Shown: piece after piece, positions 1 to 32,000 of the stretch
How positions within the stretch are numbered: the stretch's first letter is position 1
Layout: each line of letters begins with the position of its first letter
Source: Candidatus Saccharimonadota bacterium
Lineage (GTDB): Bacteria > Patescibacteriota > Gracilibacteria > Absconditabacterales > Absconditicoccaceae
Assembly: GCA_030429145.1 (NCBI GenBank)
Contig: JAUIDC010000001.1
Coordinates: 390,001-422,000 of the forward strand
Length of the DNA: 32,000 bases
Direction: 5' to 3'
The notes under the pieces: model-generated
The model's database searches: none
What the model saw: only the letters and a program-made list of their open reading frames with translations
What the model was told of the DNA's origin: nothing
Translations under genes and position numbers: made by a program

Positions 1-32
1 GATAGAGCAATAATGTATGTAAACGAGTGTTT

Positions 33-443
33 TTAGATTTGATCGAGCAATGCTTCCGCTTCTTTGTCTTCCTTTTCGTCGAGCTTTGCTTCTGCTTCTC
101 TGATGTCTTCCACCTTCTTTGCATAACCCATTTCTTGTCGTTTCACAAGATATTTCTTCTTAATCTCTATCTTCTTTTCTTCGTATTTCTTTTCTATCTC
201 TTCCAGTTTTTGCTTTTCTCTTGCAAGGATATCCTCCAGTTTTGCAATCTGCTCGTCGTTCATCATAGGAAGCAGATTAAACCAACTTTGCTTTTCATCA
301 GGTTTTTCAATAGACCTCGACTGTAAAAGCATAGATACAAGACCTGCCTTTTTTTCAATAAACTGATCAGGAATATTGTATTGAGCCGCGATATCCCAAA
401 GAGCCTGTGGTAGATGTTTTTGTATCAGTTGTGTGTTGGCCAT
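33..443 (-). CDS. hypothetical coiled-coil protein, 136 aa (distal gene of the pilT operon within the window)
   Basis: Uninterrupted ATG..TAA ORF. The C-terminal half is K/E-rich (EKQKLEEIEKKYEEKKIEIKKKY), suggesting a coiled coil. Its ATG lies 3 nt after the stop of the upstream small ORF. No family recognised. Confidence 0.55.
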   Translation of the reverse strand: MANTQLIQKHLPQALWDIAAQYNIPDQFIEKKAGLVSMLLQSRSIEKPDEKQSWFNLLPMMNDEQIAKLEDILAREKQKLEEIEKKYEEKKIEIKKKYLVKRQEMGYAKKVEDIREAEAKLDEKEDKEAEALLDQI

Positions 444-445
444 TG

Positions 446-634
446 TTATGATTTTTTCATAAAGCTATCTAAATCCTTCTCTGCTTTTGCCGAAGATATT
501 TCACTCTCCTTGTCAGATATTTCCTTGATAGTAGGTATCTTTTCGTATGATTGCAACGCTTTCTTTTTCATCTCTCTTATCTTTTTAGAAGAGACGTGCT
601 GGCGCTGTGTTCATGATATATATACCTCATTCAT
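446..634 (-). CDS. small hypothetical protein, 62 aa, apparently translationally coupled to pilT
   Basis: The ATG (634-632) overlaps the pilT stop as TAATG. It reads MNEVYIS-G(UGA 611-613)-TQRQHVSSKKIREMKKKALQSYEKIPTIKEISDKESEISSAKAEKDLDSFMKKS and ends at TAA 446-448. It is open only if UGA is a sense codon. Confidence 0.4.
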
Positions 635-1716
635 TATCTTCCCATCGTATTATTGAGGATAAATGATACTGTTTCAGCGGCAACGATTCCCTTTTCTACC
701 AGTCTTTGTGCGTACTGTTTCATAGAGATCATTCCCGAACTATTGTTTGTTTCGATAATATTGTCAATTTGTGAGATAGCGCGTTTCGCTATGTTGTTTC
801 TTGTAGCGAGGGTATTAACCATAAGTTCAAACACTCCCACTCTCGATTTTCCGTCAGCCGCTTTCACGAGGAATTGAGACTGCACTCCGATAAGAGCATC
901 AGCTAAACGGTCTGCGACACTGTCTTGGATTTCTGGAGAAAAGAATGACATAAATCTATTTACCGTCAACGCTGCTGATGAAGTATGCAGAGTAGAGAAA
1001 ACCAGATGCCCTGTCTCCGCAAGAGAGAGCACTGACTCTGCTGTTTCTTTATCACGAATTTCTCCAACAAAAATGACATTCGGGTCTTCACGCATCGTTG
1101 ATCTCAATGCATTCATAAACGACCACGTATCGTGACCAACCTCTCTTTGTGAGATAATTGACTTGTCTGCCTTGAAAATAAACTCAATAGGATCCTCGAT
1201 GGTAATAATGTTTTCGGCTCTGGTTGAGTTGATGTGTTCTATCATAGAAACGATAGAGGTTGACTTACCTGACCCAGTAGGACCTGTCACAAGCATAAGA
1301 CCTGTCTTCTTTGCGAGGATCTTTTGCTTGATAGTTTCTGCAACGTCTGAGAACATCAAATCATTCAACTCTTTTGCAACGGAGTTAATCTTTCTCATGA
1401 CGATTCCGATTTTTCCGAGCTTGAAGTAAGCATTGACTCTGTACGGAGTTCCGTCCATAGAAACATACGAAAAATCGGCTTCCTTGTCACCAACGAACTT
1501 CTCATATGCTTTCTGATTTCCCTTCATAAGGTGCTTAAGCATGATTTCTACATACTCTTCAGCAAGCTTACTTGTTTTCTCATACTTTTGTATTTCTCCA
1601 TTTACACGGAAAGAGATATACTCATCTGATGAGATGTGGATGTCAGAGACCGCTTCGTTAGAAGAGATTTTCGAGAGGATCGCCTCGATATTGATCTCTT
1701 TTTCAAAATTTACCAT
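634..1716 (-). CDS. pilT: type IV pilus retraction (twitching motility) ATPase PilT, 360 aa
   Basis: Intact ORF with Walker A GPTGSGKST, Asp/Walker B region VIFVGEIRDKETA and His box ETGHLVFSTLHT. Length and motif order are typical of PilT/PilU secretion ATPases. Confidence 0.9.
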   Translation of the reverse strand: MVNFEKEINIEAILSKISSNEAVSDIHISSDEYISFRVNGEIQKYEKTSKLAEEYVEIMLKHLMKGNQKAYEKFVGDKEADFSYVSMDGTPYRVNAYFKLGKIGIVMRKINSVAKELNDLMFSDVAETIKQKILAKKTGLMLVTGPTGSGKSTSIVSMIEHINSTRAENIITIEDPIEFIFKADKSIISQREVGHDTWSFMNALRSTMREDPNVIFVGEIRDKETAESVLSLAETGHLVFSTLHTSSAALTVNRFMSFFSPEIQDSVADRLADALIGVQSQFLVKAADGKSRVGVFELMVNTLATRNNIAKRAISQIDNIIETNNSSGMISMKQYAQRLVEKGIVAAETVSFILNNTMGR

Positions 1717-1817
1717 CCTTTTGTTTTATAGAGAATAAACATACTTAAAGTATACTCTTCTCCTAGAAAATTGTCAAAAAACTGTCGGCTATTTACCTAC
1801 CCCCACAATTTCGCTAT

Positions 1818-2246
1818 TCACAGTGTCAGAAAAACAAGTATAGTATGCGTAAACGACGAAATGCCGCTTATTTTCTGCGTTGTTTGATAGTTTTCCATCA
1901 ATCTTTTTCTAAATTCCTTCGTAAAAATCTCTTTTTTTAGTAGATCTTCCAAATAGTCCATGTTTTCTTGTATTTGAGGAAAGTAGCTCATATATGTGGC
2001 TACGGGCTTAGAAAAAAGCTTCTTTTTGTCATGATAGAGCACCTCTGCTGATCATTGATAATCAACGAGCTTCTCTTTTGATTGTTCAAGCTGTTTTGCT
2101 GTTTCATAAAAAACATAATCTACATCATACGTAAAGATCATTTCAAATCTTCTCTTATGACGGGCGAGCGCAGATTGTGCTGCTACTAAAACAATCACGA
2201 CTACTAAGTAGACAAAAACTACTATCCAAACTATCGACATACTCAT
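1818..2246 (-). CDS. hypothetical N-terminally membrane-anchored protein, 142 aa
   Basis: Track ORFs 2052..2246 and 1818..2042 are in the same frame and separated only by TGA 2052-2054. The N-terminus is a hydrophobic helix (IVWIVVFVYLVVVIVLVAA). Its ATG overlaps the tilS stop (TAATG at 2244-2248). Confidence 0.55.
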
Positions 2247-3511
2247 TATTTCAAATAAACACGAGGTACAACCTCTTTTACAACATCTATAATCTTACCT
2301 TTTTTTTCAATAACTGGAACAAAATCCCTCCAAAATACTGGTATTTTTTGATTGAGCATCCATTTTTTTGCCCTTTTTCACTTGTAGGCATCTCCTTGCT
2401 TTGTATAACGAATAGTGCCACCTTTTCGTTCTTTTTTTATAGCTATTTTTACGTTATCAAACATGATCTTTTCCTCTTTTGTTGTAATATTTTTCTGCTC
2501 ATTTGATGAATAATTTCGAAACTCTTTTTTCCCATCAATAGCATAGAGTTTCCCATGTGACTTAAAGAAATAAACTCCTTCTAGTAGCTTATATCAGTCA
2601 TCACTTGTATTACTAAAGATTGTCCATTCTGCAAGAGTTTTTTGAGAAATTTTCTTATAGATTCCTAGCTGCTGAAATACGTATGCTCGATCGTTCTCTA
2701 CAAAATCATTTCATCTATTGGGTGATCATATCTTTATATGATAACAGTAGCTTGCTCCCCATGCTTTGGGAAAACGGCTTAAGGGAATGAGCCACACATT
2801 GTCAGAAGAGGATACTATTTGGGCTCTTTCTATTTGTTCATAGATAAGTAGCCAGCTGTCATACCGCCTTGATGAGGACCTAAGAAGCTGAATTTGTGGA
2901 AATATCTCATTCCTAAGAGAGTTTCTAATAGTCAACGATGAGAGTTTATTTGTTTCATCAGTAAAATATGACACTTTATTGCTTTTGCATAGTTCTTCAA
3001 TATATCGCTTTTGAAGATCGATAAGTGGGCGAAGATAGAACTTTCACTCTCTGTAGTCACAAAATGTCATATTTGCTAGACCCTGAAGACTCGTCCCACG
3101 AAGCAGATTGATAAACGAGGTCTCAATACGATCGTCTAAATTATGCCCTAATGCAAGATAGGAAGCAGCTTCTTTTGTCAATATCTCCTGAAAAAACTCC
3201 TTTCTTAGCCTGCGAAGTGTTGTCTCATTTTGTCATTTCTTTGGCTTCTCTTCATTATAGTAGATATGATGAAACTTATACTTTTTGAAAATCTCTTTCT
3301 GTTCTTTGTCAGACTCTTTTCTTTGTCCATGGTTGAAGTGAGCGACCACAAGTAGTTGTTCGTCCCATCAGTTCTTTTCATAGTAGTCCTGTAAAAGAGT
3401 TATGAGAAAACTACTATCTGGTCATCCCGAAACTCATACTATGATTTTTTCAGGTTTTACCAAAATCTTATCAAGTTTTCAAAAAATTTTGTCTTTTTCA
3501 GGAAAATGCAT
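2246..3511 (-). CDS. tilS: tRNA(Ile)-lysidine synthase TilS, 421 aa (UGA=Gly)
   Basis: Reading UGA as Gly gives the N-terminal PP-loop KIIV-G-VSG-G-PDS, with both bracketed Gly encoded by TGA (3434-3436 and 3422-3424). Downstream motifs are HNLDDRIETSFINLLRGT, RPLIDL and YFTDETN...IRNSLRNEIFP. Length is 1266 nt, divisible by 3, ending at TAA 2246-2248. Confidence 0.85.
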
Positions 3512-3538
3512 AAGATAGATGCAGATATAAATTGTAAG

Positions 3539-3546
3539 TGTATAAT
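3539..3546 (+). promoter_or_regulatory. possible extended -10 promoter element (TGTATAAT) for the DUF177 gene
   Basis: TGTATAAT lies 64 nt upstream of the ATG at 3610, in the divergent tilS/DUF177 intergenic region. I see no clear -35. Confidence 0.3.
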
Positions 3547-3609
3547 ATATAAATATGCTTCAATTGAAATCAAAAAAGCGCAGAATATTTATCTTTTTTA
3601 AGTGATATT

Positions 3610-4089
3610 ATGAAAGATTTCGGATGGAAGATTAAAATATCTGATCTTCTGAGAACTCCAGGAAAGGAAGATGAGATTCCCTTTGAGAAAAAATTTGTTC
3701 CAGAGATAAAATGAATTACAGAAGATGGTATTTCAGGAGTCATTATAGTAAAAGCCCTCGACCGCTATAGCGTTTTAGTGTCAATTGAAAACCTTAGTAC
3801 CTCTATAGAAGATGTTTCTGATATTTCTTGAGAGCCTTTTACTCGCGAGGTAAACAATCCTTTCTACGAAGCTCTTTTTATTATTCCTCACGAGGAAAAA
3901 AAGAAGATAAGAAAAAAGGATGAGGCTGATGAATACTTTGAAATAAACGAGAAGGATGAAAGTATTGATATCACTGAAATGGTACAAAATGCTATCATAG
4001 CAGTACAACCAATTGTCAAGGCTGATGAAAATGAAAACTTGTCAGAAAGTGAAGAAGATGTTGAAAGCGATTTTGACCAATACGTATAG
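3610..4089 (+). CDS. YceD/DUF177-like protein, 159 aa (UGA=Gly)
   Basis: ATG 3610 to TAG 4087-4089, 480 nt, with two in-frame TGA. The acidic C-terminal half with EIDITEMVQNAIIAVQPIV-type segment and the overall size resemble DUF177 (large-subunit rRNA accumulation protein). The typical Cys pairs are absent, so the call is moderate. Confidence 0.55.
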
Positions 4090-4129
4090 TTTTTACATTT
4101 CAACATTTTTTCACAAGCACATATTTTAT

Positions 4130-4157
4130 AAAAAAGCAGTACCCATCCCTGCTTTTT
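4130..4157. terminator. bidirectional rho-independent terminator between convergent DUF177 and K+ channel genes
   Basis: AAAAAAGCAG-tacccatcc-CTGCTTTTT: a GC stem flanked by an A-run and a T-run, so it is followed by a U-tract on both strands. Confidence 0.6.
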
Positions 4158-4209
4158 CTTTTTAGACAATTTGTGAAAGATTTTTCTTTATTGTTATTAT
4201 TAATTTTTA

Positions 4210-5064
4210 TTAATATTTATCTAAGAAATAATCACTATCAGATGTTAGATCATGTGAAGAAAGTTTTTCTCAACAGACACGACAGTATGTTGCATCATCT
4301 GCATGAGGTCATGTTTTACATTTGTGGCAAATTGCGTCGGCACAGGACTCCTTGTGGATAAGTCTCATAACATCTAAAAAGGTAACTATAGAAATAGATG
4401 ATATGATCGCAAGAAAAATTGGTCCAAAAAGAATGACGACAGATCAAATTATTTTTCCTAGAACAGTTGTTGGATAGACATCTCCATATCAGACTGTAGA
4501 CATAGTTACTAGTGTTCGCCACATACTATTGGGGATATTTGAGAATCAAGGATTTATATGTGACTCTGTTGCATAGATAAGAAAAGATCAAATTAACAAA
4601 CAGATAAGAAAAAATACTCATGCTATCTTGTACTTATATGCATTTTTCTTGAGAGCCTTCCAAAGATTTGTTAAGAATACAAAATATTTTCCAAGTCTAA
4701 ATACTCTAAAAATTCTTGTTGCTCTTAAAACTTTTAGATAATCTACAGCAAAATATCCCTTTAGTCAGAATGCAAGTATGAAAGGAATAGAAGCGAAAAG
4801 GTCAAAAATATTGAATATATTAGTAAAATACTTTTTCTTTCGTCATGAGAGATGTGCACGAATAAGAAAGTCTATCAGAAAAAGAAAAGATATAATAAGC
4901 TCTAGAGCAAGAATTGCATGATAAAAATCTGTTTCAACTTTTCTTACAGAAGCTACTATCATCAAGACAATAGCCAAAAGAGTAACACTCCACATTACTG
5001 CATTTGCGAGATCACCTCGTTTTTTATCTGTAGGATAATCGATATAGATTTTCTTTTTGTTCAT
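4210..5064 (-). CDS. voltage-gated-type 6TM potassium channel with C-terminal zinc-ribbon tail, 284 aa
   Basis: 855 nt, in frame throughout. The S4 segment is LKVLRATRIFRVFRLGK, with Arg every third residue and all four encoded by AGA. Pore helix plus filter reads IPNSMW-[CGA]-TLVTMSTV-[UGA]-YGDVYP, matching canonical WWxxVTxTTVGYGD. The C-terminus is CHKCKTGPHADDATYCRVCGEKL (CxxC..CxxC). Confidence 0.85.
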
Positions 5065-5132
5065 CTTTTATATAGGAGATAATTACCTACCATAAGTATA
5101 ATCTGTTACTCCTAAAAAGACAAAAAGTAAGA

Positions 5133-5160
5133 TTGACTTGTTTATCAAACATTATAAAAT
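5133..5160 (+). promoter_or_regulatory. sigma70-like promoter candidate for the AbrB-MFP-RND operon
   Basis: TTGACT (5133-5138), a 16-nt spacer, then TAAAAT (5155-5160), about 70 nt upstream of the ATG at 5233. Confidence 0.4.
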
Positions 5161-5198
5161 AAATATCTTGTATTAAACTACGAAATTCTTACCATTCC

Positions 5199-5224
5199 CA
5201 CAAGTTATACTTTTTATACTTGTG
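5199..5224. promoter_or_regulatory. imperfect palindrome (candidate operator) between promoter and AbrB-like gene
   Basis: CACAAGT(T)ATA-ctttt-TATACTTGTG: perfect 7-bp outer arms, extendable to 10 bp with one bulge. It ends 8 nt before the ATG of the AbrB-family gene. Confidence 0.4.
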
Positions 5225-5232
5225 AATAAAAA

Positions 5233-5448
5233 ATGAAAACACCACACGATATAAAAATGTGCGGCAATGTGACCGTATGACCCAAATGACAGGTGGTTAT
5301 ACCAAAAGATGTAAGAGAGCTTCTAGATATTAAACCAGGTGATAGCCTGGTTGTTATTGTGAAAGCAGATAGAGCGGTTGGTATGATCAAGTCAGAAAAT
5401 ATTCCTGAGATGATAGAATATATCGAGTCGGAAATGGGTTCATGTTAA
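5233..5448 (+). CDS. AbrB/MazE/SpoVT-family DNA-binding protein, 71 aa
   Basis: MKTPHDIKMCGNVTV-G-PK-G-QVVIPKDVRELLDIKPGDSLVVIV: the classic looped-hinge-helix motif (tvg.rGQvvIPkevR..lgIkpGD), with both bracketed Gly encoded by TGA. 216 nt, ends TAA. Confidence 0.75.
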
Positions 5449-5470
5449 ATTTATACTTTGATATTATTTG

Positions 5471-7285
5471 ATGAAAAAAAGAAGTACGATAATATTTATT
5501 GCAATAATTGCTACTTTGTCGGGTATTGGTGTGATACAGTGACAGAGATGAGAAACAAAGAGTGAGGCTACTGAAAGACAAGTTTTCTTTATTCAAACAG
5601 ATCCTCTTACACAGAAGGAGTATCAGGGAACTATCACAAAAACGGCCTCTGTGAAATCGTCTAGTGATATTACGATTAATGCGCAGGTTGGGTGACGCGT
5701 AAACAATATTAGCGTTGCTTTGTGACAGAAAGTAGGAAATAAACAGCGTTTACTCTCTATGAGTGATATAGCTGGTTCATACTCATTTGGTGCGCAAAAG
5801 GCAGCTCTTTCTGTTCAGTCTGCACAAAACAATTTTGAGATAAACAGATTAAATCTAGATAAACAAATCCAAGATGCGCAGCTCGCCTATCAAAAAACAT
5901 TAGTCTCTTCACAGTCTAGCATCATCGGAGTGGGCAATTCTAGTGCTGATCTCCAGCTTCAAAAGCTAGAACAGGATTTGGCAAAAGCACGTTCTGATTA
6001 TAATGCGAAGCTTAAGAGTGATGATCAAACATTGGAAAATTACGTTAATACAGCAAAAAACGTCTACAGCGATGTGACAAATCTTATGTTAGATGTAATT
6101 GATAAATCAGATAAGTTCTTAGGATATACCAATGAAAATGCCCATTATAATAACGGATTTGAGGTCTATATTAGCGTGAAGGATGATAATGCAAGATATA
6201 TGGCAGAACAGGAGCTAGCAGAGCTTATCAACCTGAGAGAAGAACTTAAAAAGCTAGGAGACGAGATAACTTTAGACAATATAACAGAGTTTCTTTCTGA
6301 CTATAAGATGATCGTCGCGTGAATTAATGAGATGACTGTCGCAATGAAAAAAGTGCTTAACAATACTACACCAGGATGAACGCTTACTCCAGCATGACTT
6401 GATGCAGAGGTGGCAGCATTCACTACTTCGCAGACAAGAGCTAGTAGTATTTCCTCGTCTATTACCTCTCAAGTAAATGGGATAGATCTTTTCGTTACAA
6501 CATATGGAGACAATCAAAACTCTCTCGAACAACAGATAGCTTCATTGGAAACCCAGATAGCAGTTAGTAGAAGACAACTTGAAGACGCGAGTCAAAATGC
6601 TGAGATATCTCTAGAACAAAGTAGAAATAATCTCGACTTTCTAAAAAACACAAGAGATGAAAACCTTGCATCTCTTCGTAACTCTCTTGGTCAATCACAA
6701 GTTGCCTACCAAGAAGCACAGTTTAATCTGTGAAAGTTTTCCGTCAATGCTCCTATAGAAGGAGTTATCACAGAGGTTATGGTTGATGCGTGACAAGAGG
6801 TTTCTCCTGGAACGCCACTTATAAAGATGGTTTCTCAGTGAAAAGAAGTTGAGGTAAAAGTAACAGCTGATGAAAGACAGTATATTACTATAGGACAAGA
6901 GGTTCAGCTCTCTTATGAGAATACGATAGTTACTGGGCAAGTAAGTGAAATGTCGTCGGTGGCAGACAGTACGGCAAATTATACAGTAAAAATATCGATA
7001 GATGAAAAAACGCCTGTTGATATCGGAGCCTTTGTTGACGTAACTATTCCGCTCCAAGGGTGAAACAATATCATTCCTCTCAATGCGGTTACTATTGTTG
7101 ATAACAATAGAGGACAGATATTTATCTGGAATGGAGAAAACATAGAAACAAGAACCGTTACATTGGGTTCTGTCTATGGTAGTTCTATTGAGGTAGAAGA
7201 AAAATTTTCTGCCGGAGAAGAGCTTATAGTATCGGATGTTTCTCGCTATGATCCAGATAGCATGGACATCAAGAAAAGACAATAG
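5471..7285 (+). CDS. efflux RND periplasmic adaptor (HlyD/MFP family) with very long coiled-coil insert, 604 aa
   Basis: N-terminal TM segment (IIFIAIIATLSGIGVI), then a lipoyl-like half (ITINAQVGGRVNNISVALGQKVG). A long Q/L/A-rich coiled coil spans roughly nt 5760-6720. The second lipoyl half is APIEGVITEVMVDAGQEVSPGTPLIKMV, followed by beta-barrel/MP-type segments. Track ORFs 5759.. and 6410.. are in frame with ATG 5471. Eleven in-frame TGA. Confidence 0.8.
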
Positions 7286-7307
7286 TTTATTTATAGAGAT
7301 CTAGTGA

Positions 7308-10300
7308 ATGAGTGAAAAAATAAGATATTATAAAAAAAGATTGTTGAATACCTGGTTTTGACGATGGGTGAAAAATTATAGAGTTTCTTTCCTACTGATA
7401 TTCTTGTTGGTGGCGTATGGAACATTTTCACTTATTCGTATTCCGAAAGAATCAACGCCAGATATTCCTTTTGGTATTGTCCAAATAACTACAGCCTATC
7501 CGGGAGCAAATCCTGTAGATATAGACTCTCTTATCACACAAAAGATAGAGGACGAGATAAAAAACATGCCGGAAATTGACTCATTGGAGTCAAACTCTTC
7601 TCTGGGGATTTCAATCATTGCTATCACGCTCAATAGTACGGCAGACACGAAAGAGTTTATTGCGGATGTGAAAAATAAGGTAGATACTCTTGTTTTTCCC
7701 GAAGATGTGACGGATCCTAATGTGACAGAAATTTCGAGTGATAATGCGGTCCTGTTTCAGATGATGATCTACTGACCTCAAGAGAGATTTACTCTCAACC
7801 AGGTGAGATCTCTTGCTGTACAGTTGAAGAAAGAGATAAATGGAAAAGGAGATATTGTTGATGTATCTCTTTCGGGTGTTCCGTCGGATTCAGACTATGA
7901 CATAGCGGTTCTTCTTGATCAGCAAGCGCTAGAAAGCTATGGACTATCTGTTAGCCAGGTCGTTTGAGCTATCAGAAGTTACAATCAAAATCTTCCGCTG
8001 GGTAACCACGAACTGGGAGAGCTCTCTTATGACTATAGGATAGACAATGAAATTACCTCTATGGATGAGCTCAACAACATTCCTATTTCTATCAACAACG
8101 GACAAGATTACATAAAACTTTCTGAGATTACTACCATCAAAAGGGACTATAAAAATACTGCTGTCACGCGAGGCGGTGTACAAGGCTCAGCTCAAAACTA
8201 CGCAGTATCTATCACCATATTTAAAAAGAAAAGAACAAGTGTCTTCTCTGCGTCAAGTGAAGCAAAGGAGTTAATAGATAAAACATTGAAGAAACCTTTG
8301 TACGACGGACTGCAGGTAGAATATACGACCGATCTGTCAGAGATTATTATAGACGACTATAAGTCTCTTGGTATTAGTGCTCTGACATCGATATTACTCG
8401 TTCTTATGATAACGGCGCTCTTTATTGGGGTGAGGCAGTCGCTTATTGCGACTCTGGGGATGATTATTTCGTTTTTCATTACCTTTGTTGTGCTCGACCT
8501 TGCTGGTATGACGATGAACTTTTTGACCAACTTTAGTTTGATCTTAGCCTTTTGATCGGGTATCGATACTGTTATTGTGTTCATCGAGGCGGCTCGTGAG
8601 AACATGAAAAAATGATACAATCCAGCGAGTTCAATCCTCTTAGCAGTTAATACCTACAAGGCTCCAAACATAAACTCGTCGTTGACGAATCTAGTAGTAT
8701 TTATCCCTATGCTAGTGCTACCAGGTGTTACTGGAAAGTTTCTTTCGTACATTCCTATTACAATCTTTACGACGCTGCTGGCAAGCTTGTTTCTTTCTCT
8801 TACCGTAAACAATGCAATGTTTGCGAGATTCAATAAAAAATGGAACTACTACTACGAAGAGGATGAAAGCTCAGAGATGATCATGTCAGAAAATGATAGA
8901 GCACTACTTGAAGAGGAGAGAAAAGGAAAGCAGGTAAAACAAAGAACCACAGAACCTTGGTTTGAAAAATTTATCAACAAGTATGTGATAGTTCCGTATA
9001 TTCACCTTTTGAAAAAAACGCTGAGTCGTAAGCGCTGGAGAAAGTTGGCGGTGCGAGCTCCGGTTGGACTTCTTTTTCTCACATTTATTGTTCTTTCTCC
9101 ATCGATAGGATTTAAGCTTTTCCCATCGGGAGATAATCCATTTCTGAACTATGCGATAGAAGGGAAACAGGGTCAGACGACAGACTCGATGGCTGTAGCT
9201 GTATCAGGTGTGGATGCAATCATAGCAGACATCCCAGAGATAAAAACATATGAGATAAATATTAATAAGGATACGGCGAATCTTGGTTTGGTGTTGGTTG
9301 ATAAAGAAGACAGGAAAAGAGACAGCTTTGAAGTAGAAGAAGAAATATCACAGAGGCTCCACTATCTCAGAGAGATTGGATATAAGGTTGAAGGAAAAGT
9401 AGAAGCGGGTGGACCACCAGTTGGAAAGGCAATAGGAGTAAAACTTATAGCAGAAGATACCTCTCAGCTTCAGGAGTTAAAGAATGTGAGTAAGGACTTT
9501 GAAGCGTTCATAGAATCTATCACAGGTTCAGTAAATGTGACAAATTCGAGCTCTGAAAATCCTGGACAGTTCTCAGTAGCCTTTGACAAGCAAAAACTTG
9601 CACAGCTTGGACTAACTCCTCAAGACGTGCAAAGCGAACTCTATGCTGCCATCAATGGTCAGAAAGCAGGAAATATAAATCTTGAGAATACAGAAAGAGA
9701 TATCGTCGTAAAAGTAAAAACATTTGATGATGCCTTCTCTCCTGATCAACTAAGATCTCATACTATCCAAACAAGAAAGGGACCAGTAAGCGTGGCAGAA
9801 GTAGGAGAGATCTCTCTTGATCCAGCGTTGGCTTCCATCCAAAGATCAGAATGAGATCTTGCTATCACAACCGAAGCAGATCTAGAGCCGGGGTTGTCGC
9901 CAACCAGTTATCAGGCAGAACTCATAGAGTTTGCTCAACAGTACGACTTCCCGGCTGGCATCTCGTATAAAGCATGAGGAGAAAACGAAGCAAACAAGGA
10001 GCTCATACAGGCGACTATCATGGCATTTTTTGTGGCTATTTTCCTCGCGTTTATTATCTTGGTGTATCAGTTTAACTCATACAGCAAACCAGCTATTATC
10101 CTGTATAGTATCGTGACGGCACTCTTGGGTGTGAATGTGTGATTGTATGTGACAGGAAATCCGTATAGCATGGCCTTTGGTATTGGGTTTATTTCATTGA
10201 TAGGAGTGGTGGTAAATACGGCAATCTTCCTTGTAGATAGAATCAATGAGAACTTGAAGCATGGTGCGACGATAGAGAAGGCGATCATAGAAGCTGGAAC

Positions 10301-10562
10301 GGTGAGGGTGAAGCCTATTGTGATTAGTACGCTAACGACAATCCTTGGTATCGGCTCTGTTGTTACACAGGATGAGTTCTACGCGGGACTTGGTTGGACG
10401 GTCATTTTTGGTCTGCTATTTTCGACGGCGATTACGCTATTGGCGGTTCCAAATCTTTTCTATGCTGCATTTAAGAGAGGAGAAGAACGTAGAAAGAAAA
10501 AACAGTGACAGGAAAATGGTACGGCAGAATTAGATGATCAGATGGTTGCTACTGCGGAGTAA
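7308..10562 (+). CDS. RND-superfamily efflux transporter permease (AcrB/HAE-type), 1084 aa
   Basis: Five track fragments (7368.., 8061.., 8682.., 10143..) are all in frame with ATG 7308 and joined by 9 in-frame TGA. The 12-TM RND architecture is present with two large loops. TM4-like and TM10-like segments are FSLILAFGSGIDTVIVFIEAAREN and SLIGVVVNTAIFLVDRINE. With UGA as sense the ORF runs past TGA 10506 to TAA 10560-10562. Confidence 0.9.
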
Positions 10563-10576
10563 TAATACCAATGAAA

Positions 10577-10609
10577 AAAGGTCCTCATGGCGAGGGCCTT
10601 TATTTTTTT
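10577..10609. terminator. bidirectional terminator between convergent RND pump and photolyase genes
   Basis: AAAGGTCCTC-atggc-GAGGGCCTTT (one G.U pair) followed by TATTTTTTT on the plus strand and preceded by an A-run. It overlaps the photolyase stop codon (10600-10602). Confidence 0.65.
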
Positions 10610-11925
10610 GCATAGATCTCTTTTGCTTTTTTGCTTCGTTCGTAGTGATCAACAATCGGCTTGGCATATTTGAGATCGTGTTCTAGTGGATTATGAATTT
10701 CCTTGGGAGAGAAATCTTTGAGCTCAGGTAGTCGTTTTTTTATGTATATACAATCGGGATCGAACCTTTCTGATTGGCGGATAGGCGAGAAGATCCTGAG
10801 AGGCTTTGGGTCGGCGCCGACGCTTGCAGTTCGTTGTCGATTGCCAATATTTACGTTTTCATCGTAATCGAGTAGGTAATTGGCAAAGTGTTTCTCCCCT
10901 CGACGTCGGTCGATAAGCAGGTCTTTAGTAAGAAATGAAGCAACGATCATACGAACACGGTTGTGCATCCAATTTTCTTCCTTCAGCTGTCTCATCCCTG
11001 CGTCAACGATCGGATATCCGGTTTTGCCATCTTGTCGTGCCTTAAAATATTTTTCGTTATTATCCCAAGCCAGTTTCCTGCGCTTTTCGAGGAACTCAAC
11101 GAGGCGTGTTTCTGGAAAATGAAACATGATATGATGTCGAAATTCACGTCGAGCTAATTCAGAGATAAATGTCTGTGCATTTTCCTTGAGAGCTTTTTGG
11201 TAGACGTCTCTGATACTTATCAGTCCAAACCTAATATACGGAGAGAGCTTTGACGATCAGTCTATGGCAGGAAAGTTTCTTGTTTCATCGTATCAAGAGA
11301 AATCGAAATGTTGTAGTCTTTCTTGGGGGAAGGAGAGAGACCAGTGGATGTTCTCCTGGTATGAAAGTTTTGAAAATATCCCTTTTTTGTTTGGAAGAGA
11401 AATTTTTGGTGACTCTATTTTTTGAGGAGCACGGTGAACCTTTGTATATTCTTCGGTGAGGAATTTCTTCCGACGATTGAAAAAAGGAGTGAACACTTTC
11501 ATGGGCTTCACTTTGTCTATGGGAATGAGGAGAAAGTCATGAGAGGCATGACAAGCGATCTTCTTTTTGTCGCAATAGTCTTCTATCTTTTTATCTCTCT
11601 TGATTGATCATGATCCGTAGCTTTGGTTGTAAAAGATCGCGTTAATGTTGTGCTCTTTGATGAGCTTGGGAATGATTTTAGCTGGGTCTCCATATTGGAT
11701 AAGAAGATATGATCACTTTTCTTGAAGCTCTTTTTCGAGGTTGTTGATTGCCTCGATAAGAAATCAGACTCTTTTGTCTTCTTTGGGGAAGTTTTTAAGA
11801 ATGGTTTCGTCGAAAATGAAAATAGGGATAATCTCTTTGGATTGTTTAAGGGCCTCAAGCAATCATTTATTGTCGTGAAGCCTGAGATCTTGGCGGAAGA
11901 TGAAAAGTGAGCGAGGATAAATCAT
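10600..11925 (-). CDS. phr: deoxyribodipyrimidine photolyase (class I CPD photolyase/cryptochrome family), 441 aa
   Basis: 1326 nt with 6 in-frame TGA. N-terminal motif is SLFIFRQDLRLHDN. The FAD domain carries DGSSKLSPYIRFGLIS, TGYPIVDAGMRQL, NWMHNRVRMIVASFL, DPKPLRIFSP and LPEL. All standard-code Arg residues at conserved Trp sites are CGA/CGG codons (see findings). Confidence 0.88.
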
Positions 11926-11927
11926 GC

Positions 11928-13031
11928 TTATTTTTGTTTAACAAAATGAGGCAAAACATATGTCTTTTGTCATTTTCATTGCCGGTTGTTTTCTACGAAT
12001 GGCTTCATGAAGAGACTTGGAACGAGATAGGTTGTCTTATGCTTTTGTAAAGCCTTTCTGATGAGACGAAGTGAAAATAGTTTGCACCTGATGAGTGTTT
12101 TTTTCAAAAATCATTGATCCTTGTTTCGCTGGGTGGCGTCTAAACTGCCGGGAATTTTTGCTGTGTCATCTAACAGCGATGGATATGGAAAGAAATATCC
12201 CATGTCATGAAACATCATCAAGAGAGGTGTCGTTTGTGGTATGACAGATAAGGGAAGCCGACCTAGGTTTCTACTCACGCTGTGAGCCCAAATGATATCG
12301 GGCTGAAACTGTCAGATCTTTTTCTTAAGTCTCAGTGCGGCAACGAGATTGAACGCTGTTTTGAAGAGTCACCAAAATGAGTTTTCCCCCTTGCCTCACC
12401 AGACATCAACTGTGTAACCATTTTGTTCTAGAAGCTCTTTTACTTCTCGGATATATGTCTCTATGCCGCCGATTTTTTTGATGAAATCCGATATGATAAG
12501 AATGCGCTTGCCACTTCCGATGATAGAGCGTAACGATTCTAGCCGTTTCTCAGGAGAGTATTGTTCAAGCTCCAGCGAGGTAAGATCATACTCCTTTTTA
12601 TCGTGGAGAACTTCCTGTAAGAGGGCAAATAGCTTTTCTGCATCATTGTCTCAAGCCTGGCTACTAATGTTTAACTCATCTAAAACGAAAGATGCTAGCC
12701 CTCACTTTTTAAATCCAATAACCGGCACTCACTGCCTGAGCGACTCTAATGCGCTCTTTCCAAATGTTTCTATGACGCGAGAGGGCATCAAGCAGTAGTC
12801 CATGGTTGTCAATGCTTGCTGAATAGTTTCTTGTGATGCCCAGCCGTGCAGCCTGACATTTGTGCCAAATTTATCTGTGAGCGTCTCGCACTCTTTTTCA
12901 AGAGCCCCTGTTCCATAGATGTCTATATGCCAATCTATTTCTCACGTTTCATAGAGCTTTGTGAAAACGTCGATAATTAGATCGACTCATTTCTCTTTTT
13001 CTAATCTTCCAAAGTAGATAAATTTTGTCAT
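11928..13031 (-). CDS. GT-B (GT4-like) glycosyltransferase with swapped domain order, 367 aa
   Basis: Single open frame of 1104 nt with 11 in-frame TGA and no TAA/TAG. It has a GGAG Shine-Dalgarno 7 nt upstream of the ATG. Residues 1-165 look like the C-terminal Glycos_transf_1 domain (FIYFGRLEKEKG..., LMPSRVIETFGKSALESLRQGVPVIG). Residues ~170-367 look like the N-terminal GT4 domain (KRILIISDFIKKIGGIETYI..., PDIIWAHS, MMFHDMGY, YLVPS...YVLPHFV). Confidence 0.75.
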
Positions 13032-13032
13032 C

Positions 13033-13707
13033 CTATCTCCACATTCAAATAACAAACTCACCCTTTATCACAAGTTCTTTCTTTTCAATCTTCTCTTTCA
13101 ACTCACTCGCTGTTCCCATAACTTTCTCCTCAAACATCTTGCTCAATTCGCGCGCTATAAATACTTTTCATTCATATCCGAGCTCTTCGAGCTCACTCAG
13201 TAGTTTTTCTACTCTATGCACTGACTCATAGAAGAAACAAGGCGTTTCAGTAGATGTTTCAATGAGTTTCTTCAATGTTGTTTGCCTACCTTTTTTTGTC
13301 GGGATAAATCCGAGATATGAAAATGTACTGGTATCGGTATATGCAGAGACTATAGCTGGAATGAGCGCGTTTGCTCATGGTAAAACTTCAAATGAGAGAT
13401 TCTCTTCTCGAGCTATTTTAATGAGATTTTTCCCTGGATCAGAAAGTCATGGAGTGCCTGCTTCGCTAAGAACTACGGCGTCTTCCTCTTTGATGAGGTT
13501 GATATAGTGTGATAGCTTTCACTGATCAGTGAAGCTGGTAAGTGGGAAAAACTGTTTTCCCGTCAAAGATATCTCGTACATATTCATAAGCTTCTTTGCT
13601 GTTGCTGTATCTTCGCAGAAAAAAAGAGAAACCTCTTTGAGTAGTCTCAGTGCACGAAGCGTAATGTCTTCTCTGTTCCCGATAGGGGTGGGGGCGAAAT
13701 AAAGCAT
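13033..13707 (-). CDS. rsmI: 16S rRNA (cytidine1402-2'-O)-methyltransferase RsmI, 224 aa
   Basis: MLYFAPTPIGNREDITLRALRLLKEV..FCEDT, then SEAGTP-G(UGA 13447-13449)-LSDPG and VLP-G(UGA)-ANALIPA. I translated all 675 nt codon by codon and found no TAA/TAG before TAG 13033-13035. Confidence 0.85.
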
Positions 13708-13724
13708 GAACTATTGTTAATCGC

Positions 13725-13958
13725 TTACTTATAAATGTTTCATCTGTAGTCTATATTTATTATTTTGATTGTATTATCATGTGTCGAAAATACAATCCTG
13801 ATTTTTCAGACTCTCACTCTATATGTGCCTTTTTCTTCTTTCATCTTTTGCATATCTAATTTTTCAGTTTGCCCTCATGCAATCAAACTGAGTATTTCGA
13901 GTAGTTTGACTTGTTCTTTCAAGGATAGGCTTAAAAGGAACTTTTGTATCTTATCCAT
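13725..13958 (-). CDS. RelE/ParE-family type II toxin, 77 aa
   Basis: MDKIQKFLLSLSLKEQVKLLEILSLIAGGQ...KGTYRVRV-G-KIRIVFSTHDNTIKIINIDYR-G-NIYK matches the yRiRiGdyRiiy...i..i..RgeiY signature. It has three in-frame TGA (all Gly) and overlaps the antitoxin stop by 8 nt. Confidence 0.7.
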
Positions 13959-14190
13959 CTATAATCTTTTCTAGTTTTTGTTTTAAAACAGCTATATCAA
14001 CGCCTTCTTCTGCGTATATGCCGCGTCCGTTTTGGTCTTCATAGTAAACGACTCCATCCTTTTGTAAAGGTTTGATTAGCAATCCCTCTGGAGTTTCTTC
14101 TGCAACGAAATTATTCGTAGAAAATTTAGATCTTCGAGCCTTTGGAAGAGTTATTTGTCCTGTGTTGAATGATTTGAGAGTGTAGATCAT
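13951..14190 (-). CDS. AbrB/SpoVT-type antitoxin, 79 aa
   Basis: MIYTLKSFNTGQITLPKA[CGA]RSKF...LLIKPL carries a SpoVT-AbrB-like GQITLPK motif. It sits immediately upstream of, and overlaps, the RelE-like gene. I chose ATG 14190 over the track's TTG at 14232. Confidence 0.6.
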   Translation of the reverse strand: MIYTLKSFNTGQITLPKARRSKFSTNNFVAEETPEGLLIKPLQKDGVVYYEDQNGRGIYAEEGVDIAVLKQKLEKIIDG

Positions 14191-14316
14191 TTTTATGATA
14201 TTAATTAAATTAGTTAATTGTATTTTAAACAAGCGTTTTAAGAAAACAAGAGAAGAGTTTGTTTTTAAAAGTAGATTATCTATATATGTTTTATTTGTTT
14301 GTAAGAATAGAAGAAA

Positions 14317-14946
14317 ATGATAGAGCAGATTATAGATTGGCTTCTGTGGCTGGTTCGTGAGATTGGGTATCCAGGAGTGGCACTTTCGATGTTTATCGAG
14401 AGCTTCTTTGCACCAATTCCATCAGAGGCGATTATGCCGCTCGCTGGCTGGCTCGCGGCTGAATGAGCGATGAAAGTGCGAATTCTTGCTCTCGTCGGAT
14501 GAGTTGCTAGTTATCTTGGAACCTTGCCGTTTTACTTTCTTGGATACCGAGGCAACAGACAAAAGATCTATCGCCGGCTCGACAAGTACGGCAAGTGGTT
14601 TTTCATCAAGCCCGACGAGGTAGACACTGCATTTGACTGGTTTCAAAAGTATGGAAAATGATTTGTCTTTTTTGGTCGCCTTGTTCCGATAGTGCGTACC
14701 GTTATCTCGTTTCCTGCAGGATGTGTAAAAATGCCTTTTGTTCCATTTAGTCTTTTGACCTTGCTTGGGTCGACCTTATGGAGTGCGATCCTTGCAACAG
14801 CAGGCTACTATCTTGGAGCAAATTGGTCACAGGTTTGAGAAGCTATAGCAGAGTATGAACATGTTGTGCTTGGAGTTTTGCTAGTTGTGGTTGCTGCATA
14901 TGTTGTTTATCTCTTTCGAAATAGAAAAAAGAAGGCGTCGAAATAA
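14317..14946 (+). CDS. DedA-family (SNARE-associated/VTT domain) membrane protein, 209 aa
   Basis: 630 nt with 5 in-frame TGA. Motifs are FIESFFAPIPSEAIMPLAG, FFGRLVPIVRTVISFPAG and LGSTLWSAILATAGYYLGANW, typical of DedA. Confidence 0.8.
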
Positions 14947-14957
14947 ACCCTTCTTTT

Positions 14958-15422
14958 TTAAAATACAACGAGATAGAATGATTCTCCCTGTCGAACGATA
15001 ATTCCGCCTCCCTTTAAGTTTGGAGCCCATTCATTATAGGGCTCATCAAAGAGAAGGGTCTTTCTTCCTAGGAAGATCTTTTTATTTTCCTCGTACAGAT
15101 GGAATTCTGTTCGCAGAGGTGGTAGCCAGTTTTTCACTCCAGGAGCAAGTAGCCATGGAGAGGAACTGTTGTTCTCGTACCATAGTTTGTCTGTGGCAAG
15201 AACGAAGATTCCTCCATCGGGATTTAGCGTCCACTTAAAGAAAGGCCCCCGATAGATAAGAATTTTCTCGAAAAGGCCGGCAGTCCTGATTGCTTTTTGT
15301 AGGTCTCGGTTTCCGAGATTGGAAGATTTTCCCTTATGAAACAACACAACAGAGCCGCTGACATAGGGGATTATTCCGTCGTCTTCCATCGACTTTGTTT
15401 TGAGCTGCTTCAATAAAGACAT
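14958..15422 (-). CDS. hypothetical protein, 154 aa (no family recognised; atypical codon usage)
   Basis: Intact ATG..TAA ORF with no UGA among 15 Gly codons. Four of its six standard-code Arg codons are CGA/CGG (14991, 15111, 15249, 15306). See findings. Confidence 0.6.
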   Translation of the reverse strand: MSLLKQLKTKSMEDDGIIPYVSGSVVLFHKGKSSNLGNRDLQKAIRTAGLFEKILIYRGPFFKWTLNPDGGIFVLATDKLWYENNSSSPWLLAPGVKNWLPPLRTEFHLYEENKKIFLGRKTLLFDEPYNEWAPNLKGGGIIVRQGESFYLVVF

Positions 15423-15776
15423 TGTATATTTTTTAGTGAACTATTATTGTAGACAAGGCTGGGAATAAGTCAATGCAAACAAATCCCTTGTTATTTCCTA
15501 GGAGTTTCTTATAATCCTTGCAGATTAATAAACCTTGTATATACCAAAGACACTACAAATAGTCTTTAGCGTGATCGCTTGATAGCAGTCTGAATGTTTG
15601 GTTCAGGCAGAGCAAATAGGCTCGATAAACCACTCCTGATCACTCTACTATTTTCTTTCGGAGGACCGGTTTGTTAATCAAAGCGTGTTAAGAAGAAGTT
15701 ATTGAACAAAGAGACAATCCTCGGCGATTTCTGCTGTTTTCTTTCACATATTCATTTTTATATTTACAGACAATGA

Positions 15777-17402
15777 ATGACAACATTTAAAGATTTTGAC
15801 CTAAGGCCAGGTATACAAAAGGCTATTGATGCTACAGGATATACAGAGCCTACACAAATACAAACAGAAGTATGGAATGCTGCAAAAGAATGAAATAATA
15901 TCGTAGGACAATCACAGACAGGAACAGGAAAAACAACGGCGTTTCTCCTTCCTCTTTTACATAAGGTAGATAATAGAAAGCGTCATCCACAGGTGCTTAT
16001 TATCGCTCCGACAAGAGAGCTCGTGGTGCAGATTCGTGAGGATATCATGAAGCTTACAGAGTTTTTCCCGATGAGATCACTCGTTCTTATGGGAGGAAGA
16101 AGGCGTGAATGGCAAAAAGAAGATCTCGCTCGTGGTCCACAATTTATCGTGGCGACCCCAGGAAGATTGATTGAGTTTATGCAAGAAGGACATCTCAACG
16201 CTGACCAGATAGAGTACTTTGTCATGGATGAGGTTGATCGTATGCTCGATATGGGTTTCATCGATGATGTAGACCGAATTTGGTCGCAGCTTAAAAATCT
16301 TAAGCAGACAATGACTTTCTCAGCAACTATCAACGATGAGATTAAAAAAATTATTACAAAACACTGTAGCGACTACGAATATATACGTATCTCACCAAGT
16401 GTTACTGTCGACGCAATTGACCATACCTATATTGAACTGCCACTTGAGCACAAGTTTTCAACGCTTATGCATCTATTGGAAGGACATAAGAATCAGAAAA
16501 CAATCATTTTTGCACAGACAAAGAGAAATACAGAAACGATTACTAAAGAGATCAATAAGCATGGACATACTGCTCAGTATCTCAATGGTGACCTTGATCA
16601 ACGTCAGCGTACAAGAGCTTTGAAAGCTTTCAAAGAAGGAACATGTAAGATCCTTGTAACGACAGATGTTGCTGCGCGTGGACTTAACATGGATAATGTA
16701 GAGCTTGTTGTAAACTTCGAGGTGCCTCGTGAGCCAGAGAGCTACATTCACCGTATTGGTCGTACAGGTCGTGCTGGTGCAGAAGGAAAGGCACTTATGC
16801 TCGTTTCACCAGATGAGAAGCATCTGATGTACGACATTGAGAAGACACAGAAGATCAAGCTAGAGAAATCAGCTGATCATCAGTCAGTTGCGGATCCTGA
16901 GGGTAAGTTCACTGGTGTTAAGCTGGATGTGCCGATTCCTCCATCGGAAAAGAAAAGAAGGATGGTAGAGAGAAGAGAAAGAGGCGTTGTTTCAGGAAGA
17001 AAATGGGGAAATAGATTTAGTAGAGATGATAATAGATCAGGCGGTAGAGGTGGAAGATCTTCTGGTGGTCAAAGAGGTTGAAGATGAGCAGGTCGCCCAA
17101 GAAGAGATGATGCATGGACTTCAAGAAGTTTTGGTAACTCAGTAGGAGGCTATCAGGTTGATTCGGTTCGTGAGCAAAGATACATCCAAGAGTCTAAATT
17201 TCTCGGGAAGAAAGCTGCTGATAGATCTGGAAGAGAGTTTGATCCACATAAGGGTCGTCCAAGAAGAGAACCAAGACCTGGTGACTCATTCATTGGAAAC
17301 GATCGCCCAAGAAGATCTTCAGGACCGAGAACATCGAGAGGTCCAAGGACTTCAGCCCCAAGAGGAGCTGGTGCGAGATCAACGACAAGAGGAAAGAGAT
17401 AA
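15777..17402 (+). CDS. DEAD-box ATP-dependent RNA helicase with Arg/Gly-rich C-terminal tail, 541 aa
   Basis: Starts at the second ATG (15777), because the first (15773) hits TAA after 5 codons. Motifs: Q-motif region, AKE-G(UGA 15891-15893)-NNIVGQSQTGTGKT, PTREL, TPGRL, DEVD, SAT, ARGLN, HRIGRTGR. Reading through TGA 17079 adds a 107-aa RG/RP-rich tail ending at TAA 17400-17402. Confidence 0.9.
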
Positions 17403-17403
17403 T

Positions 17404-17431
17404 AAAAAAGCCTGCTATATGCAGGTTTTTT
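17404..17431 (+). terminator. rho-independent terminator of the helicase gene
   Basis: AAAAAAGCCTGC-tatat-GCAGGTTTTTT immediately after the TAA. Confidence 0.65.
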
Positions 17432-17466
17432 GTAATGTATAATGGTGATGGTTTACTATTTGGAAT

Positions 17467-17543
17467 TGGAGGCACCAGTGGGATTCGAACCCACGATCGA
17501 AGGCTTTGCAGGCCCCGCCGTTAGACCACTCCGGCATAGTGCC
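17467..17543 (-). tRNA. tRNA-Cys (anticodon GCA), 77 nt with encoded CCA
   Basis: The reverse complement folds as a cloverleaf. Acceptor stem GGCACTA/TGGTGCC, anticodon stem GGGGC/GCCTT, loop CTGCAAA (GCA), T-arm GTGGG-TTCGAAT-CCCAC, discriminator U73 and a 13:22 mismatch. The last two are both typical of tRNA-Cys. Confidence 0.9.
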
Positions 17544-17592
17544 ACGTGCAGGCAACAATACTGATTTTCATTTCATTATCAATCTGCTTTCT

Positions 17593-17621
17593 AAAAATGC
17601 CCCCGGAAAATCCAGGGGCAT
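17593..17621 (-). terminator. rho-independent terminator of the T9SS-CTD protein gene
   Basis: On the minus strand: ATGCCCC-tggattttcc-GGGGCAT followed by TTTTTAG, 23 nt after the TAA at 17644-17646. Confidence 0.6.
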
Positions 17622-17643
17622 TGTTGTATCAGGTTGCTTGTTT

Positions 17644-19095
17644 TTATTGCTTGATAATTTTTCTATTTACTGTGCTTCCATCTGCAAGCTTAAGCTTAAG
17701 AATATAAGCGCCACTAGCGAGACGATAGAGCGTCATATGCTGTTCTGTTGTCCCATTGCCAGGTATCTGGCGGACGGGATAGCCCGTCATATCTATGATA
17801 GCTCCTGCTACGATAGGGCTGGGAGTCTGAACGGTAAACACATCGCTTGTTGGATTTGGGTATACTATGGTTTCGTTTGTACCGGCAGAAGGGCGATAGA
17901 TTGCTTCGACCTCTGTGGTTGGAACTGAAACATTGAGTATCCAAACCTTTGCCTTGTTGTTTCCAGAACCAAACATGGTATAGTGACTGTTTTGATAGAA
18001 GCCATTGATTCGTTCTATCCCAGGGCCGTCATTGATGACGACAGAGTCGTCCAAGCCAGGAGCTGTGTTTACAAGCCACACTACGAGAGGCCCTGTGTTC
18101 TCAATCGCAGACCAAAGGAAGTAGTTATCCCTTACAGAGGTTGCTTGAAATCGGTCGGGGCTGTTTGCTGCGAAGTATACATCATCAATCATGTTTACGG
18201 GGCCGGAGAGATTGTCTCCATGTGTAATAGCAATATTGCCATATGCCGTAACGGAGCGATTGATGTATATGGGAGCCGCATTGCTTGTTCCGGAGGTAAA
18301 ACTGTAGGGAGCGTAGAAGCCAACGAGCACAGGAGATGTTCTGTCAACTATCTGCCTGATGCTTTTGCCGTTGGACTTATCTGTAGCCATGATAGTAATG
18401 GTAGTGTCCTGTTTCACGTAATCTGTTACGACAGCTCCAGCTGTGTTTATCACGAAGTAGCGATCACGATAACTTAGCGAAGCATCGTGCTTGCGCTTTT
18501 CTATGTAAACTCCCGCTGGGTCGGTATAAAGCAGATAGTGTGCAGTGTCGTCACTGACAATGCCTGCGTAACAGTTACAGGAAGGATCCTTGGGCGAACC
18601 AAAACCAACATCGTTGGTCGTTATAAATCCTATCTTGTGGGTGTTCACAGACGTACCCTGGTTGTAGTGTTTTGCTAACACTGACATTCCCCAGTCGGCC
18701 TTGCCGACCTTTAGCCCTACATAAATGTCATTGGTCACATTTGACTCTCCGGCTTTTATCACCGTCAGACTTGAGCCAGTCTTTTTTAGGCTTTGCAGCT
18801 TCAGCTGGTGGTCTGTCATGATGGCAATAGTTACATCGGCTCCTTTGCTGTTTATAGCGGCGCCAATGATGTTCTCAGTGAATGTCTCACTGTAGAGCGG
18901 TGTGCCATGACAATTTTGGTCGACATAGGCAATTTTTAGTTCTTTTCCACTTGCCATAAGGACATAACCATCTTTTGACATGTCCAGAACGCTCTGTCCA
19001 GAGCTGTCCGTATAGGTGCAGTGTTGTTTGATGCTTTGTGCAAAGACAGAGCTGCAGCAGAGCAAAGTTCCTGTTAGTAAAAGTAAACGTTTCAT
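17644..19095 (-). CDS. secreted protein with N-terminal signal peptide and C-terminal T9SS type-A sorting domain (Por_Secre_tail), 483 aa
   Basis: Signal peptide MKRLLLLTGTLLCCSSVFAQ. The C-terminal ~75 aa (IVYPNPTSDVFTVQ...IIDMTGYPVRQ...LYRLASGAYILKLKLADGSTVNRKIIKQ) match the vYPNP..d...v...i.d..G......l..l..G.Y.l.....g....Kl.k consensus. About 50% GC in three hand-counted lines, and intact in the standard code. Confidence 0.85.
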   Translation of the reverse strand: MKRLLLLTGTLLCCSSVFAQSIKQHCTYTDSSGQSVLDMSKDGYVLMASGKELKIAYVDQNCHGTPLYSETFTENIIGAAINSKGADVTIAIMTDHQLKLQSLKKTGSSLTVIKAGESNVTNDIYVGLKVGKADWGMSVLAKHYNQGTSVNTHKIGFITTNDVGFGSPKDPSCNCYAGIVSDDTAHYLLYTDPAGVYIEKRKHDASLSYRDRYFVINTAGAVVTDYVKQDTTITIMATDKSNGKSIRQIVDRTSPVLVGFYAPYSFTSGTSNAAPIYINRSVTAYGNIAITHGDNLSGPVNMIDDVYFAANSPDRFQATSVRDNYFLWSAIENTGPLVVWLVNTAPGLDDSVVINDGPGIERINGFYQNSHYTMFGSGNNKAKVWILNVSVPTTEVEAIYRPSAGTNETIVYPNPTSDVFTVQTPSPIVAGAIIDMTGYPVRQIPGNGTTEQHMTLYRLASGAYILKLKLADGSTVNRKIIKQ

Positions 19096-19143
19096 ATATT
19101 TCTGGTTTTATTTTAATGATCGTGCCCAATATCGGGCAGAAAG

Positions 19144-19171
19144 ATTGTATACGAAATGGGAAATAAGTCAA
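19144..19171 (-). promoter_or_regulatory. sigma70-like promoter candidate upstream of the T9SS-CTD gene
   Basis: Minus strand: TTGACT (19171-19166), 16 nt, TACAAT (19149-19144). A TGCCC-gatatt-GGGCA hairpin follows in the leader. Confidence 0.35.
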
Positions 19172-19172
19172 C

Positions 19173-19847
19173 CTATTGTGAAGATCTTCTCACAATGACA
19201 ATCGGAGTCATTTCATCATTCTGACCCATTGGATTGTCTAGGAGGACGAGGCGAACTGTTGCTTTGTCGACAGGCATAGACTTTGACATGCCCAAGACTT
19301 CGACATTGATGTTGTTGCCGTCGATAATGGCTGCGGGAACTCAAAATCTGTCTTCTATGTCCTGACAGAACTTGTCAGCATTCGCTGGTCAAATCATGGC
19401 AAACTCGTCAAACGGAGCCATGGCATCTGGGTTGAAGCCGTCTATTTCTGAAATTCTATTGCCAGCTATGCGGTAAAAATCTCCACGTCTGCCAAGTAGT
19501 CTTGTTATTCCTCCGAGGATCATAGCAAAGAAAACTCTCCGTCGCCCTGCTTGCATGATAGCGACCTGCATCTTGCGGGGGTGAGAGTAGCCAATATCTC
19601 ACTTATGTTTCGTAACACCTTTTACTACTAGTTTTGCAAGCCATCCTGGTTGGATAACAGATTCGTGGACGACTCTTCCTTGTGAAATAGTGACAACCTT
19701 TTCTGAAATTGCAATTCGGTCACCTGGTTGCAGGAGCGGGTTCACATACTTTTCGATAAGTGGATCAAACGATTCTTTGATGTGAATCATATGAGTCTTT
19801 ACGCAAATTCTTTCGTAATTTGCTCCGTTAACCTCTTTGAGAGACAT
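19173..19847 (-). CDS. gamma-glutamyl ligase (CofE / F420-0:glutamate ligase-like, PF01996-type) family protein, 224 aa
   Basis: Track ORFs 19599..19847 and 19389..19571 plus a third segment are in one frame, joined by TGA at 19599, 19389 and 19341. The motif PLLQPGDRIAISEKVVTISQGRVV is typical of the family. Ends at TAG 19173-19175. Confidence 0.6.
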
Positions 19848-19874
19848 TATTTTCTTGCTACTACGGATAAAATC

Positions 19875-20894
19875 TTATTTTACTTTTCGCTGTTTCTTAT
19901 CTTCTTTCCATTTATATAACTTATACATTATTTTATTGCCAATAATATCATAACTTCCGGTGAGCTCATATTTTACCCCTCACATTGACTCTTTAAAATG
20001 ACTGACAGTAGCCAACTCGTGCTTTGGATAGCCGGTCGGCGCCCCTCCCATCATATCAAAGATTTCATATCATTTTTCTTTTGCTCGCTTCATTACTTCT
20101 CGTTTCAGAAAGTTATTCCCTCAAATATTTCCTGCTTTTCTATCTGTCGCACCATAAAGATAGATAACTGCTTTTTCTTCTTCATCAAAGAGGTAGATGC
20201 TTCCACTGACGACGTCCCCATTGGGTGCTTTTACCAGCATAAGTTTCCCTGTTTTGTTCGAGAGAAGAGAGTGTTTTAAGTCGTCAAATGTTGACTTTGG
20301 TAGTACAAAAAATGCCTTTTTTGCTGCAGTGCCGCGTCGAATCTTATAGAACTCATCCCATTCTTCTGGGGTTGCTTCACAGAAAGAGAGATGATGTCTT
20401 TTTGCTTTTTTGATAGCCTGTCTACAGTTTGATGTGACATCTTTCCAGAGTTCGTCTTCTGTTTTTTTAAGGTCTATCATGATAGTGCTGTTTGGGAGAT
20501 TTTCTTTGAAGCCAACCTCTAGATCGAAGAGCTCTTTCATCTCTTCTTGGGTGATGCGGCGCTTCATCCTGATGGCCTTTAATACACTCTCATTCTTATT
20601 AATTTTGCAAGGAAATCCGTCGAATGGATCGATGATCCCGAGTTGGAAGAGTATCGTGTGTTTGTCGTTAAGATATGTTTTTTTAATATTTTCTATGTCT
20701 TTTTTGAACTGCGCGTGTTGATCTCTGATTTCTATACCAAGAACCTGATATCGTTTGAACTTCCAAGGCCCGACCTTTTTGTCTCTTATCACGCCAAAAT
20801 GTGTTTTGCCAAGTATTTCTATCTCAAAAGTGGGCTTTCTGTAGACGTTTTTTGTCAGGTCGTATCGGAGTGCTGACTGGTAAAAATTATACAT
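19875..20894 (-). CDS. FemAB-family peptidoglycan interpeptide-bridge peptidyltransferase-like protein, 339 aa
   Basis: N-terminus FYQSAL[CGA]YD (family: flQS..W). The C-terminal half, GATDRKAGNI-G-GNNFLK[CGA]EVMK[CGA]AKEK-G-YEIFDMMGG...HFKESM-G-GV, matches lqWe.i.wAk..G...yDf.G...FK..fGg. 1020 nt, ends TAA 19875-19877. Confidence 0.8.
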
Positions 20895-21005
20895 CGTTGC
20901 ATATCAGGTAACAAATTACAATATGACAAGAGTTATATTCATTACTGATTGTATTTCAACGTCGGATCAGTAAGCTCTGGACATTTAAATAATTACTACT
21001 ATTTC

Positions 21006-21311
21006 ATGGCAGACAAAAAGAATATTGAGATCTCATCAGATTTGTATGATGCGATCCAGCAACTAAAGTCTATCTTCAGTGAAATGAGCGGAAAGCCAAT
21101 CGAAAAAGATGAAGATGTTCTTTCTATCCTCGTGTCAGGATTCATCGATAGCGTTATGCAAGAGCAAGAAGGTGGTAACGGTGAGGACGATGAAGAAGGT
21201 GAGGACGATGATGATGAATCTGAGTCCGGACACCATCATAAGCACGGTTGTGCTTGTGGTGGTAACTGCAACTGTGACAAAGAAAGCTGCGGCTGTGGTC
21301 ACGGGCACTAG
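21006..21311 (+). CDS. small acidic protein with His/Cys-rich metal-binding-like tail, 101 aa
   Basis: ATG 21006 is in frame with track ORF 20949... It begins MADKKNIEISSDLYDAIQQLK, continues with a poly-acidic linker (GEDDEEGEDDDDESES), and ends in the tail GHHHKHGCACGGNCNCDKESCGCGHGH. Followed by a terminator. Confidence 0.6.
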   Translation: MADKKNIEISSDLYDAIQQLKSIFSEMSGKPIEKDEDVLSILVSGFIDSVMQEQEGGNGEDDEEGEDDDDESESGHHHKHGCACGGNCNCDKESCGCGHGH

Positions 21312-21327
21312 AGATTATTGGAGTTTT

Positions 21328-21354
21328 AAAAAGCACCCTCTAGGGGTGTTTTTT
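21328..21354. terminator. bidirectional terminator between the His/Cys-rich gene and def
   Basis: AAAAAGCACCCT-cta-GGGGTGTTTTTT. It overlaps the def stop codon (21353-21355). Confidence 0.6.
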
Positions 21355-21838
21355 AGTTGATCAATTTATCTATGAAGAGCACTCCATCCAAGTGGTCAAC
21401 CTCATGCTGTATAATCACCGCGTTGTAACCAGAGAACTTATCAGTATGTTTTTTCCCATTGGCGTCCTCTCGAGAAACCTTGATGGTTTCATGTCTCATG
21501 ACCTCGCCTGAAAGCTTTGGGAGAGAGAGGCAGGCCTCTTCTGAGACAATCATTTTGTCGGATTTTGAGATTATTTGAGGATTTATCATGACTGCGTCAC
21601 CGACTCTTTTGAGCTTATCGTTTTTTTCTTTCCGAAAAGAAACTGCAATTGCTCTGATGTTCTCTCCTATTTGAGGTGCAGCTAATCAAGCTCCTTCATA
21701 CTCATACATGAGTGCAAGAAGGGCTTCACTAAACTCTTTGATATCTTTCGTGATTTTGGCTACAGGAGTGGATTTTGCTCTGAGTACAGGATGGTTTGCT
21801 CCCGTTAAAAGTGGGTATTTTTTTGATAATTTGCTCAT
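21353..21838 (-). CDS. def: peptide deformylase, 161 aa
   Basis: All three motifs are present: EGA-G(UGA 21686-21688)-LAAPQIG, EACLSLP and QHEVDHLDG. 486 nt, in frame with track ORF 21353..21589. Confidence 0.9.
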
Positions 21839-22029
21839 AAATGCCTATTATACATCAAATTAAATGATATGTCATCGGTTTTTGGCTTTCAAAAGCCAAG
21901 GAATCTCTCTATAAAATTTGCATAGTAGAAGGATACATATTTGACCTTGAAAATCAAAGCCGAAATCCTATACTTCCAAACTGTCGCTTGAAAAAAGTGG
22001 CATGTACATTCAACCCCAGATACCCGAGT

Positions 22030-22119
22030 GGAGAGATGGCAGAGTGGTTGAATGCGACTGTCTTGAAAACAGTTGTCCCTTTACGGGGACCGTGGGTTCG
22101 AATCCCTCTCTCTCCGCCA
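22030..22119 (+). tRNA. tRNA-Ser (anticodon UGA), 90 nt with long variable arm and encoded CCA
   Basis: Acceptor stem GGAGAGA/TCTCTCC, anticodon stem ACTGT/ACAGT with loop CTTGAAA, long variable arm GTCCC-tttac-GGGAC, T-loop TTCGAAT, discriminator G. There is one U.U mismatch in the T-stem. Confidence 0.85.
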
Positions 22120-22139
22120 TTTACTATCTTACATTTTTC

Positions 22140-23294
22140 ATGCCCATATATCCCTCCAAGAAGGTAAAGAGAGCAAGAAAAACAACAAACAACATTGGAA
22201 AATTCATCATTACATTATTCAACTTAGTGGTCTTTAATTATCTCATCATCTACGCAGACAAGTTCCAACTTGCTGTGGAAAACGAGCCTGTAAAGGCGGC
22301 GTTTACTGATGTGATGCCTACTGCAAGTGCAGATATTAATGCACAGTCTATTATCTTTGATAATGACGATCTTGATGGTAATCTTACCTATATCGTTAGA
22401 TCAGGAGATACGCTGGAAACTATTGCAGCAGAACTGAACACGACAGTGGATAATATTAAGAAAGTAAATAAACTGAAGAGTAATGAGATTCGTCCTGGGC
22501 AGAGATTGACGGTAAGTCAGCTTCCAGGTATCATTATTACTATGCAGGAAGACATTTCATTGGGTGACTTCATTGAGACGTATAATCTAAATGAAGATGA
22601 CATCAAAACGCTCAACAATATAGCTGACAGCAGAAAGATCGTTCGTCAGGGATGAGAGCTCTTCATTCCTATCAGCGAAAAAGAAGCACAGGATAAAGGA
22701 TTGATTGAAAAGCCTGAACCTGTTGTGAAGCCAAATCCTGTTGTAGCAACGACTAAAACAGCTACGGTAGATACTAGTGCTCAATCTGCTCCGGCAAAGA
22801 GTACTCCTGCTGTTGCAGAGCCAAAAGAAACGATATCTTCTCCAGCTCCGGTAAAAAAGCCGGTAGCGACAGTGAGTCAGGTCGTAGATGAAACAACGAC
22901 TATTACGGCTAAGAGAGGAACGGTTCTTGCGAAGTGGTATCAGAAGACCACTACTATCGATGGATTTGCTGCAGGTTATTGTACAGCATATGCAGCTTCA
23001 AGAAGACCAGACATCTTCAAGAGTGATAAGGCGTTCCGCGGTAATGCAAAAGAGTGGAACGAGAGAGCTATCGCCGCTGGATGGACGGTAGGGTCAATTC
23101 CTAAACCAGGTTCAATCGCTGTTTATGAGCCAGGTCAGGGTGGAGCTTCAGGATATGGTCACGTTGCTATCGTAGAGTCAGTAGATCCTGAAAATGGACT
23201 TATGACTATCTCGGATATGAATGGTCCTGGAGGTAGAAATGTAGTTACCACTCGTATCGTACCATATGACGAGGCAGGAAGCTATATCTACTAA
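22140..23294 (+). CDS. cell-wall hydrolase with N-terminal TM anchor, two LysM domains, Pro/Ala/Thr/Val-rich linker and C-terminal CHAP amidase/peptidase domain, 384 aa
   Basis: Start trimmed to ATG 22140, after the tRNA. LysM 1 is YIVRSGDTLETIAAELNTTVDNIKKVNKL..IRPGQRLTV. LysM 2 runs across TGA 22653. The CHAP domain has catalytic Cys in GYCTAYAA and His in GYGHVAIVESV. Track ORFs 22002.. and 22701.. are in the same frame. Confidence 0.8.
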
Positions 23295-23328
23295 ACGATT
23301 GTAAAACTTCTATAAATAGATACACTAA

Positions 23329-23355
23329 CTCGGCAAGACAATTGTCGAGTTTTTT
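23329..23355 (+). terminator. rho-independent terminator after the LysM-CHAP gene
   Basis: CTCGGCAA-gacaa-TTGTCGAG (one G.U pair) followed by TTTTTT. Confidence 0.65.
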
Positions 23356-23439
23356 ATGACACGTTTTATCTCTCTTCTCGTTTACTATAGTATGCGTATG
23401 AGGTGAAGAAGATCTTCAAGTAAAGTAAGGATAAAGAAA

Positions 23440-26400
23440 ATGCACTTCCACAATGATATTTTTGGGGGAAGAAAAACTATTGCTAAAAAAATAAAGAAGT
23501 GGCTTAGGCAGGGAGTTGTCTGGAAGACTATTGTTTTCTGACTTCTTTTTGCGTTTCTTATTGGCGCCCTTCGATTTTACGTGGCAGTAGTAAGTGCTAT
23601 GCCTAACTTGAGTAATATCAATCAGACCTTTAAACAAGCAACACTTATCACCGATAGAGATGGAGACACTCTCTACAAGTTGTTTGATGAAAATAGAGAG
23701 TACGTGTCATATGATAGTATCTCTCCTCATATGGTAAACGCTATGATAGCGGCTGAAGATAAGGATTTTTGGACGAATGAGTGAGTAGACTATGGAGGTA
23801 TCCTGAGAGCAATTTGGATTACTTTGAAGACAGGAAGTTTGAGTGGGCCTGGAGGTTCGACCATTACCCAACAGCTCATCAAGCTTTTGCTCTTGTCGAA
23901 CGAGAAAACTATCACGAGAAAAGCAAAGGAGATTATCCTAGCAACGAGAATTGATGACTATCTTCAGGATGAGATCAAGAAGGAGATGCCTGAGCTTTCT
24001 TCGTCTGAGCGTAAGAAAGAAGTAAAGAAGCGTATCGTAGAGATGTACCTTAACTATATTTTCCTTGGTAACAACTCTCACGGTGTGGAGGCAGCTTCAA
24101 AGACATACTTTGGAAAGTCTGCTAAAGAGCTGGATATCCTTGAGTCTGCTATCCTTGCTTCGATGGCACAGCGTCCTTCGACAGTAAACCCATATAGAAA
24201 TGTTGACCAGCTTATGGGTGCATTTACCGTTGTGTCAGACGACGACGAGGCTGTTGATATGACAACTGGTTCTATAAAAGAAAAGGTTGTCGAGAGGATG
24301 GTAAGTAATATCAATGACTCTTCGAGATCGGTAAGTAAGTCTGCCGGTGGATTTATGAGTTATGTTGAAAGAATAGGAGAGTTTAGTATCGAGGTAGAAG
24401 GCGTAGAATATGATGTGGAGTACTCGCCAGGAAGAAAAGATTATGTATTATCTAGAATGTATGAAGATGGGTATATAGATGCACAGCAGGCAAAAGATGC
24501 ATTTATACAGGCCTTAAACTACCAGTTTAAGACGGCTAGGATAGATATCAATGCACCACATTTCGTTTTCTGGATCGTAGAGTGGCTTAAAGAACAATGA
24601 TATACTGAGGAACAACTGACGAAAGGAGGATTGACTATTAAGACGACTCTTGATCTGGATGCACAAGAAATAGCCGAAAAAAGTATTACTGACAATATCG
24701 CTACTATCAATGGTTATGGAGCGAACAATAGTTCTCTTATCTACCTTGATAGTCTCAATGGCGACGTTATTGCCTACGTAGGATCAGCAGATTATAACAA
24801 TGAAGAGATAGCAGGAAAAGTAGACATGGTGTTGCAGTCGAGACAACCAGGGTCGACTATCAAGCCTTTGGTCTATGCGTATGGGTTTATGAAGCTGCCG
24901 TTGGCAATTGATACTCCAATCTATGACATTCCGTTTAAGATAGGAAACGATCAACCGAATAATAATGACGCGGCTTATGAGGGGCTCTTACCTTTGAGGA
25001 AAGCTCTTGGATATTCGAGAAATATCCCTGCGATCAAAATGTATTTTGCTGTGGGTGGACAGGATGAGATTATTCCTTACATGAATAGCATTGGTATCAA
25101 TTCGTTCGATACGAAGAAAGATTATGGTTATCCGCTCGCTATCGGTGCTGGGGAGCTCAGTATGCTCGAGTTGGCAAATGCTTATATGCATTTAAGTTCG
25201 GTCAATGGAGCGCCTGCTAAGATCAATCCGATCCTGGAAGTAACAGGGCCAGATGGAAATATTCTCTATCAAAAATCAGAAGAAGAGGAAAAACTACAAC
25301 AAAAAATCATCCCTGGCGGTGTTGCTTACCTCTTGTGGAAGATACTTACTACCGAAGACAACCTCCCTCCTTCATGGGTTGCAAACTTTAGAGTTGGCGG
25401 GCTTGTTTATGCAAATAAGTCTGGTACAACAGACATGAAAGATCCGAAGAGTGATAGAAAACTGCCGAGAGATGGTTGGCTTGTAGGATATACTCCTTCG
25501 AAAGTTGCTGTCTTTTGGGCGGGAAACACACAGTGAGGACCTATGAATGCGAACGCTTATGGAGGTTGGGTAAACGGAAGAACCTTTAGACAGTTCTTCT
25601 CTCAACTCTTGAGAGCAGACCTTATTCAGTCGGAAAACGTTTCTCCTATAGAGGTGAAAGATGTGGCTATATCAAAAGTCTCATGAAGGTTGGCTACGGA
25701 GAGCACTCCCGAAGAGTTTAGAGTAAGTTCGCTTGCGTATATCAATACTGTGCCTACGGTGGCAGATAATACGATGAGTCCTATCCAGATTGACAATGCT
25801 TGTATGGGTAAGGTGTCAGATGTCACTCCGAGAGAGGATATAATCAATGGGTATGTCCTTAATCCGGTGAGTTTTATGCCGAACAATATGGATCTAGACG
25901 ATATCCGTAACTGGTGGACAGAAAGAGCAAATCCACAGACCACAGGCGAAGTAAAACAGCCTCAGTACAATGGTATCTTTCTGCAGGCTCCAACAGAGGT
26001 CTGTGAGGCGAGAGAGTCTTTAGGAGTCCAAGATAATAGTATCCAGATCACTCTGAGACAGCCAAGAAATCAGGGGAAAATTATGCAGACATTTAGTGTC
26101 TGGTATGACATTAGTGCTCCAGTTACTATCAGCAAGGTAAGGGTGATGCTCGATAATGAGTTCCTTGGTGAGTTCGCATATGCCTCTCCAACGAGTAGAA
26201 TAAATGATATTAGAAAAGTAGATGCTCATCTACCAGTCGATGGGAAGACGCATACACTTACCGTTATAGCAATAGATTCTGCAGGTAGATATAACAAGCA
26301 GTCTGTGGAGGTGCAGTGAGCAGGAAGCGATACTGTTGCGCCTTATCTTCTTACGGATAGCTTTACTGTAAGAAAGAGAGCTGACGGAAACTACGATGTT

Positions 26401-26598
26401 GTGATGCTGTTTGTTGATGATCTTTCAGCGGTGAAAGGTGGAGAGATATTTATGACAGATGGTACAAAGATCCATTCGTTCAATGGTAATGCAACAAGCT
26501 ATCAGATCCAGATACCACAAGTCTTAAACTATAAGGTTGAAGATGCATATGGTAACATAGTAGATGCAAATATTGATCTTACGCAGTATGCACAGTAG
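23440..26598 (+). CDS. class A penicillin-binding protein (bifunctional GT51 transglycosylase / transpeptidase) with ~300-aa C-terminal extension, 1052 aa
   Basis: Five track fragments are in one frame, joined by 6 in-frame TGA. GT51 motifs: AAEDKDFWTNE-G(UGA 23782-23784)-VDYGGILRA, GGSTITQQL, RKAKEIILATRID. Transpeptidase motifs: RQPGSTIKP (SxxK), YSRNIPA (SxN), KSGTT (KTG). An AAGGA Shine-Dalgarno sits 8 nt before ATG 23440. In-frame ATGs at 23356, 23392 and 23398 are possible alternative starts. Confidence 0.88.
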
Positions 26599-26620
26599 TG
26601 TTGTGTAACTGTTGATAATA

Positions 26621-26646
26621 AAAACCTCCCAGCTGGGAGGTTTTTT
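26621..26646. terminator. bidirectional terminator between convergent PBP and dnaX genes
   Basis: AAAACCTCCCAGCTGGGAGGTTTTTT: a perfect palindromic GC-rich hairpin flanked by an A-run and a T-run. Confidence 0.75.
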
Positions 26647-26665
26647 AGTAGACTTGTATTATATT

Positions 26666-28171
26666 CTATAGTAGCGAAGAGAAGTACTCATCTTTAGACT
26701 GATATCTGAGAGATGCGTGTACGTTTCTGTCAAGTACTTTGCTGAGTGCTTCCTCTATAACTCTCAGATTTTCTGGCTTTTGTAGTATGCCAAGTTGTAT
26801 CTTCTGAAGAACAACGAAATAGATAGTCTCTTCCTCCTGTTTTTCAATAAGACAAAACGACTTTACGAGTCCTTTGATTGAAGTCTTTTCTATAGTAGAC
26901 GCGATTTTTTTAAGGAGCTCGTCGTTTGTGTAGTCTGTATCTGTTGAAGTCTCATCATTGGCCTTAGCAGGCTCGCTGTTAGGTTCTTTTGCTGGCTCAG
27001 AGGGGACTTCTTTCTCTTCTTTTGCGCTAGTGTCTTTTTCCTCAACATCTGAGCTAATCTCTTTTGGCCCTTCTTCGCTCGCTATCTCTGCCTTCGTAGC
27101 TTTTGCGGGAGTAGAATCTACGCTGTTAGGTTTTTTTTTTGACTGCCCATCGGCAGCTACATAGATATGAAATGGATTGAAGTGTTTATAGAGCTCTGAC
27201 TTGATAATAATGAAGGGTTGAGGGAATGCTTTCATGCTGAAGCTGATGTTTTTGAGCACATCTGCTAGAGACAGCATCGTTTCAAGATCCTCATTCATAT
27301 GCTCTTCAATATAGAGGAGGAGCTGTTTTATAAAGTTTTGCACATCGGTTCCTCACTCTTCGAGTTCATCAACTATGGCAAAAAGTTTTTGTAGATCTTT
27401 TTGCTGCATCGCTTCCACGAAGTTTCTTATGAGTGTTTCTGGTGCAACACCGAGAAATTGCGCGACATTTTCATTGGTAATATCGCCTAAGATCGAGACT
27501 TGATCAAGGTATTTGATGGCATCACGGGCACATCACTCTGCCATCCTTGCGATGGTAACAATAGCGTCAGGATCGCAGGTCATCTGCTCAGTTTTACAGA
27601 TATATTCGAGATGCTGAGAAAGCTCAGCTGTTGGTATCTTTTTAAAATTGAATACTTGGCAGCGAGAGATAATGGTCTCAGGAACCTTGTGAATCTCTGT
27701 CGTTGCAAGGATAAAAACGAGATATGCAGGTGGCTCTTCCATAATCTTGAGGAGCGCATTGAAAGCACCTTTTGAAAGCATATGCACTTCGTCTATGATA
27801 TATACTTTCTTCTGCAGATGAGCGGGCGGATAAGGAGCCTTATCGATAACTTCTTCTCTGATGTTTTCTACTCATGTATGTGATGCCGCGTCAATCTCGA
27901 CAAAGTCGATCGACTTGTTTTGGTTGATAGCGACGCAGTTGGCACACTCATTACAAGGGCTTCCTCCTTTGAGATTAAGACAGTTGAGTGCCTTTGCAAA
28001 AATACGTGCAGCAGAAGTCTTTCCTGTTCCACGAGGACCATAAAAAAGATAGTTGTTATTGCGCACCCCTTCTCAGCCTTGGGCAATCTTTGCCTGTAGA
28101 ATATCTACAATGTGACGTTGATTGACTATCTGATCAAATGTCTGAGGACGAAATTTGAGGTATAAAGACAT
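26666..28171 (-). CDS. dnaX: DNA polymerase III subunit gamma/tau, 501 aa
   Basis: Three track fragments are joined by 4 in-frame TGA over 1506 nt. Motifs: KFRPQTF, YLFYGPRGTGKTSAARIFAKALNC, zinc module CNECANC, IIDEVHMLS, ATTEIHKVPETIISRCQ, ARDAIKYLDQ. A low-complexity E/K/P/S linker precedes a C-terminal tau-like domain. Confidence 0.9.
27131..27140 (-). promoter_or_regulatory. A10 homopolymer (candidate slippage/frameshift site) inside dnaX
   Basis: Minus strand TCA AAA AAA AAA CCT AAC AGC GTA G at codons 344-348. The -1 frame reads ACC TAA and the +1 frame reads CTA ACA GCG TAG, so both alternative frames stop within 2-4 codons. Confidence 0.5.
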
Positions 28172-28321
28172 CCGGTAATGTTCTTTCTAATGTGTAAAAT
28201 ATCCTATAGAGAGCCCTATCATAGGGAAAAATATTTGAAAGAAAAGGATATTTCTCTTTTCCCTCTTGTAAGGCTTTGAGACTTGTATATGATAGTGCTT
28301 CTTTATGTGTCATAGTCTCGT

Positions 28322-29095
28322 ATGAAGCTATTTCTTCGTATTTTACAGCTTGGATTGAGAGTGTTCTTCTTTTTGCTCTCCTTTGGTTTGATAGCAATAG
28401 CCTTGTTTTATCCTTCTTTGATAGGAGACTTTATTGCTTGGTTGGAGAGGGTCGTGGATACTCTTTGATGGATTAATTGGCCTCTTATTTTCCTTCTCGG
28501 ATTTATTGAGTCGGTTCCACTCCTTGGTGCTCCTATTCCAGGACAGACAGCACTGTTCGTCATCGGCTGATTTGTTGCACAGGCGCATCTTTGGGAGATG
28601 ATACTGTTAGTGTCCGCGGCTATGACGCTCGGAGATGTCGTTGGCTATTTGATCGGGAAGCATAAGGGAGATGGATTCATTGATGCTTTTGGCCAGTATT
28701 TTGGCATAGGGAAAACGGAGGTTCGCTATATAGGGAGGGCCTTGGATAAATATGGGCCTTGGGCGATAGTCCTCAGTAAGTGGAATGGATATACACGTGG
28801 TATTATCCCTTTTGTCGCAGGAACGGCGAGGATGAGACGAGGAATATTTATGCTCTTCAATGTTATGTGATCGGTTATCTACGCATCTGTTCTTATCATA
28901 CTGGCAAAACTCTTTGTGTGATCATATGAGTTTGTGTTGCCGTATATTCGCTGGATAGTGCTCGGTCTCTTTGCATTGGTGTGATTATATTTTTGGTTTT
29001 TTAAGAGAGATTCTTTGAAGAGATATATTCGTGATAAGGAAAAAGAACTTGAAGAGGCGGAAGAAATTTTGAAAGAAGTTGAGCATAAATTGTAG
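28322..29095 (+). CDS. DedA-family membrane protein (second paralog) with C-terminal coiled tail, 257 aa
   Basis: I translated it codon by codon from ATG 28322 (TAG three codons upstream) to TAG 29093-29095. Motifs: GFIESVPLLGAPIPGQTALFVIG-G-F, GDVVGYLIGKHKG, GIIPFVAGTARM. Track ORF 28598..28870 is in frame. Confidence 0.75.
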
Positions 29096-29097
29096 CC

Positions 29098-29778
29098 ATG
29101 ATAGTACGTTTAGATAAATATTTAGCTGGACTTGGACTTGTGTCTCGCCGTGATGCAGGTAGGGCTGTGAAGGCATGACATGTTTTTGTCGATGGAGAAT
29201 TGGCAAAGAAAAGTGATGTGAAAATCACAGAATGACAAATAATTTCCTATCTGGGTCAGGATATACAGGTCAGAGAGCATGTATATGTGTTGCTGCATAA
29301 ACCACAATGATATGTTTGCTCCGAATTAGACGAGGGCGGACATTTGTCGTATAAGGTGTTATTGGAGGAGTGTGTCTATGCGCCGATGCTTCATGTGGCT
29401 GGCAGATTGGACCAAGATACAGAGTGATTGGTATTGTGTACCAGCGATGGTCAGTTTACTCATGATATCATCTCTCCGAAAAAGAAACAGGAAAAAGAGT
29501 ACTATGTGTCTCTGAGAGATCCCATCAGTGATGAAGATATCAAAAAGCTCGAACTGTGAGTCGAGCTAGATGATGGATATTTGACTATGCCTGCACAGGT
29601 GCAAAGACTTTCTGAGAAGGACATACAACTGACTATTCACGAATGAAAGTATCATCAGGTGAAACGCATGGTAGAATCATTAGACAATGAGGTCGTTTAT
29701 CTACGTCGCGATAGAATTGGTGATTGGACTTTGGAGGGCCTGGAAAAATGAGAGCGGAGGTATATTGATAAGGAGTAG
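29098..29778 (+). CDS. rsuA: 16S rRNA pseudouridine synthase, RsuA family (S4 domain + catalytic domain), 226 aa
   Basis: MIVRLDKYLAGLGLVSRRDA (S4 domain), GRLDQDTE-G(UGA 29425-29427)-LVL with the catalytic Asp, HE-G-KYHQVKRM, and GE[CGG]RYI at the C-terminus. 681 nt with 7 in-frame TGA. The start lies 2 nt after the DedA stop. Confidence 0.85.
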
Positions 29779-29784
29779 CTCTTT

Positions 29785-30690
29785 CTATTTTCCATAGCTA
29801 CCGAAGCCACACATGGCATGATAAGATGGAGAAACAGTTCCATTTACTGCGCAGGTGTTGATGTGGTTTTGTGCTTCAACTGATGATCAGAAATTTTTTG
29901 GGAGAATAGTGCCGTTGTCGCGATTGACCTTGTAGACGCCGTTAAACTTTCGGATGGCGTATCTTCTGCCGTTGGGAGCTGTGATGATAAGGCGGTTTTG
30001 GTGCTCAAGATAGTTGATGAGCTCGTCAAGTGAGTTGGTGCGTCTCGATAGCACCACTTCTTCGCTTTCGCCTCTACTGAACATATAGTAGATGTCGCTA
30101 TGCCAAAGAGAGTACGCCTTTCCATTGGCTGTATAGTAGCGCTGGATAAACGTTAAACCATCTGTTGATCCTGTGGTTTCTTTCGGAGGAATATAGGGAC
30201 CATCATACTGAGCGTCGTCACTCTTTCCTTCAAGTGCGTTTACGACAGCAAAGTTGAGAAAATAAAGATATGCAAACTTGATTCTGTCGTCAAAAGTGAG
30301 TAGTTCATCCTTATATTTCGCCCACATATCTGGGAGGAGAGCTCTCAATGATGATCTCAGCTTTGAGGTTGAGCTTCTGTCTTGCTCTACTCGAAGAGTA
30401 TACACAAGACCAGTATAGAGAGCTTCGTACTCTCTTTTTTGCGCATCGTTTGGCACTCCAAGATAGTTGATGTTTGTGTCCCACTCTTTCATGTAGGCCT
30501 GAAAATGTGCTTTGCTGTCGATTTCTTCCTTGATAATCATGACAGCTGAAGGGACATTGCAGTTTTTATCTGCAAAATTATATTGCCGTCCGGCACTTGG
30601 AGCGATATTGCAGGCGGCACTGATGCCAAAAATACCAATAATAAAGCTTGCTGCTGAAAATATTCATTTTACGAGATGGCGAGACATCAT
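29785..30690 (-). CDS. predicted lipoprotein of unknown function, 301 aa
   Basis: Extending track ORF 29887..30540 through TGAs gives MMSRHLVK-G-IFSAASFIIGIFGISAAC, a signal peptide with lipobox-like ISAAC. The C-terminus runs through TGA 29887 to TAG 29785-29787. 906 nt, divisible by 3. Confidence 0.6.
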
Positions 30691-30768
30691 CGATCTCTTA
30701 GAGAATAAATACTGGTAATCTACGGTTTTTTACTGGCAATGCAACGCTAACTCACTATACTCTCGTAC

Positions 30769-31164
30769 ATGAAGCAAAAGTCATCAATCCTCGCGCTTGA
30801 CTGGGGTAAGAAATATATAGGAGCCGCATATGTGCTGGAAGGGACCAGCATTGTTTTTCCGATAGGATATATACTCAATGATGCTGCACTGATAGGGGCT
30901 CTTTCGGAGATAGTGTCTCGTTATAGAGTGAGGCATATCGTGATATGATTGCCTCATGATGATCGAGCAAAAGGACAGATAGAGCGCTTTGCAAAGACGC
31001 TCTCTAGGGTGACTGATGAGAAGATGGAGATAGAACTCGTTGATGAGGACTATACAAGTGTGCAGGCGTGAGAAACAACAGGGAACTATAAGAAAAATGT
31101 TGCTGAAGATACTATAGCTGCCATGATCATACTAGAGCGTCGATTGGAGCTCAACAAGAAATAA
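30769..31164 (+). CDS. ruvX: Holliday-junction resolvase-like / pre-16S rRNA nuclease RuvX (YqgF), 131 aa
   Basis: ILALDWGKKYIGAAY (lalD.G.kriGvA), HIVI-G-LPH, VDEDYTSVQA, DTIAAMIILER[CGA]LE. 396 nt with 2 in-frame TGA. Confidence 0.8.
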
Positions 31165-31192
31165 GAAAAAAGCCCCTTTGGGAGCTTTTTTT
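31165..31192. terminator. bidirectional terminator between ruvX and the convergent membrane-protein gene
   Basis: AAAAAAGCCCC-ttt-GGGAGCTTTTTTT, with one bulged A. Confidence 0.55.
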
Positions 31193-31193
31193 A

Positions 31194-32000
31194 TTATTTC
31201 TGTTGTTTATCTCACTGATTGTTTTGTGTTCCTGCTGTTGGCTTTGGCGTCGGTGCCGGAGTTGGTGTTGGTGTCGGAATGCTTGTAGGAGTGGCCCCTT
31301 GTTCAGGGTTTTCTTCTTCCTTTCTTTGCATTCTTGCTTTTACCGCAAAGATAACAACAAGAAGAACAAATCACCCTCCTAGTATGCCGACTACTCGTAA
31401 GATAATCTTAACGACTGTGCTGAGGCCTCCGGAACTACCACCTGTGTTCGTTGGAATGTCTGTCGTCGGTGCATCTGGGTTGACACAGCTCGTTCCCTCT
31501 ATTGAGTAGTAAAAGATGATTTCACATCTTTGTTGCTGTACTTGAGAGAGGTCGTCGGCATCTATCTCATTGTTGTCATGAGCTGCCTGTGCGATGGCAA
31601 GTATTTGGTCTAGTGTGTCTCTCACGACTCCCTTGTCTCCGTCCGATGATTCGATAGAGATGAAGAGCTGTTCTGCTTCTAGTCTTCTGTTTGCTGGGAG
31701 AAGGTAGAGTATTCCTTGTTTAGCATTGTTGTATACTGTTCCACCAAGAGCAGACTGTCCGCTTTCATTGGTGAGAGGAACGATTGCTTCTATGATGCTG
31801 TCTCTGAGGTTTGAACCTATGCTATTTGGGTTCATCTCCAAGTAGTCGTAGATCTGTACGATAATAGACTGAGCTGCTGCTGGATCTATCAGATTGTTTC
31901 TCAGATTGAGTAGGAGAGTCTTCAAGAATGCTGCGTCTTCAGGTGTTTGATCGATAAGCACATTCAGATCTCCATATGTTCTTTTGAGCTCTTCTGGGAG
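31194..32000 (-). CDS. hypothetical protein with C-terminal TM anchor and Pro/Thr-rich tail; 5' end lies beyond the window (268 aa visible)
   Basis: The frame is open from the window edge (LPEELKRTYGDLNVLIDQ...) through TGA 31371 and TGA 31212 to TAA 31194-31196. A TM helix (VVKIILRVVGILGG-G-FVLLVVIFAV) is followed by KARMQRKEEE and TPTSIPTPTPTPAPTPKPT. Confidence 0.55.

What the first reader, a model, noticed from the sequence alone, without database searches (positions are those of the whole stretch)
4516..31143. CGA and CGG sit on invariant tryptophan positions: apparent Arg to Trp sense-codon reassignment on top of UGA=Gly
Every CGA/CGG that falls on a position I can align by eye to a family-invariant column lands on Trp or an aromatic residue, never on a conserved Arg.
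(1) K+ channel pore helix: IPNSMW-[CGA 4516-4518]-TLVTMSTVGYGD, matching the canonical WW...TVGYGD.
(2) Photolyase, early motifs: FTPFFNR-[CGG 11470-11472] (TPFxxxW), and ELA-[CGA 11149-11151]-REF-[CGA 11137-11139] (ELxWREFY). Also FKA-[CGA 11035-11037]-QDGKTGYPIVDA (aWxxGxTGxPxVDA).
(2, continued) Photolyase, later motifs: LID-[CGA 10906-10908]-R-[CGA 10900-10902]-GE (DWRxGE or DWxWGE). Also GN-[CGA 10837-10839]-Q-[CGA 10831-10833] (GGWQW), and KK-[CGA 10732-10734]-LPEL (WxPEL).
(3) FemAB: QSAL-[CGA 20865-20867] (QSxxW), and FLK-[CGA 20100-20102]-EVMK-[CGA 20085-20087]-AKEKGYEIFDMMG (llqWExixw/yAxxxGxxxyDfxG).
(4) RsuA: GE-[CGG 29755-29757]-RYI (GEW/YRxL).
(5) RuvX: ILER-[CGA 31141-31143]-LE (ILQxY/WL).
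Conversely, every invariant Arg I checked uses other codons. These are DEAD-box HRIGRTGR and AARGL (CGT), PTREL and TPGRL (AGA), DnaX GPRGTGKT and ARD (CGT) and SRC (CGC). They also include RsuA GRLD (AGA) and QVKRM (CGC), PBP RQPGSTIKP (AGA), Kv S4 (AGA x4), and photolyase FRQDLR (CGC, AGG) and MHNRVRM (CGT x2).
UGG still encodes Trp (for example NWMHNR, DGWLVGYTP). From memory, unchecked here, a published computational screen (Codetta; Shulgina and Eddy 2021) reported CGA/CGG to Trp in a subclade of Absconditabacterales. If that recollection is right, this is an independent re-derivation from raw sequence. It is not covered by any standard translation table and, as far as I know, has not been verified experimentally.
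Basis: partly seen in the sequence, partly recalled or inferred. Interest (0 to 1): 0.95.

Follow-up and report, generated by a model that had tools for sequence, protein, structure and literature searches.

The report
Arginine codons CGA/CGG read as tryptophan
In this uncultivated bacterium the codons CGA and CGG, normally arginine, stand where tryptophan belongs (on top of UGA = glycine); the pattern is real and very strong, but a 2021 computational screen already reported this altered code for Absconditabacteria, so this is a confirmation, not a discovery.

Summary
The 22 curated genes hold 43 CGA, 9 CGG and 78 TGG codons.

- **Photolyase, 24 standard-code homologues:** 6 of 10 CGA/CGG codons lie on columns that are Trp in at least 22 of 24. 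One more is Trp in 16 of 24, and one is aromatic. None lies on a conserved Arg column. A Codetta-like score gives W +43 bits, the next best residue (Y) -10.6, and R -19.8.
- **Pfam scores:** they rise by about 55 bits overall when CGA/CGG is translated as W rather than R.
- **Orthologues on five related contigs:** window CGA/CGG aligns with TGG, CGA or CGG, and window TGG aligns with CGA/CGG about as often as with TGG. CGT, CGC, AGA and AGG exchange only among themselves or with Lys codons (Fisher p about 2e-26). TGA exchanges with GGN.

The mechanism could not be checked. The literature proposes Trp-type tRNA(UCG)/tRNA(CCG) and an Arg tRNA(GCG). None of these genes lies in the roughly 50 kb I could read.

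The reassignment was published by Shulgina and Eddy (eLife 2021), and I found no experimental proof in the library searched. Novelty: already known.

The parts
4210..5064 (-). Voltage-gated K+ channel gene. The CGA at 4516-4518 is the second W of the pore-helix WW before TV-G(TGA)-YGD. Two further CGA codons (5017-5019, 4840-4842) lie on variable positions.
   Evidence: Pfam Ion_trans. Kv1.3 and Kv1.2 structures align W to the codon. Ion_trans scores 86.2 bits with R and 91.5 with W. The S4 helix arginines are all AGA.
10600..11925 (-). CPD photolyase gene with 9 CGA, 1 CGG and 3 TGG. The CGA codons at 11149, 11035, 10906, 10837, 10831 and 10732 correspond to E. coli W277, W316, W359, W382, W384 and W418. 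CGA 10900 lies on a W16/24 column and CGA 11137 on an aromatic column. CGG 11470 and CGA 10636 lie on variable columns.
   Evidence: PDB alignments. 24-homologue column census. Codetta-like score W +43.0, Y -10.6, R -19.8 bits. FAD_binding_7 scores 204.6 (R), 241.2 (W) and 223.2 (Y) bits. The orthologue in L034 has TGG at 6 of these CGA sites and CGA at all 3 window TGG sites.
11928..13031 (-). Glycosyltransferase gene. CGG at 11982, 12258 and 12543; CGA at 12126 and 12447.
   Evidence: The three CGG codons align with CGA, CGG or TGG in four relatives. The two CGA codons align with Ser/Met and His/Phe codons, so those columns are variable.
13033..13707 (-). RsmI-like methyltransferase gene; CGA at 13408-13410.
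   Evidence: Relatives have CGA, TGG, TGG and CGA at this site. Pfam alone slightly prefers R here (76.8 vs 74.9 bits).
15777..17402 (+). DEAD-box helicase gene. It has one CGA at 16275-16277. Its Arg/Gly-rich C-terminal tail serves as an internal control.
   Evidence: The 35 Arg codons of the tail are AGA 29, AGG 2, CGC 2, CGT 2, with no CGA or CGG. The 16275 codon is CGA, CGG and CGA in relatives.
19173..19847 (-). F420-ligase-like gene. CGA at 19542 and 19716; CGG at 19539.
   Evidence: Both CGA codons align with TGG or CGG in all relatives. The CGG aligns with Leu codons.
19875..20894 (-). FemAB-family gene with six CGA codons (19887, 20085, 20100, 20337, 20751, 20865).
   Evidence: Every one aligns with TGG, CGA or CGG in the four close relatives. 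L034 has TGG or CGA at three sites and Leu codons at two; 19887 did not align in L034. Acetyltransf_6 scores 38.8 (R) vs 43.7 (W) bits, and FemAB 51.5 vs 54.1.
23329..26598 (+). Class A penicillin-binding protein gene. It has one CGA at 23572-23574. Many of its TGG codons are CGA or CGG in relatives.
   Evidence: 23572 aligns with TGG, CGG and TGG. Ten window TGG sites are CGA or CGG in L033 or L031.
28322..29095 (+). DedA/VTT-domain membrane protein gene; CGA at 28838-28840.
   Evidence: TGG in L033 and AAG in L034. VTT_dom scores 41.0 (R) vs 43.3 (W) bits.
29098..29778 (+). RsuA-type pseudouridine synthase gene; CGG at 29755-29757.
   Evidence: The orthologue in L034 (63% identity) has TGG at this site.
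30769..31164 (+). RuvX (YqgF) gene; CGA at 30964-30966 and 31141-31143.
   Evidence: The Pfam RuvX score is 64.4 (R) vs 67.2 (W) bits. There was no PDB match by sequence and no relative was available.
17467..17543 (-). tRNA-Cys(GCA). It is not part of the mechanism, but it is one of only two tRNA genes in the window.
   Evidence: ARAGORN and Rfam.
22030..22119 (+). tRNA-Ser(UGA). It is not part of the mechanism. No CGN-box or Trp tRNA lies in the window or its flanks.

Best explanation
The organism translates CGA and CGG as tryptophan. CGU, CGC, AGA and AGG remain arginine, UGG remains tryptophan and UGA is glycine. This is the code predicted for Absconditabacterales (candidate division SR1).

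Shown here: the meaning of the codons, from conservation and from synonymous-type exchange with TGG.

Inferred from the literature, not seen here: the machinery. The CGN box would be split because the lineage has no inosine-forming tRNA-Arg(ACG). A tRNA-Arg(GCG) would read only CGU and CGC. Separate tRNA(UCG) and tRNA(CCG) genes would have lost the Arg identity element A20, carry G73, and so be charged by TrpRS. The anticodon CCG differs from the Trp anticodon CCA at one base.

Under AT pressure CGA and CGG were rare, so the switch cost little. Since then TGG to CGG to CGA is a fully synonymous path, and CGA/CGG has spread to 40% of Trp codons in this window and 56% in its relatives.
For: - **Homologue columns.** Photolyase CGA lies on W columns of 24 standard-code homologues. 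These include residues homologous to E. coli W277, W359, W382 and W384. The log-odds are W +43.0 against R -19.8 bits. The controls decode correctly: TGG gives W, CGY and AGR give R, TGA gives G.
- **Pfam bit scores, W minus R.** FAD_binding_7 +36.6, Ion_trans +5.3, Acetyltransf_6 +4.9, DNA_photolyase +3.7, RuvX +2.8, Glyco_transf_4 +2.4, VTT +2.3, ACR_tran +1.2. W also beats Y in total.
- **Codon pairs with orthologues on loci L030-L033.** Window CGA aligns with TGG 16, CGA 15, CGG 11, CGT 1. Window TGG aligns with TGG 42, CGA 29, CGG 8. Window CGT and CGC align with CGT/CGC, AGR or Lys codons. Fisher p = 1.8e-26. The same pattern holds in the more distant L034, including RsuA CGG against TGG.
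- **Non-conserved substitutions.** Where a CGA is not conserved, it is replaced mostly by F, L, M, I, H or S codons, rarely by K or R codons.
- **Arg-rich control.** The 35-Arg tail of the DEAD-box protein has no CGA or CGG.
- **UGA = Gly.** TGA exchanges with GGN.
- **Literature.** The same code was inferred for all 10 Absconditabacterales species. Across the 10 species, tRNA(GCG), (UCG), (CCG) and (CCA) genes were found in most of these incomplete assemblies. tRNA(ACG) was found in none. CGA is never Trp in the sister order BD1-5.
Against: - No tRNA for CGN or Trp codons lies in the roughly 50 kb I could read, so the mechanism rests on the literature.
- Three Pfam families score slightly better with R: ATP_bind_3 -1.4, TP_methylase -1.9, DEAD -0.5 bits. 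For the TP_methylase (RsmI) site, two relatives have TGG.
- One CGA in a fast-evolving secreted protein (47% identity) aligns with CGT and another with AAA.
- The CGG sample is small (9 codons). One CGG aligns with Leu codons.
- Window GC (0.40) and CGA usage (47 per 10,000) are slightly above the published ranges (GC 0.26-0.38; CGA below 37 per 10,000 in the text, up to 41 in the source-data table).
- No protein-level data exist, so mixed decoding cannot be excluded.
Confidence: 0.9

Rival explanations
1. CGA and CGG are decoded ambiguously. They give mostly Trp with a fraction of Arg, or the reverse, because Arg-type and Trp-type tRNAs compete or because the tRNA(UCG) is charged by both synthetases.
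For: Sequence data cannot measure decoding fidelity. A few CGA/CGG codons align with Arg or Lys codons in weakly conserved proteins (Por 18010 with CGT, 18151 with AAA; DedA 28838 with AAG in L034). The published screen itself says that ambiguous translation cannot be excluded.
Against: CGA encodes catalytic and cofactor-contact tryptophans of photolyase (W359, W382, W277 and W384 equivalents). Arg would be harmful at those sites. No CGA/CGG sits on any conserved Arg column. None occurs among the 35 Arg codons of the helicase tail.
Confidence: 0.07
2. The codons are standard Arg codons in DNA, but the mRNA is edited (C to U) so that the ribosome sees a Trp codon. This was the eventual explanation for CGG at Trp positions in plant mitochondria (my own knowledge of that history).
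For: The observation has the same form as the plant-mitochondrial case: CGG at conserved Trp positions. No transcript data are available here.
Against: Most sites are CGA (43 CGA against 9 CGG). C-to-U editing of CGA gives UGA, which is Gly in this organism (TGA exchanges with GGN), not Trp. Two edits per codon would be needed. No such editing system is known in bacteria. The published genomes carry tRNAs with anticodons UCG and CCG and Trp-type features.
Confidence: 0.01
3. CGA and CGG are ordinary Arg codons, and the matches to Trp columns come from chance, misalignment or selective reading by eye.
For: Three Pfam families score marginally better with R. About 10 CGA/CGG codons lie on variable columns.
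Against: The margin in photolyase alone is 63 bits for W over R, and about 55 bits net over the Pfam families. Fisher p = 1.8e-26 for exchange with TGG rather than Arg codons. Alignments were made with CGA/CGG masked as X, so they were not biased towards W.
Confidence: 0.01

Closest known systems
Absconditabacteria (SR1) code of Shulgina and Eddy 2021 (Codetta screen, eLife 10:e71402): UGA=Gly plus CGA and CGG = Trp
   Same: It has the same three reassigned codons and the same unchanged CGU, CGC, AGA, AGG and UGG. Arg usage is AGA-dominated in both. CGA/CGG makes up 40% of Trp codons here, within the published spread of about 16-61% computed from their table.
   Different: This contig is from a Logan assembly (run ERR3428547) and was not found among the GTDB species representatives by the photolyase scan. 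GC is 0.40 and CGA is 47 per 10,000 (whole ORFs), slightly above the published ranges. The tRNAs were not seen here.
NCBI translation table 25 (candidate division SR1 and Gracilibacteria)
   Same: UGA is read as Gly (TGA exchanges with GGN).
   Different: Table 25 keeps CGA and CGG as Arg. Translating this window with table 25 puts Arg at 52 probable Trp positions, and the public gene calls on this contig even use table 11. In the sister order BD1-5, CGA is inferred as Arg or left undetermined, never Trp.
CGG to Trp in Anaerococcus and in uncultivated Bacilli (RFN20 / Onthovivens)
   Same: An Arg codon of the CGN box is taken over by Trp. A tRNA(CCG) one base away from tRNA-Trp(CCA) is proposed.
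   Different: Only CGG changes there. CGA stays Arg because a tRNA(ICG) reads it. Here CGA is the main reassigned codon, which requires the absence of the inosine tRNA.
Plant mitochondrial 'CGG = Trp' (later explained by C-to-U RNA editing)
   Same: It shows the same signature in alignments: an Arg codon at conserved Trp positions.
   Different: Editing cannot turn CGA into a Trp codon here. This comparison rests on my own knowledge, not on a tool result.

Membership tests
Absconditabacterales code (UGA=Gly, CGA/CGG=Trp) | UGA is a sense codon for Gly | tested here: met
   There are 109 in-frame TGA codons in the ORFs. Window TGA aligns with TGA 31, GGA 27, GGC 13, GGT 8 and GGG 5 in relatives. 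The channel filter reads TV-TGA-YGD.
Absconditabacterales code (UGA=Gly, CGA/CGG=Trp) | CGA falls on conserved Trp columns and exchanges with TGG | tested here: met
Absconditabacterales code (UGA=Gly, CGA/CGG=Trp) | CGG has the same meaning as CGA | tested here: met
   There are 9 CGG codons. Across they align with CGA (10), TGG (3), CGG (1) and Leu codons (4), and never with Arg codons. RsuA 29755 aligns with TGG. The sample is small.
Absconditabacterales code (UGA=Gly, CGA/CGG=Trp) | CGU, CGC, AGA and AGG remain Arg, and UGG remains Trp | tested here: met
   Column scores: CGY gives R +13.4, AGR gives R +28.5, TGG gives W +11.8 bits. Arg motifs were checked.
Absconditabacterales code (UGA=Gly, CGA/CGG=Trp) | tRNA(UCG) and/or tRNA(CCG) with Trp identity (G73, no A20); tRNA-Arg(GCG); no tRNA(ACG) | not testable with these tools
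   Only tRNA-Cys, Ser(UGA) and Val(GAC) lie in the 50 kb reachable. A metagenome pattern scan returned only ordinary tRNA-Arg genes. The rest of the 127,872-bp contig and the 936,577-bp NCBI contig could not be opened.
Absconditabacterales code (UGA=Gly, CGA/CGG=Trp) | Low genomic GC (0.26-0.38) with rare CGA/CGG and AGA as the main Arg codon | tested here: inconclusive
   AGA is dominant (233 per 10,000). Window GC is about 0.40 and CGA is 47 per 10,000, slightly above the published ranges. One window is not a genome. Relative L034 has GC 0.355.
Order Absconditabacterales (phylogenetic membership) | Placement by marker genes or rRNA | not tested
   There is no rRNA or marker set in the window. 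The one genome-contig scan (photolyase) found no close relative. Membership is inferred only from the code, which in the published table is exclusive to this order.

The most novel reading that the evidence does not exclude
This lineage and its relatives (L030-L034) may be a later stage of the reassignment than most published genomes. CGA/CGG already makes up 40-56% of Trp codons at GC of about 0.36-0.40, and some genes are almost fully converted (photolyase 10 of 13). That would make it a natural system in which a captured sense codon is overtaking the original codon. Alternatively, the lineage may lie outside the Absconditabacterales genomes sampled in 2021. Mixed Trp/Arg decoding is also not excluded.
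Probability: 0.12. Interest if true: 0.45.

Novelty: already known. Interest (0 to 1): 0.3.

Why it matters
Sense-codon reassignments in bacteria are very rare, and this one has still not been verified experimentally in the library I searched. It is also absent from the standard translation tables.

The practical consequence is immediate. Translating this window with table 25 writes Arg at 52 positions that are almost certainly Trp, including catalytic tryptophans of photolyase. The public gene calls on the source contig use table 11, which breaks the genes at UGA as well.

The window also offers a clean experimental handle. The photolyase could be expressed with native CGA codons and with CGA recoded to TGG. 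The difference in activity would test the code without culturing the organism.

Tried and rejected
- **Search for the decoding tRNAs.**
  - ARAGORN and Rfam on the window and on about 9 kb of flank each side found only Cys(GCA), Ser(UGA) and Val(GAC). The flanks came from the source contig through exact-protein look-ups.
  - The relatives' loci carry the same Cys and Ser tRNAs.
  - A pattern for a Trp-like tRNA with anticodon YCG was modelled on a BD1-5 tRNA-Trp sequence found in a supplement. All 120 hits were ordinary tRNA-Arg genes with the GGATAGA D-loop (A20), or organelle-like tRNAs.
  - A homologue search with the secreted Por-tail protein, meant to reach dispersed paralogues, returned only 2 proteins.
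  - I ran no further search on walking along the contig, because I put the chance of reaching the right tRNA at only about 15%.
- **Organism identity.** The photolyase scan of GTDB representatives found 27 homologues from other phyla and none from the same clade. The cluster look-up gave no accession.
- **RuvX.** It has no PDB relative by sequence, so that claim rests on Pfam scores only.
- **Non-coding frames.** A first codon-pair run that included all ORFs also aligned non-coding frames. I discarded it and repeated the run on curated genes only.
- **Possible HGT of the photolyase.** I considered a recent transfer as an explanation for its many CGA codons. I rejected it because the gene is syntenic in the distant relative L034.

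Full report
**What is in the window**

The 32-kb window has about 40% GC. It carries roughly 22 genes once TGA is read as a sense codon. They include:

- a PilT-like ATPase and TilS;
- a voltage-gated K+ channel;
- an HlyD/AcrB efflux pair;
- a CPD photolyase, a glycosyltransferase and RsmI;
- a DEAD-box helicase and a FemAB-family protein;
- a class A PBP, DnaX and a DedA/VTT protein;
- RsuA and RuvX (Pfam).

TGA occurs 109 times in frame. It stands for Gly in the channel filter TV-G-YGD. Only two tRNA genes are present, Cys(GCA) and Ser(UGA).

The window is part of a 127,872-bp Logan contig (run ERR3428547). Its public gene calls are table-11 fragments.

**Check of the observation**

The curated genes hold 43 CGA, 9 CGG and 78 TGG codons. 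With TGG alone, Trp would be 0.88% of codons in the ORF set. With CGA and CGG added it is 1.47%.

**Test 1: columns of standard-code homologues**

A scan of GTDB representatives with the photolyase returned 27 homologues from many phyla and none from the same clade. I aligned 24 of them with the window protein, with CGA/CGG masked as X.

- Four CGA codons lie on columns that are W in 24 of 24.
- Two lie on columns that are W in 22 of 24.
- One lies on a W16/24 column and one on an aromatic column (F20 W2 Y2).
- The CGG at 11470 lies on a variable column (A17 S3 W2). The E. coli and A. nidulans structures have W there.
- The last CGA (10636) lies on a variable C-terminal column (E18 R2 Q2 A2).

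By the alignment to E. coli photolyase, the CGA codons correspond to W277, W316, W359, W382, W384 and W418. W306 and W338 are TGG. From established knowledge of this enzyme, W382-W359-W306 is the electron-transfer chain to FAD, and W277 and W384 contact the lesion.

All ten columns with R in at least 20 of 24 homologues use CGT, CGC, AGA or AGG.

A Codetta-like log-odds sum over these columns gives, for CGA, W +43.0 bits, Y -10.6 and R -19.8. The controls decode as expected: TGG gives W, CGY and AGR give R, TGA gives G.

In the channel, the CGA at 4516 aligns with the second W of the pore-helix WW in the Kv1.3 alignments shown.

**Test 2: Pfam scores**

I translated CGA/CGG as R, W or Y and compared bit scores. 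W minus R was:

| Pfam family | W minus R (bits) |
|---|---|
| FAD_binding_7 | +36.6 |
| Ion_trans | +5.3 |
| Acetyltransf_6 | +4.9 |
| DNA_photolyase | +3.7 |
| RuvX | +2.8 |
| Glyco_transf_4 | +2.4 |
| VTT_dom | +2.3 |
| ACR_tran | +1.2 |
| DEAD | -0.5 |
| ATP_bind_3 | -1.4 |
| TP_methylase | -1.9 |

The net is about +55 bits. W also beats Y in total.

**Test 3: codon exchange in relatives**

This test does not depend on any assumed code. A homologue search with FemAB found relatives, and I fetched their contigs.

- L030 and L031 are probably one organism (FemAB 86% identical to the window's).
- L032 (67%) and L033 (78%) are further relatives.
- L034 is more distant (photolyase 61%, GC 0.355) and keeps the gene order, including the photolyase.

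I aligned orthologues with CGA/CGG masked and tabulated codon pairs for curated genes only.

| Window codon | Aligned codons in L030-L033 |
|---|---|
| CGA | TGG 16, CGA 15, CGG 11, CGT 1, other 6 |
| CGG | CGA 7, TGG 1, CGG 1, Leu codons 4 |
| TGG | TGG 42, CGA 29, CGG 8 |
| CGT, CGC | each other, AGR or Lys codons |
| TGA | TGA 31, GGN 53 |

The contrast between TGG and Arg codons as partners of CGA/CGG, compared with the other Arg codons, gives Fisher p = 1.8e-26. L030 and L031 overlap, so FemAB and its neighbour are counted twice.

L034 shows the same pattern. Six photolyase CGA sites are TGG there, and all three window TGG sites are CGA there. RsuA CGG 29755 is TGG there.

The RsmI site that Pfam slightly preferred as R is TGG in two relatives. 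Where a CGA is not conserved, its partners are mostly F, L, M, I, H or S codons.

**Test 4: internal control**

The Arg/Gly-rich tail of the DEAD-box helicase has 35 Arg codons and no CGA or CGG.

**Qualifications**

- About 10 of the roughly 36 CGA/CGG codons with comparative data lie on variable columns, so they say little.
- One CGA in a fast-evolving secreted protein aligns with CGT and one with AAA at 47% identity.
- CGG rests on nine codons.
- RuvX has only the Pfam support.

**Mechanism**

What is shown is the meaning of the codons. The machinery is not visible. No CGN-box or Trp tRNA lies in the window, in about 9 kb of flank each side, or in the relatives' loci.

A metagenome pattern scan for a Trp-like tRNA(YCG) returned only ordinary tRNA-Arg genes.

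The most likely mechanism is therefore taken from Shulgina and Eddy 2021:

- there is no tRNA(ACG) and hence no inosine reading of CGA;
- a tRNA-Arg(GCG) reads CGU and CGC;
- tRNA(UCG) and tRNA(CCG) carry G73 and lack A20, and so are provisionally Trp acceptors.

The path TGG to CGG to CGA is synonymous under this code. That fits the high exchange rate seen.

**Rivals**

- **RNA editing.** This explained the plant-mitochondrial precedent (my own knowledge). It fails here because most sites are CGA, and an edited UGA would be Gly.
- **Plain Arg decoding.** All four tests contradict it.
- **Ambiguous decoding.** It cannot be excluded without peptides. It is hard to reconcile with CGA at catalytic tryptophans and with the absence of CGA/CGG from Arg-conserved sites.

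**Comparison with what is known**

The reassignment was published. Codetta inferred CGA = Trp in all 10 Absconditabacterales species analysed. CGG was inferred as Trp, undetermined, or once Arg. UGA was Gly in all of them.

Their table lists tRNA(GCG), (UCG), (CCG) and (CCA) as present in most of the 10 assemblies. Some lack one or more; GCA_002791215.1, for example, has no UCG or CCG tRNA listed. tRNA(ACG) is absent from all. In the sister order BD1-5, CGA is Arg or undetermined. A 2026 NAR paper restates the reassignment. I found no experimental confirmation in the library searched.

The codon usage here matches the Absconditabacterales rows of that table. Per 10,000 codons it is AGA 233, AGG 54, CGU 78, CGC 47, CGA 47, CGG 12 and UGG 88. 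GC and CGA usage are slightly higher than any row. These counts cover whole ORFs in one window, not Pfam-aligned columns of a whole genome. At aligned sites in the relatives, CGA/CGG makes up 56% of Trp-class codons. That is close to the published 'advanced' case GCA_002791215.1.

**Verdict**

The code change is real in this organism. It is an independent re-derivation of an already published, still unverified, prediction. Novelty: already known. Interest is modest. The main value is practical: correct translation of these genomes, and a convenient photolyase test.

Noticed in passing
window 11928-13031 (-): The glycosyltransferase has its two Pfam halves in reverse order. Glycos_transf_1, usually C-terminal, is at residues 3-148. 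Glyco_transf_4, usually N-terminal, is at residues 187-286. The same order is seen in relative L032; in L034 the orthologue is called as one 372-aa protein, but only the Glycos_transf_1-type families are listed there. It looks like a circularly permuted GT-B enzyme.
   Followed up: partly
window 16950-17402 (+): The DEAD-box helicase ends in an Arg/Gly-rich tail of about 150 residues (RGG-like). Of its 35 Arg codons, 29 are AGA. Such a tail is unusual for a bacterial helicase. It was useful here as a control for Arg codon choice.
   Followed up: partly
whole window; source contig Logan ERR3428547_4287: Public gene calls on this contig use the standard bacterial code, so genes are cut at every TGA. 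AcrB is in four or more pieces and the photolyase is reduced to a 175-aa fragment. An identical 483-aa protein is also recorded from an NCBI source, with a longest contig of 936,577 bp. The tools could not open that contig.
   Followed up: partly
window 10600-11925 (-); loci L003-L029, L034: The nearest standard-code photolyases (at most 50% identity) are scattered over Thermodesulfovibrio, Dependentiae, Chlamydiae, Thaumarchaeota and Peregrinibacteria. Even so, the gene sits in the same neighbourhood in a distant relative. In the window, 10 of its 13 Trp-class codons are CGA/CGG, well above the window average of 40%.
   Followed up: partly
window 13710-14958: This stretch is about 1.2 kb. It holds one small AbrB/MazE-like ORF at its low-coordinate end (about 13951-14190, minus strand, motif ITLPKA-CGA-R). 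The rest has no convincing gene and no Rfam match.
   Followed up: no
window 17467-17543 and 22030-22119; loci L030-L036: The tRNA-Cys(GCA) and tRNA-Ser(UGA) genes keep their places next to FemAB and the LysM/CHAP gene in all relatives, down to 35% FemAB identity. Gene order in this region is unusually stable.
   Followed up: no
window 4210-4400 (-), C-terminus of the K+ channel: The channel ends in a Cys-rich tail (CADAICHKCKTG...YCRVCGEK) that looks like a small zinc-ribbon motif. This is unusual for a bacterial Kv-type channel.
   Followed up: no

What the first reader, a model, noticed from the sequence alone, without database searches (positions are those of the whole stretch)
11928..13031. 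Circularly permuted GT-B glycosyltransferase: the C-terminal Rossmann domain is encoded before the N-terminal one in a single ORF
The ORF begins exactly where a GT4/GT1 C-terminal domain normally begins (M-TKFIYFGRLEKEKGVDLII...). It runs through the nucleotide-sugar-binding core (LMPSRVIETFGKSALESLRQGVPVIGFKKGG) and its closing helices. It then continues in the same frame into a typical GT4 N-terminal domain start (GKRILIISDFIKKIGGIETYI..ELLEQNGYTV, PDIIWAHS, LLMMFHDMGY). It ends at ...TTYLVPSLFMKPFVENN.QGKGQKTYVLPHFVKQK, which is the vd.iivpS......g....ki.vipNgv linker that normally leads into the fiyvGRL..eKG motif. The protein end therefore abuts, in sequence logic, its own beginning. I verified the reverse complement line by line: 1104 nt, 11 UGA-Gly, and no TAA/TAG. 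The flanks are tidy. The rsmI stop and a GGAG Shine-Dalgarno sit just upstream, and the photolyase ATG is 2 nt after the stop. No other GT half is adjacent. I am not aware of a described permuted GT-B enzyme of this type. A tandem duplication followed by end-trimming is the classic route to such a permutation.
Basis: partly seen in the sequence, partly recalled or inferred. Interest (0 to 1): 0.7.

Follow-up and report, generated by a model that had tools for sequence, protein, structure and literature searches.

The report
Circularly permuted GT4 glycosyltransferase family
This gene encodes a sugar-transferring enzyme whose two halves are joined in the reverse of the usual order; the arrangement is real, is conserved across a whole group of tiny UGA-recoded bacteria, and shows that this very common enzyme fold tolerates having its hinge cut.

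Summary
Under genetic code 25 (UGA=Gly), window 11928-13031 (-) is one 367-aa ORF. Pfam places Glycos_transf_1, normally the C-terminal domain, at residues 3-148. It places Glyco_transf_4, normally the N-terminal domain, at residues 187-287.

A family profile hits canonical GT4 enzymes as two stretches in swapped order. The same profile rotated at residue 172 aligns end to end in one stretch with higher scores. The new termini lie in what is normally the inter-domain linker.

It is not an assembly artefact:
- More than 110 cluster representatives share the architecture.
- 36 of 42 species-level Gracilibacteria/Absconditabacteria loci carry one intact permuted ORF; one more is intact but was missed by my ORF caller.
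- One oral-SR1 cluster has 250 members on independent contigs.

AlphaFold2 models are confident (pTM 0.85 and 0.84). The donor-binding residues R9, K14 and E88 are invariant. Two close canonical-order relatives exist in the same recoded lineage.

The function is probably synthesis of an envelope glycan, inferred from Wzy_C, TagA/WecG, FtsW and MurG neighbours in other genomes.

I found no paper on a permuted GT4. Reverse-order Alg13-Alg14 fusions in amoebae are a published precedent in another GT-B family. Verdict: a new variant of a known kind, of moderate interest.

The parts
11928..13031 (-). Whole ORF: 367 aa plus TAA stop, with 11 UGA=Gly codons. It encodes the circularly permuted GT4 glycosyltransferase.
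   Evidence: It is the same gene as public protein P0001, which is translated with UGA=Trp.
12588..13025 (-). C-type (nucleotide-sugar-binding) Rossmann domain, residues 3-148. Here it sits at the N-terminus.
   Evidence: Pfam Glycos_transf_1 1e-21 and Glyco_trans_1_4 3.3e-20. It aligns to the GlgA, WaaB and PimB' C-domains. The AF2 model shows alternating strands and helices with pLDDT about 90.
12987..13010 (-). GRLEKEKG motif, residues 8-15. R9 and K14 are invariant in the family. In canonical GT4 enzymes this motif follows the inter-domain linker; here it lies 7 residues from the N-terminus.
   Evidence: Invariant columns; alignment to GlgA 'GRFDRGQKG'.
12744..12770 (-). E-x7-E motif, E88-TFGKSAL-E96, within LMPSRVIETFGKSALESL. 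E88 is invariant; E96 is common but not invariant.
   Evidence: That this is the motif characteristic of GT4/GT5 donor sites is established knowledge.
12507..12569 (-). Former C-terminal crossover helix (YSPEKRLESLRSII) plus a 4-5 residue connector (GSGK), residues about 155-175. This joins the old C-terminus to the old N-terminus.
   Evidence: In the AF2 model, helices 165-168 and 170-181 (P0001 numbering) are followed by a 4-residue loop and then strand 186-191, with pLDDT 95-96. The de-permutation cut before G172 restores collinearity with canonical enzymes.
11931..12506 (-). N-type (acceptor-side) Rossmann domain, residues 176-367. Here it sits at the C-terminus. It includes the Gly loop KIGGIE, PDIIWAHS, HDMGYF, LVPS and a basic helix.
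   Evidence: Pfam Glyco_transf_4 at residues 187-287. In about 11 homologues the match runs to profile positions 160-167 of 170, at the very C-terminus. The native profile's positions 177-374 match residues 2-219 of canonical GT4 enzymes.
11943..11954 (-). LPHF motif, residues 360-363, with H362 invariant. It occupies the position of the canonical 'vIpNGvD' strand that leads into the inter-domain linker. The protein ends 4 residues later.
   Evidence: In the canonical-order relatives the same motif is followed by a linker of about 20 aa and then FGRxExEKG.
13033..13707 (-). Upstream co-directional gene, RsmI-like (TP_methylase). Its stop lies 1 nt before the GT start codon.
   Evidence: The adjacency is conserved in 5 loci, and the gene lies two genes upstream in 4 more.
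10600..11925 (-). Downstream co-directional gene, a DNA photolyase. Its start is 2 nt after the GT stop.
   Evidence: DNA_photolyase plus FAD_binding_7. This neighbour is shared only with L001.
13759..13787 (-). Promoter-like site (TCGACA-17-AATAAT) upstream of rsmI. It is a possible start of an rsmI-GT-phr transcription unit.
   Evidence: This is a consensus match only, and the number of such sites in the region is not above the shuffled expectation.
10577..10601 (.). GC-rich hairpin with T-runs on both strands, lying between the convergent photolyase gene and the 1084-aa membrane-protein gene. It looks like a bidirectional terminator.
   Evidence: 10-bp stem with 5 GC pairs.

Best explanation
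The ORF encodes a functional GT4-type, GT-B-fold glycosyltransferase that is a natural circular permutant.

Chain layout:
- The chain starts a few residues before the GRLxxEKG motif of the nucleotide-sugar-binding (C-type) Rossmann domain.
- It runs through that domain, including the E-x7-E donor-site motif.
- It continues through the helix that in canonical enzymes is the C-terminal crossover helix.
- A 4-5 residue connector then leads straight into strand 1 of the acceptor-side (N-type) Rossmann domain.
- It ends 4 residues after the LPHF strand. In canonical enzymes this strand leads into the inter-domain linker.

The canonical hinge linker is therefore cut and forms the new termini, and the old termini are joined. 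This leaves one covalent crossing between the domains instead of two.

The arrangement is fixed in a protein family spread across the UGA=Gly recoded Patescibacteria (Gracilibacteria/Absconditabacteria). Close canonical-order relatives exist in the same lineage.

Inferred, not shown: catalysis happens in the cleft between the two domains of one chain, as in ordinary GT4 enzymes. A sugar passes from a nucleotide-sugar held by the C-type domain to an acceptor held by the basic N-type domain. The acceptor is most likely a membrane-associated, lipid-linked precursor of a cell-envelope glycan.
For: Shown:
- Pfam domain order is inverted in the window protein. All 18 homologues scanned start with Glycos_transf_1, and 16 have Glyco_transf_4 after it. 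Most of those N-type hits fall below Pfam's gathering cut-off. Controls P0024 and P0045 have the normal order.
- The native family HMM hits 60 canonical GT4 enzymes as two swapped stretches (HMM 177-374 to residues 2-219; HMM 4-171 to residues 232-396). The HMM rotated at residue 172 gives one stretch (HMM 5-372 to residues 2-398) with higher scores, for example 121.6 rising to 135.3 bits for P0023.
- PDB alignments of the rotated sequence and profile run through the artificial junction: PimB' at query 140-338, BshA at profile 162-378, WaaB at profile 164-319.
- The canonical-order relatives P0222 and P0229 align collinearly with the rotated family. Their linker of about 20 aa bridges exactly where the permuted termini abut.
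- Independent recurrence: 333 representatives at E<=1e-30, of which more than 110 of the 150 listed are full-length and collinear at 354-450 aa. There are 42 genome loci. My code-25 ORF calling found one intact permuted ORF in 36 of them, and L025 is also intact but was dropped by the ORF filter. One cluster has 250 members on contigs up to 446 kb.
- AF2: pLDDT 86.7 and pTM 0.85 for the window protein (UGA=Trp version), and pLDDT 82.9 and pTM 0.84 for P0015. Both show two alpha/beta Rossmann-like halves joined by a confidently modelled short connector.
- R9, K14, E88, the Gly loop (G17/G18 in rotated numbering), H/D motifs and H362 are invariant.

Supporting the inferred function:
- A Wzy_C gene lies immediately upstream in 10 loci.
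- A WecG/TagA gene lies immediately downstream in 6 loci.
- FtsW/RodA, MurG and a sugar nucleotidyltransferase lie nearby in others.
- The N-type domain has net charge +18 and the C-type domain -10, and a basic helix is conserved.
Against: - No coordinates were available, so the model could not be superposed on a canonical GT-B structure in a permutation-aware way. The cleft geometry rests on the high pTM and on homology.
- Foldseek is order-dependent. Its well-fitting alignments cover only one domain (154-190 columns, TMq 0.30-0.38); the few longer ones have rmsd 15-18 A.
- The window's own neighbours, rsmI and photolyase, say nothing about function. The envelope-glycan context comes from other genomes and covers only about a third of the loci.
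- The hydrophobic moment of the basic helix is unremarkable in most members, with a mean of 0.33.
- Neither the donor sugar nor the acceptor can be named.
- No activity data exist.
Confidence: 0.85

Rival explanations
1. Assembly or annotation artefact. On this reading a tandem pair of canonical GT4 genes was collapsed or mis-joined so that a C-half appears fused to an N-half, or the single ORF appears only because UGA was read through.
For: The window is a single unverified sequence, and read support could not be examined. Database translations of this family are often wrong: UGA is read as Trp, or proteins are truncated at UGA, as in P0017 and P0018.
Against: - The same architecture and the same termini recur at 27-50% identity in 36 of 42 species-level genomes as called, plus L025. 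It also recurs in more than 110 clusters at 50% identity and in 250 near-identical members on independent contigs up to 446 kb.
- No UGA and no stop codon lies at the domain junction.
- UGA codons fall on Gly positions that are universally conserved.
Confidence: 0.01
2. The architecture is the same but the origin differs. Instead of duplication and trimming of one gene, the reversed order arose in one of two ways. Either a GT4 gene split into two half-genes that re-fused in inverted order, as proposed for the Alg13-Alg14 fusions of Amoebozoa. Or the C-half of one GT4 gene fused to the N-half of a neighbouring GT4 gene after a deletion.
For: - PMC8993221 documents split and re-fusion with gene-order inversion in another GT-B family.
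- L039 carries a stand-alone, apparently intact C-type half that stops exactly at the junction.
- No tandem-duplicated intermediate (a protein above 450 aa) appears among the 150 best representatives.
- The N-domain of the canonical relatives is much closer to the family (154-164 bits, against 25-54 for the other canonical GT4s listed) than their C-domain is (86-87 bits, against 50-77). This could reflect mosaic ancestry.
Against: - Only one split example was found, and its partner half was not located.
- The other two apparent splits, L035 and L038, are artefacts: a homopolymer frameshift and a run of Ns.
- Both halves of the canonical relatives still group with the permuted family to the exclusion of other GT4 enzymes. 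That fits one ancestral gene.
- The data cannot separate these routes from duplication and deletion.
Confidence: 0.35
3. The active site forms between subunits. With the hinge linker cut, the C-type domain of one chain pairs with the N-type domain of another, in a head-to-tail or domain-swapped oligomer, instead of folding into an intramolecular cleft.
For: - Only one covalent crossing remains between the domains. This is an inference from the topology seen.
- From my own knowledge, not tested here: GT-B enzymes can form intertwined, domain-swapped dimers. LpxB is an example.
Against: - AF2 monomer models place both domains in one confident rigid unit (pTM 0.85 and 0.84).
- The connector is only 4-5 residues long and is modelled with pLDDT 95-96. 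This pins the crossover helix onto the same chain's N-type domain, as in canonical enzymes.
Confidence: 0.08
4. The protein is a catalytically dead remnant. On this reading the permutation destroyed activity and the protein persists as a sugar-nucleotide-binding or scaffolding protein.
For: - No activity data exist.
- E96, the second Glu of E-x7-E, is not invariant.
- The canonical NG of the 'NGvD' strand is replaced by HF.
Against: - The key donor-site residues (R9, K14, E88) and the N-domain Gly loop and His/Asp motifs are invariant across sequences only 27-50% identical. This indicates purifying selection on the catalytic apparatus.
- Both domains are retained at full length in more than 110 clusters.
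Confidence: 0.05

Closest known systems
Canonical GT4 glycosyltransferases (CAZy GT4, GT-B fold; for example PimA/PimB', BshA, MshA, WaaB/WaaG, sucrose-phosphate synthase) and the related GT5 glycogen synthase GlgA
   Same: - Both Pfam domains are present (Glyco_transf_4 and Glycos_transf_1).
- The GRLxxEKG and E-x7-E donor-site motifs, the Gly-rich loop of the N-type domain and the crossover helix are all present.
- The family is collinear with canonical GT4 enzymes over its full length once the sequence is rotated.
- It presumably uses the same retaining mechanism in an inter-domain cleft.
   Different: - The order of the domains in the chain is reversed.
- The termini lie in the hinge linker, and the old termini are joined by 4-5 residues.
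- The 'NG' of the last N-domain strand is replaced by an invariant His (LPHF).
- No NCBIfam equivalog reaches its cut-off. The best is 46.9 bits against a cut-off of 385, and it covers the C-type domain only.
- No solved structure gives a good full-length collinear match.
P0222 and P0229: canonical-order GT4 proteins from very low-GC, UGA-recoded contigs (L043, L044)
   Same: - They carry the family-specific motifs (VSDF..IGGIETYI, PDxIWxHS, HDLGYF, LVPSxFM, VLPHF, LVPSLFxETFGLSALE).
- They use the same genetic code (14 and 22 in-frame UGA codons).
- They cluster with the permuted family to the exclusion of other GT4 enzymes.
   Different: - Their domain order is the normal N-then-C, with an intact linker of about 20 aa.
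- Each is known from only one short contig.
- Whether they are sister to the permuted clade or nested inside it is unresolved.
Alg13-Alg14 fusion proteins with reverse domain order in Entamoeba histolytica and Dictyostelium discoideum (UDP-GlcNAc transferase of N-glycan synthesis; MurG-like GT-B)
   Same: It is a single-chain GT-B enzyme in which the nucleotide-sugar-binding C-type half precedes the acceptor-side or membrane-side N-type half. This is the only published precedent found for a reversed GT-B domain order (PMC8993221).
   Different: - It belongs to a different family (Glyco_tran_28_C plus Alg14, inverting) and to eukaryotes.
- It is explained by a gene split followed by re-fusion.
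- The window protein has GT4-type domains, not GT28/Alg14 domains, so it is an analogue and not a member.

Membership tests
GT4 / GT-B glycosyltransferase | C-type Rossmann domain (Pfam Glycos_transf_1) carrying the GRLxxxKG and E-x7-E donor-site motifs | tested here: met
   77.7 bits against a gathering cut-off of 26.4. R9, K14 and E88 are invariant in the family. It aligns to the GlgA, WaaB and PimB' C-domains.
GT4 / GT-B glycosyltransferase | N-type Rossmann domain (Pfam Glyco_transf_4) with a Gly-rich loop | tested here: met
   30.4 bits against a gathering cut-off of 28.5 in the window protein. In homologues the match reaches up to 49 bits, though most fall below the cut-off. The family HMM matches canonical N-domains at 25-54 bits.
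GT4 / GT-B glycosyltransferase | Domain order N-type then C-type, with the C-terminal helix crossing back to the N-type domain | tested here: not met
   The order is C-type then N-type in the window protein and in 16 of the 18 homologues scanned; the other two gave no N-type hit. The crossover helix is retained but is now internal. This is the feature that makes the protein a permuted variant and not an ordinary member.
GT4 / GT-B glycosyltransferase | Two Rossmann-like domains facing each other across a catalytic cleft (the GT-B fold in three dimensions) | tested here: inconclusive
   AF2 gives two alpha/beta domains in one confident unit (pTM 0.85 and 0.84). Foldseek is order-dependent, and its well-fitting alignments cover only one domain.
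GT4 / GT-B glycosyltransferase | Retaining transfer of a sugar from a nucleotide-sugar donor | not testable with these tools
   This needs biochemistry.
Alg13-Alg14 reverse-order fusion (MurG-like GT-B) | Glyco_tran_28_C (Alg13) and Alg14 domains | tested here: not met
   The Pfam scan at E<=10 lists only GT4-type domains, with no Glyco_tran_28_C or Alg14. The resemblance is in topology only.
GT4-conflict (PF20706, GT4 of conflict systems) | Full-length match to the 385-position model, and a conflict-system gene neighbourhood | tested here: not met
   Only profile positions 199-359 match. That stretch is the C-type domain, where the stronger Glycos_transf_1 hit also lies. The neighbours are housekeeping and envelope genes.

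The most novel reading that the evidence does not exclude
The GT-B domain order has flipped more than once within this lineage. If the canonical-order proteins P0222 and P0229 are truly nested inside the permuted clade, as 47 of 60 bootstrap trees of the full alignment place them, then a permuted enzyme reverted to the canonical order. An in-frame tandem duplicate is the likely intermediate.

That would make this the first natural system in which both directions of a circular permutation of a large two-domain enzyme can be traced. In addition, the severed hinge may change how the enzyme opens and closes, or may allow active sites to form between subunits.
Probability: 0.15. Interest if true: 0.75.

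Novelty: new variant of a known kind. Interest (0 to 1): 0.55.

Why it matters
- **Fold tolerance.** GT-B is one of the two major glycosyltransferase folds, and its hinge linker is thought to govern the open/closed motion needed for catalysis. A whole bacterial class that keeps an enzyme with this linker cut, and the old termini fused, is a natural experiment. It shows that one covalent crossing is enough. It also gives protein engineers a ready template for permuted or split GT-B designs.
- **Annotation.** Public databases label the family only as 'glycosyl transferases group 1'. They often translate it with the wrong code (UGA as Trp) or truncate it at UGA. Domain-order-aware annotation and CAZy-type classification therefore miss it.
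- **Lineage marker.** The permutation is a discrete, easily scored character. It may serve as a marker for the UGA=Gly recoded Patescibacteria.
- **Envelope biology.** The Wzy_C / TagA-WecG / FtsW / MurG neighbourhoods point to an uncharacterised envelope glycopolymer in these epibiotic or predatory bacteria.

Tried and rejected
- **Structure input.** I used P0001, the same gene with 11 Gly-to-Trp changes and 10 extra residues, and the homologue P0015, which shows no obvious Trp-for-Gly substitutions.
- **Fold comparison.** Foldseek against the PDB cannot see permutations. It returned only single-domain alignments of good fit. Coordinates are not exposed, so permutation-aware superposition was impossible.
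- **Locus look-ups.** The first genome scan, with the 19-sequence alignment, found no stretch conserved enough to search with; a trimmed alignment worked. The encoding-contig look-up of P0001 found nothing.
- **De-permuted profile against the PDB.** It gave alignments that cross the junction. They do not span the whole length, because the N-type domain is too divergent from solved GT4 enzymes.
- **Phylogeny.** A neighbour-joining tree (Kimura distances, Trp masked) could not resolve whether P0222 and P0229 are sister to the permuted clade or nested in it. Distances are saturated, and these very low-GC sequences may attract each other.
- **Membrane-binding helix.** The idea that the basic helix is a strongly amphipathic membrane anchor was not upheld. 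Net charge is conserved (+4.7 on average) but the hydrophobic moment is ordinary.
- **Apparent split genes.** L035 and L038 were rejected as artefacts: an A9 homopolymer frameshift and a run of Ns.
- **Literature.** Six full-text searches found no paper on a permuted GT4 or bacterial GT-B. They found only the Alg13-14 precedent.
- **Conflict-system reading.** The GT4-conflict Pfam hit was rejected because it is partial and is overlapped by Glycos_transf_1.
Full report
**1. The observation**

The window has 40% GC. It makes sense only under genetic code 25 (UGA=Gly). The reverse complement of 11928-13031 is 1104 nt with 11 in-frame TGA codons and no TAA/TAG before the final TAA.

Several UGA codons fall on glycines that are conserved in all GT4 enzymes: G15 of GRLxxEKG, G101 of GVPVIG and G110 of KKGG. 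The code assignment is therefore internally supported.

The flanks are as described:
- The RsmI-like gene (13033-13707) ends with TAG at 13035-13033.
- GGAG lies at 13040-13037 and the ATG at 13031.
- The photolyase ATG (11925) lies 2 nt after the TAA stop.
- An in-frame stop lies 11 codons upstream of the ATG, so there is no room for a hidden upstream domain.

Pfam places Glycos_transf_1 at residues 3-148 (E 1e-21). It places Glyco_transf_4 at residues 187-287 (E 4.6e-7, 30.4 bits, above the gathering cut-off of 28.5). NCBIfam models hit only the first half and stay far below their cut-offs. The inverted order is real.

**2. It is a true circular permutation**

I built an HMM from the family alignment and ran it against 60 canonical GT4 proteins returned by the same search. 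Every one of the best canonical proteins was hit as two stretches in swapped order:
- profile 177-374 matched protein residues 2-219;
- profile 4-171 matched protein residues 232-396.

I then rotated the alignment at the column before G172 (GSGKRILII) and repeated the search. Each of those canonical proteins was now hit as one stretch covering essentially its whole length (profile 5-372 to residues 2-398). Scores rose, for example from 121.6 to 135.3 bits for P0023.

The rotated single sequence and the rotated profile also align to solved GT4/GT5 structures straight through the artificial junction. Examples are PimB' at query 140-338 against chain 144-344, BshA at profile 162-378, and WaaB at profile 164-319.

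The break lies in the canonical inter-domain linker, between the 'vIpNGvD'-type strand (here LPHF) and the GRLxxEKG strand. The old C-terminal crossover helix (YSPEKRLESLRSII) is joined to strand 1 of the N-type domain by GSGK.

**3. It is not an artefact, and it is a family**

- The word-indexed search returned about 22 proteins covering most or all of the query (79-100%) at 29-49% identity, from NCBI, JGI, ENA and Logan. After these, coverage drops to roughly 30-47% for canonical GT4 enzymes of about 410 aa.
- All 18 homologues scanned start with Glycos_transf_1. Sixteen also show Glyco_transf_4 after it, and in about 11 of these the match runs to the C-terminal end. Most of these N-type hits are below Pfam's gathering cut-off. 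P0020 and P0021 gave no N-type hit at E<=0.1. The canonical controls show the normal order.
- An exhaustive HMMER search of 1.84 billion representatives found 333 at E<=1e-30. More than 110 of the 150 listed are single-stretch, full-length, collinear matches of 354-450 aa. The rest are fragments.
- A scan of one genome per species found 42 loci. They are labelled Gracilibacteria, Absconditabacterales, SR1 (including human oral taxon HOT-345) or 'Peribacteria'.
- All 42 loci use in-frame UGA.
- My code-25 ORF calling found one intact permuted ORF in 36 loci. L025 is also intact but was dropped by my overlap filter.
- Of the remaining five, two are cut by contig ends. Two are broken by an A9 homopolymer frameshift or a run of Ns. 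One (L039) is a genuine stand-alone C-type half.
- The oral-SR1 cluster alone has 250 members on independent contigs up to 446 kb.

Collapse of a tandem repeat cannot explain this.

**4. Structure**

AlphaFold2 on the window protein (public translation P0001, with UGA read as Trp) and a 19-sequence alignment gave mean pLDDT 86.7 and pTM 0.85. A replicate on P0015 gave 82.9 and 0.84.

Both models show an alpha/beta Rossmann-like half, two short helices and a longer helix, a 4-residue loop modelled at pLDDT 95-96, and then a second alpha/beta half. A pTM of 0.85 for a two-domain chain implies that the relative placement of the domains is predicted with confidence.

Foldseek against the PDB found many GT-B enzymes: GlgA, sucrose-phosphate synthase, TarM, SenB and BGluT. 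The alignments of good fit cover only 154-190 columns at TMq 0.30-0.38. A few longer alignments (335-360 columns) have rmsd 15-18 A and no better TM-score. This is what an order-dependent aligner must do with a permutant. It also shows that no solved structure gives a good collinear full-length match.

I could not obtain coordinates, so the cleft geometry was not verified directly. This is the main gap.

**5. Catalytic apparatus**

Using correctly translated sequences, the following are invariant:
- R9, E13, K14 and G15 of the GRLxxEKG motif;
- L81, P83, S84, E88, T89, F90 and G91 of LMPSRxxETFG, where E88 is the first Glu of E-x7-E;
- in the N-type domain, D182, G188, G189 and E191 (the SDF..GGIE loop), H250, S251 and R254, H275, D276 and G278, and K317.

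H362 of the terminal LPHF is invariant in the permuted family. P0229 has Asn at that position.

Such conservation at 27-50% overall identity argues for an active enzyme. By homology, the C-type domain binds the nucleotide-sugar and the N-type domain binds the acceptor. This is established knowledge for GT4, and here it is an inference.

**6. Function**

The window's own operon-like trio (rsmI-GT-photolyase) is uninformative. A promoter-like site lies at 13787-13759 and a terminator-like hairpin at 10577-10601.

Across the 42 loci, the neighbours of the gene are:

| Neighbour | Position relative to the GT gene | Loci |
|---|---|---|
| Wzy_C (O-antigen-ligase-like membrane protein) | immediately upstream, co-directional | 10 |
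| WecG/TagA glycosyltransferase | immediately downstream | 6 |
| Unannotated membrane protein, ~1086 aa | following the WecG/TagA gene | 6 |
| FtsW/RodA | three or four genes upstream | 8 |
| ComF-like phosphoribosyltransferase | immediately downstream | 5 |
| MurG | two or three genes downstream | 4 |
| Sugar nucleotidyltransferase | two or three genes upstream | 4 |

The RsmI-like gene is immediately upstream in 5 loci and two genes upstream in 4.

The N-type domain is strongly basic (K+R 32, D+E 14) and the C-type domain is acidic (K+R 19, D+E 29). A basic helix is conserved, although its hydrophobic moment is ordinary. Cultured Absconditabacteria are described as having a Gram-positive-type wall and several glycosyltransferases (PMC8080830).

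I therefore propose a peripheral-membrane GT4 that extends a lipid-linked precursor of a wall-associated glycopolymer. My confidence in this is about 0.4. Neither the donor nor the acceptor can be named.

**7. Origin**

Two proteins, P0222 (409 aa) and P0229 (412 aa), come from contigs of 23-26% GC with 14 and 22 in-frame UGA codons. They have the canonical N-then-C order but carry the family's own motifs.
- Their N-domains score 154-164 bits against the family profile, against 25-54 bits for the other canonical GT4s listed.
- In the rotated alignment, their linker (VLPHFVFDSDISN..KFQDKVNLISFGR) bridges exactly the point where the permuted termini abut.
- In neighbour-joining trees they group with the permuted family and no other canonical GT4 intervenes. 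Sister or nested placement is unresolved: nested in 47 of 60 replicates for the full alignment, sister in 41 of 60 for the N-domain, and evenly split for the C-domain.
- They are stand-alone genes with no permuted copy beside them.

No tandem-duplicated intermediate was seen. One stand-alone C-type half exists (L039). Duplication and trimming, fission and re-fusion, and fusion of neighbouring genes therefore all remain open.

**8. Comparison with what is known**

The protein works like a GT4 enzyme and has both GT4 domains, but it fails the family's canonical domain order. I file it as a permuted variant of GT4.

Six full-text searches found no description of a permuted GT4 or bacterial GT-B enzyme. 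There is a published topological precedent. Alg13-Alg14 fusions 'with the reverse domain order' occur in Entamoeba and Dictyostelium, and are attributed to a gene split and re-fusion with inversion of gene order (PMC8993221). That family has Glyco_tran_28_C and Alg14 domains, which are absent here.

The only name any source gives to members of this family is 'Glycosyl transferases group 1'.

**9. Verdict**

Two caveats apply: a precedent exists in another GT-B family, and the evolutionary route is undetermined.

Novelty: a new variant of a known kind.

Interest is moderate (0.55). It is a clean, lineage-wide natural circular permutation of a major enzyme fold that severs the hinge, and close non-permuted relatives are available for comparison. 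It does not reveal a new kind of system, and its biochemical function is still inferred.

Noticed in passing
L039:7998-8540: A stand-alone C-type half of this family, 180 aa. It keeps the R/K of the GRL-type motif and LMPSRFLETFGLSALD. It ends with TAA exactly after the crossover helix, where the N-type domain would begin, and the next gene is convergent. It may be a naturally split form whose partner half is encoded elsewhere.
   Followed up: partly
L043:1664-2893 and L044:2491-3729: Canonical-order (N then C) close relatives of the permuted family, P0222 and P0229. They lie on short contigs of 23-26% GC with 14 and 22 in-frame UGA codons. Their position relative to the permuted clade is unresolved.
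   Followed up: partly
L035:3330-3350 and L038:~1310-1500: Apparent splits of the gene between its two halves are artefacts. L035 has a frameshift in an A9 homopolymer run right at the junction. L038 has a run of Ns.
   Followed up: yes
window 11928-13061 (public protein P0001); also P0017 and P0018: Public translations of this family are systematically wrong. P0001 reads the 11 UGA codons as Trp and starts at a GTG 10 codons upstream, overlapping rsmI. P0017 and P0018 (225 aa) are family members cut off at a UGA.
   Followed up: yes
window 22030-22119 (+): A tRNA-Ser(tga) gene lies inside the mechanically called 5' end of the LysM-CHAP ORF (22002-23294), so that protein's real start must be downstream. 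A tRNA-Cys(gca) gene is at 17467-17543 (-).
   Followed up: partly
window 17644-19095 (-): A 483-aa protein with a hydrophobic, signal-peptide-like N-terminus and a Por_Secre_tail domain (a type IX secretion-style C-terminal sorting domain; E 8.6e-10). This is unexpected in a UGA-recoded Patescibacterium.
   Followed up: no
window 5471-10562 (+): A HlyD-family adaptor-like gene (604 aa) is followed by a 1084-aa multi-pass membrane protein. This is an efflux-pump-like pair. The large protein was not scanned against Pfam.
   Followed up: no
L016, L020, L023, L024, L027, L030 (downstream of the GT and TagA genes): A conserved polytopic membrane protein of about 1086 aa, with no Pfam match, follows the Wzy_C - permuted GT - WecG/TagA genes in six loci. 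It is a candidate further component of the same envelope-glycan pathway.
   Followed up: partly
window 19173-20894 (-): A gene for an F420-0:gamma-glutamyl-ligase-like protein lies next to a gene for a FemAB-family peptidyltransferase-like protein. A LysM-CHAP hydrolase gene and a class A PBP-like gene (23356-26598, not scanned) lie nearby. Together they form a cluster of wall-related genes about 6-13 kb from the GT gene.
   Followed up: no

Follow-up and report, generated by a model that had tools for sequence, protein, structure and literature searches.

In T9SS type-A cargo of Bacteroidota/FCB bacteria, a Sec signal peptide precedes a functional domain, which is followed by a C-terminal β-sandwich of ~75 aa with the motifs YPNP...G.Y...K..K. 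The 483-aa protein considered here, encoded in a 32,000-nucleotide stretch of DNA (hereafter, the window), is built likewise, with a putative signal peptide. Unlike such cargo, its family belongs to genomes of CPR type with UGA=Gly and CGR=Trp (CGR, CGA or CGG), its β-propeller has no homolog outside the clade, and the nearest C-terminal sorting domains (CTDs) elsewhere, all short fragments found in a CTD-profile search, are 27-36% identical, with no donor among them.

The locus may also be likened to hypervariable surface-protein (antigen/cassette) loci in general: conserved flanks enclose very divergent alleles, the allele and flank trees are incongruent, one genome holds tandem paralogs, and each unit has a promoter and a terminator. 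Unlike cassette loci, it shows no recombinase, repeats or silent-cassette archive.

A code in which UGA is read as Gly and CGA/CGG as Trp has been predicted for Absconditabacteria (Shulgina & Eddy, 2021, eLife, PMC8629427). The native genes of the window follow this code exactly, but two gene families of the same genomes do not; GC content here, 40%, lies slightly above the range of 0.26-0.38 given for reassigned clades (PMC8629427). [quoted passage not shown] The family genes are likewise TGA-free and all end in TAA; in contrast to the phages, they stand singly at one fixed place in the chromosome, away from any phage genes, and their anomaly extends to CGA/CGG, a sense-codon reassignment outside the scope of that study (PMC10746230).

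The gene, its signals and its product

The ORF lies where the first-pass annotation put it, on the minus strand and with a TAA stop, between tRNA-Cys and a native CofE-like gene that uses TGA = Gly and CGA = Trp (Table 1). The promoter and terminator claimed for it are present as well. The promoter is of the same type as that of the native pilT gene, and of 11 family genes inspected, 9 have TTGACTTAT...TAYAAT upstream; no Bacteroidota-type promoter is present. In the 5′ UTR, the ATCATTAA motif is followed by an A-rich leader that has no Shine-Dalgarno sequence, and native genes have none either. Single folds of the 5′ UTRs give a small stem-loop, each weak alone; RNAalifold returned no consensus for the family 5′ UTRs, in which MAFFT did not register the short hairpins. 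Rfam reports the two tRNAs and nothing else, and tRNA-Cys comes after the family gene at every syntenic locus. Elsewhere in the window, an initial ORF call at 13951-14646(-) is largely a shadow of a DedA gene on the opposite strand.

Table 1. Features of the window discussed in the text
Feature	Position	Strand	Basis or remark
ORF, 483 aa + TAA stop	17644-19095	-	genuine gene, allele of a hypervariable secreted β-propeller/CTD family
Signal-peptide-like N-terminus, Sec-type, residues 1-20, MKRLLLLTGTLLCCSSVFA/QS (...VFA/QS)	19036-19095	-	sequence inspection
β-propeller domain, about residues 21-392	17920-19035	-	AlphaFold2 + Foldseek
T9SS type-A C-terminal sorting domain, residues 411-483	17647-17865	-	PF18962, TIGR04183
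CGA codon, residue 315	18151-18153	-	family column variable, polar (K, C, N, D, D, R, K, G, N, T)
CGA codon, residue 362	18010-18012	-	family column Arg-majority
Sigma70-type promoter of ORF, TTGACT-16-TACAAT	19171-19144	-	begins 2 nt past the CofE stop codon
5′ UTR of ORF: small stem-loop (19122-19139), then ATCATTAA motif (19106-19121)	19106-19139	-	
Rho-independent terminator of ORF: hairpin (inverted repeat I1) + T-run	17593-17625	-	
tRNA-Cys(GCA), downstream neighbour	17467-17543 (Rfam 17470-17543)	-	
tRNA-Cys own promoter, TTGATA-16-TATTGT	17555-17582		
CofE-like gene (F420-0:gamma-glutamyl ligase family), native, upstream neighbour	19173-19847	-	PF01996
154-aa orphan gene	14958-15422	-	same coding anomaly
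Promoter of 154-aa orphan, TTGACTTAT...TACAAT	15446-15473		
Native gene avoiding reassigned codons	21006-21311		

What does the gene encode? A Sec signal peptide had been proposed, and a hydrophobic N-terminus and a helix at residues 2-16 of the AlphaFold2 model are consistent with one, as judged from sequence and model; a hydrophobic N-terminus ending in AQ recurs in 11 of 13 family members and is missing from P0007 and P0011. The propeller is modeled as all-β (pLDDT 84, pTM 0.72) from a 13-sequence alignment; a model from 2 sequences was unusable (pLDDT 44.6). Its best Foldseek matches are of the WD40 type (Cdc4, 1nex_B; PALB2, 3eu7_A; DDB1; BT4673), but searches of PDB and BFVD returned only generic propellers and thus assign it no specific function; Pfam and PHROG hold no family match for the domain.

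The T9SS type-A CTD of the first-pass annotation holds up in two profiles, PF18962 (39.2 bits, cut-off 27; residues 411-481) and TIGR04183 (33.7 bits, cut-off 23; residues 411-483, the extreme C-terminus); in the model, it forms a β-sandwich with seven strands between residues 410 and 482 and block pLDDT of 80-92, and its motifs are present in the full-length family members, the fragments P0011 and P0013 excepted. An FCB/Bacteroidota-style sorting domain inside a recoded CPR-type genome is supported. Members of this CPR group live as episymbionts or predators, and a T9SS is not expected in cells of the Absconditabacteria type; no T9SS component, whether PorK/L/M/N, SprA/Sov or PorU/V, was matched among the proteins of the 32-kb window or of the fetched +/-10-kb loci around the relatives.

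The window comes from a UGA-sense genome. Seven of ten CGA/CGG codons of its photolyase align to Trp, and one further to Tyr, of PDB 1owl, and columns of flank orthologs assign TGA to Gly (n=312), CGA to Trp (n=83) and CGG to Trp (n=63); by these alignments, UGA stands for Gly and CGA/CGG for Trp in this genome. The ORF has 39 Gly codons, none of them TGA, and its Arg codons are CGC (5), CGT (3), AGG (2), AGA (2) and CGA (2), just as first counted, with both CGA codons correctly placed. The suspicion that CGA means Trp in this cell is borne out: residue 362, in an Arg-majority column in which Arg-coding alleles together use all four CGN codons (CGA CGT CGG CGC CGT ...), would be read as Trp. 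The column of residue 315 is variable and polar. The reported GC contrast was overstated. At 46.1% (GC3 47.6%), the ORF has the highest GC among 27 tabulated ORFs; the window as a whole has 40.2%, and the mean of the other 25 genes is 40.5% (sd 3.3, maximum 45.3), which makes z = 1.7. Only 7 of its 24 60-nt lines reach at least 50%. In the closest allele (L001), gene and contig do not differ (41.7% and 41.5%).

The family and its chromosomal slot

An exhaustive profile search of 1.84 billion (1.84e9) representatives yields only 13 relatives of the protein; a word-indexed protein search had found the gene itself and one 46% relative, and the exhaustive search found the rest. Every relative with a readable context (P0006, on a 1.8-kb contig, and P0013 excluded) sits in a UGA-recoded genome, and no propeller homolog was found outside recoded genomes among these representatives. 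Scans of metagenome and viral contigs with the propeller alignment, limited to N-terminal patterns, gave no match.

The family is tied to a place as well as to a clade. Among nine relatives retrieved on contigs long enough to show their neighbours, the gene of the window not counted, eight occupy the same CofE/tRNA-Cys slot of related recoded genomes. The contexts retrieved for P0002-P0005 and P0007-P0011 come from UGA-fragmented genomes and all have the order FemAB / CofE / family gene(s) / tRNA-Cys / DEAD helicase / TP-methylase. Altogether, about ten related recoded genomes carry the family there, among them L001, L083, L084, L086/87, L089, L093, L095 and L096, and one genome has a tandem pair. 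The comparison with related genomes proposed by the first-pass annotation did reveal an insert-free slot, in two relatives (L003 and L004), and no remnants of the family were found in these empty-slot genomes.

Within this conserved frame the alleles have diverged to an extreme degree: flanking proteins are 80-90% identical, alleles 20-46%. Identity at 4-fold sites is 0.34-0.44 in the flanks and 0.22-0.34 in the family, where chance predicts 0.26-0.27; synonymous sites of the family are saturated. The allele tree and the flank tree are incongruent. A diversity-generating retroelement was considered as a source of the variation and rejected: there is no reverse transcriptase nearby, divergence is protein-wide, and such mutagenesis would also yield TGA.

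Codon usage in the family

The ORF had been described as written differently from its neighbours, and the difference proves stronger than could be seen in one gene: the whole family avoids UGA and places CGA/CGG as if they meant Arg. TGA is absent from the 393 Gly codons of 11 distinct family genes but makes up 12% in the flanks; in Gly-majority columns, it accounts for 0 of 169 family codons vs 244 of 2016 in flanks (p = 2e-9), counts to be read with the caveat that most relatives come from standard-code protein sets, which biases them towards TGA-free members. A frameshifted copy (L096) is also TGA-free, as is L091, whose genes were evidently called with UGA as sense.

In Trp-majority columns, the family has 16 TGG and no CGR, the flanks 221 and 132 (p = 9e-4); conserved Trp columns of the family hold UGG nearly throughout (24 TGG vs 1 CGR). 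Arg-majority columns contain CGR in 5 of 33 family codons and in 1 of 1396 flank codons (p = 3e-8), although the family count is small (5 CGR) and a single third-position change, CGY -> CGR, would put recent Arg-to-Trp changes in Arg columns too; in R/K-majority columns, the figures are 8/208 and 3/2738. Columns in which family members have CGR score -2.2 to -2.8 for W and about 0 to +0.6 for R/K, whereas CGR columns of flanks score +9 to +10 for W (TGA columns of flanks score +4.5 for G; the family has none). The substitution profile of family CGR codons resembles those of AGR and CGY, not of TGG, and conserved Arg columns contain a mixture of CGA, CGT, CGG and CGC. Among Arg codons, CGY makes up 46% and AGA 21% in the family, while AGA makes up 51% in the flanking native genes overall, DEAD helicase included; most of the remaining codon families are used similarly in both. 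A native GT family that evolves equally fast retains CGR in its Trp columns.

A second gene of the window, a 154-aa orphan with no detectable homolog in a word-indexed search, shares the anomaly: it has no TGA, its CGA/CGG codons align to R/N/E/K, and its Trp columns contain TGG only.

Avoidance of reassigned codons is not unique to the family. The native DEAD helicase has 4 CGR vs 39 TGG and few TGA, and a small native acidic protein has no TGA among 71 Gly codons.

Possible origin and role

Where could such a gene come from? Bacteroidota DNA joined to a CPR contig during assembly is suggested by the foreign look of the domain and the coding, but a 127,872-bp contig of a second assembly (Logan ERR3428547) matches the window at 100% identity along 21,452 bp that include both junctions, and samples of independent origin repeat the arrangement with other alleles; we regard a chimera, which the first-pass annotation had wished to see excluded, as practically negligible. 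That annotation itself proposed that a single gene had recently been acquired horizontally from a standard-code donor, possibly a host or prey organism, beside tRNA-Cys as an integration hotspot. Standard-code-like codon usage, the T9SS CTD, slightly raised GC and the empty slot in two relatives all speak for this reading, but it is contradicted by deeply diverged alleles at the same slot in about ten genomes with saturated 4-fold sites, which also rule out a lack of amelioration after recent transfer. No identifiable donor clade emerged from either the propeller or the CTD search; the family was not found in a standard-code genome, phage or plasmid context; and promoter and UTR are native-type and common to most alleles. 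The hotspot fares no better: the insert is found upstream of the promoter of tRNA-Cys, on the 5′ side and not at the 3′ end of the tRNA, no integrase was found among the proteins of the window and the fetched loci, and no direct or att-like repeats flank the ORF. Nor is there a phage or mobile link, with no PHROG match, no tblastn match to phage records and no viral contig match to the N-terminal patterns, and with housekeeping genes as neighbours. Recent transfer is thus very improbable.

If the gene has been resident for so long, why does it not look native? One answer is that it is native: a very highly expressed, fast-evolving CPR surface protein, in which translational selection purges UGA-Gly and CGR-Trp and the remaining CGR codons are genuine Trp, arisen where tolerant surface positions had CGY or AGA for Arg. 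The near-consensus native-type promoter and the 5′ stem-loop fit this answer, as do the similar avoidance in the DEAD helicase and in the gene at 21006-21311, the flank-like use of most other codon families, TGG singletons that also fall in polar variable family columns, and a CGR share of Arg-column replacements (5/14) not far above the ~25% that we estimate for mutation alone. It is, however, internally inconsistent: selection able to keep 24 TGG to 1 CGR in Trp columns should purge CGR elsewhere, yet CGR makes up ~45% of the would-be Trp codons (37 vs 46 TGG), almost wholly outside Trp columns. Furthermore, Arg- and R/K-majority columns hold 13 CGR and no TGG, though the transition CGG->TGG would leave the amino acid unchanged and synonymous sites have reached saturation; CGR relates to other replacements in Arg columns as 5:9, vs 1:146 in flanks; and the choice of Arg codons differs. 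We consider this answer possible but doubtful. Another, which we hold to be improbable, is that the family and the 154-aa orphan stay in the standard code since their products are made or selected in a T9SS-bearing host cell, by analogy with T-DNA genes that carry host-type signals. Two independent host-type features, standard coding and the Sec signal peptide plus CTD, have been conserved over long divergence in episymbionts or predators with no T9SS expected, and the A-rich leader has no Shine-Dalgarno sequence; but native genes lack one too, the promoter is canonical sigma70 and not of the Bacteroidota TAnnTTTG type, and no transfer machinery is seen and no mechanism known.

The account that we favour, with about even confidence, is that the ORF is an allele of a clade-restricted hypervariable secreted family of probable ancient standard-code FCB-type origin, which, in contrast to all neighbouring genes, is still readable in the standard code. 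The family, a predicted combination of Sec signal peptide, WD40-like β-propeller and T9SS type-A CTD, would be a long-standing occupant of the CofE/tRNA-Cys slot, its module probably drawn from the FCB-type source long ago rather than recently. Each allele appears to be its own transcription unit, with a near-consensus sigma70 promoter, 5′ stem-loop, A-rich leader and intrinsic terminator; strong transcription in the CPR cell and Sec export are therefore most likely. The propeller may serve for binding at the interface of the cell or the host, and the extreme divergence of alleles would fit an arms-race or antigen-like role. Because no T9SS is expected in the cell, the CTD could be an Ig-like domain that anchors the protein at the surface, or it could serve the T9SS of an FCB-type host as a handle.

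What maintains the coding? The standard-code-like pattern is at equilibrium. It could reflect selection or exchange that still goes on in a standard-code context, for instance via code-11/25-compatible mobile DNA shared with standard-code bacteria; the cause may be such exchange or selection, or it may be strong translational selection together with tolerated Arg-to-Trp changes. The external standard-code gene pool is hypothetical, and the native-type promoter and leader argue for plain expression in the CPR cell, in which CGA/CGG would be read as Trp. A bolder proposal, rather unlikely in our view, is that the propeller/CTD family and the 154-aa orphan are actively kept in the standard code, their products being made in, or repeatedly passing through, standard-code T9SS-bearing hosts; the upkeep might proceed through host-directed expression or through shuttling on dual-code-compatible mobile DNA. 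If this proposal were true, these genes would form a genetic-code “island” marking the host-parasite interface.

Altered genetic codes are thought to isolate a lineage from gene exchange. In this doubly recoded bacterium, one or two fast-evolving genes seem to have long kept a form that the standard code can read, and one of them bears a secretion signal for machinery that the bacterium should not have. Should the pattern extend genome-wide, it would offer a sequence-only route to genes that lie where CPR parasites and their hosts meet, a direct test of the strength of the code barrier, and a hint that the hosts are T9SS-bearing members of the FCB group. If translational selection is responsible instead, reassigned codons would carry a measurable cost in these genomes.

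A syntenic family of propeller proteins

The window gene (Table) encodes a protein whose N-terminus, MKRLLLLTGTLLCCSSVFA/QS, resembles a Sec signal peptide and whose final 73 residues match the T9SS type-A C-terminal sorting domain (CTD) that the first-pass annotation had claimed: they exceed both curated cut-offs, with 39.2 bits for PF18962 (threshold 27) and 33.7 bits for TIGR04183 (threshold 23). The AlphaFold2 model, built on a 13-sequence alignment (pLDDT 84, pTM 0.72), folds approximately residues 21-392 into an all-beta propeller and places a beta-sandwich CTD after it. Foldseek matches the model only to generic WD40-type propellers (Cdc4, PALB2, DDB1, and the BT4673 sensor domain), and the propeller is covered by no Pfam, NCBIfam or PHROG family.

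A word-indexed protein search returned, apart from the protein itself, a single 46% relative. When a profile of the propeller part was used to search 1.84 billion representatives exhaustively, 13 proteins were recovered, whose full-length members share a signal peptide, a ~390-aa domain and the CTD. Surrounding DNA was retrieved for most of them and, besides the window gene, nine lie on contigs long enough to reveal neighbors: eight of these nine occupy the same slot in related UGA-fragmented genomes (FemAB / CofE-like / family gene / tRNA-Cys / DEAD helicase / TP-methylase / photolyase / RND pump), and one is at another locus in a different recoded genome. Across these genomes, flanking proteins are 80-90% identical and family alleles 20-46%; the allele tree is incongruent with the flank tree, and L084 and L089, the two loci whose flanks are closest (89.7%), have alleles with only 25% identity. 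One genome (L086; also L087 and L090) holds a tandem pair, 24% identical, each paralog with a separate promoter and terminator. The slot is empty in two close relatives, OZ246420.1 and JAGOPC010000001.1, where CofE, a terminator, the tRNA-Cys promoter and tRNA-Cys follow one another and no family-gene remnant was found. At locus L093, ~2.4 kb of extra sequence separates the CofE-like gene from the family gene, so the slot is able to hold other content; the helicase-TP-methylase interval also varies by genome, with a pilin-like gene in L001, the locus of the closest allele, and a VTT gene in L095. In the L096 copy the reading frame is broken twice by frameshifts, first in a seven-C run just past the signal peptide; this may reflect a pseudogene, slipped-strand phase variation or sequencing error.

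Is the gene a recent arrival? The first-pass annotation read it as a recent single-gene transfer at a tRNA hotspot and proposed checking the junctions for an assembly chimera. Both possibilities are rejected because diverged alleles share the slot, neither an integrase near the gene nor direct repeats flanking it were found, and a second assembly matches without a difference along 21,452 bp that span both junctions. The gene also lies upstream of the tRNA-Cys promoter, not at the tRNA 3' end, and its synonymous sites are saturated: four-fold-site identity is 0.22-0.34 in the family (chance 0.26, full saturation) and 0.34-0.44 in the flanking families (chance 0.27, near saturation). The reported GC contrast (46.1% vs. 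a window mean of 40.2%) was overstated: other window genes average 40.5% (sd 3.3, max 45.3), giving z = 1.7, and only 7 of 24 60-nt lines reach 50%. Judged by sequence comparison, this is a resident, hypervariable and, by prediction, independently transcribed secreted propeller-CTD protein gene of an Absconditabacteria-type clade.

Features of the window and of related loci
Feature	Locus	Coordinates	Strand	Remark
Window gene	window	17644-19095	-	483 aa; stop TAA
Its two CGA codons	window	18151-18153; 18010-18012	-	
Its promoter	window	19171-19144	-	TTGACT-16-TACAAT
Stem-loop, then ATCATTAA	window	19106-19139	-	5'-UTR; equivalents in L001, L083, L084, L088, L089, L093
Its terminator	window	17593-17625		hairpin + T-run
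tRNA-Cys	window	17467-17543		
CofE-like gene	window	19173-19847		
Small acidic protein	window	21006-21311	+	rich in His, Cys, Gly; C-terminus ...HHHKHGCACGGNCNCDKESCGCGHGH; conserved at nine loci
DEAD-box helicase	window	15777-17402	+	native
Orphan gene	window	14958-15422	-	154 aa; no known family; 2 kb from window gene
Orphan promoter	window	15446-15473		TTGACTTAT...TACAAT, same as family's
DedA/VTT-family membrane protein	window	14317-14946	+	85% identity to L001 copy
Two small ORFs	window	13708-14200	-	resemble RelE/ParE-type toxin (...GTYRVRVGKIRIVF...) and AbrB/SpoVT-type antitoxin; probable toxin-antitoxin pair, assigned by eye
Photolyase	window	10600-11925	-	
HlyD-type membrane-fusion protein and RND (ACR_tran) transporter	window	5471-10562	+	adjacent to each other, in a CPR-type genome; window contains no outer-membrane factor
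Tandem paralogs	L086	8430-9938; 10001-11527		
Tandem stops	L083; L086	3841-3849; 9936-9944		TAA-TAG-TGA
Extra sequence	L093	7000-9580		
Frameshifted copy	L096	9870-11390		

Expression signals

The tRNA-Cys, the CofE-like gene, and the gene's own promoter and terminator were all confirmed. Common signals occur in nine of the 11 family genes that were inspected: a TTGACTTAT...TAYAAT promoter; a small 5' stem-loop whose position is fixed while its stem sequence differs between alleles; the nearly invariant motif ATCATTAA 3' of it; an A-rich leader that, like those of native genes, has no Shine-Dalgarno sequence; and a separate terminator for each gene. The stem-loop folds are individually weak (z-scores +0.1 to -2.8); together with ATCATTAA, they probably constitute an mRNA-stabilizing or regulatory element. 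The promoter is of the native type, exemplified by that of pilT, and is not the Bacteroidota TAnnTTTG type. Expression of the family in host cells is highly improbable: the promoter type speaks against it, and it comes without a mechanism.

Standard-code usage in a recoded genome

Long ORFs in the window exist only with TGA read through, and the genome uses UGA as Gly plus CGA/CGG (CGR) as Trp, the code predicted for Absconditabacteria (Shulgina & Eddy 2021, PMC8629427). In 11 flanking gene families aligned across ten related loci, TGA (n=312) sits in Gly columns (mean BLOSUM to G +4.5), and CGA (n=83) and CGG (n=63) sit in Trp columns (+9.0 and +9.9); 10 CGA/CGG codons of the photolyase were compared with the solved photolyase 1owl, in which Trp stands opposite 7 of them and Tyr opposite one more. 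CGR makes up ~37% of codons in flank Trp columns at a GC of 40%, and its use as Trp is heavier here than in most genomes of the 2021 code screen (PMC8629427).

The window gene's codons had been counted exactly in the first-pass annotation, with no TGA among 39 Gly codons, Arg encoded by CGC (5), CGT (3), AGG (2), AGA (2) and CGA (2), and both CGA codons correctly placed. None of the 393 Gly codons in 11 distinct family genes is TGA, and Gly-majority columns have 0/169 vs. 244/2016 in the flanks (p = 2e-9), with the caveat that most relatives come from standard-code-called protein sets, a bias toward members free of TGA; TGA is also absent from the frameshifted L096 copy and from the L091 member, the neighbors of which contain TGA yet were called at full length. 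Trp-majority columns hold 16 TGG and 0 CGR vs. 221 TGG and 132 CGR in the flanks (p = 9e-4); four Trp-rich columns of the unmasked alignment hold 24 TGG and 1 CGA. The family's 37 CGA/CGG codons fall in columns of polar or basic residues (mean BLOSUM for CGA and CGG, respectively: to W, -2.2 and -2.8; to R, -0.1 and +0.6; to K, +0.1 and +0.6). CGR accounts for 5/33 codons in Arg-majority columns, a small count, vs. 1/1396 in the flanks (p = 3e-8), and for 8/208 vs. 3/2738 in R/K-majority columns. Two conserved Arg columns, CGC CGG AGG CGT CGT AGG CGC CGA ... and CGA CGT CGG CGC CGT ..., vary as a four-fold degenerate Arg codon does. When the column profile of each codon class is computed without that class, CGR columns (R +0.25, K +0.35, W -2.5, Y -1.4) have the profile of the true Arg codons AGR (R +0.21, K +0.59, W -2.7, Y -1.6) and CGY (R -0.18, K +0.16, W -2.4, Y -1.1), unlike TGG (R -1.6, K -1.4, W -1.6, Y +0.5). 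Because synonymous sites are saturated, absent amelioration does not account for the pattern, which is an equilibrium; by these alignments, family coding follows standard-code rules. The orphan gene, whose orthologs in L084 and L086 match it at 34-36% identity, is by its aligned codons a second gene with this pattern: TGA is absent, CGR codons stand opposite R, N, E and K, and Trp columns consist of TGG alone.

The main rival, which we consider unlikely but worth weighing, is that translational selection and tolerated Arg-to-Trp changes act in a highly expressed native gene. Avoidance of reassigned codons by itself is not unique to the family: in the DEAD-box helicase and its orthologs, Trp columns hold 4 CGR vs. 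39 TGG and Gly columns 12 TGA vs. 377 GGN, so the use of reassigned codons varies strongly among native genes, and in the small acidic protein none of the 71 Gly codons from nine loci is TGA and there are no reassigned-kind Arg or Trp codons. The Arg-column counts are small, and CGY becomes CGR by one third-position change, so that recent Arg-to-Trp changes would also land in Arg columns. Tolerated Trp, however, fits poorly with the distribution of CGR, whose share is ~45% when all would-be Trp codons are counted but ~4% when only conserved Trp columns are. Arg/Lys columns hold 13 CGR but no TGG, although CGG to TGG would then be a synonymous transition, and replacements in Arg columns divide 5:9 between CGR and all others, vs. 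1:146 in the flanks. A native glycosyltransferase family evolving at a similar rate (47-51% identity) retains CGR in its Trp columns.

Possible origin and significance

The nearest precedent for the family's coding is found in phages of Gracilibacteria and Absconditabacteria association that lack TGA and are code-11/25-compatible; Bacteroidetes spacers also target some of them (Liu et al. 2023, PMC10746230). The tandem stops that end two family genes recall the clusters of unlike stop codons reported in phages compatible with both codes. No family member was found in a phage or standard-code context among the 1.84 billion representatives, metagenome and viral contigs, PHROG, and phage records. 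The module probably came long ago from a standard-code FCB-type source; its propeller would present a binding surface at the host interface, and its CTD would serve as an anchoring domain or else as a handle for a host T9SS. Selection or exchange in a standard-code context would uphold the standard-code pattern.

Among the papers searched, none connects Gracilibacteria, Absconditabacteria or Patescibacteria to T9SS sorting domains, and none describes chromosomal standard-code genes in these groups. As CTD cargo, the window gene is of a known kind; what is new is its setting and its coding. The reading that a few chromosomal genes are actively kept in the standard code is unproven but, if true, would be categorically new.
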